Source of the DNA: Mycoplasmatales bacterium
GTDB lineage: Bacteria > Bacillota_I > Bacilli_A > Mycoplasmatales > JABAAY01
Direction: 5' to 3'
Assembly: GCA_014238225.1 (NCBI GenBank)
Contig: JABABL010000004.1
Coordinates: 1 to 62,538 of the forward strand
DNA: 62,538 nt
Part shown: positions 1 to 62,538 of the stretch, piece by piece
How the letters are laid out: every line of letters begins with the position of its first letter
How positions within the stretch are numbered: position 1 is the first letter of the stretch
The notes under the pieces: generated by a model
Told to the model about the DNA's origin: nothing
Databases searched by the model: none
Seen by the model: only the letters and a program-made list of their open reading frames with translations
Made by a program: the position numbers and the translations under genes

Positions 1-1488
1 TCCTCCTTCAGTTGTTATAAAAATCGAATTTTCTAATATCCCAATAACATTATCGCCAGTAACAAATAGTGGATCAAAAGAGGGATTACTCAAAATAATA
101 GAGGTCATTGCAGTAACACTAGTATCTACAATTCTTACTGCCGTAAATAATGCATCCCACAACACTTGCGCACTACTTACCCCGCCCGGTGGCCTAGACG
201 TTAAACCATTAATACCCCTTGCTTCATTTAATAAGGTTTCACCGGGAGTTGGTATAGCTATTAAAGAGCCTACAGGATTATTAACAACGGGAGTTGAGGC
301 AAATTGACCAGTTGTTTCGTTTACAGAAATACCTGTAATTACAATTTCTGTATTCAAGTTAGAATATGTTGTTATTCGTCCACCCTCTGTAGTAAAAGTC
401 ATGGTTCCAGGATTAATTGTTGCTACAGTATTGCTTGTATTAGTAAATACAAAAGTATTAAGACTTGTGATGCTTATATTAGTGATTGCACTTATGTTTA
501 TATCAACACTATCAGTAAATGCATTAACAAATGCTTGATATAATAAAAAACTATTAGTTCCCACAGAAGGGGGATTAAAAGAACCTGTTCCGTTTAGTCC
601 GCGAGCTGCTCCAGTAATAACTTCGTTTGCAAAGTAAACAGGAGAAAGGCCACTAACTGAACTTGAGGTAGTAGAAATAGCGTTACCTGTGACAAAAATA
701 TTAGAAATCACAAAATTTTGATTTGAATTGTTAAAAAGATTTACGCCACTACCATCGGTATTTAAAGAGAGGATGTTTTGGTTTATTGTTATTTCAGAAC
801 CCGAAGGAGAAACCCGAACTTCTTGCATTTGTTGTGACTGCGGAACAGATAAATTGATAGAAGAAACGACAGTGGTTGAAGAGTTTGGTTCCAAACTTTG
901 AATTTGCTGCAGAATTATTTCATAAAGAGCTAATTGATTAACATCTGTTGGAGCATTAACTCCGTTTAGACCATTAATTAAAGAAATGAATGTGTCTTGT
1001 ACAAATTCACTGTTCGTTGTTGAGGGAACTAAAGAATCCGAAGAAATCATTAAATTTATAAGCGAATCGCCGAGTGTTGTTATATTGGAAAAAATTAAGT
1101 TAGTTGAATTTACATAAGTTTCATACGTTCCTCCGGCTACTCCTATTGTCATTGTATTTGCAGCAATCACAACGGTGTTTTCGGTGCGGTTGATAGTGAT
1201 TGAAGATACAGGGGTTAAAACATTAATAGAATTAATGTTTTGAATGTCACTTTCATTGTTTGTTTGCAAGTTTTCTAAAATAGTTCTAAAAATTACACCT
1301 TGATTACTAGTTGGGTTGGGAATGACTGCTGTTTCGCTTAATGCAATTAATGCAGACTGAACTATGTCTTCGCTGGATAATCCACTAGGGGGTGTGTTTC
1401 CACAGGCTTGTGCTATCGAAGCAGTCGCTATTCCTCCACCTACAGCAGCACTTGTTAGAGCTGCAACAATAGTGGATTTCTTTTTCAT
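1..1488 (-). CDS. Large surface lipoprotein with ~120-aa degenerate repeats (partial; 3' end runs off the window)
   Basis: Manual translation: MKKKSTIVAALTSAAVGGGIATASIAQA-C29 (basic N-region, hydrophobic H-region, lipobox-like AQAC). Frame is open for 496 codons to the window edge and is N/S/T/I-rich. Not in the ORF track because there is no stop in the window. Confidence 0.85.
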   Translation of the reverse strand, partial: MKKKSTIVAALTSAAVGGGIATASIAQACGNTPPSGLSSEDIVQSALIALSETAVIPNPTSNQGVIFRTILENLQTNNESDIQNINSINVLTPVSSITINRTENTVVIAANTMTIGVAGGTYETYVNSTNLIFSNITTLGDSLINLMISSDSLVPSTTNSEFVQDTFISLINGLNGVNAPTDVNQLALYEIILQQIQSLEPNSSTTVVSSINLSVPQSQQMQEVRVSPSGSEITINQNILSLNTDGSGVNLFNNSNQNFVISNIFVTGNAISTTSSSVSGLSPVYFANEVITGAARGLNGTGSFNPPSVGTNSFLLYQAFVNAFTDSVDINISAITNISITSLNTFVFTNTSNTVATINPGTMTFTTEGGRITTYSNLNTEIVITGISVNETTGQFASTPVVNNPVGSLIAIPTPGETLLNEARGINGLTSRPPGGVSSAQVLWDALFTAVRIVDTSVTAMTSIILSNPSFDPLFVTGDNVIGILENSIFITTEGG

Positions 1489-1495
1489 ATAATTA

Positions 1496-1501
1496 ATTAT
1501 A
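1496..1501 (-). promoter_or_regulatory. -10 box (TATAAT) 7 nt upstream of the lipoprotein ATG
   Basis: ATTATA on + strand at 1496-1501 in the divergent intergenic region. Confidence 0.5.
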
Positions 1502-1551
1502 AATGTTTATAAGAAAAAGATAATTAAAAATATATTTGTGATATTTCTATT

Positions 1552-1557
1552 TACAAT
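1552..1557 (+). promoter_or_regulatory. -10 box (TACAAT) 6 nt upstream of rsmE ATG
   Basis: Same 6-nt spacing recurs at many genes in the window. Confidence 0.5.
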
Positions 1558-1563
1558 AAAACA

Positions 1564-2253
1564 ATGCAACACTATTTCGTTCCTAAAAAAGAAGATGAAA
1601 AAGTTTTTTTCTACGAGTTAGATATTTTTCATATTAAAAAAGTAATGCGTTTTAAAAATAATCAGAAAGTAATAACTATCAATAACGGTTATCACTATGT
1701 TACAGAATTGGTGATTAAAAATTCTTCTGTTGTAGGAAATATTGTTGAAAAACTGGACGTGAATAATGAGAACATTAACAAAACATCAGTATTTGTCTCA
1801 ATTCTCAAACCCAAAAGATTTAATTATTTAATTCAAAAAGCTTCTGAATTAGGAGTTAATGATATTTTCCCGGTTATTTCGGAACGCACTGTAACAAAAT
1901 TTAATTCCGAAAAAGAAAAGGAAAAAAAGATAAAACAATGGAGATGAATTGCGAAAGAAGCGGCGGAACAATCCGAGAGAAACTACATCCCAAGAATTCA
2001 TTCCATAAAAACTATTGATGAGATAAAACCCGGACCAAGCGCGAATTATTTAGCCGATACAAAATTACGAACAACAATGACTAAAAATATTCAAACAGTA
2101 GATGAAACATGTTGTGTTTTTGGTCCAGAAGGAGGATTTAGTTCGAATGAGATTGAAATCCTTCATGAAAAGGGATTTAGTAGTATTTCTCTAGGGAAAA
2201 GGATATTGCGATCCGAGACCGCTCCTGTTGTTTTTCTTACACTATTTCTCTAG
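1564..2253 (+). CDS. rsmE: 16S rRNA m3U1498 methyltransferase
   Basis: HIKKVMR, QKASELGV, AKEAAEQSER, FGPEGGFS and LGKRILRSETAP motifs; TGA read-through to TAG at 2251. Confidence 0.95.
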
Positions 2254-2255
2254 AA

Positions 2256-3068
2256 TTATAGTTCTAAGTCTTCGGCTGCTTCTTCATCTAGTAGTCATCA
2301 ACAATTAGGATGTTGAAATAAAATAGTTGCAGGTACTTTTAAAGTGGGTTTTTTGTCTTTATAAGAAAAAATCTCTTTTAAAATTTCATTTTTTATTTTT
2401 CCAGTTACAGTCATAAATATTTCTTTGGCATTCATTATACTTTTTATTCCCATGCTAACAGCATAGTGGGGAACATTGTCTCCTTTACCATCAAAATATA
2501 GGTGTGCATTTCTATCGATAGTTTCGTTGTGTAATTTAACAAGATGTGTTTCTGAATCTCAAGGAGTACCGGGTTCGTTGAAGGCAATATGGCCATTAAC
2601 TCCCAATCCAAGAAGTTGAAAATCTAATCCCCCCCTGCTTTCGATCATTCGATCATAACCTGAAAAATTATGATAGTCCATATTCTTTCCTGAGTCAAAC
2701 TCTTTACAAATTTGTTGTGTGTAATTTTCATGCTCACAAAATGAATAAGGAAAATATGTACTCCTTAAATCAATGTTAAGGCGATGAAAAAAGTTATTAT
2801 CCATATAATATTTATAACTTTGTACATCATCGTGCATTAAACCTACGTATTCGTCTAGATTAAATCCTGTTACTCTTGCATAACAAGTGTTATTTTTTTT
2901 TGCAATACTAGCGATGGCATTATAGTTTGAAACCTGCGAAGAACCTGTCGCCAAACCCATAATTAATCCGGGGTTTTCATGAACCATTTTATCAACTCTT
3001 TCGCCCAAAAAATATGCTAATTCTTCTTTTGTTTTGAATATTTTTACTTTTGTTTTCATTTTCTGCAC
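2256..3068 (-). CDS. nagB: Glucosamine-6-phosphate deaminase
   Basis: GLATGSS, FNLDEYVGL, LGLGVNGHIAFNEPG motifs; reads through TGA to TAA at 2256; alternative ATG at 3059. Confidence 0.95.
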
Positions 3069-3220
3069 TTTTCTTTCTTTTACTAACTCATTCTACAATG
3101 AAATTTATTCGTTAGAACAAATATATCAAATTAATGCTGCAGAAAAACAAGGAAAAAATTGTCTTTGGAAATAATAAAATAATTACAATAATAAACTTGT
3201 TTAGTCTTTATAATGAAACA

Positions 3221-3793
3221 ATGCTACAAAAATTAAGAAGACAATATCGAATTTGAAGTTTTTTGGTTTATTTATCACTGGCAATGATTTTAACAAGCGT
3301 TACAATTTCTCTATTCACTTATAATCAAGTTTTTTCAACACCCTTGCCGCGAGAGAGTGGATTAATAATATATTCCGTTTTCTTGTTTTTAGCAATTTTA
3401 TTTTATGGTTTTTATTTAATTCTTTCTCTTTCATATAAAAAGAAAACAGCAAGAAAGATCTTTAATTATTCGCTTGTATCTGTTATTAGTTATAGTTTGG
3501 TTTTACTTTTTGCATTTTTACAAACGTATTGATTTAGTATTTTTTCTGAACCTGCATCCTTTGCAGTGGTTATTCTGTTAATTGTTGTTCTTGGCATCAT
3601 AATATTGGCATCTGATTCAGTCATGTTAATCGAAAAAACAAGAATATTGGCTAGAATTGAAATTCAAGAGAAAAATAAAGTGGTTACAGAAAAAGGAAAA
3701 GATAATCTAGAAAAAAAGGAATGATGAACAAACAAGGAAAAAGTGAAGATAAATAATAAAAAACTCAAAGAAGACCAATATTTTAATGATTAA
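3221..3793 (+). CDS. Hypothetical membrane protein (~4 TM helices, Lys/Glu-rich C-terminal tail)
   Basis: Code-4 open frame from ATG 3221 to TAA 3791; four hydrophobic stretches; TATAAT at 3209-3214. Confidence 0.75.
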
Positions 3794-5114
3794 CCCTTTA
3801 AAAACTTTCGCCATACATACTCTAGGTTGTAAAGTAAACACATATGAGAGCGATTACATTCACCAAAGTTTAGAACAACAGGGTCTAAAATCAGTGTCCT
3901 TTTCTGATAATGCGGATGTTTACATAATAAATACTTGCAGCGTCACAAATACAGCTGAAAGCAAAAGCAGAAATTATATTAAGCGTGCTCGTAAACGAAA
4001 TCCTAATGCTATAGTTTGTGTAATTGGTTGTTATAGTCAAATTAAAGCACAGGAAATTAAGAAAAGCAAATTAGCAGATATTATTTTAGGTCAAAACAAA
4101 TACGATTTATGAAAGTTTATAAGACAATTTTCTAAAAATCCTAAAACCATAATAGAAATAGAGAAGTTATACCAACGCGATGATAAGAAAAAAACTGAAT
4201 TTCAAGAAAAAATTGTTTCTGCGTTTGTGACAAGGACTAGAGCATTCATTAAAATTCAAGAAGGTTGTAACAATTTTTGCACGTTTTGTATCATTCCTTA
4301 CACACGAGGAAAAATGAAAAGCAAACCTAAAGAATTAATTTTTAAAGAAATAAATAACGTTGTAGAAAAAGGGTGCAAAGAGGTTGTTCTAACAGGAATT
4401 CACACAGGCGGTTATGGTGAGGACTTAGATGATTACACTTTTTCCAAATTATTATGGGATATCGAAGCTAATTGTAAAAATTTGCAACGTTTACGTATTT
4501 CATCAATTGAAATTACTCAGATTGATGATTTATTCGTTGAATTCCTTAAGAATAGTAAGATTTTAGTTGACCATCTTCATATACCAATTCAAAGCGGAAG
4601 CGAAAGAATTCTTCAAAAAATGAGAAGACATTACAATAAAAAGGAGTACCTAGACACAATTAACAAAATAAGAGAAATCAAACCATTAATCAGTATTACA
4701 ACAGATGCAATTGTTGGATTTCCTACTGAAACAGACAAAGAATTTTCCGAATATTTAGATTTTGTAAGACTTATTAATTTTTCAGAAATGCATGTTTTTC
4801 CATACAGCAAAAAAGACCGAACCCCTGCAGCTTTTATGGAACAGGTATCGGAAGAAACTAAAAAAACAAGAGTTAATAAAATGTTGAGACTAAACGATGA
4901 ATTAGCAGAGGCATACATAAATAAGAACATGAATAAAAATCTTGATATTTTATTTGAAAACGGAAAAGAAGTTGGGAAGTATGTTGGATATACAACCAAC
5001 TATATTAAAATAGTTGTGAGTAGCGAAGAAAATTTAGTAAATCAAATTAGGAAAGTTAAAATTACTGCTCCTCACTACCCCATATCTGAAGGAGAATTAG
5101 TTTATGGCATTTAA
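3786..5114 (+). CDS. mtaB: tRNA ms2t6A37 methylthiotransferase (radical SAM)
   Basis: TLGCKVNTYES, INTCSVT, QEGCNNFCTFC (CxxxCxxC), HVFPYS and a C-terminal TRAM-like region. Confidence 0.93.
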
Positions 5115-6951
5115 AAGAAAACCAGCAATAAAAAAACGCAAACCAGATACAATACTTGTTGGTGGTGGGCTTACTAGTTTAATTTCTGGTGCTTTTCTAG
5201 CGTGTCGCGGCTTTAAAGTGATAATTTTTGAAAAAAATAGTTCTGTTGGCGGAATGCTTGCATCAAGAAATAAAGTGATCAATCAAAAAAAATACAGTAT
5301 TCCTGGTGCTATTCCTTTGCTGCCTGCGTTGGAACACCCCACCATGAAGAGTATTTGAGAATTCACTAAGATTGGCTCAGTTGTAAAATTTCAAAAAGCT
5401 AAACAAATAACCGTTTTGAAAAACAACACTTCTGAAAAGCTTATCCCTAATGATTGAGTTATGCTTCAAAAAAGACTAAAACAGAAATTCCCTAAAAGTT
5501 CTGATCTAATAGGTAAATTTTTTAATTCTTTGAAAAAAGTTTATGCTGACTTATCTAGAAGTTTTTATTTTCACGAAGACGAAAAATATATAAATGGTTT
5601 CGAGTTTCTTAAGAATTTTTTCAAAAATGAAAGCCTTGCTAATGAAATTATTCTAATATCTAATGCTTTTGATTTTGAATCCGAAAAATGTAATAGTCGT
5701 GAATTAATGTATAATTTGGCACTTTACTTGATAGGCGGTGTATATGAAATATTGGGTTCTCCTCACCAAATTGTTGAAAAACTTTCTGGAATTATCGAAG
5801 CGTATGAAGGAGATATTTATACAAAAACTCCCGTGGAAAAAATTATGTGAAAAAATAACCTGGTAACAGGTGTAGTCGCAAATAATAAAGTATGAAGAGC
5901 GAAAAAATATTTAATTAACGCCCCTCTTCCTTATGTAGTAAAAAAATTAGTTCAAGTGAAGTCCGTTAAATTGAGCAATTATGAGAAGTTATTAGAAGAA
6001 AATGATGGGACTCTTTTTACTTTAACAATGAACTTTTACACATCTCAAAACTGAAGGAAGTTCGGATTTTATAAACCAAATTTCGTGGTGAACCCTTCGG
6101 AAAATTTTATTAAACAACATTCATGTTTGCAAGCAATATCTGGTAAAACTAAAACAATTAAAATAACAAATAACGAATTAATTTATGATTCTGGCGATAG
6201 AACCAGAAAGCCATTAAGTGTACATATTCAAACCACTGAAAAACAATTAGCGGATTTAAAAATAAAGAAAATGGATTCGTTTGCTGACCAAATTTTTGAC
6301 TATTTAAAAACCATTTGACCAATGCTTAAGACCATTCAATATCAGACAATTGTCGAAGGATTGCAATATCAGAAAAAAACATTAAATTCTTTATCTGGTA
6401 GTGATTACGGATTTGCCAATGATTCAAAAGTTTTTTGAGGAAATTATACATCTCAAACACCACTATTAAATCTGTATGTTGGTTCTAGATATGGATACCC
6501 TGGACCAGGAATTGCAAGTGCTTTTTTTGGTGGTGTGTTTGTTTCAAATTTAATGCTAATAAAAATCAATAAATCAAGTCAGAAACTATATAAACCAGAT
6601 TATCTTGACGGAGAAAATTATTTAAATTACATGATTAATGTTCACAGAACTATTCCTAAGAAATTACATGGTAAAAAATTAGGGATTACTTTCGATAAAG
6701 AGAACAGTTTTATTATTTCTTTTAATAAGGATAACACTTGTGTTTTGAAAAAATCTGAATTTGATGGAGCTCTAAATGAAGAGTTTTTTTGCTATGCAAC
6801 ATTGGCTAATTTTAAATCGTTATATACACACCGATTATCCATGTTTCTAGCTACTTTCCAAAATAAAATTCGTTTAAAAGGTAAGCTAAAAACATTTAAA
6901 ATAGCATTGAGGACATTAGGTTGAAATCGAACAAGAAAGGAATATTATTAA
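5104..6951 (+). CDS. FAD-dependent oxidoreductase (phytoene desaturase CrtI/retinol saturase-like) with putative C-terminal SCP2-like domain
   Basis: One 615-aa code-4 ORF. N-terminal VGGGLTSL...IFEKNSSVGG dinucleotide fold; TPLLNLYVGSRYGYPGPGI resembles the CrtI C-terminal motif; tail ...SMFLATFQNKIRLKGKL resembles SCP2. Confidence 0.7.
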
Positions 6952-6952
6952 T

Positions 6953-7594
6953 ATGGAACTTAATAAATATATAGACAACACAATTTTAAGGGCGGATGCA
7001 AAAGAATCTGATATTGAAAAAATATGCAAAGAATCAGTCAAGCATGATTTCAAATCGGTTTGCGTTAATCCTTTATGAGTGAAGTTAGTTAGAAAACTGC
7101 TGAAGGGGTCGACAGTACTTACTTGTACAGTTATTGGTTTCCCATTGGGAGCAAACACAATCAAGCAAAAAGTCAAGGAAACAAAACTTGTCATCAAAGA
7201 TGGAGCACAAGAAATAGATATGGTTATTAACATTGGTGCTGCTGTATCAAAACAATGAGATTACTTGTTAAAGGAAATTAGTGCTGTTAAGAAAGCATGT
7301 AAGGAATTAACATTGAAAGTTATTGTTGAAACAGCATTATTAGATACAGCAACAATTGCTAAATTAACAAAAATCGTTAATGAATCTGGTGCAAACTTTA
7401 TAAAAACATCCACTGGTTTCTCGACTAGTGGTGCAAAGATATCGGATGTACAAACAATGAACAAAAACAGAAATGAACACCTTATGATTAAGGCTTCTGG
7501 CGGAATTAAAACAAAAGAAGATGCAATGAAAATGATAAAAGCTGGTGCAAATAGACTAGGAACATCATCGGGTATCCAGATAATAAAAAAATAA
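6953..7594 (+). CDS. deoC: Deoxyribose-phosphate aldolase
   Basis: [48 protein letters not shown]. Confidence 0.97.
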
Positions 7595-7604
7595 AAGGAA
7601 AAAA

Positions 7605-9260
7605 ATGAATAACAAAATAAAAAAAGAGTGATTGTCTAAAATCACAGATACAAAAATAAAAGAAGAAATAGAATCAATGAGTGATGCAAAAATTGCGAAA
7701 TTCTTTGATAAACCAGGAAAGTTTGGAACCGCTGGAATTAGAGGAGAAATGGAGTGGGGTCCTGGAGGGATGAATATATTTACTATCCAACGCGCTGCCC
7801 TAGCATATGCAGACTTCTTGTTATTAGAAGATAAAAGCAACGCCTCAAAAGGAATTATTATTGGTCATGACAATAGGCATAAAAACATAGAATTTACCGA
7901 AACAGTAGCAGCTGTGTTTCAAGGGAAGGGTTTCAAGGTTTATCTACCAAAAAACAATGAATTAAAGCCGACTCCTTATATTTCTTATTGTGTTAATCAC
8001 TTAAAAGCCGCGGGAGGAGTTATTATAACTGCTAGTCATAATCCACCGCAATACAATGGCTTTAAGGTATACGACCATGGCGGAGCTCAGTTGCTGCCTG
8101 AAAAAACAAATAAAATTTCCGAGTTAATGGCGGAGGAAAGTAACTATTTTAATACTGATTTGAGTATGGATGAAACTAAAATAAAATACATCGATGAAGA
8201 TGTTGAAAACTTATACATAGACGAAATAATTAAATCTTTACAATTTCATCCTGAACTAGAAAAAAAAGCATCCATTACTTTTTCAAGTATGCACGGAACA
8301 AGTTTTAGATTTTTAGAGAGATTGTTTCAAAAAATGAACTATAAGTTTGAATATGTCAAGGAGCAGGCAGTCTATGATCCTAATTTTTCTGCTACTAAAA
8401 ATCCAAATCCTGAGATACGTTCTAGTTTTGAACTTGCTGCTAAATATTCTGATGAAAGCAATAGTGACTTAGTAATAATTACTGATCCCGATGCTGATAG
8501 AATTGGTGTAGCTTTTAGGCATGAGGGGAAACTAATATACTACTCCTTTAATATTTTAGCTGGTATACTTCTTGATTATTACTACTCTAACTTGAAAAGA
8601 GTGAATAGATTGCCGAAAAATCCATATGTAACAAGTACATATGTGTCTGGAACTTTTTTCGATACAATTGCTAGAGATAATGGTCTAATAGTTAAAGAAA
8701 CCCTTAGTGGTTTTAAGTGAGTTGGTCATTTATTAAATGAAGAAGAAAAAGAAAAAAATGGTAAGTTAGACTTTGTTATGGGTTATGAAGAAGCTTTTGG
8801 TTGTGTTTTAGTACCTACTACAAGAGACAAAGATTCAATTCAAGCGGCTTGTTTGTTTGCCGACATGGTTAATTACTACCTAAACAAAGGAAAAACACTA
8901 AAGAATATTATGGATGACCTGGGAGAAAAGTATGGCACCTTTGCAGATGAACAACGTGTGAAATTTTTTGAAGGACCTACGCTTATGGATGATATGAACG
9001 AATATGTCAATAAATTAAGAGAAACACCCCCAACAAAAATTGGTTCAATGAACGTAATGAAAATGGTTGATTTCAAAGAACCTATATTTGAATTAGGCAG
9101 AGATAATCTTTTAATGTTCTGATTCGATAAATACTCCTTTGTTGCGGTAAGACCTTCGGGTACAGAACCTAAAATTAAGGTGTACGCATCCATAAAAGGT
9201 AAAACTTACAAAGATGCGCAAGCAAAAGTTCAAGAAGCTTTAAATCATTTCATAAAGTAA
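7605..9260 (+). CDS. Phosphohexomutase (phosphoglucomutase/phosphomannomutase/phosphopentomutase family)
   Basis: FGTAGIRG, TASHNP, DPDADR, GYEEAFG, RPSGTEPKIK. Confidence 0.93.
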
Positions 9261-9290
9261 ATATTTAAAAATTTCTTTCCTAAATATTAA

Positions 9291-11336
9291 GTGTTAGAGA
9301 AGGAATTAAATTTTATTCAAACAGAAGAATCAGAATGTGGAATTGTTTGTATTTTACATTTACATTACTTATTCTTTCAACGAAATATACCAAAATCACA
9401 AATTAAAAGTTTTGAGCATGTTCCTGAAAAGGGTCTAAATCTCAATAGTTTAAGTTTTATTGGTAGACAATTAGGTGTTTCAATTAGTTGATTTAAAGTA
9501 GATTATGATGCATTTCGAAAGAGAAAGCTAAAACATTCTATTGTTTTAATAAAAAAGAAAAATGTTTTTCACTATGTTATAGTCAATAAAATTAAACATA
9601 ACACCGTTTTTTTTGTAGATCCAAACTACACAGAAATACAAACTATGTCATCGAAAGATTTTGAAAAAATTTTTCGAAATACAGTTGGAATAACTAGAAA
9701 GTCAAACTTCAATTTATTCTACATAAATCAACTTAGCGGAATCCAAACCAAGAGTTTTGCAGATGTTTTCAAGCAATTTTTTAATTATCGTGTGTATATA
9801 GTTTTTGTTTTTTTATCATCTTTTATAGTATTTCTCTTAGGATTGTTTTCCGGTTTATATTTGCAAATAGTATTAAACACAATCATCCCAAATAATTTAA
9901 CTACATTGTTATTAAGTGTGTCAGGAATTTTCATATTTACCACTATTTATAAAAATATTTTTGATTTTCTTATGAAACTGTATTTGTTTAAAATTCAATC
10001 CTTAATTGAAGGAGATTTTGAATATTTTTTTCAACAACAAATATTTTTAAAAACCAGTGTGTTTATTCAGAATACGGAGCCAAATCTTTACTTTCAACGA
10101 TTAGGAAACATTGGAGAATTAATTACTAATGAATTACAAAAAAGAATTTTTGTTCCCATAAATTTAATCATAGGAGTGATTTCAGTAGTTATTATTTTCA
10201 CAATAAATATTTATCTTGCTGCTGTGTCATTATTTTTTGTAGTCATAATTTTATTACTAATAAATCTGTTTATAAATAAAATAGTGACATCAAAGAAGAA
10301 CGTATTAAAAATTACTAATAAAAAAAGATCCCTTCTAACTAAAGTGTTTTTCAATAACGCCTCGATTAAAGGGAAAAATGATAGTGATAAAATTGCTGAT
10401 CAACATTCTACAATACTGAAAAAATATATTTCTACAGTAACTAAAGATCATTGAATTAATTCATTTTTTGTCTTCAACAATTCCTTGTTTTCGGGAGTAT
10501 TGAGTGTTCTAATTGTTTTTCTTGGAACAGTATTTATTATCGCTAACCAATTTACTGTGGGTTCTTTATTCTTTTTCACTACAATTTTTGGTATTTTTCA
10601 ATCATCTTCCTCTCAACTCTTCAATTTTCTTGTCAATATAAAAAAAAATAAAGTTAACTTAGAGTTAATAAATGACTTTCTTAACTCAACAACAGTAGAA
10701 TTTTACAAGGGAGTTAGTGAAAAAGTTAATTTTCATAAAATACTATTTAAAAATATTTCTTACTCCTACGAACATAGTAAAAAAATTCTCAACGGACTTA
10801 ATGGTGAAATAACTTCAAACTTATTAATACAAGGAGGAAATGGAACTGGTAAATCAACATTTTGTAAAATAATTGCAGGTATTCATACGCTTCAAAATGG
10901 AGAATTATTAATTGATGACATTTCAATTAGTGATATTTCTCACTATTATCTAAGAGAAAATATTTTATATATTTCTTCCAATTCTATAATTATAGAAAAC
11001 ACAATTTTTGATGCGATAAAAGACTTTCTGTTCACGTTGCAAGAAACAGAAAGAAGTTTCTTGTTATCGTTGTTACAAGAGATGAAACTAAACTTAAAAC
11101 ACGACATTGAATGAGATGGGAGCAACTTATCTGAGGGTCAAAAACAATTTATTAATTGTCTACCTATTTTTAATACAAAAAGCAAAATTTTAGTTTTAGA
11201 TGAGGCATTCTCCAATATTAGCATTCTGATAGTGAGAAAAATAATATCACATTTGTCAGCCAGGGGAAAAGTGATAGTTTACGCAACTCACGAGAAAGGT
11301 GCAGAGGATTTATTTCAGAAGCAATTATTATTATAA
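9291..11336 (+). CDS. Peptidase-containing ABC transporter (C39 peptidase + TMD + NBD)
   Basis: QTEESECG (catalytic Cys), FHYVIV (His), FVDPN (Asp); 6-TM-like region; Walker A GGNGTGKS, signature LSEGQ, Walker B LVLDEA, H-loop ATH; 681 aa in code 4. Confidence 0.9.
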
Positions 11337-11722
11337 TGAAAAAGAATTTTAATAAAACAATTTGAATTTTTACGTCTGTTGCGAGTTCATTTGCAATAAT
11401 TTTTAGTCTATTTCTTATTTTGCTTCCGATTGAAGTTACCACAACAAAAACAATTCAAGTTACATCTCGAAATGATGTGGTGCTTTTAATTCCGGCTAAT
11501 GAATTACAAAATTACGATGATAAGAAAACCCTTAGCGGAAGTATTGATAATACTGAATTGCTTTTCAATATATTTAGCATAAGTATTAGTGAAAGCAATC
11601 CTTCAATTTATGAATTAGTCTTAACAACTACTAGTGACTTAAATTTCATTCCCGGTACAGTTTTACCTTTTAACATAGTGCTATCGAGTGTTAAATTGTG
11701 AGAATATTTATTTTTACTATAA
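11336..11722 (+). CDS. Single-TM protein translationally coupled to the C39 ABC transporter (putative export accessory factor)
   Basis: ATG overlaps the transporter TAA (TAATG); N-terminal TM followed by a beta-rich domain ending VKLWEYLFLL. Confidence 0.7.
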
Positions 11723-11729
11723 TAACTTT

Positions 11730-12206
11730 GTGAATAGAATTATTATTGTCAATAACGAATCAAAGACTACCATCAAAGAACAAGATGTAAAAAATCTTAT
11801 TGAAGGTTTTGGAAATTATCAACTAAAACAAAAAGACTTTTGATTCACACTACATTTCGTAAAAGCAAAAAATATACAAAAAATTAACAAGGAATATCGC
11901 AACAAAAACCAGGTTACAGATGTGATCTCATTTAATACAACCGACATAGAGAACGAAATACTTGCAAAACATAATCAAAAAAAAATCAGTGTTTCTGGTG
12001 AAATTTTTATTTGCGTAAAAAAAGCGAAGGAAAATTCTTTAAAAATAGGACAAAGTTTACAAGAAGAATTGAATTTTTTAATGATGCATGGGTTTTTGCA
12101 TATAATTGGTTATAATCATTTAGAGTCAAAAGAAGAAAAAATAATGATTAAAACTCAAAGAAAATTAAGAAAAAAAATGAAGATGCAGGGTAAATGAGTT
12201 TCCTAG
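11730..12206 (+). CDS. ybeY: rRNA maturation endoribonuclease YbeY
   Basis: NKEYRNKNQVTDVISF, GEIFIC, HGFLHIIGYNH; GTG start 6 nt after TATAAT. Confidence 0.93.
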
Positions 12207-12574
12207 GGAAGATATTTAGAAAATTTGCATGAGCACTTAGTGGATTCATAACCGTATTAAAAGAAGAAAATAGTTTTATTTTCTATGTTATCGTTGGTAT
12301 AGGACTTTTAATATTATCTATCATAGGTTCCGTGTTTTGAAACATGCAAGGTTATGAATGAGCAATTGTGTGGGGTGTTTATGGAACTGTTGTTGCATTT
12401 GAATTCATAAATACACTTGTAGAAAATCTCGTAGACATCATTTCCTTTGAATACAATATAAGCGCCAGAAAAATTAAGGATATCGGAGCAGCTGCTACAT
12501 TGTTTAATGCTCTTGTGGCGACGACAGTGATTTTAATCGTTTTTATTTCTTTAATTGTTGGAACTTATTCTTAG
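12194..12574 (+). CDS. dgkA: Diacylglycerol/undecaprenol kinase (DgkA family)
   Basis: KFAWALSG...KEENSF, EFINTLVENLVD, KIKDIGAAA; follows ybeY. Confidence 0.85.
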
Positions 12575-12589
12575 AATGGATTTAAATTT

Positions 12590-13435
12590 TTGAATGCAAA
12601 AATAGCACTTGTAGGAAAGACCAATAGTGGAAAATCAACATTTATAAATAAATTTTGTGAAGACAGTGTTTCAATTGTTACAGCAAGAAGAAATACCACT
12701 AAGGATTTAATTAGTTGTAAAATTGAAAACAACGGGAACACAATATTCTTGTTTGACACTGCAGGATTACAGCACAAAAGAACTGTTAAAAGCAAAAAAA
12801 TGAGTGCATCTTATACAATCGCTCTTAATGAAGCCGATTATGTGTTTTATTTTATTAGTTTAAACGAAAAAATAAGAAGTATAGACCATGAAACCATCAG
12901 TGATATATTAACCACTTTTAAAGAAAGAGAGGTTTATATTATTTTAACCAAAACAGACTTAATTAAAAAAAATGAAATTGTTCCAATAATAGGGTCATTA
13001 AATCAAAAATATAAATTAACTAATTTTTTCCCCATTTCTGTTTTAAAAAATGACAATTTAAATGTATTAAAAAACAACATGTGAAAAATTAGTTTTCAAA
13101 AATCTAAATATTCTTCTATTGAAGAACATTTGTGAAATAGAGATTTGTTATTCCAAATAAAGGAAATCACAAGAAAGCAGATCATCTTATTTACACATAA
13201 AGAAATTCCCGAAATTATAACTATTGATGTTCATGTTGTAAATAAGGCAAGTTCCTCAATGGTTCTGCATTTAACATTGACAGTTAATAAGGAATCACAG
13301 AAAAAAATTATAATTGGATCACAAGGTTCAAAAATTAAGCAAATAATGTCTGCCACAAGGAAAGAACTGGAAAATATTATTTCCAAAAAAATCTTTATCG
13401 AAAGCTTTGTGAAAATTAAGAAAACAAAACATTAA
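12590..13435 (+). CDS. era: GTPase Era
   Basis: GKTNSGKS, DTAG, TKTD, and KH domain SQKKIIIGSQGSKIK. Confidence 0.9.
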
Positions 13436-13474
13436 AAACTCACATTAAAGGGATTAAATAAGTAAAATAAATAC

Positions 13475-14842
13475 ATGAAATTCTTTGAAAAGAATATGGA
13501 AAATTTTACTGCACATTTAAAAAACGTAGGTTATGTTTTTCAAGGAAGTGAAATATATGGCGGTCTCTCCAGTACTTGAGACTATGGAGATTTAGGTGCA
13601 CGAACCATAAAAAAAATAAAGGATGTATGATTCTCTCATTTTGCGGATGGAGATCTTAATATTTTTGCAATGGATAGTTCTATATTGTTGAGCAATGATG
13701 TGTGAAAAGCGAGTGGTCACATTAATTCATTTGAAGATGTTTTGGTAGAGTGTAAAAATTGTCACAATCGTTTTAAAGTCGAGAATGTTAGTAAAAAAAC
13801 AGTAACTAATATTGAAAACATCGACACTGAATGATTGACTGAAAACACAATTAAGTGCACTAATTGTAAAAAGAAAGAATGAACTCTCCCCAAGAAATTC
13901 AATTTAATGTTTAAAGTAAAGTACTCGAAAAACAATAACGATGTTGATGGTATTTATCTTAGACCAGAAACTGCACAAGGAATATTTATTAATTTTTTAA
14001 ACATAGTTAATAGCACAAACACCAAATTACCGTTTGGAGTTGCTCAAATAGGAAAGTCTTTTAGAAATGAGGTAACTACTTCTAACTTTATTTTCAGAAC
14101 TAAAGAATTTGAACAAATGGAGATAGAATGATTTTGTGAAGAAAAAGATGTTGAAAAGTATTTCAAAATTCTATTAGACAAAATGAAATCATTCTTTGAA
14201 ATAGTTGGCATTAAGCAAAGAAGCTTAACAGTTTATAAGCAAACAAAGTCTGAACTTGCTCACTACAGCACAAAAACATATGATATTTTATTTAATTATG
14301 CATTTGGTTCTCTTGAATTAGCTGGATTGGCCAACAGAGGAACTTATGATCTTGAGGTTCACTCAAAAGCAAGTCAAAGTCAACTAGGAATAAAAAACGA
14401 AAAGAATGAATTGTTTTTTCCAAATGTAATAGAACCAAGCTTTGGAGTAGGTAGAACATTGTTAAGTGTCTTATGGGATAATTTTCATATAGAAACGTTG
14501 GAAGATAAGACACAAAGAATAGTGTTAAAGTTACCGCCATCTGTTGCCCCATATCTTGCTACCGTCTTGCCATTATCTAAAAAGTTAGGAAATAGTGCAA
14601 AGGAACAAGTCATGAAAGTTTTAAAATTTCTTCCTATTTACTATGAAGAAACAGGAAGTATTGGGAAGAGATACAGAAGGCAAGATGCAAAAGGAATTCC
14701 TTTTTGTATTACATATGATTTTGATTCTGTTTCCGATCAAATGGTCACCGTGAGAAATAGAGACACCATGAAGCAAGAAAGAATTAAAATCAACCATTTG
14801 CGCTCTTATATAGTAGATAAAATACACAATTATGACATCTAA
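13475..14842 (+). CDS. glyQS: Glycine--tRNA ligase (alpha2 type)
   Basis: [51 protein letters not shown]. Confidence 0.96.
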
Positions 14843-16616
14843 TGAAATTTCAAAAATAAAATCTAATGTAGATATTGTTGAGTGTATTTCCGAAGAATTA
14901 AAAACAGAAAAGAAGGGAAATAGTTATGTTGCCTTGTGTCCATTTCATCCCGATCAAGAACCGTCACTATTTATTCATCCTTTAAAACAAATATTTAAAT
15001 GTTTCGCATGTAATACTGGCGGCGATGTTTTTAAGTTCTATCAGCTTTATAAAAAAATCACCTTTATCGATGCCGTTATTCACGTGGCTAAATTAAAAAA
15101 TATCAGCATTAAAGGGCTAAAATTACATTCTGACAAGAATAATATCGTTAATCAAGCAATAAAAAAAAACCTACAAATTAATAAAGATGCTGCTCACTTC
15201 TATTTTCTACAGTATAAAAACCAAAAAAATCAAATACAAAATTACATAAAAGAACGAAAAATTTCTGACAATACTTTGGTAAGTTTTTTAATTGGTTTCG
15301 CTGGAGACGGAAATACACTGTCTAATTTTCTTCTCAAAAAAGGGTATTCCAAGATGGATATTTTAAAAAGTGGTTTAGCAAAGCAAAACACATCACGTAA
15401 TAATGAATTTTATGATTTCTTTAGAAATAGAATTATATTTCCGATTCAAAACGATCAAAACGACTTTGTTGGATTTTCAGGACGGAGTCTTGATGGACAA
15501 GACCCTAAATACCTAAACTCCATGGAAAATATTGTATTTGATAAATCTTCTTGTTTGTTTAATCTCAACAATGCAACGGCTTTTGCTACAAAAGAAAATA
15601 GTATTATTTTGGTTGAAGGACATTTTGATGTTTTAGCGTTTGAAACAGTTAATATTCATAATTCTTGTGCGACTATGGGAACTAGCATTAATGAACTTAT
15701 GCTTAAAAAAATTTCTTCAATAACAAAAAATATTATTTTATTTTTCGATAATGATGAAGCCGGAATAAAGACAATTATAAAAATTTATAAATCCATGAAG
15801 AACAAGAATGTTAATTTTTATGTAACAACCGACAAAGAATGCAAAGATGCAAATGAAATTCTTATCAAAAAAGGAGAAAAAGCACTTAAACAAGTTTTAG
15901 AAAAGAAAGTGTTTTTTAAAGAATGGTTTTTTGATGTTTTGTACAATAAATATTTAGCAAAGGAAACACCCAAAACTGCAGAATTTGTACATGAAGCAAT
16001 TGAATTGCTAGTGAGTAATGATTCAATTGCTAATGGTGTTTTGGCTAAGGAAATATCAAAAAAAACAGAATTAAACGAAAACTTAATACTAAAAGAAATT
16101 GAAAAGAAAAGCACTGCCCCTCAAAGTCCAACTACGTCAATAAAAGAACAAAAACAATTTTCAACACAAGAGACAACAACATTTGGTAAGACGAAATTTA
16201 ATAAAAAACTTGTAGAACGCTCAGAACTGAATATATTAAAAATAATATTAATAAGTAAAAACGCTGCGGAATACTTTGAAAATAATTTAAACTTTTTAAT
16301 TAGTTATGCCGCTTCAACCTTTTCACGATATATTGTTCACTATTATCAAAAATTTAACGAAATGAATATAGATAAATTTTTAAATATAATAAAAGAACCT
16401 GTTATAAAAAAAATGGCCACTCAATTACTTAAACAGGAAACTTCAAACTTTAGTAATTATGCAAATGAATTAGAACATTACTTCAAAATTATCAGAAAAA
16501 ACAAATATGCGATAGAATTGGAAAAAGAAATAGAAAAATATAAAAAATCTGAAGAAAATAGTGTAAAATCGTATAACAATATTCAAAAAATTGTAAAAAA
16601 AATAAAAGATGCCTAA
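14832..16616 (+). CDS. dnaG: DNA primase
   Basis: CPFH...CFAC zinc finger, [29 protein letters not shown]. Confidence 0.97.
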
Positions 16617-17805
16617 AAAAAGTAAAAAATTAGTCAGTTTTTCCAAGAAAGAACTGAAAAAAATGTCCTATGAGCAAGTTAAATTTGCTCTTTTAGAACA
16701 TTGTAAGACTGAAAGATTTAGAGTAAAACAGGAAAATATTCTTAATATTTTGCGAGCAAGCAATCATAATTCCGATGATGAATCAGAAAAAGTAATTAAC
16801 TTTTTATTGGATAATAATGTGCGTTTTGTCAATGACAAAGGTATTGACATCGATGAAGAAGAGGCAGAAAATGCTGAAAAAGAATCCGCAGCAAAAGAAA
16901 TAAAGAAAAACAAAATCTGGGCAAAAACTACTAGGTTGGACAATAGTTCGAAAGTAAAAGATGGTGTGAAATCTTATTTAAATCAATTAGGAAATACACG
17001 CCTGTTAACAAGGGAAGAGGAAGCGGAACTCTCGATATTAATCGAAGGTGAGGACCGCGAAGAAGCAATTTCTGCAAGAAAGAAACTTGTTGAACGTAAT
17101 TTGCGTTTAGTTGTTGCAAATGCTAAACGCTATATGAACCGAGGTTTGGACTTCATTGACCTTATTGAAGAAGGAAACATTGGGTTAATAAAGGCTGTCG
17201 ATAAATTTGATTACCAAAGAGGATATAAGTTTTCAACATATGCAACATGATGAATTAGACAGTCTATCACTAGAGCAATTGCTGATCAAGCAAGAACAAT
17301 AAGAATTCCTGTACACTTGGTGGAAACTATTAATAAAATCACCCGTAGCAGAAGAATTCTAACACAAGAATTGGGTAAAGAACCTAGTGAAGAACAAATT
17401 GCGGAACATTTAAACCACATAATTGATTCTAAAAAAGTACGTGAAATTAGCATGATTAATAGCAAGCCTGTTAGTTTAGAAAAACCTATTGGTGATGATG
17501 TAGACTCCACTTTTGGAGATTTTGTAAAAGACGAAAACACTATAAGTCCTGATGAATATGCCGAACAAGAAGTTCTAAAGAAAGAGATTAATAATTTGTT
17601 TAAGAAATATTTAACAGAAAAAGAAGAACAAATAGTTTGCATGCATTACGGTTTGACACCCTATAAATATGCATACACACTGGATGACATTAGTTTGAAA
17701 TTTGACACTACACGTGAAAAAATTAGAAATATTGAAGCAAGAGCTATAAGAAAATTGAAACATCCTTCTCGTTCAAAACACTTAAGGGATTTTTTCAAAA
17801 ATTAA
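16609..17805 (+). CDS. rpoD: RNA polymerase primary sigma factor
   Basis: [34 protein letters not shown] (WW = TGA TGA), region 4 TREKIRNIE. Confidence 0.97.
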
Positions 17806-18472
17806 ATTAGACAATAGACTTTCCTTAATTTACCAAATTACCACTAATACAGACAATCTGTTAGACATTGGTTGTGATCAAATGTTGCTTGGTATAGAAT
17901 TATTGAAAAACAACAAAATTCAAAAGTTCGTTGGAGTTGAGAACAAGAATGGTCCTTTTTTTTCAGCGAAAAAAATCGTTGCCTCGCTGGAAAAAAAATA
18001 TGACATTTCTATATTATTTAGCGATGGATTGTCCTCACTAATATCTGGTGATTATTCTTTTTTATGTCTTTTCGATACATTAATAATGACTGGTTTTGGA
18101 ACCAAGGAAATACTAAAGATACTTTCAGATATTCCCGCACTAACAAATTTACGAACAATTGTTATAGAACCACGTAATAATGTTTGAAAAATTAGAAAAC
18201 ATTTTAATAATACTGAGTGAAAATTATCAGAAGAATGAATTGTGAAAGAAAAAAATACTTTCTACAATGTTTTTAAACTTTTGAAAACAACGCAAATAAA
18301 TATTTTAAATGAAAAACAAATATACTCAGGTATCGACGTCAAGGGGAAAAAAGAAATTATTAACGAATACCTAGAGGCAAAAATCCATTATTTAAGAGAC
18401 ATAGTGGATTTTTCTAAAAACAAAGATTTACAAAAAGTGTACTCTTATTTACTCGAAAAAAGAGAGAATTAA
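17801..18472 (+). CDS. trmK: tRNA (adenine(22)-N1)-methyltransferase; probable ATT start
   Basis: (M)KLDNRL...DIGCDQMLLGI, FSDGL, MTGFG; follows rpoD as in Bacilli; no ATG/GTG/TTG upstream of the conserved N-terminus. Confidence 0.8.
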
Positions 18473-19338
18473 TATTCTTTTATAAATTTAGCAATTTCTT
18501 TAGTTAGAAATGGAGGTGTGCTGGCTCCACTAGTTAGGGATACATTTTCTGCATTATCTAATCATTCAGTTTTTAAGTTTTTCAATGAATCAATTAAATA
18601 AGATTTAATTCCAATTTGATTCGCAATTGAACAAAGCTTTTTTGAATTGTTGCTTCTAATGTCACCAACAACAATTAGTAAGTCCACATTGGTTCCCTTT
18701 AAGTCTAGAACAGCATTCTGGCGAGTAGTTGTCGCATCACAAAGGTCATTCTTAAAGTAACTTTTAGGGTATTTATGTTTTAGTTCTTTAACGACTTCTT
18801 CCATATCTATTTGAGACAATGTGGTTTGATTTGTAATATGGATTCTTTTGGAAGTATCTAGATTAAGCTGTTTTACTTCCTCAACATTTGTAACCATATG
18901 AATAGATTCGCTTAATGCACAAACACCAATTGTTTCTGGGTGATTATGACTACCAATAAAGACGATTTGAATGTCTTTTTCTTTTAACCAATCATTTACT
19001 AAACCATGAGTGTTATAAACATATTCGCAAGTTGCATCTTCGATTTGTAAACCTTTTTTTCTAGCTTTTTCTACAACTTGATAAGGTGTTCCGTGTGCAC
19101 TTAAAATTAGCACTCCTTCATCAATGTCATCGATTAATTCCATTCTGGTTTTTTCTTTATCGTTCAAAATTTGGATCCCGAGATTTTTTAGTTCTTCTAT
19201 TAAAATTGTGTTGTGAACTATGTAACCAAGCATGTAGATATTTTTTCCTACATTCTCGACAGCCACCTTCTTCGCTTTTTGATATGCCTTAACAACTCCA
19301 CTACAGAATCCTCTTGGTATTAATAATTTTAATTCCAT
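18469..19338 (-). CDS. ispH: 4-hydroxy-3-methylbut-2-enyl diphosphate reductase
   Basis: PRGFCSGV, IVHN, SAHG, DATC, HPE, QTT, LCDATTTRQ, SNNS, SGASTP. Confidence 0.96.
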
Positions 19339-19344
19339 ATGTTA

Positions 19345-19350
19345 ATTATA
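19345..19350 (-). promoter_or_regulatory. -10 box (TATAAT) 6 nt upstream of ispH ATG
   Basis: ATTATA at 19345-19350 in the ispH/nfo divergent gap. Confidence 0.55.
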
Positions 19351-19377
19351 ATCAAAAATGGTTAAAATAAACAATGT

Positions 19378-20253
19378 ATGTATAACTTAAGAATTGGTTC
19401 TCACACAAGCATGAGAGGCCCCAAATATTTATTAACAACCTTGGATGAAATAATTGCTTATGATGCCAATAGTTTTATGGTGTATACAGGTCCACCTCAA
19501 AGCAGCAATAGAACGAGTATTGAAAAATTAAATATTGAAAAATTTAAAGAGAAATTGAAGGAAAGGAACATGTCCCCTAACGATGGTATCGTGCATGCCC
19601 CCTATATAATTAATCCCGCGACAATAGCTACTCCTCAAAAAATTAAGTTTGCAAGGGATTTTTTGGTTTTAGAATTAGAACGCACTAAAGCTATTGGTTG
19701 TCAAATACTAGTACTTCATCCCGGTGCACATGTAGGTAACGGTAGTAAAATAGGAATAGAAGCAGCCGCTAAATGTATGGATTATGCCTTGAGTAAAGTT
19801 AGTGATGTTGAAATTGCCATTGAAACAATGTCCGGGAAAGGCACAGAAATTGGTGTTAATTTTCACGAACTAGCTGATATTAGAAGTCAAGTAGTAAATA
19901 ATAAAGATCGAGTTAGTTTTTGCTTTGATACTTGTCATGTGAGTGATTCTGGGTATGACATTAAAAAAGACTTAGAGAAGGTTTTAAAAGAGTTTGATGA
20001 TGTAGTAGGTTTGGAATTAATAAGCTGTTTGCATATAAACGATTCTAAAAACATTGTTGGAGCAAGGAAAGATAGACACGAAAACATTGGATTGGGAACT
20101 ATTGGTTTTGAAACATTAATAAATATTGTTTATCATCCTGCGTTTGATAATAAAATTAAAATATTGGAAACACCGTGACTTAATGATGTTCCGGTTTACA
20201 AACAAGAAATAGAAATGATTAGAAAGAAAAAGTTTAAAAAGATTTCTATTTAA
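19378..20253 (+). CDS. nfo: Endonuclease IV
   Basis: HAPYIIN, VLHPG, IETMSGKG, CFDTCH, HINDSK, DRHENIG, ILETP. Confidence 0.96.
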
Positions 20254-20265
20254 AGTCTTTTTAAA

Positions 20266-21729
20266 CTATTTTGGAGTGTCGATTCTTCAACCAACGTTTT
20301 TATACTCAAGGTAATTTTCGACACTTTCAACTTGCCCAATTCTTCCCACTCCTGATTCCTTATATCCTCCAAAAATTCCCAACTCTCCAACAAATCCACC
20401 TTGATTAACTCCGACACCACCTGCCTCTATTTGATGAATAAATTCTCATGCTCTTCTAGGACTTTGGGTAAACACATATGATGCAAGACCATAGTTAGTA
20501 TCATTGGAAAAGTCAATTGCTTCTTGATCCTCTACGAATGAATAAATGGCAACAATTGGACCAAAAATTTCTATTTTACTAAAATTCATGTTTTTTCTCA
20601 ACCCCGTTAAAATTGTCAAGGGAAAATAAAAACCTTTTGTGTTTTCAATTTTTTTTCCACCCAAGCAAACAATTCCGCCCTCGTTGACAGCATCTTTCAC
20701 TACAGATTCGATCTTTTCAAGATGCTTAGCACTGTTTAAAGGACCATATGTGGAGGATTTGTCCATTCCATAGCCTAGTTTTTGTTTTTTGAATTTCATA
20801 GTTAAAAGATCAACAAACTTTTGCTTAATATTTTGATGAACAATAATACGATTAGGACACACACAAATTTGTCCAGCATTTGTGATTTTAAAACCTAATA
20901 AAGAATCGGTTGCTACTTCCAAATCGGCATCTTCGTAAACAACAAATGGTGAATTTCCACCCATCTCTAAAATAACTTGTTTTGCTGTGTTCATTGCTTT
21001 TGAGGCAAGATACACACCTGCTTGGGTTGAACCGGTAAATGCAAACGCTTTAACTCTTGGGTCTGTTACTAAAACCTCTCCGATTTCCTTTGGATTATTG
21101 GCTGTGATCATATTTAATACTCCGTTAGGTAGTCCTGCTTCCTTTCACATGGCTGCCATTGCAAGATTAACTAGTGGTGTTGTTTCTGAAGGCTTTATAA
21201 CAACGGTGCAACCAGCTGCGATTGGTGCTGATATTTTTTTTATAGTTGTGCTTAATGGATAGTTTCATGGAGAAATACCAGCAACAACCCCAATAGGTTG
21301 TCTAAGATTAAAATATTGAGCCTTATCGCTTATGTCATGAGTTTTCCCCTGAGCAAATTTTGCAGCATATATATCTCCCTTTACTCTGTCTACCAAACTT
21401 AAAACCTCGCTTAGTGCATGGCTATAAATTTTCCCTTGTTCAACTGTTAACAAAGTTGCAAGTTCTTTTTGATTTTCAACTACTAACTTAGTAAAGTTTT
21501 CAAAAATGTTTGTTCTTTCTTGAAAACTTGATTTTTTTCATGTTTTGAATGCCATTTCTGCAGCAGAGACAGCTTTTAGCGCGTCTTTTGTGCCCATTTC
21601 GGGAACTTCAGCAATTAATTCTTCTGTTCCTGGATTTATCACTTGAAATGTTTCGTGATTCAAAGCACTAACTCAATTTCCGTCTATTAATCCTCTTGTT
21701 TTAAAAAATTTAAAATCTTCTATTTTCAT
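20266..21729 (-). CDS. NAD(P)-dependent aldehyde dehydrogenase (GabD/SSADH-like)
   Basis: PWNYP, KPSETTP, FTGST, LEMGGNSP, NAGQICVC, EIFGP, FGGYKESG; 487 aa in code 4. Confidence 0.9.
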
Positions 21730-21732
21730 ATT

Positions 21733-22815
21733 TTATTTCCTTACTCCGTCTTTAAAATTCTCTTTGACGTATCCGTCAATTATTTTTTTGATTTTTGGAA
21801 AGCAATCATCTTGAGATATATTGTGTACCATTACGCCATCAATATAAATTAGGACATTTTTCCGTCCTCCAACAACAGCAATATCACAATCCCTTGCTTC
21901 TCCTGGTCCATTTACTACGCAACCCATAATAGCGACCTTTACACTTGCATAAACTGTTTTTAAATATTTATCCATTAATTCAACTAAAGGCACCATATTA
22001 TATTCTAGTCGCCCACAGGTAGGACAAGCAATTAACTTAGGCACTCCACGCACTAAGCCGAACATATTTAGTATTTCTTTGGCAACAAATATTTCTTGTG
22101 TTGGATCACCAGTAATAGAGACGCGAACAGTATTCCCTAATCCCTCATTTAATAATGTTCCCAGTCCAAAAGATGTTTTTATAGAACCTCTAACGATATC
22201 ACCCACTTCAGTAATACCTAAGTGCAGGGGATAATTATATTTATCTGCAAACATTTTATATGCCTCTATAGCAAGCAATGGGTTACTAGATTTCAATGAA
22301 ACCACGATGTCCTCAAATCCAAATTTCTCTAATGCTTTTATACTTTTTTCTGCAGACTTGAAAAGACCAAGCGCAGTCAATCCGTATTCTTCTAATACAT
22401 CATTATCCAAACTACCAGAATTTATACCAACCCTGACAGGAATTTTTTTTGATTTTAAAGCTTTGACTACTTCCTCAACGTGTTCCATTTTTTTAATGTT
22501 GCCTGGATTTCAACGAATTTTATGAATTCCGGCTTCGATGGCCATTAATGCTAATCGATAATTGAAGTGAATATCTGCCACTAAAGGGACAGGACTAACG
22601 GGAATTATTTCCTTTAAAGCAACCGCATCTCTTTGATCCAGTACTGCGAGTCTCACTATTTGACAACCACTATTTTTTAACAAGTTAATTTGTTTTAACG
22701 TTTCTTCAACATTATGAGTTTTAGAAGTACACATACTTTGAATAACAACATCTCTGTTGCCACCTATTTGCACATCTTTAACAAAAACTTTTTTTGTTTC
22801 TCATCGCTTATACAT
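21733..22815 (-). CDS. ispG: (E)-4-hydroxy-3-methylbut-2-enyl-diphosphate synthase
   Basis: IQSM, VADIHF, RVGINSGS, YPLHLGITE, ACPTCGR, MGCVVNGPGE. Confidence 0.96.
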
Positions 22816-22866
22816 ACAATTTATAGTATACAATTAATCTAAAAAAGAATTCAATAAAGGAAAAAA

Positions 22867-23019
22867 ATGAGAGATAAACTACAACTAAGATGCACAACAT
22901 GTAAAGAAGAAAACTACATTTATAAAAAAAACAAAAGTATTCACCCTGAAAAACTAAAAATAAATAAATACTGTTGAAAATGTAATACCAAAACAGCTCA
23001 CGAAGAAAAGAAAAAATAG
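22867..23019 (+). CDS. rpmG: 50S ribosomal protein L33 (zinc-ribbon type)
   Basis: Manual translation [54 protein letters not shown] upstream. Confidence 0.93.
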
Positions 23020-23673
23020 TTGAACATAATAACAATTCCCAATGGTTATTTAAACGAGAATACATATATAGTTTCGGGTAATAGTACTGACTGTATCCTT
23101 GTAGACCCTGGTTTTGACTATCCATTAATAAAGTCAAAAATATTGGAAACTAAATTATCTCCAAAATACATATTAATAACTCATGGTCATTTTGACCATA
23201 TCCACTCTGTTGACAAGATTGTTAGTGATTTTGATATAAAAGACATTTTTATACATGAGTTAGACGCAGACTTCCCTTTTGATCCCGTAAAAAATGCCAG
23301 CTATTGACACACTAGTTTTGTTATGAATACACATAAAATTAAAACATTTCATAATATGGATATTTTAAAACTACTAAATTTTGAAATTATATGCGTAGGT
23401 CTTCAAGGACATACTCCGGGAAGCACATTTTTTGTATTTGAAAAAGAAAAAGTAATGTTCACTGGCGATACTCTTATTAAAGAGGACTTGGGTATAACTC
23501 ATTTATACGGAGGGTCTCACGACAAGATAATAAAAACAGCATTTGAAATAACAAAAATGTCGAAAGAATATACAATTTATCCCGGACACGGAACGTTTAG
23601 TAGTATAGAATATGAGTTAAATAATAATAAATATTTAAGGACGGCATGACAACAATACAAACAAAAAATATAA
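23020..23673 (+). CDS. MBL-fold metallo-hydrolase (YqgX/glyoxalase II-like)
   Basis: THGHFDH, GHTPG, FTGDTL, YPGHG. Confidence 0.9.
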
Positions 23674-24728
23674 GAGATCTAATAAAAAAAAGTAATGTGG
23701 ACGCTATTCTTTTGAAAAGCGAAACTAATAGATATTGATTAACAGAATTTCATTCTACGTTGGGCTATTTAATTTGTACACCAGAAAAAAACATTCTTTT
23801 AGTAGATGGAAGATATTATGAAATGGCACAAGAAAATGCTAAAAATGTTGACGAATTAATACAGTTTAGTTCATTGTTTGATGATATTCTTGATGTCCTA
23901 CAAAAGAACAATATTACAAAATTAGGAATAGAAAAAAATTATTTAACTGTTGGAGAATATTTGTTATATGAAAAAAATATACCAAAAATTTCTTTGCATG
24001 CTGTTGATTGCACAAGAATGCGTATGAAAAAAACAGAAAATGAACTGAAGCACTTAAAAAAAGCTGCGGAAATCACAGATGAAATATTTACAAAAACTAT
24101 AAAATTTATCAAATCCGGAATGAGCGAGAAAGATATTGCGAACTTTATGTACAATCAAGCCAGACTTCTAGGGGCGGAGAAAGAATCCTTTGATTACATT
24201 ATTGCTTCGGGTCATCGAAGCTCTTTGCCACACGGAGTGGCTAGTGATAAAATTATCGAAGAAAATGAATTCATTACTTTGGATTTTGGAGTTAAATATA
24301 AAGGTTTTTGTAGTGATATGACTCGCAATATATTTGTGGGACGTTGCAAAAATTTTCATGGAGAGCACGAAAAACTATTTAACACGGTTCGAGAAGCACA
24401 ACAGGTAGGAATTGATGCATTAAAACCGGGAGTCAAGTGCTCAGATATTGATAAATTAGTTCGTAAATACATTGACAACGCTGGTTACAAGGGATATTTC
24501 AGCCATGGGCTGGGGCACGGACTTGGGATTGATATTCATGAAGCTCCTTATTTAAGTCCTAAAGACAATGAAATATTACAAGAAAACATGGTAGTAACAG
24601 TTGAGCCAGGAATTTACTTGCCTAACCTTTTCGGTTCTAGAATTGAAGATGATTTAGTAATAACTAAGAACGGTTCTTATTCTTTAAATAGTTCAAACAG
24701 AAATGTAGTGTGCACAAAAAATGATTAA
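23646..24728 (+). CDS. pepP: Xaa-Pro aminopeptidase (M24)
   Basis: DGRY, SLPHG, DFG...SDMTR, HGLGHGLGIDIHE, TVEPGIY, RIEDD. Confidence 0.93.
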
Positions 24729-25278
24729 TGTTAATACATTTAGTCCTGGAACCACATTTAAAAAGGATGGAAAAGTGTATTCTGTAGTTTCAAGTCAACA
24801 TTCGAAGACAGGGAGAGGACAAGCTCATGTTAAAACTAAGGTGAAAAATTTAGAAACAAAAAATATTACGCAAATAACATTTACTGGGGGAGAAATGGTG
24901 GAACCTGCCTTTATCGAAACAACAAAAACCAGTTACTTGTATAATGATGGAGATCAATATATTTTCATGGATTCAAAAAGCTATGAACAACTTATTTTGC
25001 TTCGTGAAAATTTAAACGGAAAAGAAAACTTACTCATAGAAAATTTGGAAGTTCAGGTAGTTCTTTTTGAAAACAAACCAATTGACTGTATTTTTCCAGC
25101 TAACGTTGAATATGAAGTTGCAACTACAGAGCCAGCAGTTAGAGGAAACACATCCAAGGCAGCTTTGAAAAAATGTACTCTTGCTAATGGTCTAAAGGTT
25201 ATGATACCTTTGTTTGTTAAAGCAGGCGACAGAATTTTAGTAAACTCAGATTCGCTAAAGTACTCAGGAAAAGTGTAA
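24721..25278 (+). CDS. efp: Elongation factor P
   Basis: HSKTGRGQAHV loop, FMDSKSYEQ, PAVRGNT, PLFVKAG. Confidence 0.96.
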   Translation: MINVNTFSPGTTFKKDGKVYSVVSSQHSKTGRGQAHVKTKVKNLETKNITQITFTGGEMVEPAFIETTKTSYLYNDGDQYIFMDSKSYEQLILLRENLNGKENLLIENLEVQVVLFENKPIDCIFPANVEYEVATTEPAVRGNTSKAALKKCTLANGLKVMIPLFVKAGDRILVNSDSLKYSGKV

Positions 25279-25677
25279 ATGAAAGACAAAATAAGATATC
25301 GCGCATTAATAAAATTCATGTACGAATATTGACAAAAAACGGGAGACTTAACTGACTTAGGTGATTTTGTGTTTTTATCGTCGAACTCAACCGCTCACTT
25401 AATAACCTTGACAAAAGTTGAATGCGAAGAGTTGAGCAAATTTTCAGAAGAATATTCTCAAATAAAGGAAAAAATAATATCTTTATTGATAAATTGAACA
25501 TGAGAAAGAGTTGGAGTTCTTGAAAAAATAATCCTTTCATATTTTACTTTCAAAATAATTCACGATAAAAAAAATAAACCTTTGTATGTTGACATCGCGG
25601 TTAAAATTAGCAAAAATTATTGCAAAGAAGACACGTTCAGAATTATAAATGGAATTTTAGATAAAATTGAAAAATAG
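25279..25677 (+). CDS. nusB: Transcription antitermination factor NusB
   Basis: Manual translation: NWTWERVGVLEKIIL...AVKISKNY...IINGILDKI; lies after efp. Confidence 0.85.
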
Positions 25678-26413
25678 TTTTAAATCGAAAAAGATTATTA
25701 AAATTATTAAACATAATTTTAATAATCTTTCCAAAACTCGCAAATGTAACATATACAAATACATTTTCTCTTACTACAGAGAAAATACTAATCTATTGTC
25801 TTTTAAAATGTTTATCTCCGTTTTAGCTAATAATACAAACATAAATCATAAAGATATGGGAAACATCCTGACTGATGCATTGTTATTAATAGTGAGTTTA
25901 AGAAATGTTTCAGATAGTGAAAATACAATTAAAAAGAGTAAAAATTTCATAAAAAGGCAAAAAGCAATGTATGCATTTTTTCAAAAAAATATTAGCATCA
26001 TTGTGCAAGATAAGGAGATTGTTAAATCTTTCAATGAAATTAATATTTTATCTAATTCTGGTTTAAGTAACACTTATGCACCAAAAATAAAATTAAGACA
26101 AGCAAATTCCTTAATTCCCTTCATTAAGGAGGCTCTTTTTTTAAAGCAAATTGCAATGAAATTTAATTGTTCTCGTGTACAAAGAGAAACAATTTTTTAC
26201 TTAGCCCTTGCGCTGGGAGTTTCTTTTGACTATAAATTTTTTGCATTCGAACCCAAAAAATACTTTGGAATATTGCGGGATGAATCACCTTTAGAAATAC
26301 ACAACTTTTATAAAAAGTACTTACTAAAAGGATTAAACACATACGAGTCAAATACCGAACATGAAAACTTTAAAGAAATGCTAAAGATTATTAAAAGAAA
26401 CACTTTATTATAA
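25667..26413 (+). CDS. Hypothetical protein; probable degenerate IspA-like prenyltransferase fold
   Basis: Occupies the ispA slot between nusB and dxs; GNILTDALL and YLALALGVSFD echo AILAGDALL and LGLAFQI, but no DDxxD. Confidence 0.45.
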   Translation: MKNSFKSKKIIKIIKHNFNNLSKTRKCNIYKYIFSYYRENTNLLSFKMFISVLANNTNINHKDMGNILTDALLLIVSLRNVSDSENTIKKSKNFIKRQKAMYAFFQKNISIIVQDKEIVKSFNEINILSNSGLSNTYAPKIKLRQANSLIPFIKEALFLKQIAMKFNCSRVQRETIFYLALALGVSFDYKFFAFEPKKYFGILRDESPLEIHNFYKKYLLKGLNTYESNTEHENFKEMLKIIKRNTLL

Positions 26414-26417
26414 AAGT

Positions 26418-28286
26418 ATGAAAATTGAAGAAATAAAAGATCCAACTTTCCTGAATAATTACGATGTAAAAAAAATGGAAACACTTTCCAAAGACATTAG
26501 ACAATTCCTTATTGAAAAAATTACAAAATACGGTGGTCATTTAAGTAGCAACTTAGGAGTGGTAGAATTAACTATTGCCATTCATTTTGTTTTTGATTTT
26601 TCAAAAGACAAACTTGTTTTTGATATCGGTCATCAGTCTTATGTCCACAAAATTTTAACCGGGAGAGGAAAAGATTTTCACACACTACGACAATTAAATG
26701 GACTTAGCGGCTTTCAATCTCTAAAAGAAAGTGAATATGACCATTCTGAAGCAGGACATGCAGGAACCAGTATTGGAATAGGAATGGGCTTGGCATACTC
26801 AAGTAACGTTAACAATATAAGAAATAATGTGATTTCTATCATTGGCGATGCTAGTATTACTAATGGTGTAGCATTGGAATCGTTGAATGATTTAGGTCAT
26901 AGAAATCACAAGTTAATAATTGTGTTGAACGATAATGAAATGAGCATATCTCAAAATATTGGTTCATTACAACAGTTTTTAGGACAGTTAAAAACAAAAG
27001 ATACTTTAAGAAAAAATTACGAAAAATATTCTAAATTGGATAAGGCAGAATTAATTCCTGCATTAAACATTTTAGGGAAAGCAATTTTTAATCCTGTGAA
27101 GAAAAATTTTGCGCCACAAAATTTATTTGAAAATTTAGGATTAGAATACATGGGTCCAGTAAGTGGGCATAATATAGGTGACTTGATTTATGCGCTAAAT
27201 AAAGCGAAAGAAACCACTAGGCCTATTGTTTTACATGTTAAAACTGTTAAGGGAAAAGGTCTAAAAGACGCAGAACTTGATAAAGATGGAAAATTTCATG
27301 GTTTAGCTAAGAAGAATGTTTCGCTTGGAAATTTACTATATAAAAAATCATGGAGTGAGATTATTGCTTTCATTGTTTATAAAAAAATGAAAAACAATTC
27401 AAAAATCACTGTTATAACCCCCGCTATGAAATCCGGTAGTAAACTTGAAAAAATATTCTCAGATTTCCCAAAACGATCTATTGATTCTGGTATAGCTGAA
27501 TCTCATGCAGTTTTAACAGCAGTAGGGTTGTCCTTAGGAAAAGCCAGACCTTTTGTCTCAATATACAGTACTTTTTTACAAAGAGCTTTTGATCAGATTA
27601 TTCACGATGTGGCAAAAATGGAGCAACCTTTAATTTTCGGTGTGGATAGATGTGGAATTATTGGAGAAGACGGAGCTTCTCACCAAGGACTCTTTGATCT
27701 TCCGTTTTTGCTTAACATTCCCAACATTGTGGTTATAACTCCAAATAATCAAGAGAAGGCTGAGGAAGCCTTTAATTATGCTTTTGCACAAAAAGCAAAA
27801 GCCGTTTTCATTAGATATTCAAAAAATAAAATTTTCTTTAATTCTGATTTTTCTACTTCAAATAAACTAGAAATCGGAAAATGAGAGAAGGATGCTTGGG
27901 ATAGTAAAAACAACAGTTGTATTATTTCTTATGGTGATTTTTTTGATGATATCAAGGAATACTTGAAAAAAAACGACAAAAAAATTAATTTAATAAACGC
28001 TCTTTTTCAAAAACCTATTGATAAAAAGATGATGTTAGAAATAGCTAAAATGAAGTATATTTTAGTATACGAGGAGTCTTATATAGAAGGAGGTTTGGCA
28101 AGTAAAATGCTAAACTTTTTTAATGAGTTGCGTCTTGAAAATATGCCTAAAATTTTAGTAAGAGGGATAAAAGGAGATTTTATTCAACACGGAGTAAAAA
28201 ATGAAGTCATGTTGTTAAATAAATTATCACCCGAACAAGTGTTCAATGAATTTAAATCTTTTATTGATTTAGATGAAACAAGATAA
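26418..28286 (+). CDS. dxs: 1-deoxy-D-xylulose-5-phosphate synthase
   Basis: GGHLSSNLGVVELT, DIGHQSYVHK, GDAS..G...ESLND, GIAESHA, YSTFLQRAFDQ, DGASHQG. Confidence 0.96.
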
Positions 28287-29364
28287 AAAAGTTATTTTGC
28301 ATATAGATTTAGATAGTTATTTTACTTCCGTGGAGGAGTTATACGATTCTAGTTTAAAAAACATTCCTGTGATTATTGGCGGTCACACAACGAGATCTGT
28401 TGTGAGTTCTCCTAATTATATTGCAAGAAAATACAAAATTCATGCTGGTATGCCGGTTTTTAAGGCCCAACGTCTTTGCCCGAATGTTAAAGTTTTAAAT
28501 TCCAATCATGCTCTATATTTAAAACACTCGAAACAAATTGAAAACATACTAAAAGAAAAATACACACATAACTTGGTGTCAAGTTCAATTGACGAGTGAT
28601 ATTTAGATGCTACGGATATATGAAATGAATATAAATCGGTTACAGGTATAGCAAAATCAATACAAAGTGAAATATTGGATAAAACGAAACTAAAAATAAG
28701 TATTGGTTGCTCATACACTTTGTTTTTAGCAAAAATGGCAACAGGAATTAATAAACCTTTTGGAATTACTGTAATTTCTAATAAAGACGATATGGGAAAA
28801 ATATTCTCTCTGCCTATAGAGAAAATGCACGGTGTTGGTAAAACAAAAATAGAAAAATTGCAAGAGTTAAATATATTCATAATAAAAGACTTTCTTTATT
28901 TTCCGAATCAAAAAAAGCTTTTTAGTATGTTTGGAATAAATTATTTTTATTTTATTAATGCGCTGCAAGGGAAAACAGAAAATTCAATTAAGTCGCTAAC
29001 AAACAGATCATCAAAAAGCATTGGCAGTAGCAGCACTTTAGTGGCGGATTCAGATGATTATAGAGAAATAAAAAACGTACTGATGTCTCTTGTAAAAACT
29101 GTTAGTAGAAGATGCAAAGAGGAAAAGGTTTGTGGAAACGTTATTCACTGTAACATACGTTATGCAAATTGAAAAAACGTTTCCAAACAAGTGAAGTTAG
29201 ATTATTTTGTAAACAGTGAGGCAGATATTTTTCAGCACGTTATTACTCTTTTTGAAGATATCTATAACCATAATAGTGTTAGATTAGTAGGAATATCCGT
29301 GGATAATTTAATAATGAATTCAAATTATAAGAAACAGTTGTCTTGAGATTTTTCTAATATTTAG
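28273..29364 (+). CDS. dinB: DNA polymerase IV (Y family)
   Basis: HIDLDSYFTSVE, NYIARKY, SSIDEWY, LAKMA, HGVG, VRLVGI, C-terminal clamp-like KQLSW. Confidence 0.93.
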
Positions 29365-29407
29365 TATTCTTAACAACAAGGTGTGAAAGAAGTATTTTTT
29401 TTAGAAT

Positions 29408-29416
29408 TGGTATAAT
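29408..29416 (+). promoter_or_regulatory. Extended -10 promoter (TGgTATAAT) for the ABC operon
   Basis: TG-n-TATAAT at 29408-29416, upstream of ATG 29421/29430. Confidence 0.55.
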
Positions 29417-29420
29417 TACT

Positions 29421-30410
29421 ATGTACTATATGAAAACAACTGCAGTTTATCCTTCTAAAAACTTAAAAGTGTCACCTTTATTGAAGGTTGAACCAAAACA
29501 CGAAGCAGTAATAGAAGTAAAAAATTTAAGTAAAAAATTTGGTAAAAAAAACGTTTTAAAAAATGTATCGTTTTCGGTTTATCCTGGCACTATACATGGT
29601 TTTATTGGAAAGAATGGCGCAGGAAAAACAACAACTATAAAATCCATCATTGGTGGTTATTTGGTTGAATCTGGACAAATAACAGTGTGCGGCGCTGCAG
29701 CAGGAACTAAGGAAGCGAAAAAGCAAATTTCCTATATTCCTGAAAACACAAGATTCCCATCCAATCAAACTGTACAAAGCTATTTATATTACATGGCAAG
29801 AATATCTGGTTATTGTAGAAAGGATTCAAAAGCAGTAATTGACTTATACTACAAAGAAAATTTTATGAATTTAGCTCCGTTTTGAAAGGAAAACCCGGAA
29901 AAACTTTCTAGTGGCGAAAAGAAAAAAATATTTTTAATTCAATCTCTATTAATAACACCCAAAGTGTTGGTAATGGATGAACCTACCGCAAATTTAGATC
30001 CCGATGCTCGTTCTGATTTTTTTACCATTCTGAAAAAAATTAGATCACTGGGGGTGTCGGTTTTTATTTCATCACACATCTTGTTTGAATTAAATCAAAT
30101 AGTGGATAATATCACGGTTTTAAAAAATGGAGAGGTACTCTTTACAGGCAGTGTAAAGAAAATCAAAGACTCTCACAATAAATATGAGATTAGTTCTGAT
30201 AGTTCACAAAAGTTAACTAAAATTATTCCAAAAAAACTTAAAGCAACGCTAAAAAATCACGAAACTGTAGTGGTTTCTATAAAGAACAAAGAGGATATTG
30301 TGTTCATTCAAAATCTTGCAAGGGAAAACGAAATTACTATTTTCGAATTCTACAAACAACATCTTGATTTAAACACGATTTATCACAATCTAGATAAAAC
30401 TAAATCATAA
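29421..30410 (+). CDS. ABC transporter ATP-binding protein (ABC-2/drug-export type)
   Basis: GKNGAGKTT, LSSGEKKK, VMDEPTANLD, SSH. Confidence 0.93.
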
Positions 30411-32158
30411 TGCCAAAAAAAAACGAAAAAACACAAACATCTCTCGAAACAATTTTGAACGAAGAAATTAGTGAAATAACAACTCAATTAGATTCTTTTA
30501 CAAAACAAAATTGAAATCTGGCTATTTTTATTTTTTCTTTTAAATCCTTTCTAAAGTCAAAACTTTCCGCTGGTATAATTTTGATGGGTGCTTTTATTAG
30601 TTTTGGATTGACACTTATATATGCCATTACTTCAAGAGGATCATTGGATAATTTCACTAACTCTTATTTCCCATTATTAATTGCTGTATTGTTAACTTTT
30701 TATTCTTTCGCATTCACATTTGTGTTTGTTGCTGGACGGGTCGTACAAACATTTACAAAAGAGATAGAAATAGGTATTATGCTCGTTATTCTTTCCAAAC
30801 CCGTTACCAAAAGAAACATTTTTTTCCAAAAATACTTCGGATTACTTGCCTCTATAGTCGTGTTCGCGTTAGTGTTAATGATAGCATCTTATCTTTCAAT
30901 TTGATTGGGAATAGTATTGGGAGCTTTATTGAGTTCTTCTAGTGGTGGTGTAACAATATTAAATCAAGTAAATGTAATGACTCAAATTTTATCGAGAGAG
31001 TGAAATATAGTTCAAGCAGTAAGCGCATTGGTTTTTTTATCCGCATTGTTTTTAATTTTTTTCATGACCGTTCTATCTGGTGTTTCAATTTTCATATCTT
31101 TATATTTTAATACCATAGTGTCCACCCTTATTATAGTTGGCGCTGGATTAATAGGTTTTTTCAGTGGTTCGCTGCTTCCAGCGATTATAAATATTACCAC
31201 TCTCACAGCTACCACAAATACAACCCTTGCTGAGTTGTTTCCTACAACAAATTCAGGAGGGACGCGTTACGAGGGCTTTGTTTATAATGGTGATTCTTCA
31301 AATGCCACACTAGAACAAATAGAAGCGGAAGGCTCTGAATCTAACCTAAACAATATTGTAGAAGCAATTCCTGGAACCATTCTTACATCGCGCAGTCGAG
31401 GTCCTTTTGTAGATATGCTGAGACAATCCTTGACTCCTAATGCCCAATATTCAAATGATTATTACTATACAGGATTGTTAAATGTAAACCCACTTGCTGG
31501 TGGTAGTTCAGGCTTTGATACACTGCCTGCTGGTTTTAATACCTTGATACCTGACATTGATACTCTAAATCTTAGTGCATTTCCTTTTTTAACTTCAAAT
31601 CAAAATTTATATATAGGAACAAGCAGTATATTGGGTACAACAAAACAGCTACCTTCATCAACCAATCCTTTTTTAATTAGGGCGTTACCGATTTTTGTTG
31701 AAAGTTTTGTTGAGAGTTACAATAGGACATCCATTGCTAATTATTTTGCTTCTCTTTTTAATGTTGCTTATCATGTAAATTCAATGTTGGGTGAAACAAT
31801 TTTGACAAACACTCCTATTATTGTTAATTCATTTATAAATTCTGAACAAAGTATCACTAACCAAAATTTTGGGTTTAATTTAGACTTTAGAATATACATT
31901 ACATCTTTTTCTTACTTAGGAGACATGAACGTATTTTCTTATGAAACATCTGCCGGCACAGGTGATTTAAGGCCAACACAATCAGAAGATGGTGTTTTAC
32001 AATACGGCCAGTATACTAATATACAATTTCCTATATACGTAGCAAATAATCCGCAAGAACTTTACCCTGTTGGTTCTATCTTCGGTGCTTATGGTATTGT
32101 AGGAATAGGGTCTTTGGTGACCTCTTATTGAGTATTTAAAAGAAAGGCGTTGACTTAA
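30410..32158 (+). CDS. ABC-2 type permease with a ~295-aa extracellular loop
   Basis: TAATG coupling to the ATPase; KEIEIGIMLVILSKPV..R...FFQK motif; about 6 TM; ends WVFKRKALT. Confidence 0.85.
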
Positions 32159-32159
32159 A

Positions 32160-32864
32160 ATGGCGAAACTAAAAATTAGCAGATCAAAACTGGAACTGTT
32201 TATTAATTGTAGGAGGTGTTTTTACATGGATGTTGTTTTAAAAATTAAAAGACCTCGTACGCCTCCTTTTTCTATTAATAATGCTATTGATGTCATCCTT
32301 AGAAGAGAAATGGATTTTTATCGAAATAAAATTAATGGAGAACATCCTTATTTAAAAGCGACAAAAGATAATTTAAATTTAAAACCTTTTCTTCATCCAG
32401 ATATAAATAACTGAAGGGAAGGTTATGTAGGTATTGTTTATCATGATGAAAATAGTGATATAACTTTACACGGAGTGGTTGATGAACTGTTGGAAAACGG
32501 AAACAATGAAGTTGTGGTCGTTGATTATAAAGCAACGGCAAGGAATAAACCAGTGAAGGAGTTGGAAAGTTCCGGATGAACCGACTCATATCGCAGACAA
32601 TTGGACGTTTATGTTTGATTATTTAAACAAAATGGCTTCAAAACAAGTGATGTGGCATATTTTTGATATTGTACTGGTAACCGTAATCAAATGCATTTTT
32701 CTCATAAACTAGAATTTTTTGAACACTTCATCCCCTACAAGACCAATACTGATTGGATTAAAGAAGAATTGATTAAGGTAAGAGAAACTGTTGAAGATAA
32801 TCTCCCACCATATAATTTAAAATGTGATTATTGTATGTATAATAAAAAACAGGAGAACATTTAA
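32160..32864 (+). CDS. PD-(D/E)XK nuclease (RecB/Cas4-like) with N- and C-terminal CxxC
   Basis: SRSKLELFINCRRCFY, GVVDEL, VVDYKAT, QLDVY, KCDYC; 234 aa in code 4. Confidence 0.85.
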
Positions 32865-32867
32865 AAT

Positions 32868-33212
32868 ATGAAAGATATAACAAAGTCAGATTTACTGAAC
32901 AACATTTACACAAACCCAATGGTATTGGTACAGTGATACGAACCATGATGCACTTTTTGCATGGGCATGGAAGAAACAACTCAAGCATTATATAAAAAGT
33001 TTGGAAAAGATGTTGTATTCCTGCGAATAAGCCCAGATAAGACCAAAACTTGAGAAGAAGATGTTGACATACAGGCAGAGAAGTTTTTTTGCAAAGTTAC
33101 CCCAACATATATAATTTTTGAAGAAGGCACACCAATTTATCGAAATCAGGCTCGAATTCCCTATGAAGAAATGGAACGAGTTTTGGTGAATTTAGTCAAA
33201 AGACATACTTAG
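32868..33212 (+). CDS. Thioredoxin-family protein (WCTFC)
   Basis: Manual translation: VLVQWYEPWCTFC...KVTPTYIIFEEG; AGGAG upstream; missed by the ORF track. Confidence 0.85.
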
Positions 33213-33896
33213 CTCTGAACTAATTTTATCTATAAAAAAACAATTCTTCTTCTGAAGTGTTTTTATTCTTTTGAGGAATTGTTTGCTTTCTGGAGTTTCT
33301 TCGTAAACTGAATCACTTACAACTTTAATACTGCAAACCCTTTTATTAAGAAAAAATGCTGCTTGCAGAATGCCATTTAATTCCATATCAATTATTTGAT
33401 ACTTCATGTTGTTGTCGTGAATTTTAGGGTTAGGTGCGAATAAATCAGCAGTACCGCAGGAAACATTATTCTTAACTTTTTCATTTTCAAAAATAATTGT
33501 ATTTATAATATTTGATAATTTTACATCTGTGCGAAAACAATATGGTAAATCTGGAATTTCACCTCTTTTATAATTAAATTTTGTTAAATCAACATCGTAT
33601 TGAAAGGATTGTTCCACCAAACAAACATCATTGGAATTTATGCTGGGTGAAACGCTACCACACAACCCTATGTTGATAACGTATTCTGGATCAATGAATT
33701 CATTAAAAATGATAAATCCTGTCGCTGCATTAACTTTACCTATTCCCGTTATTCCTATGAAAACATTATTATTATTGTAAAAAATTTTTCTTTTAACTTC
33801 GCTTTTTACATATTGAGGATTCTCAACTATACTTGCAATTTCCTCTTCTGAAGCTACCAAGAAAAGTATTTTATTTTTATATTCTGTAGTACTCAA
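33192..33896 (-). CDS. mtnN: 5'-methylthioadenosine/S-adenosylhomocysteine nucleosidase
   Basis: GIGKVNAA, INIGLCG, QYDVD, DME, KVVSD. Confidence 0.9.
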   Translation of the reverse strand: MSTTEYKNKILFLVASEEEIASIVENPQYVKSEVKRKIFYNNNNVFIGITGIGKVNAATGFIIFNEFIDPEYVINIGLCGSVSPSINSNDVCLVEQSFQYDVDLTKFNYKRGEIPDLPYCFRTDVKLSNIINTIIFENEKVKNNVSCGTADLFAPNPKIHDNNMKYQIIDMELNGILQAAFFLNKRVCSIKVVSDSVYEETPESKQFLKRIKTLQKKNCFFIDKISSELSMSFD

Positions 33897-34983
33897 ACAT
33901 TTCCCTTTGGTTTTTTGATAATTCTATTTTTTTATCTTCAAAATATTTTTTGGAGGATTTTAATACTGCTAAAAAACCTATCTCTATATTTTTATTCACT
34001 AATTTTCTTAGAAACCTTATGTCTTTGTATTTTCGCCCTTTGTTAATTTTGTCAGCGATATATAGAACTTTCTCGTATGTACTCATATTTTTTTTACCAG
34101 TTGTATGACAAGAAATACTATTTAAAACATCTTTGTTATCCTCTGTATAAGTTCTTTTGATGAAATCCGCGCTTGCATATTGATGAAGAATAGGAAAGGG
34201 TAAGTTTTTGTAAGAGAACAAGTATTCAGACATGTATTTTTTGGTTTTTTTTATTCCCCATTCTTTACTAATATCGTGAAAATATGCGCTTCTTTTGCAA
34301 GCATCCACATCTAAACTATTCTTAATTGCTAATGTAGTTATATAATAAACAACATCTTTTGTGTGTTTTAATCTGGATGCGGAAACATATTCTTTTATGA
34401 TTGATTCACTAAAAGCATTTTTTTTAAAAAATAATTTTCAAGATTCCAAAGGAAGATTATTCTTTCAACTTCCCCTACGAATCATTGTGCTAGAAATATT
34501 AGAAATTTTACAATTCATTATTTCAACATTTGATTTTTTATCATCAATACTTTTATTAGTTTTTTTATATTGAGTTCTTGGAAGGACTAGTAAGTCGGAT
34601 TGTCTTAGAATGTTTTTATAAAAGATTCATTTGTGGAAATCAACAAACTGATCCCCACCTATAATTAATACAAGATTGTCGCCAGGATATTCTTTTTTAT
34701 AATTCTCAATGACTTTGTGTGTAAGTGTTATGGATTTTTTAAATAAATACTTTGTATCAATTTCAATTTTATCTTTATATGCACTTTCCTCCAACATTAT
34801 TTTTATACCTTCCAAGCGCAGTTCTCTTGGTGCATAAGTATAATTAAATTTTTTAAAGGGACTCTCGTTGTCCGGAACAATGATCATTTTGTCTATTTTC
34901 TTCTCAAAAAAAACTTTTTCAATCATCTCTAAATGTCCGTAATGCATGGGGTTAAAACCACCACCGAATATTCCTATATTCAT
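33877..34983 (-). CDS. nadD: Fused nicotinate-nucleotide adenylyltransferase / HD-domain (YqeK-like) protein
   Basis: GGGFNPMHYGH, IIGGD, ISSTMIR, then RLKH...HDISK...HTTG...ADK in one code-4 frame. Confidence 0.9.
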
Positions 34984-35571
34984 TTAAAGTAAAATATCCT
35001 CCTGTTCGAATTTTTCTATTACGCTATAGTTATCCCTAATTAATAAATTATTTTTTTCTAGATTGGCATATATTTTATTTTCTAAAACTGAGCGTAGGAA
35101 CTTTTTGTTTCCCTTCAATACTCTTATTATGGGATTTACTAAAATGCTATCTATGTGAAGTCTATTAGCTACTCAAATATCTGTTAGAACTTGATTACCC
35201 ATGAAAACCGCTTCTCTTTTTGATACATTAAAATCTTTTAATACTTTTTTAACAGTGCCCAAGAAAGGTTTTTTAGAATTTCCATATTTCCCATCAACAT
35301 TCACTTGTTTGCAGAAAAAATTAACTTTATTCTTAGTATTGTTGGAAACAATAACAAACTTCATATCTAATTCTTGTACTTTTTGAATAAATATTTTTAC
35401 ATCAGGAGTAGGAATTTTTTTATATGGAGAAATCAAAGTATTATCCAAATCAGAAATAAATAACTTTATCCCGTTTCTTTTCAATAATAAAAGATTGACA
35501 TCAGTAAAATGTCTAACATGTAAGCTAGGTCTAAAATAATTTAATATAAAATTCAGCGGGTTGACTGTCAA
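34984..35571 (-). CDS. yqeG: HAD-IIIA phosphatase, YqeG family
   Basis: DLDNTL, VSNN, KKP, GNQVLTDIW. Confidence 0.85.
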
Positions 35572-35573
35572 TA

Positions 35574-40263
<4,690 letters not shown>

Positions 40264-40269
40264 GTTTTT

Positions 40270-40974
40270 ATGGGTAGTTTATTTATCTTATCAAGCTTTA
40301 TTTTTTTATTAGTAGGATACGCAATAGGAAATCCCAACTATAGTATTTTAATTAGCAGCATTTTCTTCAAAAAAAACATTAGAGAATACAAATCGGGTAA
40401 TCCAGGAGCAACAAATGCAACGAGAATGTTGGGAAAAAAAATTGGATTTTTAATATTAATTCTTGATATTTTAAAACCAGTTGTTGCCGTGGCAATTTGT
40501 CTTGTTATTAGTTTGTATTCTCCCATATCATGATTTAATGATGGGAATATTTTTGTTGCCGGTTTTGGAGCATTGTTAGGACATTGTTTCCCAATTATTC
40601 ATAAATTAAAGGGTGGAAAAGGTGTGGCTTGTTTTTTGGGTTTTGCTTTGATTATCAATCCCGCATTATTTGGAATTTTTATAATTTTCTTTTTTATTTT
40701 CGTGAGAACCACTAAATATGTTTCGGTGTCTAGTGTGATTTCTGTATTCATAGTTTTTATAGTCAGTTGAATACCTGGTTTAAGGCAAGTTTTTTATGGA
40801 TTAACTTTAACAGAACGAGGAGAACAAGAAATCTTTAATCCTTTCTGATTTACTAGTTTGTTGTTGTTGTTTAGTTTTGGAATTATTGCTCTAAAACATT
40901 ATCCAAATTTCAAAAAATTATGATTAAAAGAAGAAAATAAAGTCAGTTTTTCTGGTAAGCACACAAAGCAATAA
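40270..40974 (+). CDS. plsY: Acyl-phosphate:glycerol-3-phosphate acyltransferase
   Basis: SGNPGATNATR, DILK, GHCFP...KGGKGVA, YVSVSS, KHYPN. Confidence 0.95.
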
Positions 40975-40979
40975 CATCA

Positions 40980-41204
40980 TTATTTTTTATGCTTTTGAAC
41001 GCTACGCATTACATTTTTAATTTGAGATTCGCTTGGTTTTCTACCCATCGAAGTGTATAGTGCCCTAATCATTGCGGGGTTAATAGGAGGATTTTTTTCC
41101 ATTTGTTTTTCAAATATCTTTTTAACAATAAAAAATGTCGCTACAGCAGTAATAATTACTGCGAGAACTGCGGCAATTATAATTCATCAAAATGGTATCT
41201 CCAT
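40980..41204 (-). CDS. YneF (UPF0154) family protein
   Basis: N-terminal TM, then KNPPINPAMIRALYTSMGRKPSESQI. Confidence 0.9.
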
Positions 41205-42901
41205 TATTTCTCCGTTTCTTCTTTGGTTTCATGTTTTAGTATACCAAGTTCTTTCAAATATTGGGAGTTTACTGAAGAAGGGCTATTTGTAAGCGGGCAA
41301 ATTCCTGCAGAGTTTTTGGGGAATGCAATAACATCTTTAATACTTTTATTATTAGTCATAATCATTATTAATCTATCCAATCCAAGCCCTATACCTTGAT
41401 GAGGAGGTGTGCCATATTTAAATGCTTCTAGAAAAAATCCAAAATTTTGGTCTATTTCTCTTTGTTCATACTTTAAAATTTCAAAAACTCTTCTTTGCTG
41501 CTCGCCATCTATTATTCTCTCTGAGCCACTTCCTAATTCATATCCATTCAAAATTAAGTCATAGTGAGTACCAAAAATTTCTTCGGGATTTTTAGTGTAT
41601 AAGTCTTCATAATTTATAGGTTTTGTGAAAGGATGGTGAGAAGATTCTAATTGGTTTTCTTTATTTTTTTCAAATAAGGGAAAATTATCGACTCAAGTAA
41701 ATTTGTATTCAGGAACTTCTTCACAAAATAATAATATGTATCGCGTCCTAATTTCGCCTAAACACGCTCTGACTTCTTTTTCCGTACCTTTTGCCACAAA
41801 ACGAAATCTATTCGTGTTATTCTTGTTTTCGAGGGGTAAAATCGAGTATTTTTCACTAATTAATTCTTTCTTGTTTGTTTGAAAACTTGCAAGATTATAG
41901 GAATTAATTATCTTATGAAAAACACTAATCTGCTCTCCTTTCAGGTCAACGTTTTCAAAATCGATGCTTTTTACAAAACACAAATTGCTAGTTCTATCTA
42001 AATCGACTATTTGATAGTCGTACCGCAAATCCGCTTTATCACTGCCATATTTTGACATCATAGTAGAATAATCTATACGATTAAAGCTGACACTTCAATC
42101 TGGATTACAGCTCATTTTGGAAATTATTTTCATCAATTCTTCTAGAAAATTTTGAAATTCTTCGACATCGCAAAAAGAATTTTCAATGTCTAATTGAGTG
42201 AATTCTAACTGACGATCAGCTCTTAAATCCTCATCTCTAAAGGTCTTGCATATTTGAAAGTATTTTTCAATTCCCGATATCATTAATAACTGTTTGAAAA
42301 GTTGTGGTGATTGCGGTAGTGAATAAAATTTATTTAAATAATTTCTAGAGGGTACAATGAAGTCTCTAGCCCCCTCAGGCGTAGAACTATTCAAAATAGG
42401 GGTTTCGATTTCTAGATAACCATTACTTTGAAAATAATTTCTGATTGTATTAGTGATTGCATTCCTTATTCTTAAATTTGATAACATCTGTTCTCTTCGG
42501 ATATCCAAATAACGATATTTCATTCTTGTAGATTCTGAAGACTCATGAATAGAGCATACTTCCATCGGAAGTTCTTTACTAATGGAAATTATATTCATTT
42601 TTTCAGCTAACAATTCAAAATTACCAGTGTCTAGCTTGGGATTGACTGTTTTTCTACACACCACATCACCTGTAAATTGAACAATAGATTCGGATGTTAT
42701 TCTCTTTGCTTTTTCATACAATGAACTATTCTTTGCGAAAACAACTATTTGCAAAAGTCCTGTTCAATCTCTTAGATCAATAAAAATCATCTTAGATAGG
42801 ATCCTTATTTTTTGTACTCATCCAACCACTATTGTGTTATTTTTTGTTTCTTTTATTGCGCCACAATACACATTGCGATATTCGTACTTAGTTTTGTTCA
42901 T
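41204..42901 (-). CDS. aspS: Aspartate--tRNA ligase
   Basis: FIDLRD, RYLDIR, STPEGARDF, LPQSPQLFKQ, FRDEDLRADRQ, PPHQGIGLGLDR. Confidence 0.96.
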
Positions 42902-44174
42902 CAATCAAAAATCCGATCATTTCTTCTATTTTTTCGAAGGCAAACTCAGTTTCTTTTTTTGTTTCTAAGTTTTTAACTTTTATAGACTGATTTTCTAAAT
43001 CCTTGTTACCTAGAAAAACAATATTAACTGCCTTTTGTCTTTCTGCATTTTTGTATCCTGCTTTTATGTCTATTTCTGTGTCACTCATAGCAACTCTTAT
43101 TCCGTTTTGTCTAAGAATGGTAGATAGTAAAGTTCCCAAAACATAACTCCCAGAATTTAATAACCCAATGTATAAAAATAGTTTGTTACCGTAATTATCT
43201 TTAGGAAAAGAGTCTTCAATGTGCATTTGTCACAATAGTCTCTCAATACCAATGGAAAAACCTATACCCTCAACTCCTTTGGGACCTCCTATTTCTTCCA
43301 CTAAATGATTGTATCTACCTCCACCCAATAAACTATTGCTTTCATTCTCTTCTCTTGTGCTCACAACTTCAAATATAAAATCATTATAGTAATCTAATCC
43401 CCTCACTAAACGGCTATCCTCTGTGTATTTAATTTGCAAATTATCTAAAAGTAGTTTTATTTCTGCCATTCTAGTCGTCTCTTGTTCCGATAAAAAAGAA
43501 GATATGTTTTTCATATTTCGCAACACGATATTATTTGTGTCTATTTTACAATCCAAAATTTTTAAAGGTGACTTAAGAATGCGATTTTTACAATCTATAC
43601 AGAATGTTTTGATTTGGGAACCAACAAAATCAAGTATGTATTCACAATACTTTTTCTTTGTTTCCTTGCCTCCTATAAAATTAATTTTAAATATTCATTC
43701 CTTAAGCCTTAGCGAAATCAAAAAAGTATTTATCATGCTAATAATTTCAATATCGTTAGCTACATTGTTTTTGTCAAAAATTTCAGCGCCACATTGTCAG
43801 AATTCTCTGTTTCTTCCTTTTTGTGGCCGATCGTATCTAAACATATTTTCTCAATAGGCAATTTTTACCGGTAACTTATGGTCTTCTAGTAATTTATTTT
43901 CAACTACTGAGCGAACTATCCCGGCGGTGGCTTCCGGCCTTAAAGCGAATGTTCTTCCTTTTTTGTCTTGAAAAACAAACATTTCTTTGGAAACAATATC
44001 ACTGTTTTCTCCAATTGTTCTGTTAAATAACTCGGCCATTTCAAAAGTAGGAGTGTTTATTTTGTCAAAACAAAATAAATTGCTGATCTTATCAAAAATA
44101 TAATGAACATTTTGCCAAACAGAAAAAGCAGAAGGTAGTATTTCACTAGTGCCACGTGGTTTTTGGTACTTCAT
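42888..44174 (-). CDS. hisS: Histidine--tRNA ligase
   Basis: KPRGT, LRPEATA, RYDRPQKGR, LVRGLDYY, GGGRY. Confidence 0.96.
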
Positions 44175-44193
44175 TATTTAGGATTTTAACATT

Positions 44194-46371
44194 TTAGGAG
44201 TTGTTTCTTTCTACGGAAATCAACTTTGAATATCTTCTTAAGTTTCTCATGATGGTGTTCAAATGTTCTAAATCCTTTACATTAACTTTTAAATTAAATA
44301 TTGCTTGACTTAACTTGAAAATAGGCTTTGATTTCATTTCTGAAATAGTTGCCTTAGCAAAAGATATATTGTTTGTTATTTCCAAGTAGTTATTGCTTTC
44401 TTGCTTAACAACGACCTTTATACTGCTAACATATTCATTATTAATTGTTTTTTCTGTATTCCAAGTTGCTTCCATTCACGATTCAGAATTATTTTCTCGT
44501 GCAATAATTTTTTTAAAATTGGTACATACGTTTCTATGTATTTTAAAGGAATGTTGTTTTGAAATAAGGCCAACTATTAGTTCTCCAGGAATTGGATAAC
44601 AACACTTTGCTATGTCAATTTTCATGTCCTCTCCGCCTTTAACTATAATGTCGTTTTTAAGTTTTGACTTTTTAGAAGCTGTAAAAACAATTTTCTTTTT
44701 GGGTTCACTTTTTAATATTTTGTTAACAAAATAGGTCATTTTAATTGTTCTATTACCCACTTCTTTTAAAAAATGTTCTGTGCTTAAGTATTCTTCTTGC
44801 TTAAGAATCTTTAAAAATTGTTCCTTGTTGGAATATAATGCAGCTAAGTTCTCATTTGCCGCACAAAATTTATCAAATATAGTCTTTCCTTTGTTAATTA
44901 ACGTCTTGTTTGTGTCTTCTTGCTCGGTTCTTAAGTATTTATTGATTACTTTCTGTGCTAAACTAGTTGAAACTTTTGAGAGTCACTCTCTTTTAGGAAA
45001 AGAGTTTTGATTAGTTTTAATCTCCACAACATCCCCGTTATTAATTTGTTTTTCTAATGGAACAAGCTTGTTGTTTATAAATCCACCTGACGCGTGCATT
45101 CCCACTTCTGTATGAACCTTGAATGCGAAATCTAACACAGTGGAACCTCTTTTAAGTGAGAGAACATCCCCATTTGGAGAGAGGGCAAAAATCTGTGATT
45201 CAAAAACTTCGTTATGCATTTCTTTTATATATTCGTCATCCTGCTGAAGCTTAGAGTGACTCTTTTCAAATTCGCTTAACTGCTGAAAAAATCATAGCTT
45301 GTTCTCAATTTGCTTTTGTTCATCCTTAGGATTGTAATTTGTATTTTCCTTATATTGTCAGTGCGAAGCAATTCCTGTTGAAGCAACTTGATTCATTTCC
45401 TCAGTTCTAATTTGTATTTCAACAATTTCCTTATCGATAATTATTGCTGTGTGGAGGGATTGATAAAGATTTCTTTTGGGACGAGAAATGTAATCTTTGA
45501 ATAATTCAATTACGTAGACAAAATTATTTTGAACTAATCCAAAAATTCTATAACAATTGTCTTCTGTATTGGTGACAATTCTCAAGGCTAAAATGTCATG
45601 AATTTCAGAAAATTTTTTATTCTTGTCATTCATCTTTTTGTAAATAGAGTAGATTGATTTTACTCTAGCACTAATGTTAGATTTGATGCTTTTGGAGGAA
45701 ATAACTTCTTTTAGTTGGGCTTCTAATTTTTCTAATGTGTCGTTAACATCAGACACAAAAAATTTTGTCTTTTTTTCTACTTCGTAGTATTTTTTTGGTT
45801 CTAAAGTTTTAAAACATAAATCACTGAATTCACTGCTAACGTCGTGCATACCAACAAGATATGCGATATTTCGGTAAATGTAAAATGTCTCTGTTGCAAT
45901 TCTTTTTTGTTTTGCAGGAGGGAGATATTGTATAGTTCTCATATTGTGTAACCTGTCGGCCAATTTAATCAGTATTACTCTGATGTTGCTTGCCATACTA
46001 ATAATGAGGCGCCTTACATTCAAATAGTCAATATCTGTAGTTCTGTAGCCGGCATTTTTGATCTTAGTCATTTTTTCAACTAAAAAACAAATATCTTCGT
46101 TAAACTCTTTTGTAATGTCTTCGCTCGATACATCTTGATCTTCTACAACATCATGCAGCAGTCCCGCACATATCGTGTTAGGAGAGACACGTCATTTGCT
46201 CAGTTGTAATCCAACAGATCACACATGCACAAAATATTCTTCTCCGCTGGCTCTTTTTTGATTTTTATGTTTGTTGCGAGCATAATTAAAGGCTTTTTTT
46301 ATTAGTTTTATGGAGTTTTCTTTGTGAATGTACTTAGAACATTCGGTGTGCAGTATTTCATAATAGTCCAT
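44194..46371 (-). CDS. relA: Bifunctional (p)ppGpp synthetase/hydrolase (RelA/SpoT homolog)
   Basis: QKRASGEEY, LHDVVED, KLADRLHNMRT, YQSLHT, EIQIRT, TGS domain, AKCCYPIPG, ACT domain; possible GTG start at 46392. Confidence 0.95.
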
Positions 46372-46409
46372 GTTGTTGTTATTTTGTAGCACTGGGCACT
46401 ATTAATTTA

Positions 46410-46934
46410 TTAAAGATCTAACAAGTAATGAATCGGAAAGTGAATTTTTGATCTTAATTTCTTTAGTTCTTCCAACTGACCTAAAAATACAGCTGCCACA
46501 ACCTTAGAATTTTCTTTTTCCACTAATTTTCCAGTGTTAACTATGGTTCCTCCTGTTGCAAGAATATCATCAACGATTAAAATTCGTGAATTGGGTTTTA
46601 TATCGTTTTTGTGAATGCATAATTCCGTTTCAGAATACTCTGTTGATACTTTTTCGCAGATATTGGGGCGAGGAAGTTTTCCAGGTTTTCGCACAGGAAC
46701 AAAGGGTATCCCCAACATTAGTGCAAGTGGGCATCCGAATATAAACCCTCTGGACTCAGGACCAACTATTACATCAGGATTATAATTTTTTACCAATTGT
46801 GCCATTTCAACAACAGAATATTGAAATGCTTTTGGTGCTGCTAACAATGGACAAATGTCTTTAAATAAGATTCCTGGTTTAGGAAAATTTTTCACTTCTG
46901 CTATATACAGATTCAAATCTATTTTGCTATTCAT
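46410..46934 (-). CDS. apt: Adenine phosphoribosyltransferase
   Basis: FPKPGILFKDI, PESRGF, RKPGKLP, VDDILATGGT. Confidence 0.97.
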   Translation of the reverse strand: MNSKIDLNLYIAEVKNFPKPGILFKDICPLLAAPKAFQYSVVEMAQLVKNYNPDVIVGPESRGFIFGCPLALMLGIPFVPVRKPGKLPRPNICEKVSTEYSETELCIHKNDIKPNSRILIVDDILATGGTIVNTGKLVEKENSKVVAAVFLGQLEELKKLRSKIHFPIHYLLDL

Positions 46935-46983
46935 ACATTTGTAATTTTACACTTATTTAAAGGTAGTGCTGTTTTTTTCAAGG

Positions 46984-49821
46984 TTATGAATTAATTCCCT
47001 TGAAAGTGTGCTCATCAATTTTTCGTCCTTTTTGTTCTACATTTTTGTTTATTTGTTTTGTTTTGTATAATCAGTATGCTTCAAAACTTATAAGTAGTGG
47101 CATGCTTCAAATTACAGGCAATAATACTCCGATAAACAATGCAATGATTAATGGTCCGGCAATCGAAGCTGTTATAATTGCCAGTGGTATTAAAACACTA
47201 ATCATAATAATTATCATAGATACCGAGAATATAATCAATCAACCTAAATTATCCTTATAAGTTTCATTAACAAGTTGTTTAATGGTTTGCTTAGTAAGCA
47301 CTTCATTTTTCTTCTTCAATAATTTAATTTTTTCGTTAAACGTGGAATACAGAGAAAATTGTGTTATTAGAAGAAATAATGCTACCATCATAAACCCAAC
47401 AACAACAAGTAAAAGTAAAGGGATTTGGAAAATCAACAATAAGCTTATTATTAAACCGAATGAACCTATTAATGAAAGAGTTATCACTAATAATTGAGAT
47501 TTCCTGTATCTAATAATTACAAATAATGCTAAAAATCCAAAGAATATTCCAAAAGCTCTGGCTAATTCAATAGCGGCCATTGAGCCTGTTCCCGGCAAAA
47601 TAACAGTCGCATTTGATACCATGATATCGCCTGGAGGAATACTAAATCTGCCAGCATTGTTGGCTATGGTGCTTCTTATTGTTCCTTCAATATTTCGATC
47701 AGTAGATAAAATGTCAGGAATATTTGTAGTAAAAATTAGTGCATCCCTTTTTAAACCAAAAATATCACCAGAATTTGCTAAAGTGTCTTCTAAAAAGAAT
47801 GTTCCTACTTCAACGCCAGTTACTCGATACACAGTGTTATTAGTAAGAACTTCATTAACTATATCTATAGCTGTTCTTCCATCGGATTGAATTCGGCCAG
47901 ACTCATTATCATTTATTGGTGCCTGCACAAATGAACTGCTTTGTTCGTTATCATAAATAACTATTTGTGCCCCTGGCTGAAAATCTGATTGAGTGTTAAC
48001 ACCAGCCGTAAGGGAAACGATTAATGCAATGATGGCGGCAACGGGAACAATAAATACATATCACATATTCTTGATTTTTATTGCTCATTTCTGTCTTACA
48101 ACTTTATGTTCCTTGTTTTTGTTCGTGCCTTTTTTTTGAAATTTATTTTTGAATCATTTCGTGTAACTAAAACTTCAATATTTTGCTGTTTTATTCATAA
48201 GAGAATTCACTGATAAAGGAAGCAGCAAAAAGGGCAAAAGAATAAATTGGACACCAAAGGAAGCTATTGTACCTGCAAAGATAACAACTGTAAATTCTCT
48301 AACTGGAGTTGTTCCTGAAAGTGTTGTTAAAAATAAAACAACTGAAAAAATGAAGAGAATAACGTGTAAATCAAATGCTTTTCAAATATTAAACTTTAAG
48401 GCGTTTTCCAATGATTTCCTGAAATCCTTGGTAAGGAGATATTCTTTTTTTACTCCTTCAAAAAATATAAATAACCGAGAAAAAACAAAAAGTAACATAA
48501 AAATAAACGCAAATATGCCCACAAAACTATATTGATTGGTGTCAGTGATACCACCGCTAGAAATGAAAACGTTAGAAATTAAAAATGATGCCATGCTAAA
48601 GGATGCGAGTAAAACTGTGCCGATTAAACCTAGTAATGCATATCTGAAAAGAAGTATCAAAACAAGAATAGAAAGAACGATAACTCCACCAATAATGAAA
48701 CCATTCCCGCTTCCCACTGTGAAGATTGCTGGTGTGTTTACCATGCTAACAAGCGAAACCCTATCGCTTAAACTGGAAGCATTTAGAACAGCAAGCGTCT
48801 GTAACAAAGTTTGTTGTGACGCAGTGTTAGTAACCATTCTAATTGAAGTGCTTGGTTCTCCTTCTGATGGGGCTTGAAATCTTCCAATGGATAATAGAAC
48901 GGGTTGATTCGTTTCTCCTGCCCTCAGAGAATTCCCCAAGACACCTATATTACTTAATTCTCCTTCGCCATTAAAATCTTGATCACTTACAGTAACAGTT
49001 GGAATTCCTGAACCGCTTATTGCACGTGCTCTAAAAAGGTTGTCAGGAGTGGCTGATGAAGAATCAGCAGCAGCCACACGCGCAAAATAAAGGGCGATAT
49101 CTCCATTACCCGTATTAGCGGCAGCGAGTTCAATCATAGAATTTCACGCATCGGCATTAGACACATTAAAATTAATTGTGGATCTGTCCGGTTGGTCATC
49201 ACCTGACGCAGGTGTGTCAACGCTTCCAGAAAAACTGTTAGCTGTGATAATGTTAGCACCGTAATAAGAGCTGTCAGCACTTGCGGAAAGTGTATTGTTA
49301 TCAGTAAACAATGACCCTTGACCGTTCCCAAAACCAAGTAAACTGTGTTGAAATAGACTACTGAAAGATTCGTTGTTGTTTGCTGAATTTGAAAGAGAAT
49401 TAATTTCTTGTGTAGTTACATCACCGATAGTAAAAGAAATGGTGTTGTCATTGGCTTGAACAGAAGTTGGATCTATTCGAGCGTCAGGGATTGCATCAGG
49501 TTCCATTGCTTGTAAGTAACTTAAATAATTTCCTGTTATGTTGATTGCTGTTTGCTGATCAAGAGCATAATTTATTTCTTGATTATCATTAGCGTCCTCG
49601 GGAAGCTCTACACGTAAAGATACGTTAACGCCACTACTTAAATTGTAATTTACTCTAGCAGAAGTATCGTTAACTCTTGTTGCACCAACAACAATAGCTG
49701 AAATACCAAGAGCTGCACCAGCAGAAAACATCAAACTTTTTCAATAAAGAGGTCATCGGTTAAATTTAATTTTTTTAGTTGCTTCAACAACTTTTTTGTA
49801 CCACGGTTTATAGTGTTTCAT
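46984..49821 (-). CDS. secDF: Divergent fused SecDF-like membrane protein
   Basis: 945-aa code-4 ORF with TM + large loop + 5 TM, twice; GVNTQSDFQPG resembles SecF GIDFTGG; Bacillus position between comN and apt. Confidence 0.8.
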
Positions 49822-50075
49822 TATAGTAACTCTTGAAAATCCGAGTAGTCAACTTTCCTATCCGTTATTGTTTCCACGTGTAAATAGTTTTCAACCATGA
49901 ATATGTCAATGGTCATTGCTAAAAAAATTTGTTGTTCTTCTGTTTTTGTAAAGGAATTATTTAGTTTTATTTTTACAAAGTAATTTTTTAAATCACTAAA
50001 GTTTATCTTGTGTCCTTTCAGAACAAAATTTAAAAAAGTGGACTCCAATACTCTAGAAACTTCATTTTTTAACAT
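49821..50075 (-). CDS. ComN-like (post-transcriptional regulator family) small protein
   Basis: Directly upstream of secDF as in Bacillus; F.LKG..I...DL.NY pattern; TATAAT 6 nt upstream. Confidence 0.5.
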   Translation of the reverse strand: MLKNEVSRVLESTFLNFVLKGHKINFSDLKNYFVKIKLNNSFTKTEEQQIFLAMTIDIFMVENYLHVETITDRKVDYSDFQELL

Positions 50076-50132
50076 ATGAATATTATAATTAATTTAATAG
50101 ACAACACATTTAACACACACTATTAAATAATT

Positions 50133-51065
50133 TTAGTTTAATGAGTAGTCATCAAGATATTTTAATGCCTTGATTGTTATTATTCTTCCCCTTTTGGATA
50201 AAATAACTAATTTTTTTTTCAGTAAAAATGGTTCAATAATTTCCTCGATATGGCTTCTTTCATAATTGAGAATTGTAGATAAACTCTGTATACCGATTCC
50301 TTCAGATTGTCGGTAACTTTTTAAAACTTTTAAATAGTTGATGTCTTCTTCGCATAATCCATATTTATAAATACAAGCCTTCTCAAGAAACTTTTTTAAT
50401 TCTTGTTTTCCAACTTTTTCAATATCATAGTAATTAGCAAACTCCATCATTTTCTCTAAGGTGTTTATAGCAATTCTTGGATTATTTTTGCTTACCGTAG
50501 CTAAAATATCAATGGCTTTTTTTGTAAAACTACACTTAAGAACATTAATTTTGTCTATCAAAATATCGCGAATTTCACCATCTCTGTAATTGTCAAAATA
50601 TATTTTAAGAGAAAACCTGGAAACTAAGGGCTTAGACATTTGCGCAATCTTAGTTGTTGCTGCCACCATAGAAAAAGACGGTAATTCTAAATTTATTATT
50701 TTGCTATTGGAGCCTTGCCCAAGAAATAAACTATACATTTTTTCGTCCATAGCTGAGTATAAAAGTTCTTCAATATTTGGATTAATTGCATGTATTTCAT
50801 CAATAAAAATAATTGAGTTTTCTTTTATATTCATTAAAATCGAATTAATATCATCTACTCGTTGTAAATTATTACCTTGCAATCTTATTAGTGGCCGCTC
50901 AAGATTTTTAGCGATTAATCTAATTAAAAAAGTTTTGCCTGTGCCTGGTGGTCCACTAATTAATGTATGTTTCAGAGGTAGAGAGTTTTTTAGACAATTC
51001 GTAACCAGCACTTTTAATAAAAAAATATTACGTTGTTGACCAACAAAATCATCAAAATTATTCAC
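50133..51065 (-). CDS. ruvB: Holliday junction helicase RuvB
   Basis: FDDFVGQ, GPPGTGKT, FIDEIH, EELLYSAM, AATT, IEPFL...RGR. Confidence 0.95.
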   Translation of the reverse strand: MNNFDDFVGQQRNIFLLKVLVTNCLKNSLPLKHTLISGPPGTGKTFLIRLIAKNLERPLIRLQGNNLQRVDDINSILMNIKENSIIFIDEIHAINPNIEELLYSAMDEKMYSLFLGQGSNSKIINLELPSFSMVAATTKIAQMSKPLVSRFSLKIYFDNYRDGEIRDILIDKINVLKCSFTKKAIDILATVSKNNPRIAINTLEKMMEFANYYDIEKVGKQELKKFLEKACIYKYGLCEEDINYLKVLKSYRQSEGIGIQSLSTILNYERSHIEEIIEPFLLKKKLVILSKRGRIITIKALKYLDDYSLN

Positions 51066-51600
51066 TATTACTTCGGATAATCTCCTGAATAATTTCTTTT
51101 AAAGGAGAGGTGTAGTCAATTTGTTGTAAAATATCCTCTCTCTCCAGTTCTTCAAATCCAAGTTTAATCAATGCTTCTATCACTAATTTTCTCTTTTTGC
51201 TACGGGGACTTTCTTGTTTACCGAGTTGTCCTAGTATTAGACGTTTGAGTTTTTCATTGACTTTTTTTAATGATCATATCTGTGAAACTATTCTTTCGTC
51301 AGTTATGGTGTCTAAATTAGCAAAGATCATTTGTTTGATAACAGACATAGCTTTTTTAGGACCAATACCGCTAATTTTTAAAAGAATCTCGAAAAAGAAT
51401 AGTTCTATTTCTTTCATAAATGCATATCTTACAATTTCTTTTTCGTTTATTATTATCTCCTTGAAGTACAACATTGTGGACTCCTCTTTTGAAATTGTTT
51501 GTTTACTAAAAGATGCTAATGCACGATAACCGATGCCGCTGTGTTCAAAGACAACATATTCTTCACTAAAATATTTAATGTGACATTTTGCGTAATACAC
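51058..51600 (-). CDS. ruvA: Holliday junction DNA-binding protein RuvA
   Basis: GIGYR, FEILLKISGIGPKKA, EALIKLGF; upstream of ruvB. Confidence 0.85.
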
Positions 51601-51614
51601 ACTGAATATAGGAA

Positions 51615-52343
51615 TTAATTACTGGGATAATTTGTATAAATTTCTTCAATGTCTTCATTATCATCTAATAAAGACCTTAGTCTTTCAATTTTATTTGCGG
51701 AATTAGTGTTTTCTGAGACAAATGTATTGGGCACAAAAATAATTTCTGAATCTGTTAGAGTTCCTATTTCTATATTTTCTAAAGATCTGCTGCATTCATT
51801 ATGATGCTCTGGTAGTGTCAATATTTGTATGGAGTCCTCACTTACGGTTAATTCATCAATTTGTAAATCAATGATTTTTTCAAATACAGCGTTTTCATCT
51901 AACTCCAAATTGTTTTCAAAGTTAAATAATCCTTTACGGTGAAAAAGACGTACAACAGAACCACTGGGTGATAGATTACCATTAACTTTGCTTATTGCTG
52001 TTTTTACAACAGGAGTGGTTCTATTTTTATTGTCTGTTATGCTTTCAATAATAACGGCAACTCCTCCTGGCAAATATGCTTCGTACAGTATTTCCTCAAA
52101 ATGAACCTGTTCCTTTTTAGAGGATGCTGTTTTGATCAAAGCATCAATTCGACTTTTTGGCATATTTAATGATTTAGCCTTAGAAAGAATATTTCTAAGG
52201 CCGCTATTATAATCAACATTGACTCCACCATTTTTAATAGAAATCAAAATTTCCTTACTTAGTTTTTGAAATATTTTTGATCTTTTTACATCTTGAGCCT
52301 GTTTGCGATGTTTTATGTTTGATCACTTTGAATGTCCTGACAC
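51615..52343 (-). CDS. YebC/PmpR family protein
   Basis: (M)SGHSKWSNIKHRK, YEAYLPGG, TDNKNRT, DDNEDIEEIYTN. Confidence 0.95.
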
Positions 52344-52399
52344 ATTAGTATTTTATAACAGAATTGTATAATTTCCAATTAATACTTTACAATTATTAC

Positions 52400-52801
52400 A
52401 TGCCTCTCTCAAGCGACTTTTTAGGAGAAATAAATTCCTACAAAACAAAAACATTATTTTTAAATGGAGAAGCTACAAAGTTTAAAACTGTAATTTTCAA
52501 GAACTTTAAGGAATTTAGACTTTTTCTTTCTAAGAATTTCTCACTTTCTCCTTTTGTTTGTTATTTGTTACGAAACACCAAAGGTTTCGCATCATTTTTT
52601 ACAGAACTGAGCTTTGATGTGGTCATCTGTAATTACAACGGGTTGATTATTTCTATACAAGAGGAAGTTAAACCAAAAAGTTTCACTAAGCCCGTAAAGA
52701 ACGCTTACTTACTATATTTGTTTCCAGTAGGCTCAGTGAAATATTTGGACTTAATTTTAGCGGAAATAATTACACCTTATTCGGTCATTCTGGAAAGATA
52801 A
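52400..52801 (+). CDS. Hypothetical protein, DUF192-like
   Basis: GFASFFTELSFDVVIC...G.I resembles the DUF192 core; TACAAT 6 nt upstream of ATG 52400. Confidence 0.55.
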   Translation: MPLSSDFLGEINSYKTKTLFLNGEATKFKTVIFKNFKEFRLFLSKNFSLSPFVCYLLRNTKGFASFFTELSFDVVICNYNGLIISIQEEVKPKSFTKPVKNAYLLYLFPVGSVKYLDLILAEIITPYSVILER

Positions 52802-53510
52802 CTTGTCTTTTATGTTCCGATAGTACATTCATTTTTTCCATCAAATAACTTTTTTTGTCAGACACACGGGCTTTGTCTTTAAAAAAATTCTCAAATTCAG
52901 CATAACTAAATCCCATTTCTTTTTCATCTGTTTGACTTTGTCATAAACCAGCTGATGGTGCTCTTTCAACAACAGAAGAAGGAACGGTTAAATGATTGGC
53001 CATATCATAAACTTGACTTTTAAAAAGTCTTATTAGTGGATATATATCTGCACTACCATCCCCAAATTTTGTAAAGTAACCAAGATAATACTCACTAAAA
53101 TTACTTGTTCCCAAAACTAGATAGTTTTTGATATTTGCAGTTGTAAATAAAAATGAATTTCTAATTCTCGCCTTTAAATTGCCCTGTTGTATGCGCGTAA
53201 GAATTGTGTTCTCTTTCTTAATTGAGAGCATGAAGGAATCAAAAATATTTTTTAAATCAATCTCCTCTATAAGAAGATTTTGATTAACTAAGTCATCAAC
53301 ACATTTGTAGTCTGAAGCACAACTTTCAATTGGGAGAAAAAATGCAGAATAACTATTTGGAAATGCTTTTTTTGCTAATTTCAGAACAACAGAACTGTCC
53401 ACGCCTCCACTAACACCAATAACCACTCCTTGAGCAGAAGCCTTGATTACTTCTCTTTTAATATAAGCAAGTAAATGTGCTTCGTATTTCTTACTATTAA
53501 ACAAGATCAT
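52770..53510 (-). CDS. nadE: NH3-dependent NAD+ synthetase
   Basis: GVSGGVDS, GNLKARIR, GYFTKFGDG, PSAGLW..QTDE. Confidence 0.95.
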
Positions 53511-54759
53511 AAGCTATGGAGCCGATAATGATTGTGTCATCAGTTTTTCCACCCCTTTTTAAAACTTCATCTTCAATATCTAATTTGGTGATTATAGATA
53601 AAAACCTCTGTTCGTTTTGTTCCGAAATAAGCGGGATTTTTTTTACTCAATACTCAATAGTTTTTCCTTCGATAATTCAAACTTTTTCTGAATGGTGTGT
53701 TATTTTGATATCTATTAGTTCATTTGACGGTAATTCGATTGTTTGAACAATCTTTTCTCTTACAATCTTATTATCCGAATTTTGAATTACATTTTCCAAT
53801 TCTTTCAAAAAAACATCATGATTTTTCATGGTTTTTGAAGAAAGATACATAGTTTTAATTTTTGTTTTGTGAAAAATTTTATTATCAAGTGTTTTGTTAG
53901 TGGTTAAGTCTTCCTTATTCAAAACTATTAGTTTTATTTTTTTAATTAAGTTTTCATTAAAGTGTTTTAATTCTGCAATAAGAATTTTGTATTCCTTTAA
54001 AAGAGATGTCATTGTGGAGTTTTCCGATAATCCCATAACCAAAACTAATGATTTAGATTTTTCGATATGTTTAAGGAAATCTATTCCCAACCCCTTTCCT
54101 TCATGTGCGCCTTGAATTATTCCTGGCATATCCCCTATAACGATTTTCTTTGAGCTTTTGTTAATCATTCCTAAATTAGGTGATAAAGTTGTGAAATTAT
54201 AATTGGCAGCTTTTGCTTGTGAATTTGTTATTTTCTGTAGAATAGAAGTTTTCCCAACATTAGGAAAACCAAACAATCCTATATCTGAAATTGTTTTTAA
54301 ATTTAAAATTACTTTTACAGTTTCGCCAGTGTCTCCGTTTTCGCAAAGTTTAGGAACAGGGTTTTTGCTTGTTGCAAAACTTTTATTACCTCTTCCGCCT
54401 TTCCCGCCTCTCGCGATAATAAATTCCTCATCTTCATCTAATAATTCACGAATAAGTTGATTGTTTTTATAAATAGTAGTTCCAACTGGAACATGAATAA
54501 TTTTATCTTGCGCATTTTTGCCATGTTTAGAATTAGCACCACCTATAAGCCCGTTATTCCCGTATATTTTTCTCTTGTTTTTTACGTCAAATAAATTATT
54601 AACATTATGGTTTGTTTTAAGTATTATATCCCCGCCGTCGCCACCGTTGCCACCACTAGGTCCGCCTTTCGGCATATACAATTCTCTATGAAAGTCGATA
54701 ATACCATTGCCACCATCTCCGGCTTTAAATGTAATGTGCGCTTTATCAATGAATTTCAA
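53497..54759 (-). CDS. obg: GTPase Obg
   Basis: FIDKA...AGDGGNG, GGPSGGNGG, GFPNVGKT, YNFTT, DMPG, NKED. Confidence 0.96.
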
Positions 54760-54761
54760 AG

Positions 54762-55058
54762 TTATTTTTTAGGAGGCAAAATACTAGCTATTTTACGATT
54801 ATTGCCTTTAGAAAATTGAACAATTCCGCTAATTTTAGCAAACAAAGTATTGTCTCCACCCATCCCAACATTCATACCAGGATGAATCTTGGTACCTCTT
54901 TGACGATATACTATGCTACCGGCGGGGACCATTTGGCCATCAGAACATTTTGCTCCTAGTCGCTTGGATTGAGAGTCTCTGCCGTTACGAGAAGAACCAA
55001 CACCTTTTTTACTGGCAAAGAATTGAATGTCTATTTGTAATCAGTTTTTATTTCTCAT
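54762..55058 (-). CDS. rpmA: 50S ribosomal protein L27 with N-terminal pro-extension
   Basis: [29 protein letters not shown]...RQRGT. Confidence 0.97.
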
Positions 55059-55347
55059 GTCAATTAATGTTATTCGTAAAACTATTATAAAGAGTTTTTA
55101 GCTGACAATACACAAAATGTAAAAAATTTTCGCTTTTGCTTAAGTTTATAAATTCTATAAAATTGTCCTCTTTTTTGGTTTGAATGTTCGGATTACGGAC
55201 TTCGATGAAATAGTTTATCGAACCAAAACAAATAGCACTAACGCCCGCGCAAATTAAATCTTTGGATTTTGTAGCACTTCCTGAATGGCCTGAAATAGAT
55301 ATACTTTTTACTATATTATTAGAAGTTCTAACTTCTACATTAATCAA
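55048..55347 (-). CDS. prp: Ribosomal-processing cysteine protease Prp
   Basis: SGHS...DLICAGVS; lies between rplU and rpmA. Confidence 0.9.
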
Positions 55348-55348
55348 T

Positions 55349-55648
55349 TTATTTAGAAACTTCCGTTATTTTAACTCTCGTGTGAAGCTGCTTATGACCT
55401 TGTTTTTTATGATAATTTTTTTTTGGTTTATATTTAAAAACAATGATTTTTTTGTCTTTGCCTTGTTTTTCAACGATTCCTTTAACCTTCGCTTTTTTTA
55501 CATAAGGTCTGCCGAAAATACCATCAACATATACCACATTCTCAAAAACAACTTCATCACCTGGTTTGCTTTCCAATTTTTCAAAATAAATAATTTTTTC
55601 AGGTTCTACTCAGTACTGTTTTCCACAAAGTTCAATTATTGCTTTCAT
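55349..55648 (-). CDS. rplU: 50S ribosomal protein L21
   Basis: MKAIIELCGKQYWV...G.PYV...KKIIVFKYKPKKNY.KKQGH. Confidence 0.96.
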
Positions 55649-55675
55649 AATAATTAATGATACATTAAATTAGTC

Positions 55676-55707
55676 TCTTTATCTAAACAAAATAACAAAG
55701 ATAAAGA
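55676..55707 (-). terminator. Weak inverted repeat immediately after the GG-leader peptide gene
   Basis: TCTTTATCT (55676-84) / AGATAAAGA (55699-707): 9-bp stem, 14-nt loop, AT-rich. Confidence 0.25.
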
Positions 55708-55708
55708 A

Positions 55709-55972
55709 CTAGGTATAGTAGTATCCAGGTGTGTAATTAACGTTATTGTTAATCTCTTTTGGTTTTTCACCTGACATGGATCATTCAGCAGAAAAACCAC
55801 CGGGTAATGTTATCTTTGCTTCTTCTGCTGATCACAACTGTTTGGCAGTAGGAATAGCAATGATTGAGAATTCTACAACACCTATTAAGGAATTTATAAA
55901 TCCACCAACATCAAATGCTCCACCGTAAATTTCCATCATTTCTTCGTCATTAATTTTTTTTCAATTTTCCAT
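55709..55972 (-). CDS. Double-glycine-leader secreted peptide precursor (bacteriocin-like), 87 aa
   Basis: Manual code-4 translation MENWKKINDEEMMEIYGG|AFDVGGFINSLIGVVEFSIIAIPTAKQLWSAEEAKITLPGGFSAEWSMSGEKPKEINNNVNYTPGYYYT; strong SD GGAGGAG at 55983-55977. Confidence 0.8.
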
Positions 55973-56024
55973 ATAACTCCTCCATTTATATAGGATGAAA
56001 TTAGAGTAGTAATGGATAAATCAA

Positions 56025-56495
56025 CTACCCAATGAACATAATTTTTACAGAGTAAGGTTTATTAATGCCTTTGATATTGACAATATCCCCAACGCTGTGT
56101 GTTAAAAGAGCTCTTGCGAGTGGAGATTCATTTGAAATCCTTGTTTGCTTTTCGGTTAAATTAACTTCTAGTGGTCCTACAATCAATATTTCTCTTTCTA
56201 TGTTAGTCTTCGTGTTTAAGTACTTAACTTTGCTACCCAATCTAATAACAGAATTGTCTTTTTCACTTTCTATTATTATTGAATGAGCCAAAATATTTTC
56301 TAGTTCTTTAATTTGTGACTCAATTTTCGCCTGATTATTTCTTGCTGCATCGTAATCAGCATTTTCACTTAAATCTCCCTGTTCACGCGCTGTAGTAAGT
56401 TCTTCAATGACTCTAGGTCTTTGAACGTTTATTAAATCTTTTAAGGTTTCTCTTTTTTCTGCTTGGCCTTGTTTTGTTAAATATATTTTTCTCAT
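56025..56495 (-). CDS. greA: Transcription elongation factor GreA
   Basis: AREQGDLSENADYDAAR, ISNESPLARAL; AGGAG before ATG 56495. Confidence 0.96.
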   Translation of the reverse strand: MRKIYLTKQGQAEKRETLKDLINVQRPRVIEELTTAREQGDLSENADYDAARNNQAKIESQIKELENILAHSIIIESEKDNSVIRLGSKVKYLNTKTNIEREILIVGPLEVNLTEKQTRISNESPLARALLTHSVGDIVNIKGINKPYSVKIMFIG

Positions 56496-56555
56496 AGTGC
56501 TCCTTGGACATTTCTTATTATAAAGAAACATTTTATTTATGTGTTTATTAAATGG

Positions 56556-59273
56556 TTAATTAATGTTTTTTAATCCATTCACTAAAATTGTTTTCAATTC
56601 TGCAACAGTGTTTTCGTTGTTCAAAATAACGCCCTGAGCAAAAGAAGGTTTGCCACCTCCGCGAATTGAAAAGGAAGATTTAAAAATACCTAATATAATT
56701 GTGGAATTTATACCCGAACCAATGAGTGCTTGACTACATCAGATAACAAATGTATACCTGTTATTTTCATTCTTTTGAATGAGTATTATCAATAATTTTT
56801 CAGATGTTTTAATAATTTTGTCACATGCTTCTTTATATACAGTGATGTCGTCGTTGATTTCTTGGAGTAAATATTTAAAATTTGCAATTTTCTTAATGTT
56901 ATTTTCTAATTCGTTTTCGTATTTAACGTCGTACTTATCTTTTTTAGTGCTTTTTTTGTCAACAATAATTTTGTTACTTTTCAAAAAATAGATTTGTTCT
57001 TTCAGATAAAAATAATCTTCAAAAGTTATGTTTTCTTTTGACAGTATTTTTCTAATCGTGGAATATTTGTGATGATGTTCTGGTAAATCAGATATTGGTG
57101 CTTTTTTTAAAAACTCATGATGTAGGTTAATAAATTCTTTTTTATACATCTTTAAATAATCGGCTATGGTGTTGCTGGTGGTGCAAGCTTCAATTCGTCA
57201 ATTATGCAATCCATTTTTGCGAAAGTCCGTTATTAAAAATTTTTGAAGTTGTTGTGTATTAGAGGAATGTGTTCCGCCGCACAATTCCTTCGAAAAATCA
57301 CCATAACTTAGAACTCTTACTTTTTCAGAATATGTATCCGGAAACAAAGCTAGTGCTCCTTCATCTATTGCTTTTTCATAAGTTGTCACACGAATATTTT
57401 GCTCATGTGATTCTTCAATTCATTTATTGACCTGTTCATTTACTTTTCGTATGGTGTTTCAATTTATTCCAAGATGGTGAATAAAATCAAAACGAAAATT
57501 TTTGACTCCCACCTTGCTACCGTTCTGAGTTACATGAGGACCTAGAATTTTTCTCAATGCTGCGTTGAGAAGGTGAGTGGCAGTATGGTTACATGCAATG
57601 GCGTATCTGTTTTCTTTATTTATAGTTAAAGATGCTTTATCGCCAGTTTTAATTTTACCAACACCATAACCGTAATGTAAGTTGACATTATTTGTAGTGT
57701 GCAAGACATTGTCAACTACAAAATAATTATCTTTATCAATAATTATTTTCCCAGTATCAGCTATTTGTCCGCCTCTTTCTGCATAAAAAATAGTTTTATC
57801 TAGAACGATTATTCCTTTTTGATTATTAGAAATAGAACCATTTATTTCATCATCAGTGATGATTGCAAGGACATTGCTTTTAGATAAGGAGTCTTTCCCA
57901 TAAACGAATTCAGTTTTTACTCCTAATATTTTAGATTCTATTCCACTAATTTCTTTCATGGCTTCTGTAAATTTAATAGCTTTTTTTGATAATTCTGTGT
58001 GTTTGGAATATTCATTTTCAAATTCTTGTTTGTTTATTTGTTTTTTATTGTTGGTAAAATAATCTTCTATATACTCAAATGGCAATCCAAAAGTACTAAA
58101 AAGACGAAAAACTTCTTTTCCTTCTATAGTTGATTTTTTGGAATTAACCAACACTTCTTGTAAAATGCTGTGTCCAGATTTGCACACATTATCAAAGGAT
58201 ATCTCTTCGCCAAGAATAATTTCTTTAATAAATGCTTCTTTTTCTCTTAACACTTTGTATTCATTTCCGTATATTTGAATAACACTTTTCACTAAGTTGA
58301 AAAGAAATGGTTCAGTTAATCCTATTTTTTTACCGAATGTATTGGCTCTACGTATTAACCTTCTCATTACATAGCCTCTGTCTTTGTTACTAGGAAGCAC
58401 TCCATCACCCAATCCAAAACAAATTGTCTTTATATGGTCAACAATGATTCTTCTGTAGATAAGAAGTGTTTTTTCATCTAATTTATGAGTTGTATTTTTA
58501 AGCATATTGTCAAAACGTTCTAAAATCGGTGTGAACAAAGATATTTCGTAAATGGTGTTTGCGTTTTCTTTAATCATGTGCAATCTTTCTAAACCTGCAC
58601 CTGTGTCTATGTTTTTTTTGGGTAAATCCTCATATTTATCATTCCCCAAAAAATTATATTGTGAAAAGACAATATTTCAAATTTCGATATATCTATCGTT
58701 CTCTAAGTCGTGTTTTAAAAGGTCTGTTCCTTTGTTTTTTAAGTCTCACACTTCACCTCGATCATAAAATATTTCGGTATTAGGGCCGCATGGTCCTTCT
58801 CCAACTTGTCAGAAATTAGTTTTTTTTGGACATTTGATAATATGTTTAGTAGGAATTTTAATAATGTCTTTCCAAATTTCGTATGTCTCCTTATCTTTTT
58901 CATAAACTGTTACAAATAAACGTTCTTTTTTTAAATTTAAATACTGAGGACTCGTTAAAAATTCCCATGCATAGATAATGGCGTCTTTTTTAAAATAATT
59001 ACCTATTGAAAAGTTTCCTAGCATTTCGAAAAAAGAAAGGTGTCGCGCGTCAAACCCTATGCTTCCAATATCTATTGTTCTAATACATTTTTGGGAAGAT
59101 ACCATTCTTAAAGATGGCGGTGTTTTTCGTCCTGTAAAAAATGGTTTTAAAGCAGCAATGCCTGAATTAATTCACAGCAATGAGTTATCTTTAAAAGGAA
59201 CTAAACTGGAGCTTTGTAAAAGATAATGACCTCTACTTACAAAAAAATCTTTAAACTTTTTTCTTATATCCAT
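56556..59273 (-). CDS. alaS: Alanine--tRNA ligase
   Basis: LLWINSG, RHLSFFEMLGNFS, IDTGAGLER, FYAERGGQ, NHTATHLL, ELCGGTH, GGGKPSFAQG. Confidence 0.96.
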
Positions 59274-60123
59274 GATTAAAAATTTCTCTTAATATTTTAG
59301 CTGTTTCCACTGGTCTTTCAAAGAAAGGATTATGACCGCATTCATCAATTAGATATGTTCTTTTTTTTGTTCCCAAATGAGCTTCTACAGATTTTTGCAT
59401 ATCTTCAGTAGTTAATCTGTCGCTTTTCCCTCTCATAATATAAAGATTGTTAAGTTTGGGTATGTAAGCATTTATGTTTTTATGTAATTCAAAATAAGCA
59501 ATGTTTTGCATCACAACATTCACACTGTGTTTGAAGTTTTTTCATTGAAAAGCTATTGCCCTTCTTCTAGCGATGGCAATGAATCAGCGTGGCAATTTGT
59601 CATGATAAAGAAACTTGATTCACTCAGCGTGTTGTTTTTTTGTTAGGTAAATGACTCTTCTTAAATTCATAAAATTTTTAGGATCAGCAATTTTAGGTGT
59701 GACAAAGCCCGCAAGAGTAATGGTTTTAATTTGATTTTTTATTTTGGAAGAAAGCATTTGTGCATACATAGTGGAGAAAGAATGTAATACTATATGATCT
59801 ACTTTCACCGGTAAAACATTAATGACATCGGAAACAGTTTTGCCATACCATTCAACAGTAGGATTAACATGTGCCTCAATTTTTGTGTCGCTAAAACCAG
59901 GTAAAGAAATAAGAACTATATTGTAATCTTGAAGCAATTCTGAAACCGAAGAGTAAACAAGGTGACTAGAACCAAAACCGTGAACAAAAACTATTGTTTC
60001 TTTTTTGCCGTTATCAACGTAATAGTAATGACAAACTACATCGTTTAAACGAATTGTATTTGCTTGCCTTTTTGTCATCTTTATAAAAGCCTTGAAATTT
60101 TGGAAATTTGTCATTCGTTTCAT
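59251..60123 (-). CDS. Alpha/beta hydrolase (lipase/esterase-like)
   Basis: VFVHGFG, SLPGF, atypical elbow LHSFS, GKSD, CGHNPFFE. Confidence 0.8.
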
Positions 60124-61257
60124 TTATATTGTGGTTCCTGACATTAATTTTACACTTTCAATGACACCGCCGCCTAAACAAATATCTTTATCGTAGATGA
60201 CCGCGAATTGTCCTGGTGTAATAAATTTAGTTTTATCTAGTACTTTTAAATTTAGTTTGTTGTCCACTTTAGTGATTTTAATTTTTTTGAAGCTCTGGTT
60301 GTATCGAAACTTGCACAACAATGTTTTATTGAGTATTTTTTTCTCACTCGAACCAGAAATATAGTTAAAATTTTTTACAGTGCAGAACGTGGCTACCATA
60401 TTGCTTTCATTACTTCCCTTTGTTACAAAAAGAGTGTTTTGAGATACATTCTTTTTACAAACAAAATACCTTTCCTCATTTCCAGAAAGATTTAGAAATT
60501 TTCGTTGGCCGATTGTATAAAACTCTATTCCATTGTGCTGTCCTATGATTTTATTGGTATCTGTATCAACGATATTTCCTGTGTGTTTGGGAATATAATT
60601 TTGAAGGAACTCCTCAAAATTTCTTTCGCCTATAAAACATATCCCAGTTGAGTCTTTCTTTTCCGATAAACTTTTATCCACTTGCGAAACAATTAGTCTA
60701 ACGTCTTTCTTCAGGATGTTTTCAAGAGGAAATATTACATTTTGTAATCTAGAATTAAAAATATTACTTAAAAAATATGTTTGATCTTTCCCCTTGTCTT
60801 TAGGAATTATCAGTAATGGTGTATTGTTATCGTATTGAATTTTTGCATAATGCCCTGTAGCAATTTTATAATTTGGAAATTTTTTCTCAATATAATCAAT
60901 AAAAGAACCAAATTTTATGTACTTATTACAAAAAACATCTGGATTAGGGGTTATGCCTTTACTTAAATCTTTTAAAAAATGGTCAAATACCCTGCTTTTA
61001 TATTCCTCAATGAATTCAACTTTTTCTACAGGAATTTGGAGCTTTTTTCCTATTCTTCTTACATCTTCTCAATCCTTAGTGGAAGTACATTGCTCTTTAA
61101 AATTTATTTCGCCATTTAGAAAACTATCTCAGTTTTCCATAAATACTCCTGTAACTTCTCAACCATTTTTCTTTAAAATTATTGCTGCAGCTGAACTGTC
61201 AACTCCTCCGCTCATTCCTACTACCACTTTTTTTGTAGTTGGATTATTTTGCATCAT
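60124..61257 (-). CDS. mnmA: tRNA-specific 2-thiouridylase
   Basis: GMSGGVDSS, TPNPDVFCN, ATGHYA, KDQTYF, KKDSTGICFIG, TIGQR, TPGQ. Confidence 0.97.
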
Positions 61258-62125
61258 TGAATAAATTCTCCAATTTTTCAGCAAATTCATACGGTAATTC
61301 AGCCATCGGATTATGGCCAGAATTATTAAAACTAGTTAGTTGTTGAAATTTAGGAATACATTTTGATAACCAAGCTGAATTACTATAAAAAACTATTCCA
61401 TCTTGAATTCCTCAGAATAATCAAGTATCAACATTGATTTTCTTATATGTCTTCTCCATGTTTCCGTTATAGGAGTCAGATAATGTCAATAATAACAATG
61501 CCAAATTAAATCCTATTTTTTTGCAATTGTTTTTTGCTATTGCTTGAAAAACTAAATTTTCTATTAATGGTATTTTCTTGGGAGTTTGAAAATAAGAAAG
61601 TTCCCTTGTTCTTTTAATTTCTTCAGAGGAGGTCATAAATAAGAACATTGCATCAGATGCATTTCTTAAATTAAAAACAAACGGTGTTACGGGAGAGACA
61701 AGGAGCAATTTATGTTTTGTTTTTAACCTATTACTCAATAGACTTGCAATGTAACCGCCCATAGAATGACCAATTATGTGTAAATTAGTAATTTTAAGAT
61801 CTTTTATTAATCGTTCACATTTCTCTGCATAAAAATCCATGCTTTCAACAATCGAGACATCGCTAATTTTGCTTTTTCCATATCCTGGAAGTTCAAAAAC
61901 ATAAATATTGAATTTTTTTATACAAGTTATAAAGGTTAAATATAAAATTATGTTCGAATTAAATCCCGGGATTAAAACTATGTTGCGTGTGGAATTATTA
62001 TCTACAAAAAGATATCTCATTTTGGTATCACCGTAATTGATGACATCGGATTTTCATTGTATGGGAAATTTAGAAAGAAAATTTTTAAGTGCTTTGCTTC
62101 CTGAATGCGCTTCTTTAAATTTCAT
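61244..62125 (-). CDS. Alpha/beta hydrolase (lipase/esterase-like)
   Basis: IPGF, ELPGYG, GHSMGG, WGIQD, SGHNPM. Confidence 0.88.
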
Positions 62126-62126
62126 G

Positions 62127-62411
62127 TTATGCCTTTAAATTATTATGTGTTTGTGTTTGCTTTATTGGTTCTGTTTCAGTTGTTTTGGAATCATTTTTTT
62201 GGATTGATTTTCAAGTAACAATTAACTTAGTAAAATTAACTAATCACAAAACGTTAGCAACTACAAAAAACACTACTCAAATTCAAAGAAAAAAATCTCT
62301 TCAAAACAAAACATTTTCTCTAAAAGCAAAGAAACTACCCGCTAAAACAAACATTCCGGTAACTATTCAAAAGTAGGTTAAAAAAAACATAAGTCATTTT
62401 CTTTTTCTCAT
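62127..62411 (-). CDS. Small Trp-rich two-TM membrane protein
   Basis: Manual translation, 94 aa with 7 TGA-Trp; two hydrophobic segments; TATAAT 6 nt upstream of ATG. Confidence 0.6.
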
Positions 62412-62538
62412 TAGTTAATTATATACAACTGTTCTACAAGACAGCAGTTTTCTTATATTTTTCAATAACATCTGCATATTTTTTTGCAATCAGTTTTTTT
62501 TGTTCAATTTTGTATATTTTAGATTTGTTGTTTATTTT

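Follow-up and report, generated by a model that had tools for sequence, protein, structure and literature searches.

The question raised by this locus is why the outer parts of unrelated proteins should contain almost no lysine, which is the commonest charged residue of Mollicute surface proteins. The window, that is the whole stretch of 62,538 nucleotides that was analysed, represents a single contig from a genome of 680 kb with 33% GC in which TGA encodes Trp (code 4). An earlier note on this DNA had described four Lys-poor extracellular domains, and translation with code 4 confirmed them: Lys is absent from the mature lipoprotein P0001 and from the SecD-type loop, and occurs once in the SecF-type loop and once in the permease loop (Table 1). 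At the cytoplasmic frequency of 10.26% Lys, the binomial probability is 1e-22 for mature P0001, 1.6e-15 for the SecD-type loop and 6e-6 for the SecF-type loop, and it is 1.8e-19 for residues 142-576 of the permease P0003, which form two Lys-free runs (142-411 and 413-576). The cytoplasmic side is Lys-rich, as had also been claimed. Indeed, among the window's ORFs, those for which no membrane segment is predicted contain 8.0-26% Lys (8.0-15% in all but one ORF of 50 residues), and the affected proteins themselves are Lys-rich in their signal peptides and cytoplasmic loops.

Table 1. Position and charge features of the exported or membrane-anchored segments examined in the window.
Feature	Position	Strand	Remarks
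Mature lipoprotein P0001, residues 30-496	1..1401	-	0 Lys, 0 His, 0 Cys, 8 Arg over 467 residues
Signal peptide and lipobox of P0001, MKKK...SIAQAC	1402..1488	-	Lys-rich n-region; lipidation site Cys29
Small N-anchored protein	11336..11722	+	adjoins C39-peptidase ABC exporter; 4 Lys in ~97-residue outer part
Membrane permease P0003	30410..32158	+	directly after ABC ATPase gene 29421-30410
Large outer loop of P0003, ~residues 258-553	31181..32068	+	sole Lys at residue 412
Fused SecD/SecF-type protein P0002, 945 aa	46984..49821	-	N-terminus, linker ~541-586 and C-terminus Lys-rich
SecF-type outer loop P4 of P0002, residues 611-747	47581..47991	-	1 Lys, 5.1% Arg, 0 His
SecD-type outer loop P1 of P0002, residues 51-365	48727..49671	-	0 Lys, 3.5% Arg, 0.3% His

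The layout of P0002, a multi-pass protein in which a large outer loop follows the opening helix of either half (helices called by a simple hydropathy scan), fits SecDF, and its match to Pfam SecD_SecF_C (PF02355) scores 17.0 bits (E 0.0039), below the cut-off of 20.5. A phmmer search returned 21 matches, consisting of three near-identical fragments and 18 distant proteins, and the nine long AT-rich matches that were examined all show the same two-large-loop layout. The 70%-identical relative P0006 carries Arg where the P4 loop has its Lys, and its loop contains no Lys. For the permease P0003 itself, no Pfam family matched.

The pattern extends over the genome, which is 88%-complete and in which 718 ORFs were scanned. 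In the mature parts (19,820 residues) of 47 lipoproteins, defined by the search pattern ..[AS]-Q-x-C, only 82 residues are Lys (0.41%), as compared with 10.26% of the 118,404 residues of the cytoplasmic reference set (proteins without membrane segments) and 11.6% in the signal peptides of the same lipoprotein genes. Relative to the cytoplasm, His is reduced 7-fold (0.14x) and Cys 20-fold (0.05x) in the mature lipoproteins and Arg stands at 0.75x, with a K:R ratio of 1:6.6 outside versus 2.8:1 inside; the few positive charges on the outer face come from Arg. Ser, Thr, Gln, Val, Ala and Gly are raised outside, Asn reaches 10.4%, and the place of the lost Lys is otherwise taken by Ser, Thr, Asn, Gly, Ala and Pro. 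Per 100 residues, the outer surface has a net charge of about -6.6, and it is almost devoid of primary amines.

Defining a desert ORF as one in which 100 or more non-membrane residues in a row lack Lys, we found 74 among the 718 ORFs, spread over 28 unrelated BLAST clusters that take in SecDF, FtsH, OppA, PstS, FtsX-type permeases and PTS EIIC; other extracellular domains of the genome are equally Lys-free. The longest Lys-free runs (1008, 847, 636 and 631 residues) are lysine deserts as defined in PMC13696103. The largest cluster, which includes P0001, holds 44 of the 74 desert ORFs, mostly lipoproteins, and the remaining 30 fall into 27 clusters. Lys stands at 0.04x of the cytoplasm in lipoproteins and at 0 in the other ectodomains. 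Outside the large paralog family (30 proteins, 8,167 residues), His, Cys and Arg stand at 0.19x, 0.18x and 0.94x of the cytoplasm, and the depletion of Trp and Tyr is seen only within that family. Met is mildly reduced, at 0.76 of the outside/inside ratio of the relatives.

For comparison, 15 genomes from 14 other families of the same order were sampled, all outside the genus, and ten of them provided 61 lipoproteins. These average 10.5% Lys (lowest 3.4%), in agreement with the earlier statement that Mollicute lipoproteins are normally Lys-rich. Since the lipoproteins of these relatives are Lys-rich, Lys avoidance is a derived trait, restricted to the present lineage. The relatives show outside/inside ratios of 0.32x for Cys, 0.81x for His and 0.51x for Arg. 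Thus, the proposed avoidance of Lys, His and Cys holds for the first two, whereas that of Cys is largely ordinary: it resembles the Cys exclusion of bacteria without disulfide-forming enzymes, already visible in the relatives, and is only somewhat stronger here (0.05x vs 0.32x).

Selection acts on the protein, because the DNA concerned has plenty of AAA and AAG triplets outside the reading frame. In mature lipoprotein DNA, these triplets amount to 0.41% in frame versus 5.3% and 6.4% when the two alternative frames are read, and CAT plus CAC to 0.27% in frame versus 3.1% and 3.7% out of frame. A GC gap (36% vs 32.5%) arises because AAA codons are missing. Moreover, Lys-free and Lys-rich loops alternate inside single proteins, on a contig with ParC/ParE and AlaS. 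This selection is still at work: when the present genome was compared with its sole congener over 1,523 ectodomain columns, none of 155 substitutions involved Lys and all six retained Lys were conserved, as against 226 of 1,051 cytoplasmic substitutions involving Lys (Fisher p 2e-15). Purifying selection in this lineage strips Lys from nearly all retained outer-face segments, both mature lipoproteins and outer loops of multi-pass proteins; His is also removed outside, and Cys, already rare in Mollicute lipoproteins, becomes rarer still. The earlier suggestion of strong selection on surface chemistry, rather than foreign origin or mutation bias, is therefore upheld and withstands both of the refuting conditions named with it, the other extracellular domains of the genome being depleted too and the related Mollicutes lacking the depletion.

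The rule is not absolute, since eleven Cys-less, signal-anchored proteins keep about 4-7% Lys (3.8-6.7%, with normal His, Trp and Tyr). If these proteins sit at the surface, the latter is not amine-free; signal peptidase I was not found in the 88%-complete genome. One GH18-like lipoprotein retains 25 Lys, and the small N-anchored protein of the window, whose four Lys had been noted before, is a partial exception; the GG peptide mentioned together with it in the earlier note was not located.

Judging from composition alone, there is a real, if tentative, possibility that the loss of Lys and His from the outer face denies a handle to host or habitat covalent chemistry attacking nucleophilic side chains. 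Avoidance of such covalent capture fits best because Lys, His and Cys are lost jointly and Arg is kept; Arg would be tolerated since guanidinium is not a nucleophile. Candidate agents would be quinones from phenoloxidase or tanning systems, reactive aldehydes and hypohalous acids, which might otherwise cross-link, tag or immobilise a wall-less cell. A broad oxidant is not indicated, as Met is only mildly reduced and Trp and Tyr loss is confined to the paralog family. Among the causes put forward by the earlier note, nucleophile-directed chemistry appears to fit best, and a saline or alkaline niche is the worst fit. That evolution has all but cleared the cell surface of primary amines and imidazoles as a general defence against covalent capture is a still more tentative proposal.

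Some observations run against covalent capture. Enrichment outside is seen for Ser and Thr, the residues that hydroxyl-reactive thioester proteins target, and for Gln, the acyl donor of transglutaminase. The Lys-bearing Cys-less class and the GH18-like lipoprotein with its 25 Lys belong here as well.

The main rival, which we consider unlikely, is that the bacterium inhabits the cytosol of a eukaryotic host and evades enzymatic Lys-directed tagging: no Lys would mean no ubiquitin or ubiquitin-like coat and hence no autophagy, and surface proteins would be the only ligase targets on a wall-less cell. Strong preference for Arg over Lys, as observed here, is a hallmark of ubiquitin-evading lysine deserts. 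Only cell-retained proteins would matter, which could explain the Lys of the Cys-less class, and the sequencing runs containing DNA of this genome (two studies in all) include, besides a marine metagenome label, those of one coded organism. Papers on lysine deserts connect them with degradation that depends on ubiquitin and mention the catalytic subunits of toxins; the deserts of toxin A chains, ubiquitin-system components and pupylating Actinobacteria (PMC13696103, PMC10665810, PMC10169902) also have long Lys-free runs with Arg preferred, usually interpreted as avoidance of Lys-directed covalent modification. However, known deserts are cytosolic and limited to single proteins, or occur in GC-rich genomes, whereas here the extracellular face of a whole proteome is concerned, at 33% GC, with an interior of 10% Lys and with His lost too. 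In Rickettsia parkeri, one report (PMC8232902) describes outer-membrane protein Lys shielded by methylation for ubiquitin evasion, a precedent that resembles our case in host association and in the neutralisation of surface Lys against covalent tagging; Rickettsia nevertheless keeps its Lys, masked by two methyltransferases, whereas here Lys is deleted from the sequences and intracellular life is hypothetical. Tagging by ubiquitin would also leave the 5-7-fold His depletion without explanation, and Ser and Thr, its non-canonical acceptors, are enriched. In addition, the genes suggest life as an extracellular competitor (two GH18-like lipoproteins, NagB, PTS, OppA, PstS, a C39-peptidase bacteriocin-type exporter), and a search for an ATP/ADP translocase gave nothing, its control being silent too.

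Physico-chemical adaptation to salt or to extreme or fluctuating pH, where Lys would destabilise proteins or shift their charge, is improbable. The rise of Thr, Val, Ala and Gly with the fall of Lys, Met and Cys is partly like a halophile signature, and the habitat label is marine. To our knowledge, however, seawater salinity yields no Lys-free exported proteins in marine bacteria generally. Exposed or exported proteins of halophiles and alkaliphiles likewise have fewer Lys, retained Arg and more small and polar residues, and proteins become more stable in salt when their surface Lys gives way to Arg or small polar residues (Tadeo et al. 2009, cited in PMC13696103). A halophile-type surface was rejected because the acidic excess it needs is missing: Asp plus Glu make up 9.7% outside, 12.0% inside and 12.6% in the lipoproteins of the relatives. 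Alkaline adaptation would spare His and disfavour Asn, whereas here His is down and Asn is up. The near-total, not graded, loss (0.4% Lys, no Lys in 155 substitutions) suggests that each single Lys is poorly tolerated, more than it suggests a bulk property, and the Lys-bearing Cys-less class, if exported, shares the same medium.

It is very improbable that the pattern shields against a Lys-specific endopeptidase, either of the host or a feeding enzyme of the bacterium itself. Loss of Lys with retention of Arg would suit a Lys-C-type rather than a trypsin-type enzyme, but the loss of His and Cys would be unexplained, we know of no Lys-specific host protease in such habitats, and the 88%-complete genome yielded no member of the subtilisin S8, Trypsin_2 or Mycoplasma DUF31 peptidase families. 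A by-product of a low-complexity paralog family, foreign DNA, A-run avoidance, mis-binning or the positive-inside rule, for which the 44-member cluster and its specific Trp/Tyr depletion could speak, is almost certainly wrong and already contradicted by the present data, namely the 30 desert ORFs in 27 other clusters with housekeeping genes among them, the alternating loops beside contig-mates such as ParC/ParE and AlaS, the abundant out-of-frame AAA and AAG, the GC difference accounted for by missing AAA codons, undepleted Arg over domains of up to 1,008 residues, and the same pattern in the congener.

The positive-inside rule also makes the cytoplasmic side richer in positive charge; it treats Lys and Arg alike and applies to short loops. 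It was rejected here, with Arg at 0.75x and 0.94x versus Lys at 0.04x and 0, in domains of 100-1,000 residues.

In the largely non-subscription full-text literature searched, lysine-desert papers included, we found no description of surface-wide Lys exclusion, and a 2026 review of lysine deserts never uses the words 'extracellular', 'secreted', 'mycoplasma', 'effector' or 'pathogen'. Nothing in the 15 related genomes sampled comes near a Lys-free lipoprotein of 1,008 residues at 33% GC, and the difference between outer and inner segments of one and the same protein makes the signal of selection on surface chemistry unusually clean. The idea of the lysine desert is thereby extended from the cytosol to the cell surface, and a hidden host-microbe interaction becomes testable with simple tools. 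If the proposal of a general defence against covalent capture is true, this would be the first exclusion of an amino acid from an entire cellular compartment; it would point to a marine host or habitat defence that chemically grabs the Lys and His of microbes (quinone tanning, haloperoxidase products, aldehydes or Lys-directed conjugation), and would provide a natural design rule for proteins resisting cross-linking and fouling. Lys content can moreover serve as a built-in topology marker for this organism.

Concerning the lipoproteins themselves, Lgt is present (84.7 bits) together with two LspA matches above cut-off, consistent with a lipoprotein pathway. Gln at position -2 is uncommon in lipoboxes and is here part of the search pattern itself. 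The P0001 gene (1-1488, minus strand) extends past the contig start, and its AF2 model displays about four helix-plus-sheet modules with a mean pLDDT of 71.9.

Avoidance of lysine in extracellular domains, which an earlier note had claimed together with that of histidine and cysteine, is confirmed in the window and extends beyond it. The residue counts of that note were all correct. The window lipoprotein has a Lys-rich signal peptide ending in ...SIAQAC, followed by 467 residues with 0 Lys, 0 His, 0 Cys and 8 Arg. Of the two large loops of the SecDF-type protein, one of 315 residues has no Lys and one of 137 residues has a single Lys, while the N-terminus, linker and C-terminus are all Lys-rich, and the permease encoded after an ABC ATPase gene has one Lys within residues 142-576. 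Tested against the cytoplasmic Lys frequency, these segments gave binomial p values of 1e-22 (lipoprotein), 1.6e-15 (SecD loop), 6e-6 (SecF loop) and 1.8e-19 (permease). Cytoplasmic proteins are Lys-rich, as had been claimed: the window ORFs without predicted membrane segments contain 8.0-26% Lys (8.0-15% except for one 50-residue ORF). The small protein named as an exception does carry 4 Lys in its outer part; the GG peptide said to hold 4 Lys was not found in the window.

The genome under study (G000; 679,536 bases, 60 contigs, 32.8% GC, 88% complete) stands in its own family with a single congener, G001, within an order of 15 families, its own included, of small genomes in which TGA encodes Trp. 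The window is its contig C44 (62.5 kb), densely coding when read with TGA=Trp, with genes including ParC/ParE, AlaS, AspS, RelA/SpoT, DnaG, Dxs and a C39-peptidase ABC exporter. Overall, Lys amounts to 8.3% in the 718 ORFs of a simple ORF set; the cytoplasmic set was drawn only from ORFs of at least 100 aa that are not 5'-open, and loop and anchor counts only from ORFs free of X. Assembly N runs translate to X within genes (PtsI and one lipoprotein; see table), and a Lys-free run in PtsI proved to be an artefact of a masked-N run in a cytoplasmic protein.

Lipoproteins were selected genome-wide by the conserved motif ..[AS]-Q-x-C, composition playing no part. The 47 lipoproteins contain 82 Lys (0.41%) in 19,820 mature residues, against about 2,034 expected at the inside frequency (10.26% of 118,404 residues in proteins without membrane segments). 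Twenty of the 47 have no Lys at all in their mature part, and 25 of the 82 Lys sit in one GH18-like enzyme. The outside/inside ratios in these lipoproteins were K 0.04, C 0.05, H 0.14, M 0.50, W 0.67, Y 0.68, E 0.70 and R 0.75, with Ser, Thr and Asn at 1.5-1.9. Moreover, 74 of the 718 ORFs have a Lys-free run of at least 100 non-membrane residues, the longest runs reaching 1008, 847, 636 and 631 residues. One BLAST-linked paralogous lipoprotein cluster accounts for 44 of these 74 ORFs; the remaining 30 fall into 27 more clusters, and the desert clusters include OppA-like and PstS-like binding proteins, an FtsX-type permease, PTS EIIC, FtsH and SecDF. In multi-pass proteins, Lys stays below 0.5% in 26 of the 130 loops that span at least 40 residues, versus 5 of 243 in relatives. 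A loop-parity test of topology (13 of 30 proteins consistent) was uninformative and left unused because the hydropathy scan fuses adjacent helices, giving nine segments for SecDF.

The depletion is confined to the G000 lineage. Because orthologue searches of the order with the SecDF and OppA proteins reached only the congener, we sampled 100 kb per genome from 15 genomes, one for each of the 14 other families and a second one for f5 (only 35 kb for G007); a 69-kb sample of G001 was kept out of the pooled relatives. A scan of named genomes for related loci yielded 14 unrelated GyrB/ParE loci at 39-41% identity and none from a relative. In relatives, the 61 lipoproteins recovered come from 10 of the 15 non-congeneric genomes. 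Their Lys content is 10.5%, versus 11.3% in the cytoplasmic proteins of these relatives, a ratio of 0.93; the poorest of them still has 3.4%, and His and Cys stand at 0.82x and 0.32x. With a motif-free definition based on a single N-terminal helix, no protein fell below 2.9% Lys in the 15 genomes, whereas 20 of 43 were below 2% in G000. Lys-free non-membrane runs of at least 100 residues numbered 97 in G000, 8 in the 69 kb of G001 and 0-3 in each other genome, none of these last exceeding 120; in G001, the four motif-bearing lipoproteins contain 5, 0, 0 and 1 Lys. The same holds for single proteins: PstS has 1.7% Lys in G000 versus 4.8-13.5% in 16 relatives, and in nine AT-rich SecDF-like representatives from a library of 1.84 billion proteins, Lys makes up 5.3-10.2% of the first large loop and 3.3-11.0% of the loop matching SecF P4. 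Lys is absent from the SecF loop of P0006, a SecDF fragment 70% identical to ours and presumably derived from a more distant relative within this clade. A replacement rule from PstS was given up since the columns are too few (at 11 mostly-K columns of the relatives, G000 has K once, R once and another residue nine times).

In families f3 (G003) and f6 (G006), most N-anchored proteins have about 5% Lys versus 9-10% in their own cytoplasmic proteins (samples L046-L050 and L061-L065), and in G003, 27 Lys-free runs reach 60 residues or more; this reduction may be a mild form of the same tendency. The outer domain of FtsH in all four f13 genomes (L148, L150, L151, L153) has 0-1 Lys, 0-3 Arg and 10-13 acidic residues, and looks like a local charge peculiarity of one protein. 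Since other N-anchored proteins of f13 have 12-22% Lys, the FtsH ectodomain was rejected as a marker of the trait. No claim is based on a midpoint-rooted tree of the FtsH core, a single gene, which puts f1 beside one f4 genome.

Selection acts on the protein and is still under way. In the DNA of mature lipoproteins, AAA+AAG make up 0.41% of in-frame triplets versus 5.3% and 6.4% in the other frames, and CAT+CAC 0.27% in frame versus 3.1% and 3.7% out of frame. This DNA has 36% GC, against 32.5% in cytoplasmic genes, because AAA codons are missing. As Asn (AAT/AAC) makes up 10% of the mature domains, Lys codons must keep arising by single changes, and they are not kept. Indeed, among pairs of at least 70% identity between G000 and G001 (multi-pass proteins left out), three lipoprotein pairs show 155 substitutions in 1,523 mature columns, none involving Lys, with all 6 Lys conserved, whereas Lys takes part in 226 of 1,051 substitutions in 32 cytoplasmic pairs (Fisher p 2e-15). 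The earlier proposal of selection on surface chemistry is supported by the triplet-frame counts, the congener substitutions and the confinement to the lineage. The composition, frame, cluster and congener data rule out mutation bias, foreign origin, constraints at the DNA level, mis-binning and the positive-inside rule as explanations.

Relative to the relatives' own outside/inside ratio, the G000 ratios are K 0.04, C 0.14, H 0.17, W 0.42, Y 0.63, M 0.76 and R 1.48. In the 30 desert proteins that do not belong to the large paralog family (together 8,167 desert residues), His and Cys remain low (0.19x and 0.18x of inside) and Arg is at 0.94x versus 0.51x in relatives. Since Trp and Tyr are normal in these proteins (1.05x and 0.93x), the robust signature is limited to loss of Lys and His, a further loss of the already rare Cys, and a relative gain of Arg. 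N-glycosylation sequons were dropped as a factor, with 400 observed versus 436 +/- 16 in shuffles and no enrichment.

Lys, His and Cys have nucleophilic side chains, whereas Arg does not; in proteins, these three are the residues attacked by quinones (phenoloxidase, tanning chemistry), by aldehydes, both unsaturated and simple, and by hypohalous acids. Because the three share a nucleophilicity that Arg lacks, the reading we favour, ranked by fit and held tentatively, is that the surface avoids covalent capture by chemistry attacking such side chains. Their loss would remove the targets of quinones, aldehydes or hypohalous acids, and Arg, not being nucleophilic, would be spared. The main rival, which we consider rather unlikely, holds that the surface escapes enzymes that tag Lys, for example by ubiquitylation in a host cytosol; it has a precedent in the methylation of surface Lys reported for Rickettsia (PMC8232902), but it leaves the loss of His unexplained and is hard to reconcile with a set of genes for feeding and competing outside cells. 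A Lys-specific protease would explain Lys but not His, and S8, Trypsin_2 and DUF31 peptidases were not found in G000 at 88% completeness. Entrapment by transglutaminase (PMC2820530) is weakened by the enrichment of Gln outside, and hydroxyl-reactive thioester proteins as the agent by that of Ser and Thr. Adaptation to salt or pH fits poorly: acidic residues are not raised (D+E 9.7% outside versus 12.0% inside; net charge of the outer segments -6.6 per 100 residues), His falls while Asn rises, and the intolerance of Lys is almost complete.

Lysine deserts are described in cytosolic proteins of the ubiquitin system, catalytic subunits of toxins and Actinobacteria with pupylation, according to PMC10665810, PMC10169902 and PMC13696103; in the last, the words extracellular, secreted, mycoplasma, effector and pathogen do not occur. 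We class the trait of G000 as a lysine (and histidine) desert that extends over the entire outward-facing side of the proteome. The full-text literature covered, which leaves out most subscription journals, contained no description of Lys-free surface proteins in Mollicutes.

Eleven proteins that lack the lipobox Cys but combine a Lys-rich N-terminus with a hydrophobic segment rich in Gly and Ala keep 3.8-6.7% Lys (see table); their His, Trp and Tyr are ordinary, and they are rich in Trp, Tyr, Asp and Glu. Because of them, the claim is restricted to lipoproteins and the outer loops of multi-pass proteins. Nine of the eleven were scanned against Pfam, and none of these nine had a family. Many of their genes adjoin genes of Lys-free lipoproteins, which suggests gene pairs or cassettes. 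Signal peptidase I was not found in the 88%-complete genome, and candidate fates are that they are displayed, released or not exported. The signal-anchored protein L026 combines both composition types, with one Lys over about 535 residues and then a Lys-rich C-terminal stretch of about 100 residues; it also has nine tandem copies of an eight-residue Gly/Glu/Pro/Asp/Asn repeat.

Coordinates of the features discussed (C numbers are contigs of G000, the genome under study)
Feature	Sequence	Coordinates	Strand
Lipoprotein P0001 (gene runs off contig start)	window	1-1488	minus
Glucosamine-6-phosphate isomerase-type gene	window	2256-3068	
Dxs gene and 615-residue FAD oxidoreductase	window	5104-6951 and 26418-28286	
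ABC exporter with C39 peptidase domain, then small N-anchored protein	window	9291-11722	
Small protein with 4 Lys in outer part	window	11336-11722	
ABC permease P0003	window	30410-32158	plus
SecDF-type protein P0002	window	46984-49821	minus
Cys-less signal-like protein	C2	1-754	
Cys-less signal-like protein	C3	2127-2888	
Cys-less signal-like protein	C5	1271-2668	
Cys-less signal-like protein	C6	2208-2864	
Cys-less signal-like protein	C8	3600-4331	
Cys-less signal-like protein	C59	5412-6071	
Cys-less signal-like protein	C59	12237-13472	
Cys-less signal-like protein	C59	15367-16884	
Cys-less signal-like protein	C55	1079-1987	
Cys-less signal-like protein	C11	90528-93227	
Cys-less signal-like protein	C11	116934-117383	
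Signal-anchored protein L026	C33	4569-6545	
GH18-like lipoprotein L205	C33	29321-31435	
GH18-like lipoprotein L024	C55	3453-5819	
N runs within genes	C55	43015-45108	
N runs within genes	C3	8245-9648	
N runs within genes	C11	14416-16017	

The main lipoprotein family has no Pfam family and no usable match in the ESM Atlas, and a search of 5.8 billion proteins with P0001, the window lipoprotein, gave two matches, both fragments of the window's own products; the PstS-like protein had a single, near-self match (92% identity). Of 20 extracellular or membrane proteins compared with Pfam, 16 fitted no family, and neither did 9 of 10 in a further set; the other four of the 20 matched SBP_bac_5, FtsX, PEP-utilisers (the cytoplasmic PtsI) and, weakly, SecD_SecF_C. 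An AlphaFold2 model of P0001 built with nine paralogs (mean pLDDT 71.9) predicts about four modules of about 120 residues, each with two helices and then a sheet. Foldseek against the PDB gave no match at E <= 0.001, and the weak resemblance of single modules to NTF2-like or VirB8-like folds (TM about 0.3-0.37 per target) is not evidence. Lgt and two LspA(-like) genes are present. All 47 lipoproteins fit the motif, which is the search pattern itself; the stretch preceding the Cys is strongly conserved, mostly AVAQ, and position -1 is variable (A, S, Q, G, M, T, E, F). To our knowledge, Gln at -2 is unusual for a lipobox.

The window's Dxs gene scores far above the model cut-off, and its FAD oxidoreductase matches carotenoid desaturase/isomerase models weakly. 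As far as we know, isoprenoid genes are uncommon in this order, and any tie to oxidative stress is speculation. The C39-domain exporter reaches 349 bits against the Mbov_0121 family model, under the 500-bit cut-off, and no cargo peptide with a double-glycine leader was found for it. An ATP/ADP translocase gave no match in G000, the control genomes being equally silent. Sequencing runs containing this DNA carry a marine metagenome label (one study, four samples) or name one coded organism (a second study), and no RNA runs are listed; the labels show only that the setting is marine, possibly host-associated, and the best-matching run may be the source sample. Two lipoproteins bear a D-x-D-x-E motif resembling that of GH18 enzymes: one scores 26.7 bits against Pfam GH18, slightly under the cut-off, and for the second a phmmer search of the PDB gave a single match at chance level. 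Together with the glucosamine-6-phosphate isomerase-type gene, they hint at the use of chitin or host N-glycans.

Follow-up and report, generated by a model that had tools for sequence, protein, structure and literature searches.

A conserved double-glycine-leader peptide of Mycoplasmatales as the probable cargo of a distantly encoded C39 exporter

The window, a stretch of 62,538 nucleotides from a Mycoplasmatales bacterium, was found to encode the pre-peptide of a double-glycine (GG) leader family (55709–55972, minus strand), which is likely to be the cargo of the C39 peptidase-containing exporter encoded apart from it at 9291–11336. The family thereby probably supplies the long-missing substrate of the 'orphan' mycoplasma peptide exporter. 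Genes for characterised cargo peptides usually adjoin those of their exporters, whereas the two genes here lie 46 kb apart.

The pre-peptide gene has 87 codons followed by a TAG stop and is read from the minus strand, the plus-strand frame of the same interval being riddled with stops. The gene call draws on translation, on dN/dS and on family profile matches. Translation with TGA read as tryptophan yielded exactly the 87 residues quoted in the original prediction, with W4, W47 and W64 encoded by TGA, and thus confirmed the claimed ORF between greA and rplU with its three TGA codons. The strong Shine-Dalgarno sequence reported with it, GGAGGAG, was located at 55977–55983 (minus strand), 4 nt upstream of the ATG, and a purine-rich GGAG-like stretch lies within ~15 nt of the start in all 23 ATG-start homologues for which upstream sequence was displayed. 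The stop-to-stop frame reaches a TTG further upstream (56032), but the preferred start is the ATG at 55972, which has the Shine-Dalgarno sequence and aligns with all homologues. Compared with the genome of a sister species of the same genus (G001), the gene shows 26 synonymous and four non-synonymous differences over 87 codons (dS 0.77, dN/dS 0.025), indicating strong purifying selection, and all three TGA codons are retained in the G001 copy. Given this dN/dS and the strong Shine-Dalgarno sequence, the ORF is a real gene. Its description as 'hidden' holds only under translation table 11, and the exact protein is already present in a public protein collection as an unnamed prediction.

The neighbours of the peptide gene, all on the minus strand, are alaS (56556–59273), greA (56025–56531) and rplU (55349–55648), with a ysxB-like gene, rpmA and obg listed in that order after rplU. 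It had been claimed that no immunity, modification or sensor-kinase gene is adjacent, and none was seen among the neighbours examined at this locus. An Rfam scan of 55200–56200 returned a single sub-threshold CRISPR-repeat match and nothing else, and a promoter and terminator scan yielded 11 promoter-like sites (7.0 ± 2.9 in shuffled sequence), none of them a convincing promoter of the peptide gene. A search of sequencing runs listed DNA holders from two studies and no RNA holder.

The leader comprises residues 1–18 (MENWKKINDEEMMEIYGG; 55919–55972, minus strand), with cleavage predicted after G18 from the consensus over 113 sequences. In the GG-leader consensus, positions -4, -7, -12 and -15 are hydrophobic and position -8 is acidic. 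The window's peptide carries the features attributed to it, namely G at -1 and -2, I at -4, M at -7, E at -8, I at -12 and W at -15. Measured against an N-terminal leader of ~15–25 residues ending in GG, GA or GS, it ends in GG at G17–G18. An AlphaFold model places a predicted helix at residues 9–18 of the leader. On the basis of family alignments and AlphaFold2, the predicted mature peptide spans residues 19–87 (55712–55918, minus strand; 69 aa, 7.5 kDa) and is anionic, with a net charge of -3 and a pI of 4.55. According to the alignments and the model (mean pLDDT 71), the mature part would begin with a genus-specific insert, AFDVGG, and continue with a helix at 22–48, a beta-hairpin at 51–55/61–65, a polar spacer and the aromatic tail PGYYYT. 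The hairpin region bears KITLPGGFSAEW, and W64 is nearly invariant in the family alignment. A second GG (G23–G24) is found within the 6-residue genus-specific insert.

Searched against 1.84 billion proteins, a profile of 20 members identified 112 cluster representatives (E ≤ 1e-3), most of them 60–105 aa in length and matched from end to end. Members are built alike, with a membrane-length helix after the double-glycine leader, then a beta-hairpin motif (LPGG...W / GEIKTK...KW) and, at the end, an aromatic tail. The family has no name, is mostly vertically inherited and occurs in Mollicutes and related small-genome Bacilli, including the mycoides cluster, M. hominis, the M. arginini group, spiroplasmas and uncultured relatives. 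The original prediction did not extend to membership of a family of this size.

The leader is conserved family-wide. In the alignment of 113 members, G occupies position -1 in 98 sequences (A in 12 and S in three) and position -2 in 95, in keeping with the proposed check that homologues should retain the GG. A hydrophobic residue occupies positions -15, -12, -4 and -7 in 113, 112, 87 and 47 of these members, respectively, and E or D is found at -8 in 58 and 11. Leader length is mostly 18–20 residues, and a 19-residue stretch with a Kyte-Doolittle mean of at least 1.6 was found in 106 of the 113 mature parts. When a leader-only HMM, trained on the 113 members with the window's peptide (P0001) among them, was run against the 11,404 ORFs of the window's genome, that peptide scored E 4e-6 and the next best ORF E 1.5. 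The curated leader models proposed as a check, PF10439 and TIGR01847, both scored the window's peptide below their cut-offs (15.4 against 27.1 and 12.9 against 15.7), as did NF038034 (16.4 against 37). No family member was reported above any curated leader or bacteriocin cut-off among 40 scanned (20, of which 10 were rescanned, and 10 more) with NCBIfam and Pfam.

In Metamycoplasmataceae the peptide was found in 129 of 132 genomes. Genus-level sub-profiles raised detection from 2/20 to 20/20 genomes in one genus (g19) and from 0/7 to 9/9 in another (g28), both of them 100% C39-positive. Earlier searches with a single sequence (only 7 of 41 relatives) and with a 6-sequence profile (50 of 399 genomes) were both underestimates and were superseded by the search with the general profile. 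There is almost always one match per genome, and the gene keeps to conserved housekeeping positions, preceding rplU in the window and in all five mycoides-cluster loci and neighbouring radC in six further lineages. Matches in one family (f5; 33 of 131 genomes) were weak. Three f5 loci were fetched, of which one was cut at a contig end with no ORF, and the other two (G129 and G375) resemble other GG-leader peptides and not the window's core.

The exporter (9291–11336, plus strand) is a peptidase-containing ABC transporter (PCAT) of 681 aa, identified by PF03412 (5e-19) and PF00005 (4e-17). Its C39 domain covers approximately residues 10–133 (nt 9318–9689) with a transmembrane domain and an ABC ATPase after it. 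The catalytic residues of the peptidase are intact, Q10, C16, H94 and D110 aligning with Q11, C17, H96 and D112 of ComA; Q10, C16 and H94 are invariant across 21 Mollicute C39 domains. The best solved relatives are ComA (8hf7, E 2.8e-28) and PCAT1 (4ry2, E 9e-27). The best-scoring protein family was NF045998 (Mbov_0121 family; residues 10–655), with 348.8 bits against an equivalog cut-off of 500, and the 125 matches above this cut-off in the order all fall within a single family (f2). NF045998 was rejected as a marker of the exporter, as at E 1e-20 it matched 388 of 399 genomes and all 14 controls, that is, generic ABC exporters, and PF03412 was used in its place. By this measure the exporter is the sole C39 match in the window's genome, which contains one C39 exporter and one leader-HMM match.

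The exporter stop overlaps the start of a small partner gene (11336–11722, plus strand; 128 aa), absent from the original prediction, which encodes an N-terminal transmembrane helix and a beta-rich, MAG1140-like domain. It scored 25.9 bits with NF045999, below the 35-bit cut-off. Matches to this family lie directly downstream of a C39-ABC gene in eight genomes of four families, and a weak one (E 0.0099) has this position in G027; the exporter and the small downstream gene are a conserved operon. The AlphaFold2 model of the partner protein (pLDDT 77.5) gave no Foldseek match in the PDB at E ≤ 0.001. The membrane-fusion-protein beta-barrels 5xu0 and 2f1m appeared at E ~0.09, as a lead only.

The peptide was found to co-occur with the C39 domain across the order, as had been proposed for checking. 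Most mycoplasma genomes retain the domain (332 of the 401 searched), and it is present in 193 of 197 peptide-positive genomes, a set that mixes family members with leader-only look-alikes, given that the f5 loci G129 and G375 look like other peptides. By hand tally, the peptide matched in 193 of 330 C39-positive and four of 69 C39-negative genomes, a comparison that overstates the support because kin are not independent. The four families with no C39 match (f4, f7, f8 and f13; 22 genomes) gave no peptide match. As to the four exceptions, in G021 the ATG is now ATT and the GG now IG, G199 and G319 (83% complete) are marginal matches, and the match in G375 (74% complete) resembles a different GG-leader peptide. 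Outside the order, all five tested genomes with a short form also carry a C39 domain. With the general profile, 137 of the 330 C39-positive genomes lack a peptide match; this is at least partly a limit of sensitivity, but other cargo families exist. In two genomes (G030 and G039) the peptide is intact, but the C39 gene is a remnant or contains stops.

Over three runs, modelling of the leader with the C39 domain, another of the checks suggested, gave ipSAE values of 0.66, 0.67 and 0.66, while none of three controls exceeded 0.00. The runs share at least 46% of contacts, with a partner pLDDT of at least 49. In the predicted complex, peptide residues 2–7, 9 and 11–21 touch C39 residues 13–17 and 91–95, and G17–G18 would lie at the active site. 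Among solved complexes, 58 of 80 reached the pass mark, as did two of 110 mismatched pairs; these counts are only rough because an own alignment was used. This pass may reflect memory of solved leader–C39 complexes, similar ones having already been solved, and the modelled fold of the partner is uncertain.

Together, leader conservation, intact catalytic residues, co-occurrence, the presence of one exporter and one candidate, and the complex model support the original suggestion that the peptide is the cargo of the distant transporter. In the proposed mechanism, the 18-residue acidic leader would fold as an amphipathic helix and, as the complex model suggests, dock in the C39 cysteine-peptidase groove of the one peptidase-ABC exporter that the genome encodes. 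By analogy with ComA/ComC and PCAT1/CtA, Cys16 and His94 would then cleave after Gly17–Gly18, and the ABC part would carry the 69-residue product across or into the single membrane, probably assisted by the membrane protein from 11336–11722.

This assignment bears on a gap in the literature. The available text of Breuer et al. (2019; PMC6609329), which cites Dirix et al. (2004), states that mycoplasma C39 proteins had no known candidate GG peptide, in agreement with the earlier statement that no system of this kind has been characterised in Mollicutes. JCVI-syn3A also retains the C39 exporter gene (gene 0401), and the missing GG substrate led to a speculative role in lipoyl-peptide import in the minimal-cell metabolic model, a premise that a candidate GG substrate removes. 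Mollicutes are put at less than 1% of automated class II bacteriocin hits in PMC7494827, which gives no detail. No mention of MAG1140/MAG1130, MMSYN1_0401/0503/0502 or the JCVISYN3A equivalents was found in the literature searched, and no relevant work on mycoplasma double-glycine bacteriocins or JCVI-syn3 bacteriocins, judged by the search listings. What is new here is a widely conserved small membrane peptide family whose copies, as far as used here, score above threshold with no Pfam or NCBIfam model. With a conserved candidate substrate, the question of the exporter's cargo becomes directly testable.

Other explanations of the peptide have been weighed against this one. On the bacteriocin reading of the original prediction, it would be an ordinary class II bacteriocin (unmodified, with a double-glycine leader), whose helix would insert in the membranes of competitors and kill them. 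The leader type and the small-residue-rich hydrophobic helix are typical of such peptides, some family members are automatically named 'Bacteriocin' in UniRef, and the nearest sub-threshold models are of this kind, PF10439 matching five of 20 members (best E 0.0016) and NF038034 and TIGR03949 matching weakly. A class II bacteriocin cluster is also among the nearest ESM Atlas clusters, at the best score of 0.86, under the lead threshold of 0.9. However, the distribution is not patchy: the gene is single-copy, near-universal in the groups counted above and syntenic in conserved housekeeping slots, with no immunity-like gene adjacent, which argues against an ordinary bacteriocin. It is also under strong purifying selection and is not clustered with the exporter. 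Class II bacteriocins are usually cationic, whereas the window's mature peptide is anionic. A bacteriocin is accordingly considered improbable. A small membrane protein never cut or exported by the C39 transporter, its GG N-terminus having another role and the exporter another substrate, is less probable still. The peptide gene is indeed unlinked to the exporter, G030 and G039 keep the peptide with a decayed C39 gene, and a non-export role for 0401, the lipoyl-peptide import mentioned above, has been proposed (PMC6609329), a proposal that in the available text is explicitly based on the absence of a GG candidate. Against this reading, positions -1, -2, -4, -12 and -15 are conserved exactly as in processed GG leaders, the 22 genomes of C39-free families gave no peptide match, the sole C39-less genome with a clear family copy (G021) has lost both the GG and the ATG, and the predicted complex passed.

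An exported signal or switch component governing recombination and horizontal gene transfer, parallel to streptococcal ComC-ComAB-ComX, is about as unlikely as a bacteriocin. It takes its support from the MPN313 family (M. genitalium MG_220 = rrlA), which is similarly built: its leader ends in VVGG and is followed by a hydrophobic helix, then by a polar spacer and an aromatic end; hhalign joined both families with 94.6% probability (E 6.6e-8) over 36 columns only, namely the leader and the start of the helix. According to the available text of PMC4446450, the sigma-20 regulon of M. genitalium includes rrlA, the C39 exporter gene MG_390 and the gene downstream of it, MG_389; induction of MG_220 was 165-fold, its deletion brought recombination-based transformation below detection and deletion of MG_390 lowered it ten-fold. 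The cores of the two families are not alignable, however, and the window's peptide has no match to NF045747. In the accessible part of PMC6105099, deletion of rrlA abolished RecA activation while deletion of MG_390 changed it barely, if at all (0.51% against 0.66% fluorescent cells), so that this peptide, at least, acts without its presumed exporter. The same independence from MG_390 also speaks for an uncut membrane protein. The ComC-type signal of the original prediction is further weakened because no HisKA or response-regulator domain was found: PF00512 and PF00072 gave no matches in the 88%-complete assembly, while 12 of 14 control genomes were positive. ComD-type kinases may escape PF00512, but PF00072 should detect a ComE-type regulator.

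If the peptide is indeed the cargo of the C39 exporter, a small membrane-resident or self-acting envelope peptide belonging to core physiology is a real possibility, somewhat short of an even chance. A recombination or gene-transfer-related signal, hinted at by M. genitalium RrlA, is rather unlikely, an antimicrobial role equally so, and the remaining likelihood falls to something else. A bolder and quite doubtful proposal is that the peptide family and the C39 exporter would form an ancient, vertically inherited pair, producing in wall-less bacteria a self-made membrane or extracellular cue that switches on recombination and cell-to-cell DNA transfer. The pair would be a Mollicute counterpart of ComC-ComAB-ComX, of which RrlA/MG_390/MG_389 under sigma-20 would be the only case so far touched by experiment, and the protein encoded upstream of rplU in the mycoides cluster would represent the minimal-cell lineage. 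That RrlA proves to be a GG-leader peptide co-regulated with the C39 exporter suggests a possible route to triggering antigenic variation and gene transfer.

Among known systems, ComC/ComAB of Streptococcus pneumoniae shares the double-glycine leader with the window's system, ComA is the best structural match of the exporter, and an accessory membrane protein gene likewise adjoins the exporter gene. The ComC pheromone is soluble and 17 aa long, whereas the window's mature peptide has 69 aa and a membrane-length helix, and ComB has ~450 aa compared with the 128 aa of the window's accessory protein. The window's system also differs in that a two-component sensor was not found in its 88%-complete genome, the cargo gene lies 46 kb from the exporter and the family is conserved across the order and beyond, not allele-variable. 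PCAT1 of Clostridium thermocellum is likewise a peptidase-ABC exporter, and its cargo, CtA, is a GG-leader peptide of ~90 aa without known function. CtA is encoded beside PCAT1, whereas the window's cargo gene is distant, and the likeness is drawn from the exporters and not from the cargo sequences. The class IIb/IId bacteriocins (NF038034, lactococcin G-beta/enterocin 1071B; TIGR03949, lactobin A/cerein 7B; PF10439) supply the top-scoring curated models and have the same leader followed by a G/A/S/T-rich helix, but the scores of the window's family are sub-cut-off and cover only the leader and the start of the helix. Unlike these bacteriocins, the window's peptide is anionic, lacks an immunity gene and has a core-genome distribution.

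RrlA (MG_220) of the MPN313 family (NF045747) is also small and, as seen in this analysis, combines a GG leader with a hydrophobic helix. Its gene lies apart from that of the C39 exporter MG_390, which is followed by a small gene (MG_389), and its family shows leader-level profile similarity to that of the window. The core motifs are not alignable, and homology beyond the leader was not supported by the 36 hhalign columns. The window's peptide is not a member, having no NF045747 match at E ≤ 10, and the best of its 20 relatives reached 20.3 bits against a cut-off of 100. In the available text of the RrlA literature searched, neither 'leader' nor 'glycine' occurs, and RrlA is treated as a sigma accessory factor. 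JCVI-syn3A 0401, with its SunT/sublancin-type annotation, is the same kind of mycoplasma C39 exporter and is described in the available text of PMC6609329 without a GG peptide candidate, yet the mycoides-cluster genus has a GG-leader protein. This protein of 133 aa is encoded between rsmI and rplU in all nine genomes of that genus and is named 'hypothetical protein' at NCBI in M. mycoides, M. capricolum and M. feriruminatoris.

The peptide gene was located on the minus strand at 55709-55972, exactly where it had been predicted, and reading TGA as Trp recovered the same 87 residues and the three TGA codons (at W4, W47 and W64). The strong Shine-Dalgarno sequence claimed for it, GGAGGAG, is present at 55977-55983 (minus strand), 4 nt ahead of the ATG. 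Its neighbours likewise lie on the minus strand, in the order alaS, greA, peptide, rplU, a ysxB-like gene, rpmA and obg. Among the neighbours inspected no immunity-like gene, modification enzyme or kinase adjoins the peptide gene, in agreement with the original prediction. The window is one contig (C44) of an assembly of 679,536 bases in 60 contigs which is 88% complete. In G001, a genome of the same genus, the ORF occupies the identical position and keeps the same three TGA codons; the two copies differ by 26 synonymous and 4 non-synonymous changes in 87 codons (dS 0.77, dN 0.02, dN/dS 0.025). Sequence comparison thus indicates a real gene, and the exact protein (P0001) is already found, without a name, in a public protein collection.

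The 60-nt spacer between the peptide stop and the rplU start (55649-55708, minus strand) is identical at 59 of 60 positions in the sister species, in contrast to the dS of 0.77 at synonymous sites of the peptide gene. It forms a 13-pair hairpin overlapping the stop codon (-11.6 kcal/mol, z -2.05, with 8 of 200 shuffles folding equally well). The spacer had no match in Rfam and may serve the rplU operon as a regulatory leader.

The predicted double-glycine leader was borne out by residue conservation across 113 aligned family members. Position -1 holds G in 98, A in 12 and S in three, and position -2 holds G in 95; hydrophobic residues occupy -4 in 87 members (I in 59), -12 in 112 and -15 in all 113, and -8 is E in 58, Q in 19 and D in 11. 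The family leader can be classed from this pattern as a canonical double-glycine leader. P0001 carries a second GG (G23-G24) inside a six-residue insert, AFDVGG, found in its genus only, and in an ungapped alignment it is the first GG which matches that of the family. A leader-only HMM, trained on 113 rows including P0001 itself, matched one of the 11,404 ORFs of the window's genome (E 4e-6), the next best having an E-value of 1.5.

Searches with a single sequence and with small profiles recovered distant copies from further families of the order Mycoplasmatales, and in 20/20 copies first aligned the GG is kept after a leader of 15-22 residues. A 20-member profile retrieved 112 cluster representatives at E<=1e-3 among 1.84 billion proteins (25 reaching E<=1e-10), mostly of 60-105 aa and matching end to end. 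Members begin with the leader and continue with a hydrophobic helix, a conserved motif and a polar spacer, ending in a C-terminus that is aromatic or hydrophobic (GFHYCI, PPFYEF, PIYFIY, PGYYYT). The core motif is KGEIKTKDG..KW in Metamycoplasmataceae (family f2) and K.(L/I)PGG....W in the window, in genome G006 and in g11, a 2-Mb spiroplasma-like genus. In an AlphaFold2 model of P0001 (113-row alignment, mean pLDDT 71.3) the leader is helical at 9-18, a long helix follows at 22-48, a beta-hairpin (51-55/61-65) spans the core motif and the tail is unstructured. One of the three TGA codons of the window's gene encodes W64, the nearly invariant Trp of that motif; among the matches listed (150 of 198) most copies hold exactly one in-frame TGA, so that table 11 would shorten these ORFs. 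When the leader-HMM check was run, P0001 and its relatives (40 members) fell under every Pfam and NCBIfam cut-off, the top scores being bacteriocin-leader models below threshold. The searches point to a large family without a curated model, whose members are named 'hypothetical protein' at NCBI and, for a few, automatically 'Bacteriocin' in UniRef. No published description of it was found in the paper texts searched.

The gene order is greA-peptide-rplU in the window and G001, greA-peptide-dnaK in G006, and rsmI-peptide-rplU-ysxB-rpmA in 5/5 loci of the mycoides cluster (genus g28), which is the same slot upstream of rplU. Elsewhere it is rpoD-nif3-peptide-radC (g11, 4 loci), peptide-radC (3/4 loci fetched in family f12) or lspA-peptide-phosphoketolase (3/5 Metamycoplasma loci examined). 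When the window's family was compared profile to profile with the forms of genera g19 and g28, the probability was 91.7% (E 7.6e-7) over 64 columns, core motif included. The g28 protein (133 aa) is 99% identical to a protein of M. feriruminatoris and shares 83-89% identity with proteins labelled 'hypothetical' in M. mycoides and in M. capricolum, including the subspecies capripneumoniae of the latter. Outside the order, matches were found in 25 of 137 genomes of a class-wide sample, namely in families f22 (10/10), f30 (3/3), f37 (2/2), f18 (4/9), f35 (2/4), f21 (2/13), f20 (1/1) and f39 (1/1), and in none of the 94 genomes of the other 16 families. Eleven of these 25 were examined. Eight (loci L121-L125 and L128-L130) are proteins of 54-60 aa from standard-code genomes, built of a leader, a very hydrophobic helix of ~22 residues and S.(K/E)G...(L/I)PGG(W/F).F.W before the stop; the three from f30 have 103-107 aa. 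The leader ends in GG in nine, in GA in one and is unclear in one, and radC lies downstream of two. All 5 genomes tested from outside the order have a C39 domain, encoded on another contig or tens of kb from the peptide. At L124 (G530), L128 (G485), L056, L065 and L066 (f12) and L003 (g11) radC directly follows the peptide gene, an adjacency spanning standard-code small-genome Bacilli to TGA=Trp Mollicutes; gene order is rarely conserved so deeply around a gene for a small peptide. In B. subtilis, presumably, only mre/min/spoIVF genes separate radC from rplU-ysxB-rpmA-obg, so the slot next to radC and the one upstream of rplU may go back to a single ancestral locus.

Co-occurrence with the C39 transporter, a check proposed with the original prediction, agreed with it apart from exceptions. 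The 113-row profile matched 197 of the 399 genomes scored for both, that is 193/330 C39-positive vs 4/69 C39-negative genomes by hand tally, figures which depend on profile sensitivity and on related genomes and carry no statistical claim, since kin are not independent. Peptidase_C39 (PF03412) matches 332/401 genomes of the order. Peptide and C39 counts are, respectively, 129/132 and 132/132 in f2, 4/4 and 4/4 in f12, 3/5 and 5/5 in f14, 9/15 and 10/15 in f11, 16/80 and 64/82 in f15, and 33/131 and 108/131 in f5, with neither in f13 (0/14), f8 (0/5), f4 (0/2) or f7 (0/1). The general profile lacks sensitivity: with a profile of three g19 sequences, one copy was detected in 20/20 g19 genomes (2/20 with the general profile) and in 9/9 g28 genomes (0/7 with the general profile), both genera being fully C39-positive. 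The C39-negative genomes with a match are G021, of the 2-Mb spiroplasma-like genus, whose copy has ATG changed to ATT and GG to IG; G199 and G319, with marginal matches; and G375, whose match resembles a different GG peptide (G319 is 83% and G375 74% complete). Against the pairing stand G030 and G039, where the peptide is intact and the C39 gene is a 26-residue remnant or broken by stops (L005 in G030, L039/L041 in G039; compare L007/L014 in G021). The 2-Mb spiroplasma-like genus, to which all three belong, seems to be losing the pair. At L061 of G375 (1244-1713, plus strand) two tandem small ORFs have GG-type leaders (..NKEIYGG and ..KKNINGG) and cores unlike the window's family.

The most parsimonious reading has the peptide as cargo of the one C39 exporter in the genome, with the family providing the 'missing' substrate of C39 exporters in much of Mollicutes. 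According to Breuer et al. (2019; PMC6609329), gene 0401 of JCVI-syn3A resembles the sublancin exporter with its C39 domain, and the lack of a known GG peptide candidate led to its tentative modelling as a lipoyl-peptide importer. The originally predicted role as transporter cargo is supported by one C39 match, one leader match and co-occurrence; a classical bacteriocin role sits poorly with a peptide which is single-copy, near-universal, kept in an old synteny, under strong purifying selection, without an immunity gene and, in the window, anionic (net -3). A ComC-type pheromone is disfavoured since HisKA and response-regulator domains were not found in the 88%-complete assembly.

A switch for recombination and gene transfer is a testable alternative, drawn from M. 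genitalium. Some family members have a weak NCBIfam match to the MPN313 family, and hhalign of MPN313 with the window's family gave 94.6% over 36 columns, covering the leader and helix start only. MPN313 family proteins lie upstream of mraZ at L131 (1492-1770, minus strand) and L132 (1498-1767, minus strand), a pair from genomes G027 and G018 (0.6 and 0.8 Mb); they open with M..L.K..AKQVVGG followed by a hydrophobic helix and are evidently GG-leader peptides, judging by these residues. According to PMC4446450, the MPN313 homologue MG_220 (later rrlA) is induced 165-fold by the alternative sigma factor MG428, together with the ABC transporter MG_390 (3.3-fold) and co-transcribed MG_389 (3.2-fold). 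Deletion of MG_220 took transformation by homologous recombination below detection, which favours this alternative, and deletion of MG_390 lowered transformation ten-fold. In PMC6105099, rrlA is required for the sigma-20 feed-forward loop, and deletion of MG_390, entered as 'sunT, peptide secretion (putative)', has little effect on RecA activation. These data show that at least RrlA is able to act without its exporter. The words 'leader' and 'glycine' are absent from PMC6105099, and the rrlA papers, as far as searched, make no mention of a leader.

The proposed exporter of the peptide (9291-11336) is a protein of 681 aa with Peptidase_C39 (5e-19), ABC membrane and ABC ATPase domains, and is the only C39 match in the window's genome. 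Among NCBIfam models it scores highest with NF045998, 'Mbov_0121 family peptidase domain-containing ABC transporter', reaching 348.8 bits where the cut-off is 500 bits. A partner gene (11336-11722, plus strand; 128 aa) overlaps its stop codon and weakly matches NF045999, 'MAG1140 family'. In 8 genomes from 4 families an NF045999 match follows immediately after the C39-ABC gene, and the two form a conserved operon. The partner protein model has one transmembrane helix and a beta-rich domain (pLDDT 77.5) with no clear fold match; the only suggestive folds were membrane-fusion-protein beta-barrels, 5xu0 (E 0.09, TM 0.44) and 2f1m, far from significant. The partner might be an accessory protein of ComB/HlyD type in strongly reduced form.

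The suggested complex of leader and C39 domain was modelled from a peptide alignment cut to residues 1-45 and residues 1-140 of P0137, identical to the exporter product. It scored 0.66, 0.67 and 0.66 against 0.00 for the best of three controls, with runs agreeing in at least 46% of contacts and partner pLDDT of at least 49; the pass mark is reached by 58/80 solved complexes and 2/110 mismatched pairs, counts which apply only roughly here, as a custom peptide alignment was used. Peptide residues 2-7, 9 and 11-21 are predicted to contact exporter residues 13-17, 47-52, 55, 66-71, 74, 78, 86, 91-95 and 131, which would put G17-G18 beside C16 and H94. As leader-C39 complexes of this kind have already been solved, the pass shows likeness and not binding. 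Residues Q10, C16 and H94 are invariant across 21 Mollicute C39 domains. The closest solved structures to the exporter are PCAT1 (4ry2) and S. pneumoniae ComA (8hf7, 2.8e-28), and Q11/C17/H96/D112 of ComA align with Q10/C16/H94/D110 of the exporter.
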